Shown here piece after piece: positions 1 to 64,000 of a stretch of DNA of 64,000 bases (its first letter is position 1; every line of letters begins with the position of its first letter). The translations under genes were made by a program, and so were the position numbers. This DNA is from Malacoraja senta. Its lineage: Eukaryota. Below the pieces are notes generated by a model, which had not been told where the DNA came from, did not search any database, and saw only the letters and a list, made by a program, of their open reading frames with translations. The stretch spans positions 3,598,001 to 3,662,000 of the forward strand of contig CM075993.1 in NCBI GenBank assembly GCA_038087875.1. Direction: 5' to 3'.

Positions 1-95
1 ATCACTCTATGACTCTAACCTCCCATCCATTGACTCCATCTGCACCTATCACTCTATGACTCTAACCTCCCATCCATTGACTCCATCTGCACCTC
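1..95. repeat. About 48-bp tandem duplication
   Basis: atcactctatgactctaacctcccatccattgactccatctgcacct occurs twice, adjacent to a Rex1-like fragment. Confidence 0.9.
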
Positions 96-3000
96 ATGCT
101 GCCTCGGCAAGGCCACCAGCATAGTCAACGACCAATCTCACCCCGGCCACTCCCTCTCGTATCGGGGCGTGTGAAAGTGTGAAAACTCACACCTCCAGAT
201 TCAGGGACAGTTTCTTCCCAGCTGTTAACAGGCAACTGAATCATCCTCTCACCAACTAGAGAGCGTCCGTGACCTACCATCTACCTCACTGGAGAACCCT
301 TGGACTATCTTTAATCAGACTTTACTTACCTATCTTTACTGGACTTTATCTTGCACTAAACATTATTCCCTTTATCCAGTATCTGTACACAGTGGTCGGC
401 CTGTATAGTATTTACGTTGGCCGCATTGCCCGCAACAAAAAGCTTTTCATTGTACCTTGGTACACGCGGCAATAGTAACATAACTAAAACCAGATCAATA
501 GTTGGGATCATACAGCAGTCACAATGCCATTTAGGAAGGTTGTGTTCTGTAGATTTATCTCTGCTGCTGTTTAAAAATGGGTAGAAAATTGATGGATGGA
601 ATTCTTTATGGAGCTTGAGGTTAGAGCTTGAAGCAAACCACTATTGATTCTTTTTTACAATTTGCGTAAATACCATGAATAATTTTCCCATTGATAATTC
701 ACCAGTGAACAGTAACAAAGTTGTGCCATTCCTTATGCATCTTTCTGGAGAACTTCCATCCACGTCTAGGGTGCAGGAAGAGGAACCCCCCCCCCCCCCT
801 TTACCGACGTCCATGCTGGAGTAACCCAGCGGGTCAGGCAGCATCTCTGGAGCGCAGGAGGATGAGGGGTGAACTTAATACAGGTGTATAAAATCACGAG
901 AGGAATAGATCGGGTAGATGCACAGAATCTCTTGCCCAGTGTAGGGGAATCGAGGACCAGAGGACATAGGGACAAGGAGAAGCGGCTACGATGGTGCAGC
1001 GGGTAGTGTTGCTGCCTTACAGCGCTTGCAACGCCAGAGACCCAGGTTCGATGCTGAATACGGGTGCTTGTCTGTACCTTCTCCCCGTGACCCGCGTGGG
1101 TTTTCTCCGAGATCTTCAGTTTCCTTCCACACTCCAAAGACGTGCAGGTTTGTAGGTTAATTTGCTCGGTGTAAATGTAAAATTGTCCCTAGTGTGTGTA
1201 GGGTAGCGTTAGTGCGCGGGGATCGCTGGTCGGCACAGACTCGGTGGGCCGAAGGGCCTGTTTCTGTGCTGTATCTCTAAACTAAACTAAACTAAAGAAG
1301 GGGAAAAGATTTAATAGGAATCTGAGGGGTAACATTTTCACACAAAGGGTGGCGGGTGTATGGAGCGAGCTGCCAGAGGAGGTAGTTGAGGCTGGGACTA
1401 TCCCAATATTTAAGAAACAGTTAGACAGGTACATGAATAAGACAAATTTGGAGGGATATGGACCAAAGACAGGCATGTGGGACTAGTATAGCTGGGACAT
1501 GTTGACTGGTGTGGGCAAGTTGGGCCGAAGGGCCTGTTTCTACACTGTATCACTCTATGACTCTAAAAAGAATAGGTGACGTTTCGGGTCAGAACCAAGA
1601 AGGGCTATGAGCCAAACACGGGCAGAAGGGACTAGAGCAGATGGGGCATCTTGGTCAGCAGGGATGAGTTGGGCCGAAGGGCCTGTTGCCGTGCTGTATG
1701 ACCCTATGGACTCCAAGATCCAGAGCGGATGCAAGTCGTCCTCGATCTTGAGAGACTGCTCAGGAGAAAAGAAGATGTGGAACTTAGTGTGCTGTAAAGT
1801 AATCATGCAAGATAGTGTAAGATTTGCAAGGTCTTTCGCCGAAGGATTAGATTATAAATAAATTAAGTTCACTTCAGTTTAGGTGGATTCAGTCTGATTG
1901 TGGTGGAGAACTCTGCAAACTGTAGATCCTTACACCTTATCATCTGGATCAAGCGTAAACCAGTGTCTTGACATTCCATTGAGTTTCACAAGGTAGTGAT
2001 GTGGAGGTAGAAACAAGGAACTGCAGATGTTGGTTTACCCGGGAAAGGCACAAAGTGCTGGGATAACTCAGCGGGTCAGGCAGCATCCCTGGAGGACTTG
2101 CTTTGTCCTGCCCCACCTCTGTCCCAGCTCTCTTTCCTCCAATCTTTCCTCCAATCAACCCGATCTGACAACGTCACCTACCCATGTTCTCCAAAGATGC
2201 TGCCTGACCTGCTGAGTTGCTCCGGCACGTTGAGTTGTTTTTTTTTAGTGCTGGGGAGGTCACCTCCACCTTATTACCTGCCGGGTACGAACGCGAGTCA
2301 TGCTTGGACCCACGCCAAGTTTAGCAATGCGAAAAATGAATGCGGCGATTGAGGAAGAAATATTCCTGGGTCGCCTAATATTGCCGACATTTACTCATCG
2401 GCTGTGTGGTAAGATGGAGAGAAATCTTTGCGTGCTGTCCTGGCAAACGTTGCCGTGGATTGCCGTCACTCTGTGCATCGGGTAGTACAGCTGAAAAATA
2501 AACCTAGTACAGAATGGAGCATCTGCATTCTTGGCATCTTAAAGGTCATGCTTCCACCTACATATGTTGTTTGATTTATGTGGGGAATGAGTTCCAGCAA
2601 AAGAGATATTACAAAGGACGGGCCAAGTGTCTAAGAGGTATTTTGGAACAGAGTGTTCAAGAGTTTAACTTTGATGTGGTAAAAAATAGATTAGTAACTC
2701 GCTGCTCAAAGCTCATGGATAATCTTGTTCTAGGGGAGGGAGGAAGTTGATGAGAATGTCGGGAGATTAAATAATGGGCTAAATACCAGAGATTTGAACA
2801 AAGTCTTCAATGAATATTTCTCATAGGCGTTTACCACGCAGGAAGATATGGAGCCTGGAGCGTTAGGTCAAGGGGAAATGTCTGCATTTGCCAACACTGA
2901 AGCAGTGTTAGAAGTGTAGTTTAGGGACACAGTGAGGAAACAGGCCCTTCGCCCACCGAGTCCGCGCCGACCAGCGATCCCCGCACATTAACACTATCCT

Positions 3001-6000
3001 ACATAGGCTCGGGACAATTTACATTTACACCAAGCCAATTTATCCCACAAACCTGTACGTCTTTGGAGTGTGGGAGGATGCCGGAGCTTCCCGGAGAAAA
3101 CCTACGCAGGTCACGGGGAGAAGGTACAAACTCCGTACAGACAGCACCCGTAGTCAGGATTGAACGGGGGCCTCTGGCGTTGTAAGGCAGCAACTCTACC
3201 GCTGCGCCACCGTGCAGCCCAAACTTTGGTTCAATGGTTCTTTTTGGTCACATGTACCTGGGTATCGTGAAAGTCCTTCTGTGCATGGAATTCAGTAAAA
3301 AACGTACTAACCACGCAGTCTTACTTGAGTACAAGCGTGTAAGAATAGTAGACTTCACTGAGGCAGCCACACAAGAGGCACCATCTTGGACCCTTCAAGT
3401 TCTAAGTTGTTGAGAATGTAGAGTCTCAACTTGGCCTTAAAGGCCCGTAGTCCTGGTGACGGCACTGGGTGGGAGCTGCAGGGGCCACTACAAAAAACAT
3501 TGGTTTGACCCGTCACGGACTGGTCACCAAACTACAGCAAGGTGGTGAGAGCAATAGAGAGAGTGCAGAAAAGATACATTGGTGCTTGGAATTGGAGAGC
3601 TGTGGTTATCGGAGAACTGGGCTTATTATCACTGGAGGCTGAGGTGAGGTCTTGTAGAGAGATTCGTAAAATGACGAAGGGCATAGAACGGATAGATGGA
3701 CAGTCTTTTACCTAGGACGGTAATTATTGTGGATGATCAGTCATGATCACATTGAATGGCGGTGTGGCTCGAAGGGCCGAATCGCCTACTCCTGCTCCTA
3801 TTGTCTATTGTCTATTGACAGAGTACTCTGAGGTTGAGTCGTCAAGAGAGTTTATTGTCATGTGTCCCAGTTAGGACAATGGAATTATTGCTTTGCTTTA
3901 GCACAACAGAATATCGTAGGCATAAATAAATACAGAACAGATCAGTGTGTCCATATACCTTTGAATATATATACATACACACATAAATAAGCAGATGGGC
4001 TATTAATGTTCAGAGTTTTATTTGAGTTGAGTTTAATAGCCTGATGGCTGTGGGGAAGCAGCTATTCCTGAACCTGGATGTTGCAGATTTCAGGCTCCTG
4101 TACCTTCTACCTGAAGGCAGCGGGGAGATGAGTGAGTGGCCAGGATGGTGTGGGTCCTTGATGATGCTGCCAGCCCTTTTTGAGGCTGGTGAGGAGGGCA
4201 GAAATTAAAAGGAGTTCTGAGAAGTATGTTTTTCACACAAGAGACTGGTTGGAGCTGGTGCAAGAAGTGGTGGAGGCCGGTACAAAGGCAACACTAACAA
4301 GGCATTTGGATGGGTACATAGATAGGAAAGGAGCAGATTGATAAAGGCCTAATGAAGACAACTGTGATTAGTGTAAACAGGTGACATATCAGCATGGATG
4401 AGGTGGGCTCAAAGGGCCTATTCCGTGCTGTACAATTCTATGCAGGATTAGTGTACCTGGTTGGTTGATGGTCGGCGAGGACATGGTGGGCTGAAGGACC
4501 TATTTCTGTGCTGTATCTCTCATTGACTGGAACTGTAAACAAACATAAGATACTCAATCGGAATTGGAGCCACACAATGCTGGAGTAACTCAGCGGAAAT
4601 GGTGACGTCTCGGGTCGAGACCCAGTCTGAAGAAGGGTCTCGACCCAAAACGTCACCCATTCCTTCTCTCCAGACTCCCATTAGGCTGCCTGCCCCACTG
4701 AGTTACTCCAGCATTTTGTATCTATCTTCGCTGTAAACCAGCATCTGCAGTTCCTTCCTACACAGGACTTGGAGACCGAAGCGACTGCTGATGCTGGAAT
4801 CTTGAGCATGAATGAATGTGCTGGAGGAGCTCGGCAGGTCAGGCAGCATCTGTGGAGGGAGTGGATAGGTGCCGTTTTGGGTCAGGACCCTCCTTTGGGT
4901 TTAACCAGCATCTCAGGATAGAGAGAAGCCTTGATGACGAACTTGAAGCCTTGATGGCAAGGAAAGTTTAGAAGTAATAATACCAGTTTTTAGTGACAGT
5001 GGAACAGTGATGGAAATGCAATGCGTAGTTTAATTTCTTGCCATGCGTACCGAGGTACGGTGAAAAGCGTTTGTTGGGTGCTAATCAGTCAACGGAAAGA
5101 CAATACATGATTACAATCGAGCCGTCCACAGTGTACAGATACGTGATAAAGGGAATAACATGAATAATGTTTCGCTTGTTGATGAATGGAAATCCTCAGA
5201 GCAGTCGTAAAGTCCTGGGTTGACAATCCTCCATCTGTGCCGTCAATGCCTTCAGATGGGATGAGTCATTTTGTGGAGATAGAAATAGATTAAAAACTGG
5301 TTTGACTGGTTTATAGAGGAGGATTATGAAGCGAACTATGCAGGGTGTCATTTTATAGATATGTAAATTGAGTGCAGAATCCTTCCCCGTTTCATATATT
5401 TAATTATGAGGAAGGAACGAATGATTTTCACAGTGTAAATGTCAGCAGCTGATGAAAATTACGTGCACTTTTTGGGTTGTTTCATGAATGCTGCTGTTGC
5501 AACTAGCGGAGGTTGAGACAGATTTAACAGGTAATCGACCTCAACTCCCATCCCTGAGCCATAAGGTCATAAGTGATAGGAGCAGAATTTAGGCCATTTG
5601 GCCCATCAATCATGGCTGGTCTATCTCTCCCTCCTCACCCCATTCTCCTGCCTTCTCCCCATAACCCCTGACACCTGTACTAATCAAGAATGTATCTATC
5701 TCTGCCTTAAAAATATCCATTGACTTGGCCTCCACAGCCTTCTGTGGCAAAGAATTCCACAGATTCACCACCCTCTGACTAAAGAAATTCCTCCTCATCT
5801 CCTTCCCAAAGGAACGTCCTTTAATTCTGAGGCAATGACCCCCCATCGACTCTTTTAAGTCAAGACTAAAGACTTATCTATACTCCCAAGCCTTTCCTGA
5901 CGTCCTCTGAGTGAGGGCTACATGTATATATGTATTATGTAGTTTGTTTTGTTTGTGCTATTCTTATAACAAATGTAAAGCACTTTGGCCAACGAGAGTT

Positions 6001-8166
6001 GTTTTTTAAATGTGCTATATAAATAAATGTGACTTGACTTGACTTGACCTGTTGTCCGAGGCTCTCTCACTAGTGGAAACATCCTCTCCACATCCACTCT
6101 ATCCAAGTCGTTCATTTCAATTAACCCAAGTCCTTCATTTCCCTTTTATCCCCCTTCTCCACCTCCTTCCACCTATTTGACCTCCCCATGTCACCCCTCC
6201 ACCTTCCTGACACCTTTTTTGTCTCATTTTCACCTCTCGTCTTTGTCACTTACTCCACCCATCTGCTCATCAAACCCCTCTCCTGGTGGTGCCTGATTTC
6301 AAAACTGTTGCGTCTTCAGCCTAATGGGAGAGGAGAGAAGAAGGAATGACTGGGGTGTAAGTGGGTCCTTTATGTGGAATGGAAAGAACTGCAGATGCTG
6401 GTTCAAACCAAAGATAGGCACAAAAAGCTGGAGAAACTCAACGGGACAGGCAGCATCTCTGGAGAGAAGGAATGGGTGACGTTTGGGTCGAGACCCTTCT
6501 TCAGACCCTGGTCCTTGTTGGTCACTTTCCTGAGGTAGTGTGAAGTGCAGAAGGAGGCGAGAAGGAAGGGGGTGTGGGGGGGGGATGGGGGAGGGAGGCA
6601 GGGAAAGCTGATTTGTGTGTTGGGCTGGGCTGCATCCACAACTCTCTGCGATCTCTTGCAGTCTTGGACAGAACAGCTATCAAACTAAGTTGTGATGCAT
6701 TCCACCATTTTCTCGTTCCTGACAGAGGGGTCAGAAGCGACAAGCTCTGAAGTAGTGTTATTGTTCCTTTCCCTGAAACCAGCTCAATTGTATGTTTTTT
6801 ATCGCAAGGAGTTGTTACTCTGGCAGAGATGAGAGTCGTTGCCCCTTGCTCTGATTAATTTGTTTTCCGCCAATGTTCAAAGCAAATCCACTGCTAATCC
6901 ATGCATGGACTGGATCTCAGTTTGAACTATAAACACGGAGGAGGCTGACATTTGGACTAAAGCCAGATTCACTCTCGTTGCGAAGCTCTGTTTGACCATT
7001 TGCAACCTGGATCTAGGGTCTCGGAGCTGAGGACGGCACGGTGGCGCAGCGGTAGAGCTGCTGCCTCACAGCGCCAGAGACCAGGATTAGATCCCGACTA
7101 TTGGTGCTGTCGGTACGGAGTTTGTACGTTCTCCCCGTAACCAAGTGGGGTTTCCTCCGGGTGCTCCGGTTTCCTCCCACATCCCTAAGACGTGCAGGTT
7201 TGTAGGTTAATTAGCTTCTGTAAATTGTCCCTCATGCGTATGACAGAGCGAGTGTAACGGATCACTGGTCCGCGCAGACTCGGTGGGCTGTAGGGGCTGT
7301 TTTCACGCTGTTATCTCTGAAACTAAAATAGAACTATATAGCGCGGAAACAAGCCTTTGGACACATCTAATCCTTGATGCCCAAGTTAGCATTCTGGGCC
7401 TTCTCCAATTGGCCCATAGCCCACTAACCCCTTCTTACCCATATATATGTCCAAATGTCTTTTGAAAATCAGAATTGTATTCGCTTCTATGGCTTCCTCT
7501 GGAAGCTCATACCAGACATGGACTACCCTCTGCGTAAAAACTCATGCAGTTACAGGGAGAACATGCAAACTCCACACACTAACAGCACCAGAGGTTAGGA
7601 TCGTACCCGGGTCTCTGGTACTGTGGGGCAGCAGCTGCACCACTATACTGCCTGTTTTGTTTTAAACCATTAAATGTACCCTCTTCACTGGAAGATTATT
7701 CACTGGAATTTAGGATGAGAGGCAATCTTATTGAATAGAAACATATAAAATTCTTAAGGGATTGGACAGGCCAAATGGCGGAAAAATGTTCCCGATGTTG
7801 GGGGAGTCCAGAACCAGGGTCACTGTTTAAGAATAAGGGGTCGGCCATTTAGGACTGAGATGAGGAAAAGCTTTTTCATCCAGAGAGTTGTGATCTGTGG
7901 AATTCTCTGGCACAAAAGGCAGTGGAGGCCGATTCACTGGATGTTTTCAAGAGAGAGTTAGATAGAGCTCTTTGGGCTAACGGAATCAAGGGATATGGGG
8001 AGAAGGCAGGAACGGGGTACTGATTGGGGATGATCAGCCATGATCACATTGAATGGCGGTGCTGGCTCGAAGGGCCAAATGGCCTACTCCTGCACCTATT
8101 TTCTATGTTTCTTACAATGGAGCCAACTTGTCCATATACCTGCTGCTTATCACATAACGTAAACAC

Positions 8167-9590
8167 TTGCACGCTGCAACTGAAACTAGGGGCAGCCTCT
8201 GCCTACTGTCTGTTTGTTTTTCTATCTTTTTTTAATTTTTAGTTAGTTTTAAAAGTATGTGTCTTTAGTTTGTTTAACTTTTCTATGTGGGGGAGGGGGG
8301 TAGGGTAAGGGGGAAACCGTTTCCCAGTCACTTCCTGGCGAGGACGCGACTATTCTCCGAGTCTCGTCCTCGCCCCCCTCCTCGCGGCCTACCACCTGGA
8401 TTGGAGCGGCCTTTCCTGCCCGGGGACCGGACCAGAGCTCCAGCAGTGGCGACGCAACGGTGGATTCACAGCGGAGCGGGCGATGCCTTACCTGGGATCG
8501 CCGTGGAGGCTCCGGAGCGCTGGGCCTGCTGCATCTACATCGGAGCTGCAGAGCGTCCAGCACGGCCGGCGCTGTCTTCAACATTGCGGAGACCTGGGGG
8601 CCATTTGCCGAGGGCCGCCAGCGTTGAATCTCCGCCCGGCGCGGCCTGTGGACTTCGGGAGCCACGGACTCTGGTAGGAGGTGGCCGTTCGGATGTCCAA
8701 GCTGCGGAGGATGTCCTCCAGTCCCCGTAGTGGCAACAGCGGGGGCTCGGGAGCCAACCCGACCACGGGAGGACAACAGAGGAGGATGACTGAATTTTGG
8801 AGCCTTCCCTCACAGTGGGGAAACTTTGATCATTCCGAGAACAATGATGCCATTATTAAGAAAGCACATCAGCGCCTCTACTTCCTGAGAAGATTACGGA
8901 GAGTCGGTTTGTCAAGGAGGACTCTCTCTAACTTCTACAGGTGCACAGTAGAGAGCATGCTGACCGGTTGCATCGTGGCTTGGTTCGGCAACTTGAGCGC
9001 CCTGGGAGAGGAAAAGACTACAAAAAGTAGTAAACACTGCCCAGTCCATCATCGGCTCTGACCTCCCTTCCATCGAGGGGATCTACCACAGTCGCTGCCT
9101 CAAAAAGGCTGGCAGCATCATCAAGGACCCACACCATCCTGGCCACACACTCATCTCCCTACTACCTTCAGGTAGAAGGTACAGGAGCCTGAAGACTGCA
9201 ACGACCAGGTTCAGGAACAGCTACTTCCCCACAGCCATCAGGCTATTAAACCTGGCTCGGACATTAACACTGAACTTTATTAGCCAATACTGTTATTTGC
9301 ACTTTTATCAGTATATTGACCATTGTGTATATATTTTATAGAATGCCTTGTAGTAAATGCCTACTATGTTCTGTTGTGCTCAAGCAAAGCAAGAATTTCA
9401 TTGTCCTACCAGGGACACATGACAATAAACTCACTTGACTTGACTTGACTTGACTTGATCCCGCTGTGTGCGGATGTCTGTGTTAAAGACTATCGTGTGT
9501 TGTGTTCTTTATTACTCGTATGGCTGTATGGTGACCACACATTTTCACTGTATCAATTGGTACACGTGACAAATAAATGTATCTTGTATC
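8167..9590 (+). mobile_element. GC/CpG-rich unclassified retroelement-like repeat interrupted by the Rex1-like insert
   Basis: cacagtggggaaactttgat|ccgctgtg rejoins across the insert. An uninterrupted homolog of this junction lies at 50378-50585. Confidence 0.55.
8832..9458 (+). mobile_element. Rex1/Babar-like non-LTR retrotransposon 3' end
   Basis: IIKKAHQRLYFLRRLRR...NFYRCTVESMLTGCIVAWFGN (post-RT domain); aataaa plus (cttga)n tail. Related pieces at 3835-4190 (-) and 11277-11735 (-). Confidence 0.8.
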
Positions 9591-10109
9591 CGATAAGAAG
9601 GAGGAACATCAGTGGACAAGTCTTCATTGAGGTGAGTTTTGTAAAGAAAAAAATCAGTTTGTGGCTAATCAACATTTAATGAGTTTTTTGTTTTCACTGG
9701 ATGGAACATTCTGTGCTTCAAGCTGAAAGGATGTCTGTTCAATGTTTCCCTGAGTTTGCAAGGTGTGGTTGGACAATTTGTGTTTTTAACCTCGTGGCCG
9801 CACCTACGGGAGGTTGCAGCAGTCGCTGTTTGCAAGTGGCTAAAAACTGGAGTGTGACTCACCAGCTTCAAGCACGGAGACTTGGCATCAGGCAAGTCTA
9901 CTATTGTCAGTGTGGGTTAATCTCACCAGTCACATAACAGTTTTTCTCTCTCTCTCTCTCTCCCTGTACAAATGAGGCTTCTGTTGGTCTGGCCTGTGAA
10001 ATAAGTCCAGTTGAGGGAGATCTTTTGTTAGTTTTAGTTTGGAGCTGCAGGGTGGAAACAGGCCGTTCGGCCCACCGAGTCCATGCTGGCCAACAAGCAA
10101 TCGCCCATT

Positions 10110-10790
10110 TACACTGATGAAATCAGTAATGGTGTTTGAGATTGAGGCCTGGTGCTCATCTGTGGGGTCATGGTCCAAGGGTAAGTAGGAGGAGGTGTCT
10201 GTGAGTTGTCGCCGGGCCTCAGCCTGGTAGTGGTCAACGCGCCAGACTACCACGGCACCTCCCTTGTCGGTGGGTTTGATTATAATGTCAGGGTTGCAGT
10301 TGAGTGAGCGGAGGGCTGTACGTTCACAGGGGGGTGAGGTTGGAGTAGGTAAGGGGGGTGAAAAGGCTGAGACGGTTGATGTCACGCCGGCAGTTAGAAA
10401 TAAAGAGGTCTAGAGAGGATAGAAGGCCATTCTGGGGAGTCCAAGAGGAGGGGTACGTTGGGGACAGGAGAAGGGGGTCATCACTGGGTTGTGAGGACGC
10501 ATTCCCATAAAAAAAGGCGCGGAGGCGACGGAAGAAAAGCTCCACGTCCTGGCGGACCCGGAACTCATTGAGGGGGAGGGGGGGGAGGCGGAGGGGAACG
10601 AAGGCGAGGCCTCTGTTGAGGACAGACCGTTCTGTATCAGAAAGGGGGAGGTCAGGGGGGATGGTGAGGACACGAGAAGGGTGGGGGTTGGGGGTTGAGG
10701 GGGGCCGGGGAGTGGACAAAGTCCGAGGCGAGATCTGGTGGGTGGGGGGGTGGGTGTTCAGAGAGGAGGGGGGCCTGAGGACTATTGTAT
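10110..10790 (-). mobile_element. Penelope-like element ORF fragment (region N-terminal to RT), frameshifted
   Basis: Overlapping ORFs give LSDTERSVLNRGLAFVP...FFRRL...SNLT...IIIKPTDKGGAVVVW...Y; the KPxDKG motif is typical of PLE proteins. Confidence 0.85.
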
Positions 10791-11871
10791 GGGTGGTCGG
10801 GGTAAACCTGGTTAAAAGAGGGGGAGAAGGGGGAGACCGCTTTGTTTCCCTGTCTGTTTTTAATGCGATTACAGTGTGGAAGCATCTACTCCTGGATTAA
10901 AATATTGTTTTGCACGGCATAATCAGGGGATTAGTCTTGATTTATTTTTCTCATCTGACCGTTTATGGTGTTTCCAGCCGATCGGGCGATCAGCTGACGC
11001 TTCGCTGCCATCCTCCTGTCCTTGAAGGCACCTTGCCTCTGATAATGTCACGTTTCTTAGCTCTTGGCTAGCTGTGACTGAGTTCCTGTTTTCTGATGTC
11101 ATTGGTGACCCTGGGCTTGCAGGCTCCTCGTGTCCGCTGGAGTGGAAGGCTGCCTGCGTCAACAAGCCTGTCCTTCAGATTGACTCATCTACCCAGAAAT
11201 CTTTTTCACACAAAGGGTGGTGGGTGTATGGAACAAGCTGCCAGAGGAGGTAGTTCAACGTCCCTACTGGGAAGATTCAAGAGAGTTTATTGTCATGTAT
11301 CCCAGATAGGACAATGAAATTCTTGCTTTGCTTCAGCACAACAGAATATAGTAGGCATGAATACAGAACAGATCACTGTGTCCATATACCATTGTATAAA
11401 TATATACACACATTAATAAATAAAACAGATAAAATGCAAATAAACAGATAATGGGCTATTAATGTTCAGAGTTTTGTTTGAGTTGAGTTCAATAGCCTGA
11501 AGGCTGTGGGGAAGCAGCTATTCCTGAACCTGGACGTTGCAGTCTTCAGGCTCCTGTACCTTCTACCTGAAGGTAGCGGTGAGATGAGTGTGTGGCCAGG
11601 ATGGTGTGGGTCCTTGATGATGCTGCCAGCCTTTTTGAGGCAGCGACTGCGATAGATCCCCTCGATGGAAGGGAGGTCAGAGCCGATGATGGACTGGGCA
11701 GTGTTTACTACTTTTTGTAGTCTTTTTCGCTCCTAGGGATGGAGATGGGGCTACTTGAAGTTAGAGAAGTCTATTTTCTCGCTCAAACTTAAGTACACTC
11801 ACTATCACTCTTTCATTTCATTGACAACTCTCCTTAACCCTATCAATAATTAAACTCACAGAATATAGACC

Positions 11872-12343
11872 CAGGTGTCAGCTGCTCTACATCGGTGAGA
11901 CCAAGCGTAGGCTTGACGATCGCTTCGCCGAACACCTCCGCTCAGTTCACAATAACCAACCTGATCTCCCGGTGGCTCAGCACTTCAACTCCCCCTCCCA
12001 TTCCGAATCCGACCTTTCTGTCCTGAGCCTCCTCCGTGGTCAGAGTGAGTCCCACCGCAAATTAGAGGAGCAGCACCTCATATTTCGCTTGGGTAGTTTA
12101 CACCCCAGCGGTATGAACATTGACTTCTCCAATTTCAGGTAGTCCTTGCTTTCTCCCTCCTTCCCCTCCCCTTCCCAGCTCTCCCACAGCCCACTGTTTC
12201 TGCCTCTTCCTTTCTTCTTCCCGCCCCCCCCATCCCCATCCCCACATCAGTCTGAAGAAGGGTTTCGACCCGAAACGTCACCTATTCTTTCGCTCCATAG
12301 AGGCTGCCTCACCCGCTGAGTTTCTCCAGCATTTTTGTCTACA
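11872..12343 (+). mobile_element. Penelope-like 3' fragment (GIY-YIG C-terminus plus terminal repeat)
   Basis: ctctacatcggtgagaccaagcg...(YIGETKR..RF.EH), closely similar to 61860-62330; hammerhead-like core at 12252-12279. Confidence 0.85.
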
Positions 12344-13401
12344 TTCGAATATAGATCATAATCACTCATTAATAAATAGCATGAAACATTTCATTACTAT
12401 TATTGCTAGCTAATGAAATGCTTTGAAAATGTATTGGGGAACTTGCTTAAGGTGCGATTTTCGTAAATCAAGTCATTCATAACCTGGGGAGTCCCTGCAT
12501 TGAAGGTATAATTGGATTTGTTGCAGCTCATTGTGTGAATGTAATCTTGCTGGGTTATCATAGACTAAATCTCACCTGGTATAGGACAGGTTTGGAAGGA
12601 AATGGACCAAACGCAGGCAGGTGGGACAAGTAAGTATCTAGCAAAGTAAATTAGTAAATTAGTATCTAGTAAATAAAAATATCTTGTGTCGTTTTGATCT
12701 TCAAGACATTAGAGATTCGATTTTGATGCCTGGTAGTTTAAGACAGTTCAGTTTAGTTGTCACGGGTACCGAGGTACAGTGAAAAGCTTCTGTTTCGTGC
12801 TATCCAGTCAGCGGAAAGACAATACATGATTACAATTGAGCCGTTTACAGTGTGTAGATACATGATAAGGGATTAATGTTTCGGGCAAGGTAAAGCTAGC
12901 ACGGATAGTCTGAGGGTCACCAAAGAGGTAGATAGTAGTTCAGGATGGGGAATGAGGAATGAGGAGATGAGGGAGGATTTGGCCGTTGTTTTTGCGAGAA
13001 TGTTCAGAAGGATCTTGCAATTGGGAGAAGTTCAGGCTGACGGCCAGCGAGCATCAGAGAGATGCCACGATGCTCCTGGCGATGGTCAGGGGAGTCGCAT
13101 GAATGATATTCCCAGCAGGATTACAGAGGCACAAACCTTGGACCAACTCAGGGGACAGATGGTGTGTAGGAGGAAAGCTCTTGGGTTTATCTGGAAGGAT
13201 GAACTAAGATGATTCAATAAAAAACACCTTTGTCTCATGGTCTCATCGACAAGTGGTGCCGTGATGTAGAAACATGCGCCAAAGTGGATGGGGGGGAGGG
13301 GAGAGGGGGAAGGAATCTGGGTCCGTTTATTTTCAATGGAATAAAAATATACTGCAGATGCTGGTTTATACCAAAGATAGGCACAACATGCCGACCATCA
13401 A

Positions 13402-13770
13402 ATTCTTGATCGAATCCAACCTTTCTGTCCTGGGCCTCCTCCGTGGCCAGAGTGAGGACTACCGTAAATTGAAGGAGCAACACCTCATATTTCGCTTGGG
13501 CAATTTGCACCCCAGCGCTATGAACATTGACTTCTCTAATTTCAGGTAGTCCTTACTTTCTCCTCCCCTTCACAGCTCTCCCTCAGCCCACTGGCTCCAC
13601 CTCTTCCTTTCTTCTTCCCCCCCCCCCCCCCACATCAGTCTGAAGAAGGGTTTCGGCCCCGAAACGTTGCCTATTTCCTTCGCTCCACAGATGCTGCTGC
13701 ACCCGCTGAGTTTCTCCAGCATTTTTGTCTACCTTTGATTTTCTAGCATCTACAGTTCCTTCTTAAACAT
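13402..13770 (+). mobile_element. Penelope-like 3' fragment plus terminal repeat
   Basis: Same sequence family as 11990-12343 and 61990-62360. Confidence 0.8.
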
Positions 13771-14881
13771 CAAGTTCTTGATGTGGCTGGACCTGGACAA
13801 GTTGTTGGTGATATTTATAATATGCTGCCTGACCTGTTTAATTTTTCCAGCATTTTGCATTTTCTGGGGGGTTTTTCTAATCCCCTACACATTAGACTCG
13901 CTGCCAGGAAGCTCCCACCACCTCGTTGTAAACAACTCGTTACAAAGGTTACGTAGCCTAACATGCTGATAATTGTTCCCACTACGCCATTTTGATGCAT
14001 CCTATCGTAGACACTCCCTTTGCTCGCTACACCGCCTTCCCCACCCTACCACCAACTGAAAGCCTTGCCCGTTTCTCTCTATCAAAGTTCTGGTGGAGTG
14101 TCGCAGAACCGAAACGTTGACTGTTTAACCACCCGCAGATGCAGTCTGACCTGCTGTGTCCTCCAGCATTTTCATTACCATGTCGCTCCCTATAAGAATT
14201 TGTTACACGCCAACCGCCTGCCATGTGTTCCGCATTGCATCCGTAACTACCGTTGACTGCCCCCCAAGGCTCTAAAGTGTTTTGGGTTGTACAATATATT
14301 TTGTGGAGACGTTGACTCCTTCTCAGCTTGTGACCACATCAGGTGGGTGTTCAGAGGAAGTAACCCTTGTTCGCTGGGCAGACGATGTTGCAGGATCTGG
14401 GTCCACAAAGCCGCCTGGTCTTTACTTCCTCTCCTTGCGTATGGCGTGCACAGTCTAAAGTTGCAGGACAACTTGTTCTATTTGATCTTATTTGATTATG
14501 CACTTGATTGTTGATTGCATTCGTCGAAACAGGGTGGACCACGTGAAGGTTGCAACCTCCCACCCCGCCTGGTCTCTAATTTGATTACAGAGAATTTCCT
14601 GAGAATCGTAACGTAAATGCAAGTCCTGTAAACAGCCGCAAGCAATCTACCTCCAACTAGAGTGACCCGGAGGCACAAAAGGCTGCAGATGCGGTAATCT
14701 GGAGCAAAAAAAGAAACAAACACTGTGGCGCAGTGGTAGAGTTGCTGCCTCACAGCGACAGAGACCCCGGTTCGATCCTGACTACGGGTGCTGTCTGTGC
14801 GGAGTTTGCACGTTCTCCCTGGGTTTTCTCCTGGTGCTCCGGTTTCCTCCCACACTCCAAAGACGTATGGGTTTGTAAGTT

Positions 14882-15134
14882 GTATGAAGGAACTGCAGAT
14901 GCTGGTTTAAACCAAAGATAGACACAAAAAGCTGAAGTAACTCAGCGGGACAGGCAGCATCTCTGGAGAGAATGAATGCAAGACGTTTCGGCTTGGGTCG
15001 TCTGAGGAAGGGGTCTCGACCCGAAACGTCACCCATTCCTTCTCTCCAGAGATGCTGCCTGTCCCGCTGAGTTACTCCAGCTTTTTGTGTCTATCTTTGG
15101 TTTAAACCAGCATCTGCAGTTCCTTCATACAATT
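14882..15134. mobile_element. Palindromic non-autonomous Penelope terminal-repeat derivative nested in an HE1-like SINE
   Basis: Arms of about 110 bp in near-perfect inverted orientation; 16-bp TSD tatgggtttgtaagtt at 14866-14881 and 15135-15150. Confidence 0.85.
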
Positions 15135-17168
15135 TATGGGTTTGTAAGTTAGTAGGCTTCTGTGAAATGTCCCTGGTGTGTAGGATCGAACTAGTATACG
15201 GGGGGCTCGCTGGTCGGTGCACACCAAGTGGGCCAAAGGGCCAGTATCACGTTGCATCTCTAAAAATGCCCGCTGAAGAAACTCAGCGGGTGGAGCAGCA
15301 TCTGTGGAGATAAAGAAATTGGCAAGGTTCCAGATCAGGACCTTGGATCAGCTCTTTGCCTCCACAGATGCTGCCCGACCCACTGAGTTCCACCAAGTTC
15401 TTGTTTTTCGCTCCAAGTATAAAAAGCCAGAAAAGACAAAATGGCGCAGAATCTGGGAACACTGGACACACTGGCTGGGTGAGGCAGCATCTGTGACCAC
15501 AGCAAGCTCTGTGACCTGAAAGAAAACCCCAGAAGATTTCCAATGTTTGTTCTCGGAATCTAAATGCAAATGAATCCAAATTCGCAGATCGCATTTGCAA
15601 ATCGTCTGAGATTTTAAATCTGAAATTTTGCTTGTTTAAAATGTTAAGCCCCTTCCCCATTTACAGCCGTAGCTGGCGGGGTCTCTTCCCACTTTCAACG
15701 GCCGTTGTTACAGCAGGGACTTGATCAGCAAGGCAAAGCCATCTGTGGCCTCGCTCACCAGAGGATGGTGTTGGAATAAAGCCAAGAGTCACTGCTTGTG
15801 TCCAATCTGGCTGCCATGACCAATGTACTAGGCAATGCAGAGCAGTCAGCTTTATCACGGGGGTATCCCAATCTTGGGCAGCTTACAACCCAGTGGTATG
15901 AACATTGATTTCCCCAACTTCAAGTAACCCTTGCTTCCCCTTTTTATGTGGAGATGTTGACTCTTGTTCAGCTTGTGACCACACCAGGGTATGTTCTCAG
16001 AGCAACCTCCAAATAACTCTTGTTTGCTGGGCAGGTGATATTTTTTTTAGTTTAGATTGGAGATACAGCGCAGAAACAGGCCCTTCGGCCCATCGGGTCC
16101 TTGCCGACTAGCGATCCCCGCACATTGACACTATCCTACACCCACTAGGGACAATTTTTTAAAAACATTTACCACGCCAATAAACCTACAAACCTGTACG
16201 TCTTTGGAGTGTGGGAGGAAACCGAAGAACTCGGAGAAAACCCGCGTCAGGTCACGGGGAGAACGTACAAACTCTGTACAGACAGCACCCGTAGTTGGGA
16301 TCGAACCCGGGTCTCCGGCGCTGCGTTCGCTGTAAGGCAGCAACTCTACCGCTGCGCCACCGTGACCGCCCCTGCGATGTTGCAGAATCTCATCAAGTCA
16401 GAGAGTGATACAGCATGGAAATAGGCCCTTTGGCCCAACTTGCCCACACCGACCAACATGTCCCATCTACACTCGTCCCACCTGCCTGCATTTGGCCCAT
16501 ATCCCTCTAAACCTGTCCGATACGTGTCCCCGTCTAAATGTTTCTTAAACGTTGAGGCGATATTCCTTGCCTCAACTGCTTCCTCTGGCAGCTCGTTCCA
16601 TACATCTACCGACCTTTGCGTGAAAAGGTTACCCCTCGGGTTCCTATTAAATCACCCCACCTCCTAATTTTGCCAAAAAATGTTCCAGACACACAGACAC
16701 AAAAAGCTGGAGTAACTCGGCGGGTTAGTCAGCATCTCTGGAGAGAAGGAATGGGTGACGTTTCTATCTCTCGTTTTCCTTTCCCCCGACTCTCAGTCTG
16801 ACGAAGGGCCTCAAACCGAAACATCACCTCTCTCACACCTTCTGGTTTTATCTCTGGCCTTTGTTCCAACCATCAAAAAAAAAAACTCGCCCGTGTCCAC
16901 CTGTCACCTTTGCCTCTCCTCTCTTCCAACTTTCCTTCCACCCCCCCCCCCCACCGCCCAACCCACACTCCCACAATCAGTCTGAAGGACAGACCCAAAC
17001 CCAAAATATTACCTGTCCATGTACCCACTGAATTACTCCACCACTTTTGTTTGCCCTTCATTTTATCTTGACGACATCCCACACAATGCTCCACTACCCC
17101 TTCACTGAACCATCGTGTGGGGTCCGCTTGCCCCTTGTATCTTAATCCTCTTATGGTCTATTTCCCAG

Positions 17169-17313
17169 GATGAACATAGACAACATTGCATCAAAAATGA
17201 AGCTGAGTCAACAGTCTTTAACCACCATGGTTTCAGTGATGGACCACTTTGGGGAGATTAAGGAGCATGTCCACGTTGTCAAGAAGGACGTCGACAGTCT
17301 TCTGAATGCCAAG
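17169..17313 (+). CDS. LMAN1L: Internal exon of LMAN1/ERGIC-53 family lectin (probably LMAN1L), coiled-coil stalk
   Basis: Acceptor tttcccag|G and donor AAG|gtatga. Translates (x)MNIDNIASKMKLSQQSLTTMVSVMDHFGEIKEHVHVVKKDVDSLLNAK, resembling the LMAN1 stalk motif HFIDIKEHLHIVKRDIDNL. The paralog call rests on adjacency to CPLX3. Not in the ORF track. Confidence 0.8.
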
Positions 17314-17972
17314 GTATGATGTGAACGTTTCCGAATTTTGCTTTAATTATGAATTTGTTCTTGCACTGTATATCGTTGAGCCACAGAGCATGTTACAGCC
17401 CAGAGCCTTGGGTGTGGGCAGCATCTTTCCATTAGTGGGAGAGTCTCGAACTAGAGGTCATGGCCTCACAATTGAAGGACGTTCTTTTAGCAAGGAGATG
17501 AGGAGAAATGTCTTGAGTCAGAGGGTGGTGAATCTGTGGAATCCTTTGCCACAGTAGGCTGTGTTGGCCAAGTCAGTGGATATTTTTAAGGCAGAGATAG
17601 ATAGATTCCTGATTAGTACGGGTGTCAGATGTTATGGAGAGAAGGCAGGAGAATGGGGTTTGGAGGGAGAGATAGATCAGCCATGATTGAATGGCAGAGT
17701 AAACTTGATGTGTCGAATGGCCTAATGCTACTCCTGTTCCTTATGACCTTATGACCAGTAACAGTGCCTTGGACCCGCCAAGTCCACACCTACTAACGAG
17801 CACCCATTATCCCCTGTTATCCTCCTTGTATTCCCTACAATTCCCCCAGATTCAACCAGTGACTTACACAAGTGGTCAATTAAGCTGCCAACACCCACAT
17901 CTTTGGGGTGTAGGCAGAAGGCAGAGCACCCAGAGGAAGCCCTCCCGACCAGGGAGCGAACATTTAAAGTTA

Positions 17973-18444
17973 AGGGCCTGTCCCACTTTGAGATTTTTTG
18001 GGCGACTGCGAACGCCAGTGACTGACGCCCTAAACACCGTCAGGTTGTACGACACTCCGCGCCACCGTCACGTCAAGCTACGACACTCCGCGTCACCCGC
18101 CTTCACAACACAAGAAGGTGACACCGAAGTGTAACAATCACATTGGAAATGAACCTATCTACAATAAATCTAAGGACCAATAACTTTTTAATGGATAAGT
18201 CAGCGCTTTATATACCCGCGTCACCGGGCGTCAGCCGCAGGACAGCGTACGTCAGCGTGTGACATGGGCGCACGACATGATGAGACACCCAGATGTCGCC
18301 TGGAGATTTTGAACATCCCAAAATCCAGGGTCGGCAGGGAGACACTACATGCGTCAAACCAGGTCACGCCCCGACCACGCCACGCCCCGACCACGCCTCC
18401 TTTCAGGCTGTCGCCAAAAATGTCGCCCAAGTGGGACAGGCCCT
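17973..18444. mobile_element. MITE with TIR agggcctgtcccactt (PIF/Harbinger-like)
   Basis: Perfect 16-bp TIRs; same TIR as 59900-60608. Confidence 0.75.
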
Positions 18445-19157
18445 TCCGGCTTACCACTGGATTTGTCAGGCTGGAGTTGAAGTATTTAAACGCAATATTC
18501 CAACTGCAATTGACCTTTACTAGTTGGACCTTTTTAATTTAAAAAGCAGAATCTTGGAGAAGATTTGACCAAACTACAAAAGTTAAAGCTATTTATGTCA
18601 GAATGAAACACAAAGTACTGCAGGAACCCAGCGGGTCAGGCAGCATCTGTGGAGGGAATGGACAGACAACATTTCGGATCGGGACCCTTCAGATTAATTC
18701 GAAAGGTAATGTTTCAGGTTGGGACACTTCTTCCACAGATGTTCGTGTAAATTGGGCCGACATTTTCAACTTCAGAAAAATTCTCCGTTTCAAGGGTGTG
18801 CTTCGAATAGACTCTGTGGGGCCTTTCAAGTGTTCACGCCACGTCACGCTCATTAATCATTTCTCTCGTCATTGTAGCAAGGCTTTCTTTTAAAAATAGC
18901 TGCTGCTTTGAACAGGATATAACTTTACACGCAAATGTTAAAGGTGAGGACTTGCTAGGTGGTAGTAGAACGTTGGAGATGTGAAAGAAATCTGGCTGGG
19001 CCAGTTATGTGAAGTTGTTGATTTTGCAGCACAAGAGATTTGCCCTTTAGACTGAGAACGCTCAAAGGACTAAACCTGTATCAGCGCCTAGTCATTCTAG
19101 ATCGTGATTTTAAATGATCAACAGTCTGTCAAGTATTGACAGTCTGTGTGCTTTGGG

Positions 19158-19480
19158 TGGTCACGGTGGCGCAGCGGTAGAGTCGCTGCCTTGCAGCACT
19201 TACAACGCCGGAGACCCGGGTTCGATCCCGACTACGGGTGCTGTCTGTACGGAGTTTGTACGTTCTCCCCGTGACCTGCGTGGGTTTCCTCCGAGATCTT
19301 CGGTTTCCTCCCACACTCCAAAGACGTGCAGGTTTGTAGGTTGATTGGCTTGGTATAAAATGTAAATTGTCCCTAGTGTGTGTGTAGGATAGTGTTAATG
19401 TGCGGGGATCGCAGGTCGGTGCGGACTCAGTGGGCCGAAGGGCCTGTTTCCACGCTGTATGTCGAAACTGAACTAAACCA
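19158..19480 (+). mobile_element. tRNA-derived V-SINE (HE1-like), representative full copy
   Basis: Pol III A box (tggcgcagcgg) and B box (ggttcgatccc), V-domain-like gggtttcctccg...ggtttcctcccacactccaaagac, and an (aaact)n tail. About 20 further copies, e.g. 985-1295, 7033-7330, 23145-23445, 26284-26605 (+) and 2920-3220, 16048-16370, 19523-19840, 20382-20700, 28995-29295, 31563-31882, 58838-59103 (-). Confidence 0.85.
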
Positions 19481-21340
19481 AACTTAATGTGCTGTCAAGG
19501 ATCTTAGAATAGGCTTATTTTGTTTAGTTTTGTTTAGAGGTACAGTGCAGAAACAGGCCCATGGTAAACAGGCTCACCGAATCTGCGCCGACCAGCGATC
19601 CACTTATCCTACGCACTATCCTACACACTAGGGACAAATCACAAATTTTCCCAAAGCCAATTAACCTACAAACTTGTACATCTTTGTAGTGTGGGAGGAA
19701 ACCAGTGCACCCGCAGAAAACCCACGCAAACACGGGAAGAACGTACAAACTCCGTACAGAGAGCACCCGTAGTCGGGATCGAACCCGGGTCCCTGGCGCT
19801 GTAAGGCAGCAACGCTACTGTTGCCTCACCGTGCCGCCCTGTGCTATATCCCTTGTGCCAGGTCTTTGCTAAAGTTGCAGGAAGGAACTGCAGATGCTGG
19901 TTTACAACCGAAGATAGACACAAAATGCTGGAGTAACTCAGCGGGACAGGCAGCATCTCTGGAGAGAAGGAATAGGTGACGTTTCGGGTCGAGACCCTTC
20001 CCTCTGTCTGAAGAAGGAAGATATGCTTTAAATACTCTGCATGGAACGGTCTCATCCTTTTTCCAACCTTTTTCTTTGCGTTAAGTAATTTATATGTGCA
20101 TTTGTACAATGCAGCAAGCAGCAGTTAGGGTTAAAGGTCATCGGACGTTGTACTTGTCCTGTTGCATTAAATGCCTCCAAGAAAACAAATGGCATTTCCC
20201 CAGGGAGGCACAGAGAGAGAGGGAGAGATATGCAGATATCTCTTTTGATAGATATTCACTTTGCCAGGCAGTTTCCCAGAGGTGTATTTTAAAAAGCCTT
20301 CCAGTCTCAAGAGGAACAAGGGGGACTTGTGACCTTGGTGCTGCCTTCAGCATTGCTGCTGTTCATCTCAGTGGCGGGGTCTAGTTTAGATTAGTTTAGA
20401 GATACAGCGCAGAAACAGGCCCTTCGGCCCACCGGGTCCGCGCCGACCAGCGATCCCCACACATTAACACCATCCTACACGCACTAGGGACAATTTTTAC
20501 ATTTACACCAAGCCAATTAACCTACAAACCTGCACGTCTTTGGAGAGTGGGGGGAAACCGAAGATCTTGGAGAAAACCCACGCAGGTCACGGGGAGAACG
20601 TACAAACTCCGTACAGACAGCACCTGTAGTCGGGATCGAACCCGGGTCCCTGGCGCTGTAAGTGCTGCAAGACAGCGACTCTACCGCTGCACCACCCTGA
20701 CCGACCCAATGACAATGTTGACTGTTGCACAGGATCACCGTGGTTTGAGATGCAATGAGCTTTCCTTCCCCAACCCCCCCCCCCTTCCCTACCCCCCCCC
20801 CTGTACATTATTCACCATTTTGTGGATACTGTGTATAAAACTCCCTCCAACAAGTTGTCACAACAAATTTTGTGTGTTCCCACGAAAACTGTCCTTGCGT
20901 TCTCCAACCTGAAGCCTTGGATGAACCAGGGGATCTGCATTCTCCTGAGGACCAGATCCCAGACATTCAAGTCTGGCGACGCTGTGGTATATAAGACGCC
21001 CAGACACGAAGATAGACACAACATGCTAGGTGCAGACTCGAAGGGCATAACGGCCTCCTCCTGCACCTATTTTCTATGTTTCTAACTCAGTTGGACAGGC
21101 AGCATCTCTGGAGAGAAGGAAAGGGTGATGTTTCGGGTCGAGGCCCTTCTACAGACCTCTCTCTGTGCTCCGTTAAAAATTATAATTACACGGACTTTTT
21201 CACTGACCTGTTCCAGGACCATTCACAAATCTGCAGGAACCGACCATTGATTGGTGTTGGGTTATAATTCCCATGTGTAGCGGGTTTGAGCCATTGATGT
21301 GATGGAACTGGATAAAGTTTGCTAATTGTTTGTTCTGCAG

Positions 21341-21456
21341 GTTCAACATCTCAGCTGCCCAAAGGCACTTCCTGTCCCATCGTGTCTGTCCATGTGGCAC
21401 TTCCTGGTGTTCATTGTCCTCCAATCAGTATTCTTTTTCTACTACCTAATACACAG
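21341..21456 (+). CDS. LMAN1L: Penultimate exon of LMAN1-family lectin: juxtamembrane Cys pair plus transmembrane helix
   Basis: Acceptor ttctgcag|GTT and donor CACAG|gtaagt; in phase with the previous exon. Translates VQHLSCPKALPVPSCLSMWHFLVFIVLQSVFFFYYLIH(R), matching LMAN1 KCPELPPFPSCLSTVHFIIFVVVQTVLFIGYIMYR. Ends in phase 2. Confidence 0.85.
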
Positions 21457-21461
21457 GTAAG

Positions 21462-21479
21462 TTGTGTGTGTCAGTGTCA

Positions 21480-21514
<35 letters not shown>

Positions 21515-21815
21515 AGTGTGTGTGTGTGTGTGTGTGTCAGTGTGATGTGTGTGAGAGTGGTGTGTGTATCTGTGTGTGTGAGGGTGGTGTGTTTGTGTCA
21601 GTATGATGTGTGTGTGTGTTAGTGTTGTGTGGGTGTGTGTGTGTCAGTGGTGTGTATGTGTGTGTGTTAGTGTTGTGTGTGTGTGTGTGTGTGTGCGAGA
21701 GTGGTGTGTGTATCTGTGTGTGTGAGGGTGGTGTGTTTGTGTCAGTATGATGTGTGTGTGTGTGTGTGTGTGTTAGTGTGTGTGTCAGTGGTGTGTATGT
21801 GTGTGTGTGTGAGAG
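21462..21815. repeat. Degenerate (GT)n microsatellite/minisatellite running into the gap
   Basis: GT-rich array with recurring gtcagtg/gagagtgg units, seen directly. Confidence 0.95.
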
Positions 21816-22015
21816 NNNNNNNNNNNNNNNNNNNNNNNNNNNNNNNNNNNNNNNNNNNNNNNNNNNNNNNNNNNNNNNNNNNNNNNNNNNNNNNNNNNNN
21901 NNNNNNNNNNNNNNNNNNNNNNNNNNNNNNNNNNNNNNNNNNNNNNNNNNNNNNNNNNNNNNNNNNNNNNNNNNNNNNNNNNNNNNNNNNNNNNNNNNNN
22001 NNNNNNNNNNNNNNN
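21816..22015. other. Assembly gap (200 N; true size unknown)
   Basis: Run of exactly 200 N. Confidence 0.99.
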
Positions 22016-25000
22016 CTGCAAGTGCAATAGAGACTCATTCTGGTACTATGGCAAGATGCTGGTTTCCTGAAACAAGACACAAAGTGCTGGAGGAACTCAG
22101 CCGGTCAGGCGGCATCTCTGGAGAACATAGATGGGCGAGGTTTTTCGAGTCTGAAGAAGGGTCCCGACCCAAAACGTCACCCGCCCATGTTATCCAGAGA
22201 CGCTGACTGACCCGCTGACTGAACACCTGTTCACGCTCCAGTCAGGTCCTCCTCAATGTGGATTCCCAGGAAGCGGAAATCCGCCACCCTTTCCACACAG
22301 TCCTCCCAATAATACGTCATTGGAGATAAGTTCGTAGGTTATGAAGTATAATAATAAACTAAACTTAACTAAAATGTAAGATTTGTTGGAGAAAAATATT
22401 TGGTAGCTCTTCATTCATATTTATCGGGTGGTAAAGTTCATAAGAAGTTCATATTTTGGTTGAGTTCAATAAGCATTTGTCTCTGTACATACACAAAGGT
22501 TGATGTATGGTCCACACATCCGTGATCTCTCTGTGTCTATGGAGTGAATGATGGCTTTGTACGTATAGCTCGTTCATAATAGAGAGAATGTCAGTATTGG
22601 GTTCAGCACCTTTGACCCCATCTCATATCAGAGACCCAAATGACCCCTACAATATCTCTTATGGATTTGTGTCTCGCTTCAGGAGAGAAACCTACTATGT
22701 GTGTTTAAGGGGAAAAAATAGAGGGGAAGTCATTTATCAAACCATTTATAGGTGCAAGCATGTTCTAGCTCACGCCCTTGTTAATCCGTAAGAGATAGAA
22801 ACATAGAAAATATTGTCTACATTGTCTGTAGATATTGTCTATCTTTGCTACAATGCACACATTCTCAGTCGCTTTCTCAATCAGTCATCCACAGAGATCC
22901 ACATTGACTGATAGAAAAAGCAAATGTAGAGGTGGCAGGTTCCTCAACATTTAGAAGGGAAAGTCTAAGTAATGTCTTCAGGAAAGCTCATTGGAACACA
23001 CATAATTTTTAGCTTGTAGAATGAAAACAAAATTACAGGTATTAAAGACCTTGATTTTTTTAACTACTGCAGGGAAAAAAACGTTGTTATTGTGAGTCTG
23101 AAACGCTCTTGCCCCTAACCCCACTTTTCACATGGACACATTAGGGTGACATGGTGGCGCAGTGGTAGAGTTGTTACAGCGCCAGAGACCCGGGTTTGAT
23201 CCCGACTACGGGTGCTGTCTGTACGGAGTTTGTACGTTCTCCCGTGACCTGCGTGGGTTTTCTCCGAGATCTCGGTTTCCTCTCACACTCCAAAGATGTG
23301 CAGGTTTGTAGGTTAATTGGCTTGGTTTAAATATGAATTATCCCTAGTGTAGGATAGTGTTAGTGTGCGGGGATTGCTGGTCGGTGCGGACTCGGTGGCC
23401 GAAGGGCCTGTTTCCGCGCCGTATCTCTAAACTAAACTAAACTGAACAATTGTATTCATGTTTCTTAAGAACACAATTATCTCATCGCAGCAGAACTACC
23501 AATACTTTCAAAAGGTTTGTCTCCTTCTGATAATTGGTCTGCTATTATAACGTTATATTATAATTTATTCTGTTTTAATAATTGAATTATTCAATTATAA
23601 TAATTAATTTATTCTAATAATTGAAAACGTATACCTCCAGATTCCGAAGTCGTTTCTTCCCAGCTGTTACCAGGCAACTGAACGGTCCTCTCACCAGCCA
23701 GTGCGTTGCTGACCTCCCATATACCTCAATGGAGACCTTTGATCTATCTTAATTGCCCTTAATATTATCGCTTTGCACTAAACCTTGTACTCTTCATCCT
23801 TTATCTTTGGACTGTGTGCGGTTTGAATGTAATCATGTGTAGTCTTTTTCCTGGAATGGATAGCACGCAAACAAACGGTTTTCACTGTACCTCGGTGCAC
23901 GTGACAATTATATATCAAACTGAACTATAAACTAAACCAAACTCAAACCAAACCACCAAACCTCACGTAGCAATCCTCGTGGATTGCCTGAAACATAATG
24001 ATATTGTGTTACATCTCATCTGATCTGTGTCAATAGACAATAGACATAAACAATAGGTGCAGGATTAGGCCATTCGGCCCTTCGAGCCATTCAATGTGAT
24101 TATGGTTGATCATCCCCCAATCAGTACCCCGTTCCTGCCTTCTCCCCATATCCCCTGCCTCCGCTATTTTTAAGAGCCCTATCTAGCTCTCCCTTGAAAG
24201 CATCCAGAGAACCTGCCTCCACCGCCCTCTGAGGCAGAGAATTCCACAGACTCACCACTCTCTGTGTGAAAAAGTGTTTCCTCGTCTCCGTTCTAAATGG
24301 CTTACCCCTTATTCTTCAACTGTGTCTTCACGATACTTCTCATACACATCCAGATTCTCACATTTGCGGTTGCAGCACCTGGACTGTGGAACAGCATCCC
24401 GCTCCTGATCAGAACTGCCCCCACCATCGACTCCTTGAAGTCACGACTCAAAACCTATTTCTACTCCCTGGCGTTTTTGAGCCCCTCTGAGGGGGCGCTG
24501 TAAACAGTTTATGTATGTATTGTTAGGTCTGCCTACCGTTGTATGTATCACATTAGTACTTGCACTGATGTTGAAACACTTTGGTCAACGAGAGTGGTTT
24601 TTAAATGTGTTCTACAAATAAATTTATTAAACACCTATGTGAGGGAGCAACTGCAAAGGCAGTTCTCGGTAAAAATAACAACTAATTTCAAGCTCCAGGG
24701 GTCACTTTTCATATTTTTGTGAGATACGTTGCCTATTTCCTTCGCTCCATAGACGCTGCGTTTCTCCAGCATTTTTGTCTACCTTCGATTTTCCACCATC
24801 TGCAGTTCCTTCTTGAACATGACTTGTTATGGAAGTCACTCTGCATATATTGCAGCCAGCTGCCATCCCAAAGATGCGTGTGTTAGTACGTTAATTGGCT
24901 ACTGCAAATTGCCCCAAGTGTGCAGGGAAGTGGATGCAAAAACGCGATGACATAGAACTAGCATGAATGGATGATTTGTGCTCAGCATAGCCTTAGTGGA

Positions 25001-25184
25001 CCGAATAGCCTGTTTCCATGCTGTATGAGTCTCTGACTTCATCTTCCTTGCACATATTACAGTGCCAAACGAGATATTTGTAGTGCAGAAACTGGTCATT
25101 TGGCCCAACGCCGCTGGTTTCTGTGTAGGCAAGAACGGCCGATGCTGGTATAACGTGCACCCCTGAATCCCCCTTTGGTTGCAG

Positions 25185-25272
25185 GATGGAGCGTGATGCC
25201 AACTTTGCTCAGAAGAAGGCGGAGCGGGCGACATTGAGGACACACCTACGAGACAAGTACCGGCTCCCGAAG
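25185..25272 (+). CDS. CPLX3: Complexin-3 coding exon 2 (SNARE-binding central helix)
   Basis: Acceptor ttgcag|G and donor AAG|gtaagc; 88 bp. Translates (K)[29 protein letters not shown], like CPLX3 [29 protein letters not shown]. Confidence 0.93.
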
Positions 25273-27893
25273 GTAAGCTCTCTCTCTCCACCTTGATTCT
25301 AATAATAGCAAAGGGACTTCTTTCAACTTTCCTGGAGTTATGAGAGAAGACTCTCATAAGAATAAGGGGTGAGCCATTTAGAACGGAGACGAGGAAACAC
25401 TTTTTTACACAGAGAGTTGTGAGTCTGGGAATTTCTCTGCCTCAGAGGGCGGTGGAGGCCGGTTCTCTGGATACTTTCAAGAGAGAGCTAGATAGGGCTC
25501 TTAAAGATAGCGGAGTCAGGGGATGTGGGGAGAAGGCAGGAACAGGGTACTGATTGGGGATGATCAGCCATGATCACATTGAATGGTGGTGCTGGCTCGA
25601 AGGGCCGAATGGCCTACTCCTGCACCTATTGTCTATTGTCTATTGACTATAAGGCAAGTGTGGGCGACACAGTGGCGCAGCGGGTAGAGTTGCTGCCTCA
25701 CTGCGCCAGAGGCCCAGGTCCGATCCTGACCTCGGCTGCCATTTGTATGGAGTTTGTACGTTCTCCCTGTGACCGCGTGGGTATCTCCAGGGGGCTCCGG
25801 GGTTCCTCCCACATCCCATAGACGTGCAGGCTTGTAGGTTAATTGGCTTCTGTAAATTGCCCCCTTGTGTATTGGGAGTTGACGGGAAATTTAAATAACA
25901 TAGAACTCGTGTAAATGTGTGATTGATGGTTGGTGTGGATGAAGGGCTTGTTTCCGAGCTGTATCTCTCTAAACTACATGCTAACAAGCACCCTTATATT
26001 CTGAAGATAGACACAAAATGATGGAGTAACTCAGCGGGACAGGCATCATCTCTGGATAGAAGGAATGGTTGACGTTTCGGTTCGAGACCCTTCTTCAGAC
26101 TGGTAGAGTCAGGGGAAAGGGAGACAGAGATATGGAAGGGTAAGGTGTGAAAACACCGATCAAAGGGGAAGAAGTTCAAGGAAACGTAGAATGTTTCATT
26201 GTTAGCTGAGGGGAAGGTGACAACAAGGCATACAATCAGTAAAATCTAATCAAGAGGACAGTGGAACTAGCCAGAGTTAATAGGTCGGCACGGTGGCGCA
26301 GCGGTAGAGTTGCTGCTTTACAGCGCCGGAGACCCAGGTTCGATCCCGACTACGGGCGCTGTCTGTACGGAGTTTGTACCTTCTCCCCGTGACCGCGTGG
26401 GTTTCTCCGAGATCTTCGGTTTCCTCCCGCACTCCAAAGACGTACAGGTTTGTAGGTTAATTGGCTTGTTGTATGTGTAAATTGTCCCTAGTGTGTGCGT
26501 GTAGGAAAGTGTTAATGTGCGGGGATCGCTGGTCTGCGCAGACTCGGTGGGCCGGAAGGGCCTGTTTCCGAGCTGTACTTCTAAACTAAACTAAACTAAA
26601 CTCAACTGAGCTAAACTAGGATGGGGGAGGGACGGAGAGAGAGGGAAAGCAAGGGTTACCTGAAGTTAGAGAAATCAAGAGTCACACCGTTGGGTTGGAA
26701 GCTGACCAAGCGGGCTGCTGTGCCTTCCTTTTTATTCTCTTTGATTCTCCTGCCTGAGGCCAGTCCAATAATGGTGTCTTTTTTCCCTGAAATTAGATTT
26801 TATTGACTTTAGCCAGTATATCCAGATCTCCACCCCTGTCTAAGTTTGACGTTTTTGGTTTGATAACTTTGACACTTTGAGGAGATCAATGATTATTTTG
26901 TCCAAACTCCAACATTGATACTCAAGACAGTTAAAGTCTGTGGTCCATCACGAGGGAATACGGGTCATTTTGCCCCCTCACCAATGTATAAGCATTCGAT
27001 GTATTTTGTGATCAAATTGCACACAATAATAGAGAAAGAAGGAACTGCAGATGCTGGTTTACTTTTTAAAAAGCCGCAAAGTACTGGAGTAACTTGGCGG
27101 GTCAAGCTGATTTCTCTGGAGAAAATGGATAGGTAACATTTCAGGTCAGGATTCTTCTTCAGGTTGAAGTCCACTGAAGAAGGGTCCCAACCCGAAACAG
27201 CACCTATACATGACCCTCGGGCTCCTCCTCGCCTTTTTCCTTTTTTCCTTTCTTCTCCCCACCCCCTATCAGCCTGAAGAAGGGTTTCGGCCCGAAACGT
27301 TGCCTATTTCCTTCGCTCCATAGATGCTGCTGCATCCGCTGAGTTTCTCCAGCATTTTTGTGTACCTTCAATTTTCCAGCATCTGCAGTTCCTTCTTTAA
27401 CACCTATACATGATCTCCAGAGATGCTGCCTGACCCGCCAAATTACTCCAGCACTTTGTGTCTTTTTTTTTTGTTACACAATAATACTTATATAAACAAA
27501 ATGCTGGAGTAGCTCAGCGGGACAGGCAGCATCTCTGGATAGAAGGAATGGGTGACGTTTCGGGTCGAGACCCTTCTTAGCATTTACTCCAGCATTTTGT
27601 GTCTATTTCCAGAATTTGCAGTTCCTTCCTTCACACTACCAAGGAAATTTGATCATATTCTGTTCACTGAATTTTTAAAGGCGATGAACTGTCTGACCTC
27701 CTGAGCATTTCCACAATTATTATCGTAAAATCATTTTACAATATTATAGCCCTAATATTGTAGGGAGTTCTTCTGTTTTGTATTTGAATAGAGAACTAAT
27801 CCAGTTATAATGGATAAACATGCTTATTGGAAAGAGAGGCAAAGGATTTCATGTGAACATGTACCACCATGTTGATATCAACTCTATTACAAT

Positions 27894-28090
27894 TAAAGAT
27901 ACAAGAGGAGCATTTTGCTTTATAGCAGAACAGCTTGCTACGCTTGTAGATGTGGACGCCATGACAGAAGCCAATTTAAACAAGCTCATATATTTGATTC
28001 CCAAAATGGCATAAAAAAATTACCTATGACGCCCATGACCAACTATATCTTTTTCGCCTAGTGGTCTATCTTGCTCCTCTAGTATCTTTG
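27894..28090. mobile_element. 197-bp MITE with 8-bp TSD (hAT or P superfamily)
   Basis: TIR aaagatac(a/t)agaggagca; attacaat duplicated at 27886-27893 and 28091-28098. Confidence 0.75.
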
Positions 28091-28442
28091 ATTACAATAC
28101 CGGGGGAGAGATATTATGTACCATTGGGTGAATCTAATGATAAGGATGACATATGAATTACTGTCATAATGTGATATTACCAGGCAAATGTTGTGACTTC
28201 ATAGTTATTATTGTGATGCCTTCTTAACTTAAAGACACTTTCTCTCCCCAGTGTAGACTGTTTTTTTAAATCCACATATCATGGCCAAATCACTATCCCA
28301 CCATCAAGCTCACCATTGCATCCTCTGCCCTTTATCACATGAATATTACTGGGACCTCACTCATTTTCAGGAGGGGTTTATTTGTCATATGCACCGGATA
28401 TCAACCACTGACAATAAAATTCTCGCTTGCCACAGCTTTGCG

Positions 28443-28749
28443 ACCCTGTCCCACTTTCCCGAGTTACTCGCGAATTCTCCCGCGTTTTCCCCTTGATTCG
28501 AACTCGGAGAATGTCCGTAGCGAGGCCGTGGGAGTCCGTAGATATTTCGTAGTGGCTCGTTATGCCAGCCGTAGGTACTCGGGGCATCAGGTAAGTCGGG
28601 ACGTTTTTTTCAGCTTGATGAAAAATGTCCACGAGTAAAAAGAATTGCCCCGAGTACCTACGGCTGGCGATTACCGTAATTCTCTGAGATTGAATCAAGG
28701 GGGAAAACTCGGGAGAATCCGTGGTAACTCGGGAAAGTGGGACAGGGGT
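28443..28749. mobile_element. MITE with about 70-bp inverted ends beginning ccctgtcccactt
   Basis: ccctgtcccactttcccgagttac...ccttgattc mirrored by gaatcaagg...gtaactcgggaaagtgggacaggg. Confidence 0.75.
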
Positions 28750-31700
28750 TTTGCAGGCACAAAGACGTGCAGGTTTGTTGGTTAATTGGGCTCCTGTAAA
28801 TTACCCCGAGTTTGTAGAATGTGAAAGTGGGACAATATGGAACTAGTGTGTTCGAGTGATTGTTGGTCAGCATGGTCTCGATGGACCGAAGGGCCCGTTT
28901 CTTCACTGTATCTCTAAACTAAACACACTAGGTGCAACAACAATAATAAATATACATTAAATTATCAGTTGTTTCAAGTAAACCAGACCACGATAGTTTA
29001 GAGATACAGCGCGGAAACAGGCCCTTCGGCCCACCGAGTCTGCGCAGACCAGTGATCCCCGCACATTAACACTATCCCACACACACACTCTAGGGACAAT
29101 TTACACTTACACCAAGCCAATTAACCTACAAACCTGTGCGTCTTTTGGAGTGTGGGGGGAAACCGAAGATCGTGAAAAAAGGTCACGGGGAGAACGTACA
29201 AACTCCATACAGAGAGCGGCCATAGTCAGGATCGAACCCGGGTCTCTGGCACTGCAAGTGCTGTAAGGCAGCAACTCTACCGCTGTGCCGCCCTTACATT
29301 GTTGTACTGGGTGGTTCAAGAGGCTGATGGTTGATGAGAAGAAGCTGCTCTTGAACCTGGAGGTCACGGTTCCCAGGCTCCTGTGCCTTCTTCCCAATGG
29401 TAGCTTAGTTTAGATAGACACAAATTGCTGGAATAACTCAGCGGGCCAGGCAGCATCTCTGGAGAAAAAGGATGGGTGACTTGTCAGACTCCAGAAGAAT
29501 GGTCCTAACCCTAAAATGTCAGCCATCTTTTTTCTCTAGAGATGCTTCCAGAGCCACTGGCAGCAGTTCTCTTCAGAGATGCTGCCTGTCCTGCATTTTG
29601 TGCCTAGAGTCCAATTAAAGATAGTTCATGGGGTAGATGACACTCTAGCTGATGAGAGGACCATTCAGTTGCCTGATAACCGCTTGGAAGAAACTACTCC
29701 TGAATCTGGAGGTGTGCGTTTTCAAACTTCTGTACCTCTCGCCTCTTGGGAGAGAGGGGAAAGAGAGAAGAGATCATGGCCAGAGTGGTGTAGGTGTTTG
29801 GGTCTCGACGCGAAACCTCACCCATTCCTTCTCTCCAGAGATGCTGCCTGTCCCGCTGAGTTACTCCAGCTTTTGGTGTCCATCTTAGGTGTTTGACAAC
29901 ATTAGCCACCTTCTGGAGGCAACGCTTCCTGTAGATCCCTTCAAAGGTGAGAAGGTCCGTGGCCTTGTTGGACCAGGCAAATGGTCAAAGACAATTAGTA
30001 AAATTAGTCCTTTGCTGTTGCTTTAAATAGAAAGCTTCATTGTTTCAAAATTATCCAATGAAACATATCTAGTGATATTAATTTCAAGATGAATTCTTGA
30101 TTAGTACGGGGGTGGAGGCAGGAGAGTGGGGTTAGGAGGGAGAAATAGATCAGCTATGATTGAATGCCGGAGTAGACTTTTGATGGGCCGAATGGCCTAA
30201 TTCTACTCCTATTCCTTATGACCTTATGACAGAGTTCCAGCAAGAAGTAGCATGAAATCTCATTGGTAATAATGTAATAATTAGACAGGCAGTGCCACAA
30301 GGGCGAAGGAAATCACGACTCGGTGATTGAATGAAGAGATTAAAAAAAGATAGGTTTAATGATGAGGTTTAAAGATAGGATTCATCTCAGCGCAGTCACA
30401 GCAGGTGCATCCTGAATTGACTCAATGTAAACAGTCTATCTTCAGACTCACTCTAAACTAACTCTACTGGGCGGCACAGTGGCACAGCAATACAGCGCCA
30501 GAGACCCGGGATCAATCCTCATCACGGCTGCTGTCTGATCGGAGTTTGTACGTTCTCCCTGTCTAGAAACATAGAAAATAGGTGCAGGAGTAGTCCATTC
30601 GGCCCTTCGAGCCTGCACCGCCATTCAATATGATCATGGCTGATCATCCAACTCAGTATCCCATCCCTGCCTTCTCTCCATACCCCCTGATCCCTTTAGC
30701 CACAAGGGCCACATCTAACTCCCTCTTAAATATAGCCAATGAACTGGCCTCAACTACTTTCTGTGGCAGAGAATTCCACCACTCTCTGTGTGAATTTTTT
30801 TTTTCTCATCTCGGTCCTAAAAGACTTCCCCCTTATCCTTAAACTGTGTGACCCCTTGTTCTGGACTTCCCCAACATCGGGAACAATCTTCTAGCCTGTC
30901 CAACGTGGGTTTCCTCCGGGTGCTCCGGTTACCTCCCACTTTCCAAAGACGTGTAGGTTTGCAGTTTGCTTCTGTAAATTGTCTGTAACTTGATGCCAAG
31001 ACTGTTTCCTATCTACGACCCTCCTCAGGCTCAAATGAAACTGCCGATCCTGCAGTCCGAAAAAGGGGTCCCGACCCAAATCATCGTCTGTCCATTTTCC
31101 ATCCGCAGATGCTGCCCGGTCCACTGGGCTCCTCCAGCTCATTGTCTTTTGCTCAGGATTTCAGCATCTTGAGCAAAGCCCAAAGCGCCGGAAGAACTGG
31201 TCCCTTCACCCACCAAGTCCACGCCGACCATCGATCACCTGCTCCACACTGGTTCCAGGTTATCCCACTTTCGCCATCCTCTCCCACTCACTTTCACCGA
31301 CAAACCCGCACGTCTTTGGTATGTGGGAGGGAACCGGAGCACCTGGAGAAAACCCACGTGGAGAACGTGCAAACTCCACATAGAAAACACCCGAGGTCAG
31401 GATTGAACCAGGGTCTCTGGAGCTGTGAGGCAGCAGCTCTACCAGCTGCACCATTCTGCCACCATGTTCTAATGGGTGAACTATACTCCATGCACAGCCA
31501 TCTATTACAAGTGCTGACCATGACACTGGAGCAGGTATCCTCTATAGATTAGTTGTTCCGTTAGTTTACTTTAGTTTAGTTTAGCTTAGAGATACAGCGC
31601 GGAAACAGGCCCTTCGGCCCCTCGAGTCCGCCCCGACCAGCGATCCCCGCACACTAACACTACCCTAAACACACTAGGGACAATTTTACATTGATAACCG

Positions 31701-32063
31701 AGCCAATTAACCTGCAAACCTGCACGTCTTTGGAGTGCGGGAGGAAACTGAAGGTCTCGGGGAAAACCCACGCGGTCACGGGGAGAACGTACAAACTCCG
31801 TACAGACAGCACCCGTAGTCGGGATCGAACCCGGGTCTCCAGCGCTGCAAGTGCTGTAAGGCAGCAACTCTACCGCGCCGCCCTATTAACTCTGACTAGT
31901 TCCACTGTCCTCTTGATTAAATTTTACTGATCGTATGCCTCGTTGTCACCTTCCCCTCAGCTAACAATGAAACATTCTACGTTTCCTTGATCAGGATGCT
32001 CAATTTTCGGTTCCTCCCACACGCTAAGGGCGTACAGGTTTGTAGATTAATTGGCTCAATATA

Positions 32064-33730
32064 GGGAGGTTGCACGTCAGTCGGGTCACGACCCGTGACA
32101 CGTATTGTTGCCACGCAACGCCAACTGGAGTACACGCAATGAACTGCAGGTATGCATTTACCATTGTTTCCAGCGTTGCGGGCCCGTTAAAAAACGCCGA
32201 AATTGTCCATTTTTGCGCTGTAAATAATCATGGAAATCGGGGTAATCGTGAGAGACATTTATCCTACTTCAGAATTTCAAAAGTGAGGGGAAATTATGGT
32301 AATAATAACAAAATAATAATAATCATTTTATTTACTGGCGCCTTTCTAAGACCCAAGGACACCTTACAATGCATAGAATCACAAAAAAATACAAAACACA
32401 TAATCGGAATAAATTAAATATAAAAACACCACAGTACACAAATCAAGGACAGAATTCAATTTCAAGAGTACCAAAAGAAAATAAGAAACACAATTTGAGG
32501 AGAGAGCAGCGGCGACTGATTCGCGCCAGCGTCCACTCTCCCCTCCGACCGCCATCTTGTACACGGACTAACAGGCACAGCACACAAAATCATCCCCCCA
32601 CAATGACCACCACTGTGGGGGAAGGAACAATGTCCAGTCCCCAACCCAGTTCTCCCCAGAGTCAGGCCCATCGAGGCCACCACAGTTGCCTCTACGGAGG
32701 CCCAATGTTTCTGGCCGTCGGGAGAGTCCTCGCAGCGGCTGGAACGGCCGGTAGAGAGAAGCGAGAGCTGAAGGGACAACAACAGCTAAAGTGGTTGGCG
32801 AACATTGGCCGTGCAGATATCAAGATTGAAAATATTGGCAATTATCACATTTACTCACTGCGTTTCATCAGCAGTAAGGCATTATTTGTGTTTTTTCTTG
32901 ATTCCTTTGGTATCTAAAAAGTTTCAGGTGATGAATCTGGCTGTACAATTTTAAAATGGCCCATGGTTCTCAAGTGGGTTTTTTCATGCAAAAAGAAAAC
33001 GCTTCTGAAGCAAAATTTATCATTAAAAAAATCACAAACCACACGTGGGTTTTGAATTACATTTTACTCAGATGCAAGCCAAGGAATGACATAATTGTTA
33101 GCTGTTAATTGGACATAATCAACCTCAGCAACTTGACAATATCTTTGAAAGTGAGTGGGTGTTTAAGCTGTCAGGACATTTTATTATTTGCCAAAATACA
33201 CCTCAATAGCATAATGACAGAAAACTTACTTTTCCACACACCATTCGTAAGTTTCCTTTTTGCATGTAAAAACCCACTTCAGAACCACGGACGATTTTAA
33301 AATTTTACAGCCAAATTTATCACATCTGAACCTTTTTAGATACCAAAGGAATCAAGAAAAAACACAAATAATGCCTTACTGTTGATGAAATGCAGTGAGC
33401 AAACGTGATAATTTTCAATCTAGATATCTGCACGGCCAATGTTCGCCAAGCACTTTAGCTGTTGTTGTCCCTTCAGCTCTCGCTTCTCTCTACCATCATT
33501 TCTCCTCACCTTTGGAGTTCGGAAGTAGGATAAATGTCTCTCACGCCTACCCTGATTTCCACGATTATTTACAGTGCCAAAAATGACCATTTCGGCGTTT
33601 TTTTAACGGATAAGAAAGTACACGTTTTGTGTATTAACATTATATGCTGGAAGCTGCCATGTACTCCACATGGATTGAGCTGCTCCGGGCGTCACGCCCT
33701 TTGACCCGATGACCTTACGTGCAACCCCCC
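32064..33730. mobile_element. Foldback-type non-autonomous DNA transposon with long inverted arms
   Basis: Termini gggaggttgcacgt / acgtgcaacccccc flanked by tata on both sides. 32190-32300 plus 32750-33010 is reverse-complementary to 33245-33605. It splits an HE1-like SINE. Confidence 0.85.
32301..32749 (-). mobile_element. Retroelement 3' end with (ATT)n tail inserted in the left foldback arm
   Basis: Absent from the right arm; short ggta duplication; tail related to 42998-43178 and 43780-43962. Confidence 0.65.
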
Positions 33731-34359
33731 TATAAGTGTGAAATTGTCCCAAGTGTGTGCAGGATTGTGTTAGTGTGCGGGCATCGCCGGCTGATGCGGA
33801 CTCGATGGGCCGAAGGGCCTGTTTCTGCGCTGTATCTCCAAATTAAACTAAACTAAACTAAAAAGGGTTGGAGTTGCATAGAACGATGACTCTTCCTTCA
33901 CTCGAAGAGAGGGAATGTATGCCGCAGTGCTTTAAACCGTTGAATGAGACGGAGGTTTGCCTGGTTCCTGTGTTGATGGATTGCTATGGGGGTGTCTGTG
34001 AGCTTCTGCGATTGAGACTCTAATTAAAAGGTAGTTCGACACCTGAATCGGAAACTATCTCAACCTTGTAATTTGACCTTGAGCGTTAAATAGCCGTTGC
34101 GAGGATAGTAATTTACCGGAATCAATCTACTGTCAAAGCTAAAGGTTTGCTTACATGAACTATTAATATCCAAAACAATTAGTTTCCTGCTCTTCCCACA
34201 GCTGCTTATCTTTTTGGAACATTAGGTCGTGGCTCCTGTAAATCTGACGCACCACTGAGGCAGTGGCTGGCTTGAGATGGTGACGAGTAATGAATAAATT
34301 CAATCCATGATCTCTTTCCCTCATCCCCCTCCCCTCCCCCCCCCCCTCACCCCCTCCAG

Positions 34360-34584
34360 AGTGAAATGGATGAGAACCAGATCCAGCTGGCTGGCGGCGA
34401 CGTGGAACTGCCGAAGGAGTTGGCCAAGATGATCGAACAGGACAACGTGGAAGAGGCCGAGAAGGACTCCCTGATGGGGCAGCTCAGCAACATCCAAAAC
34501 CTAGACCTGGACAGCTTGAAGGACAAGGCTCAGGCAACCCTGGAAGACTTCAAGCAAACGGCAGAGAAATGCTGTGTCATGTGA
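34360..34584 (+). CDS. CPLX3: Complexin-3 last coding exon with C-terminal CAAX (CCVM)
   Basis: Polypyrimidine tract then ccag|AGT. Translates [27 protein letters not shown]...[25 protein letters not shown]. GGDVELPx[16 protein letters not shown] and AEKCxVM fit CPLX3 better than CPLX4. Confidence 0.93.
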
Positions 34585-35364
34585 AAACCACAAACACTGG
34601 GACTGATTTTCACCTTTTCACCGCGACTTAAGCGAAAAATGCAAATTTCTGCCCCCCCCCCCTTATTACATAACTTAAACCTGAACTTTAATCTCCAGGT
34701 GAAGGCAATATGTTAGTTGGGTTGTCACAGGTCTAAAGCCTTCACTTTGTACAATATACCTGTCAATGAGTGATTCTTGTCGACTCTCATTGGCAATCTG
34801 TTAATTCTTGCTTCTGGTATCTCAAGAGACGAGAGTGTGATCCAGGCTTGGAATTCTGAACATAAACACTAACTCCTGGGCAGTGGATGACTCTCCCATC
34901 CATTTATACCCGCGATAGAACATTTCAGTAGCAGAAATGGCCATTGTTAAAATAATAGGTGCGCAGTCATCTTAATCTAGTTTAATTAGTAGAAACGATG
35001 AACTGTAGATGCTGGTTTATATGAAAGTGCACACAAAATGCTGGAGTAACTGAGCGGGTCAGGCAGCATCTCTGCATGGGTGATGTTTAAAAGAAGGGCC
35101 CCGACCCGAAACGTCACCCATTCCTGCTCTCCAGAGATGCTGCTTGGCCCACTGGTTGACTCCAGCACTTTGTGTCCTTTCTCGTTCAATTAGTTGTGTT
35201 CCACCATGAACATGCCAACAAAATCACAGCATCTTTGGCCTAGATCATCTTCCCAGCCGTACACTTAGAGAAACCTGGTGTAACAACAGCTTCTCCATAT
35301 ATCCAGTCTTTAATCCAGCAAAATGTTTGATGGTGGATCTCCAGATAGGCAACACAAGGAATCA

Positions 35365-35884
35365 TAGAGACACATAGATACATAGATACATAGAAAATAG
35401 GTACAGGAGTAGGCCATTCGGCCCTTCGAGCCTGCACCGCCATTCAATATGATCATGGCTGATCATCCAACTCAGTATCCCGTACCTGCCTTCTCTCCAT
35501 ACCCCCTGATCCCTTTAGCCACAAGGGCCACATCTAACTCCCTCTTAAATATAGCCAATGAACTGGCCTCAACTACCCTCTGTGGCAGAGAGTTCCAGAG
35601 ATTCACCACTCTCTGTGTGAAAAAGTTTTTTCTCATCTCGGTCTTAAAGGATTTCCCCCTTATCCTTAAGCTGTGACCCCTTGTCCTGGACTTCCCCAAC
35701 ATCGGGAACAATCTTCCTGCATCTAGCCTGTCCAACCCCATAAGGATTTTGTACGTTTCTATAAGATCCCCTCTCAAACTCCTAAATTCTAGCGAGTATA
35801 AGCCAAGTCTATCCAGTCTTTCTTCATATGAAAGTCCTGACATCCCAGGAATCAGTCTGGTGAACCTTCTCTGCACTCCCTCTA
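35365..35884 (-). mobile_element. CR1 LINE 3' end (young subfamily)
   Basis: Nearly identical to 40400-40910. Confidence 0.9.
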
Positions 35885-36832
35885 GAGAGATAGATACAGC
35901 ACAGTAAATGCACCAGGAATGAGTGGGTTAGCATATGATGAGCGTTTGACAACAGTGGGCTGTCAAACTCGCTGGAGTTTAGAAGGTTGAGGGGGGACCT
36001 CATTGAAACTTACGGAAGAATGAAAGGTATAATTAGAGTGGATGTGGAGAGGATGTTTCCACTGGTGGGAGAATCTCGGACCAGAGGTCACAGCCTCAGA
36101 ATTAAAGGGCTCTCTTTTAGAAATTAGGTGAGGAGGAACTTGTTGAGTTAATCTGTGGAACTCATTGCCACAGAGGGCTGTGGAGGCCAAGTCAGTGGAT
36201 ATATTTTAAGGCAGAGATGGACAAATCCTTAATTGGAACGGGTGTCAAGGGTTATGCGGAGAAGGCAGGAAAATGGGATTAGGAGGCGGAGATCAGCTGT
36301 GATGGAATGGCGGAGTGGAACCGATGGGCTAATTCGATTCCTATAACTGATGAACTGGTGAAGAACAGGCCCTTTGGCCCACCAAGCACCCATATTTAGT
36401 GTTCCTGTCCCAACACGTTTTATTCTTCCTCCTATTCCCTTCAACTCCCTTCCCGGTTCCACCGGTCATCTACAAAAACAAGGGACAATTTCACGGTCGA
36501 TTGGAAGTTCAGACATAGGGAGAGTTTTTTTAAGGAGCGTCTTCAAGAAGGTCAGAGAGCGCCATCAGAGTAGGGCATTGCATAACCCAGCACCGCATAG
36601 TCTTTAGAAGTGTATTGTCATGTCTTGTAATGTCAAAGCTGCTGTATTAATGTAGGCGGTTGTTGTTGTAATGTAGAATGGACACCAGTGTTGCTGCGTG
36701 AGCCAAGGGAATGGGCAATGTTAAAGTGTTGAACTCCACTTCAACTCCAAGCCTGAATCCACTCTCTATTACAAAATGACGACATCTTTGTTCACCCAGG
36801 GATTACAAAGGATACAACGTCACCTTTCGTTC

Positions 36833-37485
36833 TTCCCCCCTCTCTCCCCACTCTCCCCACCCAGAAACCCCTCTCCCCCTCTCCACCCCTCTCCCCCCAA
36901 CACCCTCTCTCCCCCTCTCCCCTTCCCTTCCTAAACTTCCCTCTCTAACCCACTCTAACGACCCAACACCCCCCTCTCCCCTTCCCTCTCCCCCTCACAC
37001 CCCTCTCTCTCTCCCCTCTCTACCCCCTCTCTCTCTCCCCTCTCTCTCTCCTCTCTCTGCCTCCTCTCTCTGCCTCCCTCTCTCTCTCCCTCTCCACCCT
37101 CTCTCTCCCCCTCTCTTTCCCACCTCTCTCCCTGTCTCTCACTCCCTCCCTCCCCCTCCCCCCTCTCTCTCCCTCCCTCCATCCCTCCCCCCTCTCTCCC
37201 CTCTCTCACCGCCCCTCTCTCTCCCCCCTCTCTCTCCCTCCCTCCATCCCTCCCCCCTCTCTCCCCTCTCTCACCGCCCCTCTCTCTCCCCCTCTCTCTC
37301 TCCCCCTCTCTCTCTCCCCCTCTCTCTGCCTCCCTCTCTCTCCCCCTCTCTCCCCTCTCTCACCCCCTCTCCGCCCCTCCCTTTCTTCCCCATCTCTCCC
37401 CCCTTTCCCTCACACTTCATCTCTCTCGCCCCATCTCTCCTCCTCTCTCCCCCCCTCTCTCTCTCCCCCTCACTCTCACACATTC
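36833..37485. repeat. About 650-bp polypyrimidine (CT-rich) low-complexity tract
   Basis: Almost exclusively C/T on the + strand. Confidence 0.95.
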
Positions 37486-38777
37486 CTTCCAGTCAACGCT
37501 CTTAAAGCATTGTTATTAATGCCAAACCAATATATTTATGCACAGGTTAGGATAGCCATATCTGACATCTCCTATGTGTGCGTTTGCTATCGTCGTTTGT
37601 TTATATATTCGTTAAGCTGTTTGATGTGAAAAGCAGTCTTTTATCTTGATCTTTATCCAGGCATTTGATGGACATGTTAAAGGTTTATCAACCATGCAGA
37701 GTCTAAACTTCACTATTCTGCTACGGATTAGAATTTCATGTTAGAGGCAAATTCTCTGTAAACTACCCATTCCCCAAGATTTATTCCAGCACTTGCATGC
37801 AATCTAAGTCTTACCCTTAAAATGTCTGTTTTTTGTGCAAACCTCATCACTTCTTTGTGCCAATTCCTTGCCTCATGGACCAGACTGTGAGTGCGACCCC
37901 TCCCCTCTCCTCACCCTCCCCCCTCCTCCCTCCCCCTCCCCCCACCCTCTCTCCCCTCCCCCCATGAAAGCGCGGGGAGTGGGCTGGGGGTGACTTAGAC
38001 CCCCACCTCTGCCCTCTCCCTGGAGCTACTGATCAGCGATCAATTCAGTTCACTTTAGTTGATTGTCCCTTGTGCCGAGGTACAGTGTTGCAGCTTTTGT
38101 TGCGTGTCTACCCAGTCAGCGGAAAGACAATGCACGATTACAATCGACCCCAATTTACGGCGTGTAGATGCATGAAAAGGGAATAATAACGTTTAGTGCA
38201 AGGTAAAGCCAGCAAAGTCCGACCAAGGATAGTCCGAGGGTCAACAAAGAGGTAGATAGAAGCTGAGCTCTGCCAGAGGGCAGTGCTAAACTGCTATCTA
38301 CCTCTTTGGTCACATTCATGTTCGCCACTCATCCCAATCCAAATCAGTCTGAAGAAGGGTCTCGAGCCGAAACGTCACCCATTCCTTCGCTCCATGGATG
38401 CTGCCTCACCCGCTGAGTTTCTCCAGCTTTTTGTCTATCCCAATCCAAAGATCAGGATTATTGGAGGTTGGGGGGGGGGGGGTGGAGGGGGAGCTGTGGG
38501 AAGATGGCATTTCAAGGGTTCAATGGAACTTATGTCCCACTGACCTAGTTACAGTGAAATTCCTTTCGCTTCCAGATAATTCAGTAAATTACAAAACTCC
38601 TCTTAAGGACACTCCATTCTTGTTGTTTAAATGTGTCAATTGTCTCTTAGTACTACTATGAAAGTCTGTGTCTGTAGCCGTTTATACCCCACCCCCTCCC
38701 CTCCACCCCCCCTCCCCTCCACCCCAGCCCCACCCCACCCCAACCCGCTCTCTGCGTTCTAAACACCTCAGTTGCTC

Positions 38778-38799
38778 AATAAACTACTTTCTCAATAAA
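38778..38799 (+). terminator. Candidate tandem polyadenylation signals for CPLX3 (would imply a 3' UTR of about 4.2 kb)
   Basis: AATAAA at 38778-38783 and 38794-38799 in non-repeat sequence. No transcript evidence. Confidence 0.3.
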
Positions 38800-40080
38800 G
38801 GATTCAAAGCCATTGACTCGGATGTGTGTGAGATTCTTTCAGCTGCTTAACCACGGTTGGTGTAAACCCCAGTCCACGAGCCGTCGCACTGTTTCAGTAA
38901 ACCACATCTCTCTCTCCCCCATTTTCTTTTCCATTCTATTTCTCTTTTCCTCCCTCTGTCTTTTTTTTTCTCTTTTTTTACTCTCCGCCCTGCCCTATCT
39001 TTCTCTACCGGCATCTGCAGTTCCTTCCCACACGTTCTCTCTCATGCCTTCCCCCCCCCCCCCCCCCCCCCCACCCCCACTTGAAGGATATGTATCTGCT
39101 ACACTGTTGTAACCACACATGAGCAGCATAAAGATAACTGGGCGATAGATATGGGAGCTCGAGTTGAAAACCCTCTGCGGTAGACAAAATGCTGGAAACC
39201 CAGACCCCTATCATTTGGTGTGTAGGTCCTGCCCATGTTAGACTTTCCAAAATGCAACCCCTCACATTTCTCTGTATTAAATTCCATTAACCATTCAGAT
39301 CACCTGCCCAACCGATCAAGATGCTGCTGTAATTCTTGGACAACCATCTTCACTGTCTACAACCCCGCCCACTTTGGTGTCATCTGCAAGTTTGCTAATC
39401 ATGCCGTGTATAGATGACAACAGCAATGGGGTCAGCTCTGAACCCTGAGGCATACGTTAAGTCACAGACCTCCAGTCTGAAAACAATTTCCATCATCACC
39501 CTCTGCTTTCCTCCATGAAGCCAATTTTCTATCCTTTCAGCTACCCTCTCCTTGGATCCCATATGATCTAATCTTCCAGAGCAGCCTACCCTGTGGAACA
39601 TTGTCAAAAGGCTTACTGAAATCCATATATTCAATACAATACCTACAGCTCAGCCTTTATCAACCTTTTTGGTCACATCTTCAAAAATCTCAGGTTCATG
39701 AGACACGACCTCCCATGTACAAAACCATTCTGAAGAAGGGTTTCGGCCCGAAACGTTGCCTATTTCCTTCGCTCCATAGATGCTGCTGCACCCACTGAGT
39801 TTCTCCAGCATTTTTGTCTACCTTCGATTTTCCAGCATCTGCAGTTCCTTCTTGAACATTTTAACCCTCCGTGGTAATTGGGGAACGTCATGTTAAGGTT
39901 GTGGGCATCACTAGCAGAGATTGAAGTTTTGTTGCCCATCCCAGTCATGTAGGTTAATTGGCTTGGTATAAGATGCAAAAATGTCCCCTGTGTGCGTAGG
40001 ATAGTGTTCATGTGTAGGGATCGCTGGTCGGTGCGGACTCGGTGGGCCGAAGGGCCTGTTTCTGCACTGTATCTCTAAAC

Positions 40081-40253
40081 CAGTGGTTCTTAACCTTTTT
40101 GGCACTAGTACGCGCATACGTGAACAAAATACTGTATGTGGCATGTTCCTTTGTTAGGTTCCTAAACAGGGGCTCAACAAATTGACGTGTTATTTGTGTC
40201 CCCTTCATGACCCCCGGCAAAGCCCCAACTGACCCCCAGGTTAAGAACCACTG
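40081..40253. mobile_element. hAT/Charlie-like MITE inserted in a SINE tail
   Basis: TIR cagtggttcttaacct / aggttaagaaccactg; 8-bp TSD ctctaaac / gtctaaac. Confidence 0.8.
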
Positions 40254-40277
40254 GTCTAAACTAAACTAAAATGTCTG

Positions 40278-40910
40278 CAGTTAAAAGCTAAGTATAGGAG
40301 CTGGGAGGTTCTACTGCAGTTGTACAGGGTCTTGGTGAGACCACACCTGGAGTATTGCGTACAGTTTTGGTCTCCAAATCTGAGGAAGGACATTATAGCC
40401 ATAGAGGGAGTGCAGAGAAGGTTCACCAGACTGATTCCTGGGATGTCAGGACTTTCATATGAAGAAAGACTGGATAGACTTGGCTTATACTCGCTAGAAT
40501 TTAGGAGATTGAGAGGGGATCTTATAGAAACGTACAAAATTCTTATGGGGTTGGACAGGCTAGATGCAGGAAGATTGTTCCCGATGTTGGGGAAGTCCAG
40601 GACAAGGGGTCACAGCTTAAGGATAAGGGGGAAATCCTTTAAGACCGAGATGAGGAAAAACTTTTTCACACAGAGAGTGGTGAATCTCTGGAACTCTCTG
40701 CCACAGAGGGTAGTTGAGGCCAGTTCATTGGCTATATTTAAGAGGGAGTTAGATGTGGCCCTTGTGGCTAAAGGGATCAGGGGGTATGGAGAGAAGGCAG
40801 GTACGGGATACTGAGTTGGATGATCAGCCATGATCATATTGAATGGCGGTGCAGGCTCGAAGGGCCGAATGGCCTACTCCTGCACCTATTTTCTATGTAT
40901 CTATGTATCT
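40278..40910 (+). mobile_element. CR1-clade LINE 3' end, young subfamily with (CTATGTAT)n tail
   Basis: ORF LVRPHLEYCVQFWSP...RRLRGDLIETYKI...RTRGH...FFTQRVVNLWNSLP is the CR1 ORF2 C-terminus. Confidence 0.92.
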
Positions 40911-42462
40911 AAGTGCTGGCGGAGCTCGGTGGGTCAGGCAGCATCCGTGGGACAGTGGATATTTTGGGTCAAGACCCCACACCAGTCTTGATGACGGGAT
41001 CTCAACCTGAAACTTTGACCTTTCTTCTGCCTCCTCAGATGCTGCCTGACCAAGTGAGTTCCTCCAGTGGTTTGATATTATACTGCAGAATCTGGCATCT
41101 GCTTCCATCCACAGATTAGATTATTTGGCTCCCGAATGCATTCACCTCACTGTGAAGATGGCTGATTACACAAAAAGCATTTATACATTCAACATCTCGT
41201 TGGAAATATAGCAACGGCATTTTATTTATTTTTGAAACAAATATAAAATTTTATAAATGTACACATTCTCCCAACATTGGTAAGTGAAGATTTGCAAAGA
41301 ATGGTCACGGCCCGAGACGTTGGCAATTCCTTCTCTCCATAGATGCTGCCTCACCCGCTGAGTTACTCCACCATTTTGTGCCTACCCCAAATTGCCATGA
41401 TGGGTTTTTTTTCTCATTGTTCTCTGATTCCTACAAAGTTGGGATACTTCCTCTGCCACGTTGATGTTGCCAGGGCTAGAGGGTCTGAGCGACAGGGTCT
41501 GAGCTACAAGACTACCAATTGAGTAGGCTGGGACTATTCCTAGGAGGGCAGGAGGATTATCTTATAGAGAGGTGCATAAAATCATGAGAGGAATAGATCG
41601 GGCAGATGCACAGAGTCTCTTGCCCAGAGTAGGTGAATCGAGGACCAGAGGACATAGGTTTAAGGTGAAGGGGAAAAGATTTAATAGGAATCTGAGGGGT
41701 CACTTTTTCACACAAAAGTTGGTGGGTGTATGGAACGAATTAGTGAATGAATAAGTTTATTGCCCAAGTATGTACACATACAAGGAATTTGCCTTGGTGC
41801 TCCGCTCGCAAGTAACAACACGACATACAGTAACATAAAACATTAAAAATAAAACAATATAGTTTAAACATGTGAATGAAATAAAATACCAGAGCAAAAG
41901 GATGCTACAGACTTTTGGTTATTGAGTAGAGCTATTACTTGTGGAAAATAATGTTTTTTATGTCTGGCTGTGGCGGCTTTGACAATAAGCTGCTAGAGGA
42001 GGTAGTTGAAGCAGGGATAATCCCAACAGTTAAGAAACAGTTATACATGTACATGAATGGACAGGTTTGGAGGGATAGGCGGGCAGGTGAGACTAGTGTA
42101 GTTGGGACATGTTGGCCGGTGTGGGCAAGTTGGGCCGAAGGGCCTGTTTCCATGCTGTATCACTCTATGACTCCCATTTAACTCGTGACATTCAAGTAAC
42201 GTACATTTATTCTTCAAATGATGTTGGTTCAACATGCGCCTGTCATGGATTGGAAACCGACCGAACAGATCATTCACCTCTCAGAGGTGTTTATTAAACG
42301 TTACAGTGAAACAGAAACAAGGTTAGAATTATTAGTGTTTCTCCCCTTCCATCTAACATCTGAAATTTAAGAGTGTTTGCACAGATGCGGATTAAAGGTC
42401 CAAATACTATGAGAAGTAGACATCAAGAACAGATCCATGGCCTGGAATCCTTTTTCTGCAGA

Positions 42463-42483
42463 TCACACCACATTTTCCAGGTT
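42463..42483 (-). CDS. DUOXA: Probable DUOXA terminal coding exon (NLENVV*)
   Basis: Strong acceptor gttctttatttccag|AAC in phase 0; TGA after 6 codons; minus-strand AATAAA at 42290-42295. Gives a 966-bp CDS (321 aa), typical DUOXA length. Confidence 0.6.
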   Translation of the reverse strand, partial: NLENVV

Positions 42484-43659
42484 CTGGAAATAAAGAACAC
42501 AAACATCTGAGTAAGTCGTGGGTATCGTTTAAGGGATTAGTATTGAAAAAAGTTTGAAACTTATGTTTCTTGGAGTTGTTAAAGTGTTAAAATGTCCCCC
42601 TGATGAAATTTTATCTCTGTATGCTTCGTCGTCACCTTCTCCTAGCTAACAATGATCTATTCCACATTTTCCTTGAGCCCCTTCTCCTTTGATGTCTCGT
42701 TTTCACATCTTATCCTTTCTTATCTCTTGTGCCTCCCTCTTCCCTGACTCTCAGTCTGAAGAAGGATCTCGACCCCAAAACGTCACCCGTTCTTTCTATC
42801 CAGAACGGTTGCCTGTCTCGCTGAGTTACTCCAGCATTTGTTAAAATGACTTTAAAAACTGCTTTAAATTTCAGCACATTCTCTTCCCAACCATGTCACT
42901 GGTACGGTGTAATATGATCACCATCACGAGTATAAAAAGATCATGTATTCAGTTCAGTTTGGTTTAAGTCACATGTACTTAAGTCACGTGTACTCAAATT
43001 GTGCTTCTGATTTTCTTTTTTTGTCTTTTTGGAAGGAATTCTGTCCCTGATTTGTGTATTGGTCTTTATAACTTATTTTTTAAATTCTGATTATATGTTT
43101 CCTATAAATCTCTGTAAGGTGTCCTTGAGACCTCGGTATAAGGCGCCCGTAAATAAAATTCATTATTATTATTATTACTGAGGTGCAGTGAAAAGCTTTT
43201 GTTGCGTGCTAACCAGTCAGCGGAAAGACAATACATGATTACAATCGAGCCATTCAACAACTAATATTTTGACAGGTTCGCAGGCACCTTGCATGACCAT
43301 TACCAAACCAAGGCTACACAGCCTCATAAAGTGTTACCCAGAAATGTGACCAAAACCGTGGTCAGAAGGTAAGTTATAAGAGGGCATCATAAAGGGAGGG
43401 AGAGAGAGAGACGGGCAGAGAGTTTGGGAATGGATTCCAGAGCCTGGGGTCTCGGCAGATGACGGTAAAGCTGCAAAAGGCAGTGAGATTCATGTCAGAG
43501 ATGTAAGGGAACTTTGGAGATGTGAGAGGAATTTATAGTCGAGTGTTTTATTGTCAGATGTCCCAGATAGAACAATGACAATCTTACATGCAGCAGCACA
43601 ACAGAAAACGCAAACATAGTACACTGTAAACAATAGAATAAACTAGACAAAAAAAGTTA

Positions 43660-44220
43660 AGTGTGTGTGTGTATATATATATATAGATAATATGTATACA
43701 CACACATATATATATTTTTATATATATTTATATTTATATTTATATTTATATTTTTATATTTATATTTATATATATATTCTATTGTGCTTCTGATTTTCAT
43801 TTTTGTGTTTTTGGAAGGAATTCTGTCCCTGATTTGTGTATTGGTCTTTATAACTTATTTTTTTTAAAATTCTGATTATTTGTTTCCTATAAATCTCTGT
43901 AAGGTGTCCTTGAGACCTCGGTATAAGGCGCCCGTAAATAAAATTCATTATTATTATTATTATATATATATCTATATATATATATATATATATAGTATGT
44001 GTGTATATATGTGTATACATATATATGTATGTGTGTATATATGTGTATATATATATATGTATGTGTGTGTGTATATATATTATATATGTACACATGTATA
44101 TACATATGTACATATATATGTGTGTATATATATACACACAGACACACATACAGTATATAGATATATGTATGTATATATATATATATATATGTATACACAC
44201 ACATACACATATGTACACAT
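43660..44220. repeat. Compound (TA)n/(TG)n/(CA)n microsatellite with an embedded 180-bp retro-insert
   Basis: Seen directly; explains the YIYI/CVCV ORFs. Confidence 0.95.
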
Positions 44221-44317
44221 AAAAACAAACAAGCAATAATCGTGCAATAATGACAACAATAGTCGATGTAGTTCAGAGCTTATTTGAGGTTGTAATGTTT
44301 AATGGTTTAATGGCTGG

Positions 44318-44450
44318 GGTGGGAGATTGCAACCTTCACGTGGTCCGCCCTTTTTCGACGAATGCAATCAACCAGCCGTGCACAATCAAATAAAACAAGT
44401 TGTCCTACAACTTTAGGCTGTGCACGCCCCACTTGCAAGAAGAAGAAGCC
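44318..44450 (+). mobile_element. Short retroelement 3' end with (AAG)n tail (RTE-like or SINE)
   Basis: Flanked by duplicated taatggctg; a second copy in minus orientation at about 14424-14566. Confidence 0.6.
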
Positions 44451-44539
44451 TAATGGCTGTGGGGAAGAAGCTGCTCCTGAACCTGGACATTCCAGTTTTC
44501 AGGCTCCTGTACCTTCTTCCCGATGACAGGGGCACTCAC

Positions 44540-44715
44540 CGTCATTGGCACATCAGTAGGTTTTTCATTCTCCACGTAGTGGACATTGTAATAATCTTCC
44601 CCAGCCGTGTCTTCATCATTGGGGTTGTCGGTTATGACGAAGACTTTGCTCAGAATTTGCGGAGCCCAGAAGCTCAGTGCCATAATGGTTATCCCGATAA
44701 TCAAAGACAGCAAAG
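44540..44715 (-). CDS. DUOXA: DUOXA coding exon 6 (last TM helix and acidic tail)
   Basis: gttgcag|CT ... ACG|gtgagt; 176 bp; (A)LLSLIIGITIMALSFWAPQILSKVFVITDNPNDEDTAGEDYYNVHYVENEKPTDVPMT. Confidence 0.85.
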
Positions 44716-46357
44716 CTGCAACAACAAAGAGGAGAGAGGAGAGAGTTAAATTCCTTTTTCTTTCTGAAATCTTGGAACTTTTGCATAAAATAAATGATTC
44801 ACGAACATTGAACAATTTTCACTCTCTCCTGCAGAAAATCAGGTGAGTGGCACAGTCCGATTCTGGTTTAGTCCCATCACCACCCTACTCTTGATAGGTT
44901 GGCCATCAAGTGGGCTCAGATGTCGGAAGAAACTGCAAATGCTGGTTTACACCGAAGATAGACACAAAATGCTGGAGTAACTCAGCGGGACAGGCAGCAT
45001 CTTTGGAGAGAAGGAATGGGTGATGTTTCGGGTCGGGTCTGAAGAAGGGTCTCGACCCGAAAAGTCACCCATTCCTCCGCTCCAGAGATGCTGCCTGTCC
45101 CGCTGAGTTACTCCAGCATTTTGTGTCTAACGATGGAGTAGACTTGATGGACCGAATGGCCTCATTCTAATTCTGTTCCTTGAACTTGAACAATGGGCAC
45201 CAACTGGCTGAATATCTTGAGGCAAAGGTTGGACCTTGATGTTGACGAGAGCAGAGAACACATTGCATGAAAGGGAGACGCAACCTGATACCGTTCCATT
45301 GCAATCTTCTGGCTATTTCCGTTTGCCCCAGGGAGCTGGTGAAGAATTTTCCAGACACCATACATCACCTCAGCTTGCCCTACCCTCTGTCAAACCGGCT
45401 CTGAGAAGTAATTTGTGACGCGTCTTCCCAGAGGGTTCCCTTGAGGCAAGTTTGTGTACATTGTGTCGTGCAATAATCCACAATGAATTCCACAGCTGCA
45501 GATATTCAGCCAAGCTGAACTTGCATCTCACATTTCCAGTTTTCAGTATTTTGCCACTTCTTGTTATTGAAGGCATCAAGTGTCTCCAAAGCACACCTTC
45601 TCCAGGCTTAGAAACATAGAAACATAGAAAATAGCTGCAGGTGTAGGCCATTCGGCCCTTCGAGCCTGCACCGCCATTCAATATGATCATGGCTGGTCAT
45701 CCAACTCAGTATCCTGTACCTGCCTTCTCTCCATACCCCCTGATCCCTTTAACCACAAGGGCCACATCTAACTCCCTCTTAAATATAGCCAATGAACTGG
45801 CCTCAACTACCCTCTGTGGCAGAAAATTCCACAGATTCACCACCAAAAAAAAAATTCTCATCTCGGTCCTAAAAGACTTCCCCCTTATCCTCAAACTGGG
45901 GTATCTCTGGAGAGAAGGAGTGAGTGACCTGAAACGTCGGCCATTCCTTCTCTCCAGAGATGCTGCCTGTCCCGCTGAGTTACTCCAGCTTTTTGTGTCT
46001 ATCTTCGGTGTAAAGCAGCATCTGCAGTTCCTTCCAACACACAAAAACTGGTTGTATCTATGTGTGGTGTATCTGAGCTGTTTGGATAGCATGCTAAACA
46101 AAGATTTTCACTGTACCTCAGTACACACAACAATAATAAATCTCAAATCCCCAAAACTAAACAATTTGCAAATGTTATCCCAATTTTTAGCTTTCCTGTT
46201 GAATCTGAAATAAATAGCAGTGAATTAAACACATTAATTCATCCCCCAGCTCCAAGGAACGCCTGCACTGGTCACGTCAAGAGTGTTTTATTGTCATATA
46301 TGTCCCAGATAGAATAATTCAGAAATATGGCCAAAACCGTGCTCAGAAGGTAAGTTA

Positions 46358-46932
46358 TAGAAACATAGAAACATAGAAAATAGGTGCAGGAGGAGACCAT
46401 TCTCCCCTTCGAGCCAGCACCGCCATTCATTGAGATCATGGCTGATCGTCCCCAATCAATAACCCGTGCCTGCCTTCTCCCCATATCCCTTGATTCCACT
46501 AGCCCCTAGAGCTCTATCTAACTCTCTCTTAAATCCATCCACTGAATTGGCCTCCACTGCCCTCTGTGGCAGGGAATTCCACAAATTCATAACACTCTGG
46601 GTGAAAAATAATTTTTCACCTCAGTCTTACCTGGCCTCCCCTTTATTCTAAGACTGTGGCCCCTGGTTCTGGACTCGCCCAACATTGGGAACATTTTTCC
46701 TGCATCTAGCTTGTCCAGTCCTTTTACAATTGTATATGTTTCTCCAAGATCCCCCATCATCCTTCTAAACTCCAATGAATTCAAAGCCTAGTCTTTTCAA
46801 TCCTTCCTCATATGACAGTCCCGCCATCCCAGGGATCAATCTCGTGAATCTACTCTGCACTGCCTCAATCACAAGGATGTCCTTCCTCAAATTAGGAGAC
46901 CAAAACTGCACACAATACTCCAGATGTGGTCT
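46358..46932 (-). mobile_element. CR1 LINE 3' end
   Basis: CR1 ORF2 C-terminal motifs. Relatives at 48672-49040, 45609-45898, 30564-30904 and 7685-8112. Confidence 0.85.
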
Positions 46933-47212
46933 TTTAAGAGGGCATCCTAAAGGGGGAGGGAAAGAGAGAGGGGCAGAGGGTGTGGGAATGGATTCCAGAG
47001 CATGGGGTCACGGGAGATGAAGGTGAAGCTGCGAAAGGCTTCAACGTCAACGTCAGAGATGCATGAGAACCATTGGCGATGTGAGAGCAATTTATAGTCA
47101 AGAGAGTTTTATTGCCAGGTGGAACCAGGAAATTCTTACTTGCAGCGGCACAACAGAACATGCGAACATATTACTCTGTGTACAATATCATCAACGAGTA
47201 AAAAAGGTTCAC

Positions 47213-47427
47213 CTGTTGCCAATGTTAGCCAAAAGGATGGACCAAGGACACTGCCCAATGTCACTTCGTCGAACCTGATCTCACAGAGTTTTGTCTTCCT
47301 TGTTGTGCCGAAGGAGATGAGTGAAAATATCATGAAAGAACCGGTTACCAATATCATGTAGGCTCCGTAGAGAGGGACTTTGAGCCAGAGAAGGATGTTG
47401 GCGAGCATCCAGGCAACAAGGGCAACC
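47213..47427 (-). CDS. DUOXA: DUOXA coding exon 5
   Basis: ctcaccag|G ... G|gtgaac; 215 bp; VALVAWMLANILLWLKVPLYGAYMILVTG...LGPSFWLTLAT. Confidence 0.92.
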
Positions 47428-48421
47428 CTGGTGAGCAGCAAAATGGAACAAAGTCACTTCCTTCATCTCTAAACTTCAGAAAACGCCTGCACGTATATAT
47501 ACATACAATACAATACAATACCGTTTATTGTCATTTGAACCTCAAATGAAGTTCAAACAAAATTTGGTTTCTGCAGTCATACAAACAAGTAAAAAGAACC
47601 AAGACACAACACAATTTACACAAACATCCATCACAGTGAATCTCCTCCTCGCTGATGGAAGGCAAAGTCTTGTCTCTCTTTTTTGCACAACTTGGAACAA
47701 GAAGGTTAAATTGTAGCTTCCTCGCATATCTAATCAAAGGTTTTAAAGTGTGGGTTGAGAACAAGAATTCACAAACATTCTTCAGGCACAAATCTGGAAC
47801 TCATCCCACTGCCTCCCATATCCCACACCGCCGCCAACTTCCCACTCCCATCACGTTCCAAACTCCCCCTCCCTCATTGAAACCGACCAAACAGTGATAA
47901 GCTTGGATAGAGTGGACGTGGAGAGGATGTTTCCACCAGTGGGAGAGTCTGGGACTAGAGGTCACAGCCTCAGAATTAAAGGACATTCCTTTAGGAAGGA
48001 TTTGAGAAGGAATTTCTTTAGACAGAGGGTGGTGAATCTGTAGAATTCTTTGCCACAGAAGGCTGTGGAGGCCAAGTCAATGAATGTTTTTAAAGCAGAG
48101 ATAGATAGATTCGTGATTAGTATGGGTGTCAGGGTGTATGAGGAGAAGGCAGGAGAATGAGGCTCGGAGGGAGGGATAGATCAGCCATGATTGAATGGCG
48201 GAGTAGACTTGATGGGCCGAATAGCCTCAATCTTCTCCTATCACTTATGACCTTATGAATGATGTGTTATGGTGTTAATGGTGTGGGAGTGTTGAAATCT
48301 TGCTCCACAGCTGGAGAATTTAAGTTCAATTCATTGCATAGAAGCTGGAATCCCATCATGACATCGAGCTGTCCCACCCCTTCATCCTTAACTTTTTTGG
48401 TTCCTTTGTTTTGTAACTTAC

Positions 48422-48635
48422 CACATTGTGGCTGAGGCATATTGGCTCGAGACCTTGTACTGTGAAAAAACACCACATGGGCTGTTCGGAGTGAACTTTT
48501 CCGCGACGTACAGGATCGGATCGGGAAGGCCCCTCTCCAATCCGTGACGATATGCGTCAGCAAAGCTGTTTCCAGATCTCCACAAAAACTCTTCATTGTA
48601 GTTGATGGTTTCATTCTGCTGGATTTCAGGAACTC
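48422..48635 (-). CDS. DUOXA: DUOXA coding exon 4
   Basis: cttgtag|GA ... TG|gtaagt; 214 bp; VPEIQQNETINYNEEFLW...GLERGLPDPILYVAEKFTPNSPCGVFSQYKVSSQYASATM(W), with the hallmark NETIxYNExF and GLPDPxLYxAEKF motifs. Confidence 0.95.
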
Positions 48636-49778
48636 CTACAAGGAGATTAGTATGAGATGTTTCATAACTCTAGAAACATAGAAAATAGGTGCAGGAGGAG
48701 GCCATTCGGCCCTTCGAGCCAGCACCGCCATTCATTGTGATCATGGCTGATCGTCCCCTATCAATAACCCGTGCCTGCCTTCTCCCCATATCCCTTGACT
48801 CCACTAGCCCCTAGAGCTCTATCTAACTCTCTCTTAAACCCATCCAGTGACTTGGCCTCCACTGCCCTCTGTGGCAGGGAATTCCATAAATTTACAACTC
48901 TCTGGGTGAAAACGTTTTTTCTCACCTCCGTCTTAAATGACCTCCCCTTTATTCTAAGACTGCAGCCCCTGGTTCTGGACTCGCCCCACATTGGAAACAT
49001 TTTACCTGCATCTAGCTTGACCAGTCCTTTTATAATTTTAGCTAGAGGTACTGTTTTGCAACTAATAGATGGCTCCACTCAGATCGAACGAAAGGGGGTG
49101 CAAGTTCATCTACAGCGCAGGTTATCACTGCAACAACTCTCTCTTTTATTTTATTTGTCGACCCGAAACGTCACCCATTCCTTCTCTCCAGAGATGCTGC
49201 CCATCCCTTTGAGTTACTCCAGCATTTTGTGTCTATCTTTGGTTATTGCTGCGTGTCTGCTTTCTGCTCAGGGAACTTGAGTGAGTATTCAAACTCTTCC
49301 TTTGTATTCCAGTTTCTATTTAATGAATTGAACTTAAATACCCCACTTGTGGAGCAAGATTTCAACACTCCCACACCAGTAATGTCATAAGGTCACAGGC
49401 GATGGGAGCAGAATCATTCACTGGGTAAAGAACTTTCCCCTCCCACCCCTCACTTTAAGTCTGTGCTCCCTGGTCTTCCGACAGATTCTCTCTAGCTACC
49501 AGAACTAAACCTATCACAATTTTATAAACTTATTGTGAGATCTGCATCCCGGGACGAATATCACACAAATTGCAGAGCCACCTGCTGAAGGCAAGTGGGA
49601 ATGGAAGTGTATCGGCAGGAACTGCAGTTTACATTGAAGATAGACACAAAATGCTGGAGTAACTCAGCGGGACAGGCAGCATCTCTGGAGTGACGTTTCG
49701 GGATGAGACCCTTCTTCAGACTGGTTAGGTATAAGGGAAAAATGAGACCCTTCTTCGGACTGAGAGTCAGGGGAGAAG

Positions 49779-50097
49779 AAGTCCAGGACAAGGGGTCACA
49801 GCTTAAGGATAAGGGGGAAATCCTTTAAGACCGAGATGAGGAAAAACTTTTTCACACAGAGAGTGGTGAATCTCTGGAACTCTCTGCCACAGAGGGTAGT
49901 TGAGGCCAGTTCATTGGCTATATTTAAGAGGGAGTTAGATGTGGCCCTTGTGGCTAAAGGGATCAGGGGGTATGGAGAGAAGGCAGGTACGGGATACTGA
50001 GTTGGATGATCAGCCATGATCATATTGAATGGCGGTGCAGGCTCGAAGGGCCGAATGGCCTACTCCTGCACCTATTTTCTATGTATCTATGTATCTA
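49779..50097 (+). mobile_element. CR1 LINE 3' end (young subfamily) nested in a PLE-derived repeat
   Basis: Same 75-aa antisense ORF as the 35449, 40610 and 57592 copies. Confidence 0.9.
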
Positions 50098-50133
50098 AGA
50101 CGTGGAAGGGTAAGGTGTGAAAATGAGTCCTAC

Positions 50134-50268
50134 CTCTGAGGGTCACATTTACTCCTGAAAACCCGACATGAATCCCGATTTCGGCATTTACATTCACACT
50201 GCTGAATGATTTGTACGTTGTGTTCACCGTGGCTGAGGCTTGTTCCCAGTTATTGCTGAAATTAACAG
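50134..50268 (-). CDS. DUOXA: DUOXA coding exon 3
   Basis: ttcgcag|CT ... G|gtagga; 135 bp; (A)VNFSNNWEQASATVNTTYKSFSSVNVNAEIGIHVGFSGVNVTLR(G). Confidence 0.93.
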
Positions 50269-51781
50269 CTGCGAAGAGATGTAAAATTAAATGGTTGGTG
50301 GACCAGCATTGAACATGAAAACGTACATTAATATTCCCACCTTACTGCTTTGTAACCGACCATTATGACTCAATAGGCCCCGACCACGGGTGAACAAGAG
50401 GAAGAGGGACTGAACTTTGCTGTCTTCCCTCACAGTGGGGAAACGTTGATTCCGCTGTGGGAGATGTTTATGTTAAATTCTATTGTGTTGTGTTTATCAT
50501 ATTTGTGTGGCTGCATGGTAACTCAAATTTCACAGGATCAATTGGTGTTTGTGATAATAAATGTAACTCGCACTTGTACTTGAATTGTCCTTGACCATGG
50601 CGAGATTTTGTCTAGATTTTCATCCATTTCATTTGTAACAGCTCGTGATTCTGCTTGGATTGTTCTGTCACTTAGTGGGGATATACGGGGGTTACATTTT
50701 CATTCCTGCCACATCGATCAGCTGCTGGCACACAGGAATTAACAGCATTCTTCCATTCATTCTTCCCATAAGTCTGGTCACGTCACGTCAAGTTCATTGT
50801 CGTAGATAGACACAGAAAAAGCTGGAGTAACTCATTGGGGCAGGCTGAACCTCTCGAGAGAAGGAATGGGTGATGTTTCGGGTCTTGACCCTTCTTCAGA
50901 CTCAGGGGAGAGGGAGACTAGAGATATGGAAGGGTAATGTGTGAAAAGGACAGATCAAAGCAGACAATGTTCAAGGAAAGGTACACAAAAATGCTGGAGA
51001 AACTCAGCGGGTGCAGCAGCATCTATGGAGCGAAGGAAACAGGTAACGTTTCGGGCCGAAACCCTTCTTCAGAATGTTCAAGGAAATGTAGAATGTTCAT
51101 GTGTTGGAGGGAACTGCAGATGCTGGCCTAAACCAAAGATAGACACAAAAGCTGGAGTAACTCAGCAGGACAGACAGCATCTCTGGAGAAAAGGAATAGG
51201 TGATACTTCGGGTCGACACCCTTCTTCAGACGCTATGTTCATTGTTCATCGAACAATGTTCATTGTTGGCTGAGGGGAAGGTGACAACGAGGCATACAAT
51301 CAGTGAGCAGGAGGAATCACAGGGGGGGGAGGGGGCAGCGAGAGAGGATGTTACAGAACTCTTGTTGGAGAGAGGAAGAGAACTTCAAAGTAGGCACACC
51401 TTGAGGAGATTTCAAATGCACTAGGGCGGGGAAGTGTGGGCGCACGCAATCAAAAAATGTATTGAGTAAAGTAAAAAAATTGATCTGTCTATTTACGCCA
51501 AGGACTTCTCATGCTTGTTTAATTTAATTTTAAAAAATGCTTCTTTAATGTCTGCACAAGGATTCTTTTGTTGTCAGTTCAGTCAACTTGGAGTTAATTT
51601 TCACAGTCGACTAAAGCTATCTGGGGCTTTTCCAACGGAATGATTAATGGGCAAAGTTGCTGGCCCACTCCTGGAAACCTATGTCTCTCCATTTCTTCAT
51701 GAAGCCACGAGGGCCCACACTGTCTATGTGAGTACTGCTGTTTTCTCATTAACTGTGGAACGTTAGTGTGCATCATTATTA

Positions 51782-51817
51782 AGGTCTGAAGAAGGGTCTC
51801 GACCCGAAACGTCGCCT
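51782..51817 (+). ncRNA. Minimal type I hammerhead ribozyme-like motif (representative of many copies)
   Basis: aggt-CTGAAGA-a-gggt ctcg accc-GAAA-CG-TC-gcct: conserved core, stem II, palindromic ACGT in place of stem III, and a 4-bp stem I. Activity untested. Confidence 0.55.
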
Positions 51818-52220
51818 ATTCCTTCTCTCCATAGATGCTGCCTCACCCGCTGAGTTGCTCCAACATTTTGTGACTAATTCTTCATTGCCCTGTTATTCGA
51901 GTTTTAGCTGATGCAGCATTATGTAAGTGTCCTGCTCTTGAGGCCAAAGTGGAACAATCGGGCTCTACTTGAAAAGGATTGTGAAACTACGGTGAGTTGA
52001 ATACGGTGTTGAACAATTCAGACCATCACACTGTGCCCTTAGTTTCAACTTTGCAAATACTTCCCGTACAATCTCTATTAAGTTTGCACATTAGTAAATG
52101 AATTGACGAAATGTAGCTAGCATGCACAAGAGTCTAATCTTAATATCATCTATCATTCTTGATTACAGGAATTAGCAGGAATTCCTGGGCTTGACAAAAA
52201 TAAGGTAGGTTAAAAGAATG

Positions 52221-52501
52221 GAAGGTAGATAAAAATGCTGGAGAAACTCAGCGGGTGGGGCAGCATCTATGGAGCGAAGGAAATAGGCAACGTTTCGGGC
52301 CAAAACCCGGAAGGAAATAGGCAAGGTTTCGGGCCGAAACCCAGAAGGAAATAGGCAACGTTTCGGGCCGAAACCCGGAAGGGTTTCGTCCCGAAACGTT
52401 GCCTATTTCCTTCGCTCCATAGATGCTGCCCCACCCGCTGAGTTTCTCCAGCATTTTTATCTACCTTCGACTTTCCAGCATCTGCAGTTCCTTCTTAAAC
52501 A
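52221..52501. mobile_element. Palindromic PLE-repeat element with triplicated internal unit
   Basis: Inverted arms; three tandem copies of gaaggaaataggcaacgtttcgggccgaaaccc; TSD taggttaaaagaatg at 52206-52220 and 52502-52516. Confidence 0.85.
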
Positions 52502-52961
52502 TAGGTTAAAAGAATGACTGTCGGATATCCCAAGGGGGTGTAGAGGTGAATATCAAGATGTTACCACTGGCGGGAGAATTTTGAGTAGTGGGACTGCTGC
52601 AAGATTAAAGGAGTCATAATTTCAAACTAGAATCTGTGGGAACTTTTTCCTCACAAAGATTTCAATCCCTTGAAGTCTCGACAGTAGTGGGTTATGGAAG
52701 CTAGGTTGCTGGTGATATCTAGAGGAAGTAGAAAATGCTGGAGAAACTCAGCGTGTGAGGCAGCATCTAAGGAGCGAAGGAAACAGGTAACGTTTCGGGT
52801 CGAGACCCTTCTTCAGACTAGAGGAAGTAAATACGTTTTTATCAAGATCAGGGATTTTAAGGAATATGGGGAAACTGGCATGGAAAAGGGATGAGTCCTG
52901 GACCAGACCGATTATGATCATATTGAACGGCAGAGTGGAATTGAGGCACCTGTGGTCAAAT

Positions 52962-53414
52962 CATAGAAACATAGATAATAGGTGCAGGAGTAGGCCATTC
53001 GGCCCTTCGAGCCTGCACCGCCATTCAATATGATCATGGCTGATCATCCAACTCAGTATCCTGTACCTGCCTTCTCTCCATACCCTCTGATCCCTTTAGC
53101 CACAAGGGCCACATCTAACTCCCTCTTAAATATAGCCAATGAACTGGCCTCAACTACCTTCTGTGGCAGAGAGTTCCAGAGATTCACCACTCTCTGTGTG
53201 AAAAATGGTTTTCTCATCTCGGTCCTAAAGGATTTCCCCTCTATCCTTAAACTGTGACCCCTTGTCCTGGACTTCCCCAACATCGGGAACAATCTTCCTG
53301 CATCTAGCCTGTCCAACCCCTTAAGAATTTTGTAAGTTTCTATAAGATCCCCCCTCAATCTTCTAAATTCTAGCGAGTACAAGCCGAGTCTATCCAGTCT
53401 TTCTTCATATGAAA
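52962..53414 (-). mobile_element. CR1 LINE 3' end
   Basis: ORF 53053-53382 RRLRGDLIETYKIL...GYGEKAGTGY. Confidence 0.9.
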
Positions 53415-55003
53415 ACCCTGCTGCTATATTCTATGTTCAACATGTCTCGATGTTCTCATGATCTCAGGGTGGCTCATTGACAAAAGGCCGGCACTGAGGC
53501 ACGGTTGGTAGACCTGCAGCCTCACAGCGCCAGTGACCCAGATTTGATGCTGACTTTGGGGCTATCTGTGTGGAGTTTGCATGTTTTCCCTGTGACCACA
53601 CGGGTTTCTTTCATGTGCTCTAGTTCCCCCCCCCACAATCCCAAAGGCTGGCGGGTTTTTAGGTTAATTGGGCCACTGTAAATTACCCCTGGTATGGAAG
53701 GAGTGGGCGAGGAAGTAGGAGACATTAAACTAGTGTGTAAGGCTGATCGATGGCCTGCGTGGACTCTGTGGGCCGAACGGCCTGTTTCCGTGCTGTATCA
53801 CTAAACTAAACTCAAACTGGGTCCTTGGTCTCCCACAGAAATTCTGACAGGAGGGAACAATTGGTGTTCATTCCTCCCCTCAAACCCCACCTCACTTCTG
53901 CCCCGATGGTTCTACATTTACTTAGAAAGGTGCTGTACCCAGACTCCCATCAGAGGAAAAACACCAGTGCACTTTACTGCACCAATTTGGAGTTGCAGAA
54001 CCCATGGGGTTCTGGGATGGCAATTAATCAGATGCACATCAAGCAATAGTGTAGTCTGAAGAAGGGTCTCGACCCAAAACGTCACCCATTCCTTCGTTCC
54101 AGAGATACTGCCTGTCCCGCTGAGTTACTCCAGCGTTTTGTGTCTACCTTTGGTTTAAACCAGCATCTGCAGTTCCTTCCTGCACTGTAGATCAATCAAT
54201 CTCATTCCAAAAATTAACGACCCAGCCACCACGTTAAATATTCACTCCCTTCGCCATTATGCACTGTGGCTACATATGTGCCATCTAGAAAATGCACGGC
54301 AGTTTGTTACTCTGACACCACCTCCAAGACCTGCAATCCCTACCACCAAGGCAAGGAATATGGGAGCAGCACGACCTCCAAGGTTCACTCCATCCTGACT
54401 TGGAAACGTATTACAGTTCCTTCATTGTTCCTTGCATCGCCCGGCACGGCCTTAATGGCCGCGGGACTTATTTACCATCGCCCGCCGGGGGCTTTGACTT
54501 TGACATCGGGAGGAGAATGGGCAGTGCAGGGGAGAGACAAGACTTTGCCTTCCATCACAGTGAGGAGGAGATTCACTGTGATGGATGTTTGTGTAAATTG
54601 TGTTGTGTCTTGGTTCTTTTTACTTGTTTGTATGACTGCAGAAACCAAATTTTGTTTGAACTTGGGTTCAAATGACAACAAATAAATTGTATCATTGTAT
54701 TGTATCATTCAATTCAAATCCAGGTATTCTCCATCCAATTGGTCTGTGGGAAGACCCTCAACAGAAGGACTACAGTAGTTCATGAAGGAGGTTCACCACC
54801 ACCTCAAGGGCAATAGAGAGGGGTTTAAATGTCCCTTTAATTATGGGCTTTGAACACTGCCTGCAGCAACAATGTCAAAGTTCCCTCCTTATACACTCTT
54901 TTTGTACCTTTGCCAGCAATCATCTCATCCTACTAAGAAAGAAATGATTTTGTTTGACAAGTCACTGCACGATTACAACAAGAGCGGATGTGGCAATACT
55001 CAC

Positions 55004-55061
55004 CAACAATAACAATTCCAATGAACAGGCTGAGAGTTATCCTTGCAAGCCAGTGGAATCT
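55004..55061 (-). CDS. DUOXA: DUOXA coding exon 2
   Basis: tttttccag|AGA ... G|gtgagt; 58 bp; RFHWLARITLSLFIGIVIV, matching the DUOXA motif RxxWLxRxxLSLFIG. Confidence 0.93.
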
Positions 55062-56894
55062 CTGGAAAAATGATCACACAACTGTTGGTACAAAATGCCA
55101 TCGCGATCGCCCCACACTAGTTCCACCCCACATACACGAGGGACATTTTACGATCTTTACCGAAGCCATTTAACCCACAAACCTGCACGTCTTTGGGAAT
55201 GTGGGAGTTAACCGGAACACCTGGGGAAACCATGGGGAGAACGTACAAACTCCGTACAAACAGCACCCGTAGTCAGGATCGAATCCGGGTCTCTAGCGCT
55301 GTGAGGCAGCAACTCTACCGCGGTTGTAGTTATGGAAAACTAAGCACTGACCACACTAGGAGCACTGCAAGCAGTTCTAGCATCTAGCAACTCGGGAAGA
55401 ATACAATGGCCTTGCAATGTAATTTTTCCAGAGATCTAAACTCCCAGTGATTAGACTATTAGGAAAGACTACAGAAAGACTACAGAAATTAACGTTGTCC
55501 TTCTTGGAATTTTGAAAGTTAAAGAGCGGATTGATAAAGATTTTCAAGAAAGTTTTGTTGGACATATCAGGAGAAACTATTCCGTTAACTACGTTATCTA
55601 TGATCACAAACATACTTGGAAAACAAGAACCAGGCCTTTTAGGAGAGAAGTTAGGAACCTTGCAGAGAATGCAGAGAGTATGAAACTCTCTTCTGCAAAT
55701 GGCAGTTACGCATGGTCAGCTGTTAATTTTTAATCCAAGATTGAGTTTTTTTAAAATCAAACAAAAGTGTTATGGGATTTGGGATAAAGGTGGGTAATGG
55801 GTTACGGAATGGCAGAGGCTTGATGTGATAGTTGATGATTCAACATCGTATTCACCATGAAATTGGGATGGAGTATTGGAAAAATGGCTTAAAACATAGA
55901 AATAGACGTAGATGTAGGCTATTGATCACTCCACTCCACCCCCTGCCTGTCTGTCTGTGTGCCTCATTCTGCCATGTAATATTCAGATCAAGGTTGATCT
56001 TTCACCTGCACATTCTTCCTACACATCTTGTCTTCCCGTTCCTCTTTGGAAAATATCCGCCCTTTCACTGATAATTACAAATGGACAATAGCTGCAGGAG
56101 TAGGCCATTCGATCTGATGAAAGGAACAAAGTCCTTTGATCTAGACCCAGGGTTGGGGACAGGCTGAATCAGGGGTCGAGGTATCTAAAATAATTCCACA
56201 ATCGGGGAAGATGCTGAACGAGGAATTAGTGTTTGCGTTAGTGTGCAGGAAAGAACTGCCAATGCTAGTTTAAATCGAAGATAGGCACAAAATGCTGGAG
56301 CGATTCAGCGACTGGAGAGAAGGAATGGGTGAAGTTTTGGGTCAAGACCCTTCTTCAGACTAAGAGTCGGGGGGGGGGTGGAGATATAGATGGTGATATC
56401 AAGAGATACAGAACAAATGAATGAGAGATATGCAAAAAAAAGTAACGATGACAAAGGAAACAGGCCATTGTTGGTTGTTTGCTAGGTGAGAACGAGAAGC
56501 TGGTGTGTCTTGGGTGAACAGGATCTCATATTTCCCATTTGTCTATCTCCATTAATATGGCTTGAGGGTGCTTTAGCCTTCATTGTACAGAATCATTCAG
56601 CTGCTGTAGGATAACAGTTTATCTTATCTCTTTGAAACATGTATTCAATTAGTCTCAGTGCCTTGCTGTTTCCGCACCCATCATTCACCTTATTCTTCCA
56701 CCCTTTAAGGAGTGTATGCCAGACCATAATAACTCATTGCTCAATAATATATTTGTTATCGCCTCTCATTCTTTTGCTGGTCACATTAACTCCATGCCTC
56801 CCATTAACCATATAACCATATAACAATTACAGCACGGAAACAGGCCATCTCGGCCCTTCTAGTCCAGTACAAACCTATCCAACAATAGAAACAG

Positions 56895-57121
56895 AAGGTA
56901 GACAAAAATGCTGCCGCACCCACTCAGCGGGTGAGGCAGCATCTCTGGAGCGAAGGAAATAGGCAACGTTTCGGGCCGAAACCCGGAAGGAAATAGGCAA
57001 CGTTTCGGGCCGAAACCCGGAAGGTTTCCTTCGCTCCATAGATGCTGCCTCACCCGCTGAGTTTCTCCAGCATTTCTATCTACCTTTGATTTTCCAGCAT
57101 CTGCAGTCCCTTCTTAAACAT
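56895..57121. mobile_element. Palindromic PLE-repeat element with duplicated internal unit
   Basis: Same family, two tandem units; TSD caatagaaacag at 56883-56894 and 57122-57133. Confidence 0.8.
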
Positions 57122-57289
57122 CAATAGAAACAGTTTCCTTTTATTAATTTTTTCACCCCATAATTAATTTTATTATTAAATCTTCCCTGAAACCATTCAT
57201 TAGGAATCTGATTGAGGCTCCATCTGAAGCCCTTGAATTCCCGAAAGGTTGCTGCGGAGGTAAAAACACGAACTAAGATAGGTACTTAC

Positions 57290-57436
57290 TTCAGCTCCGC
57301 GGATGCCAATGAGTATTATGAGGAAAGACACCAGGAAAACTAAAAAAATAATAATGACCACGATTTCGATGGTGTTGAACCCTACTGGTGTCCGCGCTGT
57401 TGGGTAGAAGGGGTAAAGGCCATCGTAAAAGGTCAT
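57290..57436 (-). CDS. DUOXA: Dual oxidase maturation factor, coding exon 1
   Basis: MTFYDGLYPFYPTARTPVGFNTIEIVVIIIFLVFLVSFLIILIGIRGAE; 147 bp; donor GAA|gtaagt. An acceptor (tatttcag) 22 nt upstream of the ATG, exon start 57458, implies an upstream non-coding exon. Confidence 0.93.
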
Positions 57437-57517
57437 CTTTGCGGTCTCTTGTGATCGTCTGAAATACATGATATTACAGAGTAAAATGAACCATATTCAG
57501 TACAGATATCATGCCAT

Positions 57518-57946
57518 TAGATACATAGATACATAGAAAATAGGTGCAGGAGTAGGCCATTCGGCCCTTCGAGCCTGCACCGCCATTCAATATGATCATG
57601 GCTGATCATCCAACTCAGTATCCCGTACCTGCCTTCTCTCCATACCCCCTGATCCCTTTAGCCACAAGGGCCACATCTAACTCCCTCTTAAATATAGCCA
57701 ATGAACTGGCCTCAACTACCCTCTGTGGCAGAGAGTTCCAGAGATTCACCACTCTCTGTGTGAAAAAGTTTTTCCTCATCTCGGTCTTAAAGGATTTCCC
57801 CCTTATCCTTAAGCTGTGACCCCTTGTCCTGGACTTCCCCAACATCGGGAACAATCTTCCTGCATCTAGCCTGTCCAACCCCATAAGAATTTTGTACGTT
57901 TCTATAAGATCCCCTCTCAATCTCCTAAATTCTAGCGAGTATAAGC
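57518..57946 (-). mobile_element. CR1 LINE 3' end (young), about 60 bp upstream of the DUOXA exon acceptor
   Basis: ORF 57615-57920 matches the 40320 copy. Confidence 0.9.
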
Positions 57947-59899
57947 TAGAGGAGGTTGCTAAATGCCAGGTAGTTAAGCTAAAGGGTTATTTTATTAAGC
58001 AAAAAAGGGTTATTAAGATAGACACAAAAAGCTGGAGTAACTGAAGAAGGGTCTGAGGTCTGAAGAAGGGTCTCGACCTGAAACATCAACCATTCCAGAG
58101 ATGCTGCTTGTCCCGCTGACTCACTCCAGCATTCTGTTTCTATCTTCAGTTTAAACCAGCATGTGCAGTTCCTCCCTACACAAGGGCTGTTCAGAGACAG
58201 AGATACTGGGATCCGGAGCAAAAAAACAAACTGCTGGAAGAATTCAGTGGGATAGGCAACATCTGTAGAGGCAGAGGGATTGTTGGCACTTTGGGTTGAG
58301 AGCCTGCATGGGGACTGAGCATCTGAAGGGAAGATAAACTAAACTAAAGAGATGAGGGGCTAGGGTGAGCCAGAAGATGGAATGTGATGTGAATCTAGGT
58401 GAGATGAGTTGATGGAGAGAGAGATAGTGCAGGAGGTTGGGGGGGGTGGGGGCGGGGGCGGGGGTGGTATGTGGAGACAACAGAGGGCTGCAGAACACCA
58501 AATCTGATAGGAAAGGGGGAGATGATGGAACTGGATAATGGAGGGATGGCAGGTATATGGGAACAGCGGTGGGAGGCGGAGGAGATAGGGTACCGAATGG
58601 ATACAGTGTTTGGGTTGTAGGCAGGCGGAACCAGCTGAAGGAAGGAATAGAAAACTGCGCCAGTAGGAGTTCGGTGGAGGGGAGGGGTGGGAAAGAAAGG
58701 TGTGTGTAAGACCTGGGTGGATTAGATGAAGAGAGAAAGGAATGTTGTGGGTTACCCAAAATTGTAGGATTCGAAGTTCATGCCCAAAGGTTGCAGATTC
58801 CCCTTGTGAAATATGAGGTGCTGTTCCTCAAGTTTGTTTTAGTTTTAGAGATACAGATTCAACCCACCGAGTCCGCACCGACCAGCAATTCCCGTGCATT
58901 AACACTATCCGACACACACACACACACACGAGGGACAATTTTGCATGTATACCAAGCCAATTGACCTATAAACCTGTACGTCTTTGGTGTGTGGGAGGAA
59001 ACGGAAGATCTCGGAGAAAACCCACGCAGGTCACGGGGAGAACGCACAAAACACCGTACAAGGCAGCACCTGTAGTCGGGATCGAACTGCAAGTGCTGTA
59101 AGGTTTGTGTTTGGTCTCCTCCCGGCATTGGAGGGGGTTGAGGGCAGATGGGTCGGTGTGGGAATGATGAGGAGGTGCTCGGGATGTGGCCTCCTCCGAA
59201 TCGCTGAGACCAAGCGACCACTTTGCCGAGTGCCGGTGCTCTGCCAATGATGGCCATGTCGAGCCCTTGATTGCAGGACGTTCCAAGTCCCTTCCCCATT
59301 CCCACGCTGATCCAGTCAACAACCCAATGACATGACCACTGAATGCTCCAATTTCAGGTAACCCTACGCTGCCTTTGTTAACCCAATTCTTTCAACTCGT
59401 CACTTTAATTACATATTTCATGTATGTATTGTTTTATGACTGTTGGCAGATCAAATTCCCTCCTGGGATCAATAAAGTTCTATCATATCGTAATCTTTTC
59501 TCTCCTTTTGATCCACCCAGATCCACTTTCCAAGCCTCATCCTCCATCTCCCATTACCCAGTATCTCTTTCGCCATCTATCTCCATCTGCTGTCACCCAC
59601 ACACTCAATCCACATGGTCCCCTCTCCTCCCTCACTGTTCCCACCCACCCAGTGTACCTCCTTGGCACTTTTAATCAGATTGTATAATCTGCAGCCCTTT
59701 GTAGACTCCACAAATCGCCTCCCAACCTCTGTCGCTACCTTCACCCCCCGCCCTCAACTTGCTCTCTAACTGACCATCATCCTCTCTTCAGTTTAATCTA
59801 TGTATCATCTCCCCTCACCAGCCTCCAACTCCCCCTTACCATCTCCCCACCCTCCCTCTTGCACCCCTTCACACTGGCTACCTTCCCTTTGCACTCTCA

Positions 59900-60608
59900 A
59901 GGGCCTGTCCCACTTGGGTGTCATTTGCGCGTCACGCAGGTGGCGCGCGAAGATTTTGTGATTCCCTAAATCCTGGGGCGCCGCGCGACACCCGTGTCGT
60001 GACGTGTAAATGATGTCGCGTAAATGACAATAGACAACAGACAATAGGTGCAGGAGTAGGTCATTAGGCCCTTTGAGCCAGCACCGCCATTCAATGTGAT
60101 CATGGCTGATCATCCCCAATCAGTACCCCGTTCCTGCCTTCTCCCCATATCCCCTGACTCCGCTATTTTTAAGAGCCCTATCTAGCTCTCTCTTGAAAGT
60201 ATCCAGAGAACCTGCCTCCACCGCCCTCTGAGGCAGAGAATTCCACAGACTCACCACTCTCTGTGAGAAAAAGTGTTTCCTCGTCTCCGTTCTAAATGGC
60301 TTACTCCTTATTCTTAAACTGTGGCCCCTGGTTCTGGACTCCCCCAACATCGGGAACATGTTTCCTGCCTCTAGCGTGTCCAAGCCCTTAACAATCTTAT
60401 ATGTTTCAATGAGATCCCCCTCATCCTTCTAAACTCCAGAGTGTACAAGCCCAGCCGCTCCATTCTCTCAGCATATGACAGTCCCGCCATCCCGGGAATT
60501 AACCTTGTAAACCTACGCTGCACTCCCTCAATAGCAAGAATGTCCTTCCTCAAATTAGGAATGTCCTTCCTCAAATTAGCCCAATGACGCTCAAGTGGGA
60601 CAGGCCCT
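59900..60608. mobile_element. MITE with TIR agggcctgtcccacttg and 3-bp TSD tca, interrupted by a CR1 fragment
   Basis: tca|agggcctgtcccacttg ... caagtgggacaggccct|tca. Confidence 0.75.
60027..60580 (-). mobile_element. CR1 LINE 3' end, (CTATTGT)n-tail subfamily, nested in a MITE
   Basis: ORFs 60120-60383 and 60371-60784. Relatives at 24030-24320 (-) and 25357-25645 (+). Confidence 0.88.
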
Positions 60609-61035
60609 TCAGTCCTGATGCAGGGTATCGACCCGAAAGACAGATTATGCCTTTGCCTCCACAGATGATGCTTGACTGGCCGAGTTTCTCCAGCAGTTTG
60701 TTTTTGCCAGTAAACCACAATGCCATTTATACTAAATAGTTTTTGTACTGGGTGTAATCCAAAAATTACTGCCTTAGAAGGCACAGAATCTGCAACTCCG
60801 CGACATGAAGCTCAGATGACTAATTTCGGGCTAGTATACTGCCGCAAGGGACAGAAGCCCAAGCCTATGATCCTCCCGCTCCAAGAACTTTTGCGCTTGT
60901 TCTGTGACAGTCTGAAGCCTTGTAAAGCAATTTACCACAGTCAGTACCCACCGATGCAGTAGCATTGTCAAAACTCAGAACACCAAAGAAGCGTACACAT
61001 TATTAATCTTGGGTTCCAATAAAGTTCTTTTAAGG

Positions 61036-62361
61036 TACACAAAAATGCTGGAGAAACTCAGCGGGTGCAGCAGCATCTATGGAGCGAAGGAAATAGGCAA
61101 CGTTTCGGGCCGAAACCCTTCTTCAGACTGATAGGGGGTGAGGAGAAGAAAGGAAAAAAGGCGGAGGAGGAGCCCGAGGGCTGGGGGAGGGGAGGAGACA
61201 ACCAGAGGGCTGATGAAGGGGAGGGGACAGCAAGGGCTAGCAGAATTGGGAGAATTCAATGTTCAAGCCCCCAGGATGTAGACTGCCCAAGCGGAATATG
61301 AGGTGCATTTCCTCCAATTTCCGGTGTTGCTCGCTGTGGCCATGGAGGAGACCCAGGACAGAGAGGTCAGATACGGAATGGGAGGGGGAGTTGAAGTGCT
61401 GAGCCACCGGGAGCTCAGGTTGGTTATTGCGGACCGACCGGAGGTGTTCGGCGAAACGATAATTTCTGTGTCATTTCTCTTTATCTCATCTGCAACCTAA
61501 CAAGGGCAGAGTCCCCCTAGTCCTCACCTTTCACCCCACCAGCCGTCACATACAACGTGATCCTCCGTCAGTTTCGCCACCTCCAACGTGACCCCACCAC
61601 TCGCCACATCTTCCCATCTCCCCCCATGTCTGCCTTCCGCAAAGACCGCTCCCTCCGTAACTCCCTTGTCAATTCTTCCCTTCCCTCCCATACCACCCCT
61701 TCCCCGGGTACTTTCCCTTGCAACCGCAAGAGATGCAACACTTGTCCCTTCACCTCCCCCCTCGACTCCATTCAAGGACCCAAGCAGTCGTTCCAGGTGC
61801 GACAGAGGTTCACCTGCATCTCCTCCAACCTCATCTATTGCATCCGCTGCTCTAGATGCCAGCTGATCTACATCGGTGAGACCAAGCGGAGGCTTGGCGA
61901 TCGTTTCGCCGAACACCTCCGGTCGGTCCGCAATAACCAACCTGACCTCCCGGTGGCTCAGCACTTCAACTCCCCCTCCCATTCCGTATCTGACCTCTCT
62001 GTCCTGAGTCTCCTCCATGGCCACAGCGAGCAACACCGGAAATTGTAGGAAATGCACCTCATATTCCGCTTGGGCAGTCTACATCCTGGGGGCTTGAACA
62101 TTGAATTCTCCCAATTCTGCTAGCCCTTGCTGTCCCCTCCCCTTCATCAGCCCTCTGGTTGTCTCCTCCCATCCCCCAGCCCTCGGGCTCCTCCTCCGCC
62201 TTTTTTCCTTTCTTCTCCCCACCCCCTATCAGTCTGAAGAAGGGTTTCGGCCCGAAACGTTGCCCATTTCCTTCACTCCATAGATGCTGCTGCACCCGCT
62301 GAGTTTCTCCAGCATTTTTGTGTACCTTCGATTTTCCAGCATCTGCAGTTCCTTCTTTAAC
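61036..62361 (+). mobile_element. 5'-truncated Penelope-like element: GIY-YIG endonuclease remnant with inverted terminal arms
   Basis: ORF 61557-62048 contains C-x4-C-x2-C and NLIYCIRCSRCQLIYIGET..RF.EH (GIY-YIG). About 61032-61460 is the reverse complement of 61900-62328. 15-bp TSD aaagttcttttaagg at 61021-61035 and 62362-62376. Confidence 0.9.
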
Positions 62362-64000
62362 AAAGTTCTTTTAAGGATGTGGTGACACAAGGAACAACAG
62401 ATACTGGAATCTTGAGCAAAACACAAAGTGCTGGAGGAACTCAGCGGGTCAGGCAGCTTATGTGGAGGGAATGGACAGGTGATGTTTTGGATCAGGACCT
62501 TCCACAGTCTGAAACATCGACCCTTCTTTGACCCGAAGCATCATCTGTCCATTTTCTCCACAGATACTGCATGACCTGCTGAGTTTCTCCAGCATTTTGT
62601 GTTTTGCTGTAAGGGAGTGGTGCTTTACCTCAACCAGAGAGCAGTGCTGAACTACTATCTACCTCATTGGTCACCCTCGGACTATCCTTGATCGGACTTT
62701 GCTGGCTTTACCTTGCACTAAACGTTATTCCCTTATCATGTATCTATACACTGTAAATGGCTCGATTGTAATCATGTATTGTCTTTCTGCTGACTGGATA
62801 GCACGCAACAAACGTTTTTCACTGTACCTCGGTACACGTGACAATAAACTAAACTGAACTTTAATGTACAGGTTACTTGTCCAGTCTTTAATTAATGGTT
62901 GAACCATTATGAAGATAAGTGAATTCTAGGTAAGTGTACAGTTAAAATGGAGATGGGCTGATTAGCGGATAGGCTGAGTTGCGGATAAAGCGGAAGATTG
63001 TCAAAGGAGGACATAGATCAGAGGGAAGTATGAGTGGAGAAATGGCAGATGGAGTTTAATCCAGAAAAGTGTGAGGTGAGATCAAAACTAAGGGGAAGGT
63101 AAGGCAGGGTCCTTAGGGATCAGAGGATGCAAGTCCATGGCTCTCTGAAAGTGGCAACTCAAGTAGATAAAGTGGGCAAAGCAATAAAATGGTATACTTC
63201 GAAGGTAGACACAAAATGCTGGAGTAACTCAGCGGGACAGGCAGCATCTCTGGAGAGAAGGAATGGGTGATGTTTTGGGTCCAGACCTTTCTTCAGACTT
63301 CAGATGTGGTATACTTGCCTTTATCAATCAGGCATAAAATAAGTCAAGTTATAGCAGCATAAACCTTTGGTTAAGTCACACGGAGCAGTTCTTGATCACC
63401 ACATTACAGGACGGATGTGGATGTTTTGGCGAGGCTTACCAGAATGCTAAGATAGACACAAAGCTGGAGTAACTCAGCAGGTCAGAGACAGCATCTCTGG
63501 AGAATAGGAATAGGTGACGTTTCTGGTCGAGACCTTTCTTCAGACTACTCTAATCTGGTGCAGAACTCCCTCTCTTTAAAAATTGGCACTGATGATTTAG
63601 CCAGGATCGCTATCCTCAGTCCACAGAATAATCTTTCAGCTCCCTTACACAAGGTCTAAGAATGCTGGATTGGAGCGTATTAGCTGAAAGGAGATATTAG
63701 ATAAACTTGGGCTTATTTTCTTTGGATCTTTAGAGACTAAGGGATCTGCTAGACGTATATAAAATAATGAGAAGCTTAGATGGGGTAGAGAGTCAGAGTC
63801 TTTTTGCTCAAGGTAGAGATGTTAAATACTAGAGGGTGTAGCTTTGTGTTGAGAGAGAGAGAGAGAAAGTTTAAGGAGATTTATGAGGCAGTTTTACACA
63901 GAGAATTGTAGTTGTGTGGAACAACCTGCCAAGGGAGACGATGGAAACAGATATGACAGCAACATTTAAGAGGCGTGCAGGCATCGGAAGGAAATGGATT

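Follow-up and report, generated by a model that had tools for sequence, protein, structure and literature searches.

Short repeats with a hammerhead-ribozyme core recur in the stretch of Malacoraja senta DNA analysed here (64,000 nt, hereafter the window), which raises the question of what element they belong to and how they were copied. In a sequence-only reading of the window the repeats had been regarded as a very high-copy, retrozyme-like non-autonomous family of Penelope origin with sense copies inside host pre-mRNAs.

Structure and decay of the hammerhead cores

The motif CTGAAGA-A-(stem II)-GAAA-CG-T(C/T) was found at all ten places cited in that reading, with the core boxes kept in each and with starts on both strands (Table 1). 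All ten loci were confirmed; the position given as 61080 was about 20 nt off, the core being 61126-61099. A strict minimal-hammerhead descriptor resulted in 11 matches in the window and 24 in 519,600 sampled genome bases, compared with 0 in each of 10 shuffled sequences, therefore the recurrence of the motif is not due to chance. The density of repeat matches in the window was about 1 per kb. The claim of a very high copy number was borne out, since two motif variants alone occur in 19,101 and 18,728 exact copies genome-wide. The figures published for coelacanth and Xenopus, 4,000-9,000, were determined with different descriptors and are lower (PMC4209133).

The cores share the CUGANGA and GAAA boxes, the extra base between 9 and 10.1, the G10.1-C11.1 pair and the palindromic 15.2/16.2 positions without loop III with the metazoan minimal type I hammerheads of Penelope-like elements (PLEs), and are likewise mostly dispersed single copies (PMC4209133). 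Here the palindrome is ACGU or AACGUU, capable of a self-duplex. The extra A after the CUGANGA box, listed earlier as a caveat, is an already described feature; the assignment as minimal type I hammerheads of Penelope origin is supported. Stem II had been read as GGG/CCC with a 6-nt loop; the stem is there, but 4 bp closed by a tetraloop is the better reading, and all four pairs are formed in 8/10 cited copies (exceptions at 13640 and 26098). Stem I, previously given as 2-4 bp, reaches 4 bp only at 51786 and has 1-2 bp in the other nine cited copies; among the 35 descriptor matches it was 2 bp in 24 and 3-4 bp in 4. Instead of the helix I of 4-5 bp typical of minimal PLE hammerheads, the 2-bp variant of D. 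virilis is matched (PMC4209133). None of the 51 matches that Rfam gave for the window up to E=5 was to a hammerhead family, and evidently the Rfam models do not cover minimal hammerheads. The ribozyme itself is ordinary, the motif being expected in Penelope-like repeats. Such hammerheads have been described from Neptune, Poseidon and Xena elements of fishes, and no cartilaginous fish is named among the hosts in the passages of PMC4209133 considered here.

The excess conservation of the core that the sequence-only reading had set as a test was observed between subfamilies: in five subfamily consensuses the core was fixed in 11/11 columns whereas 20/61 tail columns were variable (p=0.03). Among inserted copies there was hardly any, and their decay is near-neutral, with all 11 core bases kept in 61/171 sampled copies. 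The CG of stem III was kept in 80 copies and the others showed mostly CpG decay; in stems I and II only one-sided U-A/U-G changes were detected when compensatory changes were sought. The predicted monomer pairing was at most 0.014 for stem II and at most 0.0001 for stem I in 3/3 copies. Selection probably maintains the ribozyme in master elements only; there it would likely be a weak cutter, acting as a dimer or together with the protein of the element. Intronic copies that stand alone are predicted to be inactive.

The parent element and the arrangement of its copies

The genome contained 85,103 endonuclease candidates (150 scored), with open frames of up to 968 aa. In 3/3 long frames both RVT_1 and GIY-YIG matches were obtained, slightly below the curated cut-offs. 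The full-length copy L013 has the order unit, 5' region, frame with reverse transcriptase (RT) and GIY-YIG, pseudo-LTR, unit. The translations contain the CX2-5CxxC linker and the CCHH motif, a definition shared with Nematis, and judged by these motifs the parent clade is putatively Neptune-type. The same order of RT, linker and GIY-YIG with CCHH is described for Neptune-clade PLEs, as are 5' truncation, partial tandems, inverted copies and an optional 30-40 bp tail (PMC8557442); pseudo-LTRs, inverted copies and the optional tail are all present in the family. In contrast to the single frame of those elements, the full-length copies have two overlapping frames, and the ATG of the first long frame lies 163 nt after the core. 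In Poseidon PAc of Anolis, which belongs to another clade, the ORF starts inside the hammerhead (PMC11167929). A pyrimidine tract and CAG precede the core.

When the short copies were aligned to L013, they matched its terminal unit at 91-100%, and short and long copies share one unit sequence. The short unit corresponds to the end of an RT-GIY-YIG element of which full-length copies exist in the genome. For the arrangement, 298 repeat matches were analysed (72 in the window, 226 in the genome sample; 584 kb in total). The statement that the motif always follows a GIY-YIG remnant did not hold, as only 4/72 window matches do so (12252, 13640, 61126, 62234). An endonuclease match within 600 nt upstream was detected for 6/72 window matches, two of these being older neighbours, and for 12/226 in the genome sample. 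The majority of copies are bare units of 95-130 nt, and more than half of the young copies sampled consisted of the unit alone and shared a 5' boundary, a pattern absent from the passages on Neptune-clade PLEs considered in PMC8557442. The matches formed 66 head-to-head pairs (128/298 matches being members) versus 11 tandem pairs. Same-strand neighbours at up to 500 nt were few, 10 among 182 core-covering matches, and irregularly spaced, and the 584-kb sample held no retrozyme-like tandem arrays of regular period; rare arrays may exist elsewhere. A target duplication of at least 8 bp flanked 21/38 short copies, compared with 28/1,406 mismatched pairs. Stuttered re-copying of a core segment occurs in some copies.

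Table 1. Copies of the element and host exons in the window.
Feature	Position	Strand	Remarks
5'-truncated Neptune-type PLE copy (putative)	61499..62362	+	RT end, CxxxxCxxC linker, GIY-YIG/CCHH endonuclease with in-frame stops; 3' part: pyrimidine-rich pseudo-LTR, core 62234-62261, long tail
Inverted partner of the preceding	61032..61460	-	Endonuclease end, pseudo-LTR, core 61126-61099, short tail
Whole insert of both	61032-62362		Flanked by 15-bp duplication
Older-subfamily truncated copy, endonuclease remnant	11873..12349	+	Core 12252-12279; sense in LMAN1-like gene
Truncated copy, endonuclease end	13411..13769	+	Core 13640-13668, extra C in stem II; sense, LMAN1-like gene
Head-to-head unit pair	14882..15130	.	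Core at +15002; 16-bp flanking duplication
Unit with stem II mismatch	26001..26103	-	Core 26098-26071; antisense, complexin intron
Unit with ~60 nt of pseudo-LTR	27214..27402	+	Core 27274-27301; sense, complexin intron
Bare unit starting at core	39725..39858	+	Core 39730-39757; intergenic
Bare unit	50973..51077	-	Core 51072-51045; 14-bp target duplication ends at core; sense, DuoxA intron
Bare unit	51781..51877	+	Core 51786-51813; 4-bp stem I partly flank-derived; antisense to DuoxA
Bare unit	52732..52820	-	Core 52816-52789; 12-bp target duplication; sense, DuoxA intron
Head-to-head pair, stuttered inner core-segment repeats	52218..52501	.	15-bp flanking duplication
RT-region remnant, same PLE	10116..10689	-	
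Host ERGIC-53/LMAN1-like C-terminal exons	17146..21457	+	Lectin exons ~26 kb upstream of window
Host complexin, last two coding exons	25183..34581	+	
Host DuoxA coding exons	44453..57496	-	

Ends of the copies and the probable way of copying

The 3' ends cluster at two fixed positions, near +94 and +130 relative to the core: 35/70 copies ended at +93..96 and 17/70 at +128..134. They resemble the two fixed RT start sites that define the tail of the anole Poseidon PAc (PMC11167929). The 5' ends were determined in 72 tail-selected copies, which were the first matches on one contig and of one young subfamily, not a random draw. Of these ends, 40 fell at -6..+10, 2 at -16..-7 and 0 at -137..-17, with 18 at -138 or beyond and 4 in the cleavage-site region (+25..+31). 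The pile-up at the core edge was observed as directly as the parent element, the two 3' ends, the duplications and the near-neutral decay after insertion; its end rate was about 20-fold, for an interval picked after seeing the data. No common sequence or shared upstream exon was seen by eye before the core in short copies, and cap-derived G at the junctions showed no clear pattern by eye. A spliced-template model was rejected, no shared exon being present ahead of the short copies.

At the cleavage site, 3/25 of the 5' ends within +12..45 fell at +27..29 (p=0.38). The genome-wide junction counts were 74 (+26), 72 (+27), 143 (+28), 56 (+29), 16 (+30) and 125 (+32), so junctions exactly at the cleavage site (+28) were raw-enriched over the 56-74 of the nearest positions. 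By hand count, 9/20 inspected +28 loci were deletions, hairpins or microhomology-ambiguous, and 72 of the first 100 +28 junctions listed belonged to classes explainable by microhomology. Some RNA templates may have been cut there, and the ends suggest that templates were mostly uncut. The pile-up at the core edge with few ends at the cleavage site suggests run-off at the 5' end of uncut RNA.

We consider it probable that the repeats are the hammerhead-plus-tail end of a Neptune-type PLE, inserted singly or head-to-head with target duplications, likely by the element's own RT, which would start within the tail of uncut RNA and run off the RNA 5' end immediately ahead of the core. Transcription would start at the initiator-like TCAGT just ahead of the core, long copies would require either a read-through transcript or a template jump to the unit's 3' copy, and head-to-head pairs would result from priming on both nicked strands. 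The pairs may be compared with the anole Poseidon PAc, in which both strands are nicked and extended, uncut RNA is the main template and no RNA ends are found at the cut (PMC11167929). TCAGT is present in all five subfamily consensuses, although stem I involves just its GT, and it agrees with initiator consensuses (PMC4581360); the MTE match is 7-9/12 by eye, and none of these motifs was taken to prove a promoter. Against this start site, the DPE is off-register, 3 nt from canonical spacing, and the TCAGT bases could just as well be taken for a 3' splice site. In D. virilis an intron ends at helix I and transcription starts about 120 nt upstream.

The RNA evidence was one raw poly-A run (X24, about 6% sampled) of an apparently related species, in which circles would be missed. 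The unit was covered about equally by both strands (depth 2,990 and 2,705) and 93% of the covering reads continued into other sequence, therefore its expression looks passive. No read-end pile-up was detected in this run at the hammerhead cut or at the proposed start, the latter again speaking against the start-site model. A strand skew over parts of the element's ORF was also seen in this run; the DuoxA exons, used as a strand calibrator, gave only 2-3 reads.

In a bolder form of the same mechanism the hammerhead would lie at the very start of the element RNA and overlap an internal promoter. The stubs, which number in the hundreds of thousands, would each represent an inserted 'strong-stop' cDNA, and the long copies would be products of a retrovirus-like jump between the two units. 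We offer it tentatively and rather expect it not to hold. Within the same element, the pile-up could also mark a block to RT (a folded or dimerised hammerhead, a bound protein, the C-rich tract) or a splicing product at the acceptor-like site. The scatter of the ends over about 17 nt, the stuttered core re-copying and the pyrimidine tract with CAG, similar to the D. virilis intron end, would fit this. It is nevertheless unlikely: copies that pass the boundary had 0 end events in 2,178 nt at risk over 120 nt, the short copies have no common upstream exon, and the monomer fold is predicted to be unstable.

The retrozyme- or SINE-like family of the sequence-only reading, in which the unit would be transcribed alone, cut by the hammerhead, circularised and copied in trans, appears very improbable. 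Most copies are indeed bare units, the unit includes the region where RT starts and perhaps a promoter, and PLE terminal repeats have been proposed as the origin of retrozymes (bioRxiv 10.64898/2026.07.22.740005). Non-LTR retrozymes also share the type I hammerhead, the relationship to PLEs and the high copy number, but they are described as 150-450 bp tandem repeats giving circular RNAs (PMC7229834; bioRxiv 10.64898/2026.07.22.740005). The reading fails because an autonomous full-length parent exists, the copies were inserted alone or in head-to-head pairs and are accompanied by target duplications, tandems are few and few copies follow GIY-YIG. Moreover, the units start at the 5' edge of the core and not at the cut, templates appear to have been mostly uncut, and one unit sequence is common to short and long copies.

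Host genes and significance

The host genes in the window are ERGIC-53/LMAN1-like (+), complexin (+) and DuoxA (-); by synteny the first two are presumably LMAN1L and CPLX3. No lectin exon was found by Pfam among 101 window frames, a subset of the candidate frames. Sense copies with intact cores do lie in all three genes, as had been noted, and such placement follows from the repeat density. That they cut pre-mRNAs and regulate the LMAN1-like, complexin or DuoxA transcripts is hardly credible. Seven intact cores are sense versus 1 antisense, and the palindrome could pair between copies (-3.1 to -3.5 kcal/mol, predicted); however, all matches within host genes were 27 sense versus 24 antisense (p=0.78), G12 decays as any CpG would (26/102), in vitro cleavage of such motifs is poor even for dimers, the anole hammerhead needs the element's protein, and the RNA run had no read-end pile-up at the cut. 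By strand counts and this one run, no effect on host pre-mRNAs was found.

A prior description of this family or of the strong-stop model was not found in the main texts of the freely accessible papers searched. The strong-stop model, if true, would cover the tail, the pseudo-LTRs and the partial tandems of Penelope-like elements together, and the stubs would be a genomic map of the PLE copying mechanism. The family is a young, abundant vertebrate PLE family, and it is valuable as an extensive natural archive of how such elements are copied, a process that is poorly understood. Since the 3' ends are fixed, the 5' boundary is sharp and target sites are duplicated, the start of PLE RNA, the formation of pseudo-LTRs and cutting by the hammerhead become directly testable.

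Abundance of the unit and its parent element

The hammerhead motif was present at all ten window sites named in the sequence-only reading, and it agreed with the published minimal form (PMC4209133) in its two boxes, additional base, G10.1-C11.1 pair and palindrome. The profile search with the ~135-nt unit (core and tail) gave 72 matches in the window and 226 in a genome sample (52 spaced 10-kb stretches, 519,600 bases), and 0 in the reversed control. The search with a strict hammerhead descriptor resulted in 11 and 24 matches, respectively, and 0 in ten shuffles. The proposed very high copy number was borne out by the exact genomic copies of two 28-nt core variants alone (19,101 and 18,728; control 0). 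The extrapolated genome-wide totals, ~845,000 unit fragments and ~90,000 intact cores (58,000-134,000), are rough because the sample comprised the 23 largest contigs only, without length weighting. The unit density was 1.1 matches/kb in the window vs 0.43 in the sample (L021-L072), and high in several small-contig stretches. Going by its repeats, the host is probably a skate- or ray-like fish.

The window sequence ahead of one motif translated into a CxxxxCxxC linker and a GIY-YIG/CCHH endonuclease. Such a linker is described as a mark of the Neptune and Nematis clades (PMC8557442), of which Neptune is reported as the one known from vertebrates (bioRxiv 10.64898/2026.07.22.740005). By its linker and endonuclease motifs, the parent was assigned as a probable Neptune-type Penelope-like element. 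The endonuclease protein had 85,103 candidate genomic matches; among the 150 scored, many were 94-99% identical and some sat in frames of up to 968 aa. In the full-length copy at locus L013, a unit and a 5' region came ahead of the RT-endonuclease frame, and this was followed by a pyrimidine-rich pseudo-LTR and another, shorter-tailed unit. The claim that the motif always follows a GIY-YIG remnant did not hold, as the remnant was directly ahead of only 4 of the 72 window matches and most were bare units.

The two overlapping frames of full-length copies (see table) could reflect recoding or splicing. Among the joints listed for RNA run X24, at low depth, none was spliced from the donor-like site of L013. 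Other abundant window repeats are presumably SINE- and LINE-like. Some were 99% identical, and one frame matched PF09004.

Coordinates of features in the window and at other genomic loci
Feature	Location	Remark
Linker-endonuclease translation	61,499-62,120	ahead of motif
Repeated core segments	52310-52376, 56986-57018; L100	two or three copies at head-to-head junctions
Abundant repeat family	1221-1291	13 more
Abundant repeat family	35371-35884, 40402-40915	others
Abundant repeat family	8678-9058	
Assembly gap, 200 N	21816-22015	adjoins TG-rich tract, between LMAN1-like and complexin exons
TG-rich tract	21500-21800	beside assembly gap
Long CT-rich tract	36800-37600	
Upstream frame (~450 aa) and separate overlapping RT-endonuclease frame	L013:3495-7201; L015; L020	not one ORF
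Strong splice-donor-like site	L013:3410-3420	first ATG downstream of tail
Long-copy-only parts	L013:2985-3154, 3393-3460	two- to three-fold strand skew in X24 RNA, polarity uncalibrated
Lectin gene, two inverted copies	G000:C1:369234017-369388346	near-identical scores

Boundaries of the inserted copies

Since choosing by core would bias the 5'-end test, copies were selected by tail (21,873 matches, first 72 examined). Counted from the first core base, 40 of the 5' ends fell in -6..+10, 2 in -16..-7 and 0 in -137..-17, and 18 copies extended at least to -138, in 13 cases with their length capped by the fetched flank or reference. The remaining ends were in +11..+24, in +25..+31 around the predicted cut at +28, and beyond (4 each). 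This spread therefore suggests that the templates were mostly uncut and that copying halted at the front edge of the hammerhead.

The simplest cause would be that the 5' end of the RNA lies there. TCAGT was directly ahead of the core in 5/5 subfamily consensuses and agrees with initiator consensuses (PMC4581360); an internal, TATA-less promoter is described for D. virilis Penelope (PMC2377424). A block to reverse transcription, or splicing at an acceptor-like site, is a less likely source of the pile-up than an RNA start; the TCAGT region does look like a splice acceptor, a likeness shared with D. virilis. We infer a transcription start at TCAGT. In the literature search the boundary at the core was undescribed; Lunse et al., repeat databases and supplements, which lay outside that search, may contain the family.

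Among 70 consecutive exact-core copies of contig C1, 35 had 3' ends at +93..96 and 17 at +128..134. Target duplications of 8-21 bp were detected in 21 of 38 short C1 copies vs 28 of 1,406 mismatched pairs, and example insertions in the window had 12-16 bp. Head-to-head pairs took in 128 of the 298 unit matches (window and sample), which also formed 7 tail-to-tail and 11 tandem pairs; 3 of 7 inverted window pairs tested were without a duplication longer than 7 bp. The two 3'-end clusters and the head-to-head pairs agree with the reported behaviour of the anole Poseidon protein, where both strands are nicked and extended and two internal start sites set the tail (PMC11167929). Repeated core segments at the junctions look as if copying had restarted near the 5' boundary.

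Conservation and folding of the core

Core and tail were spanned by 171 of the 298 matches, 102 of them in five tail-defined clusters. Between clusters, 0/11 core vs 20/61 tail columns were variable (p=0.03), and stem variation was restricted to one-sided U-A/U-G changes. Within clusters, 60/981 (6.1%) non-CpG core cells differed vs 484/5,934 (8.2%) in the tail (p=0.03), with a profile favouring copies with matching core. G12, a CpG site, differed in 26/102 copies. Excess core conservation was thus evident between clusters and slight within them, and therefore selection likely acted on the core mainly in master elements, with little or none once inserted.

In the predicted folds, the core was paired with the tail instead of forming hammerhead stems (stem II probability <=0.014 in 3/3 copies). 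A genomic footprint of cutting was looked for at +28: genome-wide junctions there showed a raw two-fold excess, which microhomology could explain in large part, and involved at most ~1% of copies. Two junctions, at L251 and L255, joined other parts of the element to a copy restarting at precisely the predicted cut position.

Host genes and the retrozyme question

The host genes ERGIC-53-like (+), complexin (+) and DuoxA (-) were confirmed, and sense copies were indeed found inside them (27 sense vs 24 antisense matches; intact cores 7 vs 1). No sign of depletion or regulatory effect was detected in the three genes, with small numbers. One DuoxA intron was spliced in contigs of two RNA runs; these carried many differences from the window sequence and seem to come from relatives, whose insertions may differ. 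The doubled lectin gene on C1 is a recent duplication or an assembly artefact.

Retrozymes are defined in PMC7229834 by tandem repeats. The proposed retrozyme-like family would be expected in tandem arrays, yet tandem pairs were few among the 298 matches, and retrozyme identity was rejected for this reason. Judged by their sequence, the hammerheads are of the minimal form and belong to the terminal repeat of a putatively Neptune-type element that is very abundant.
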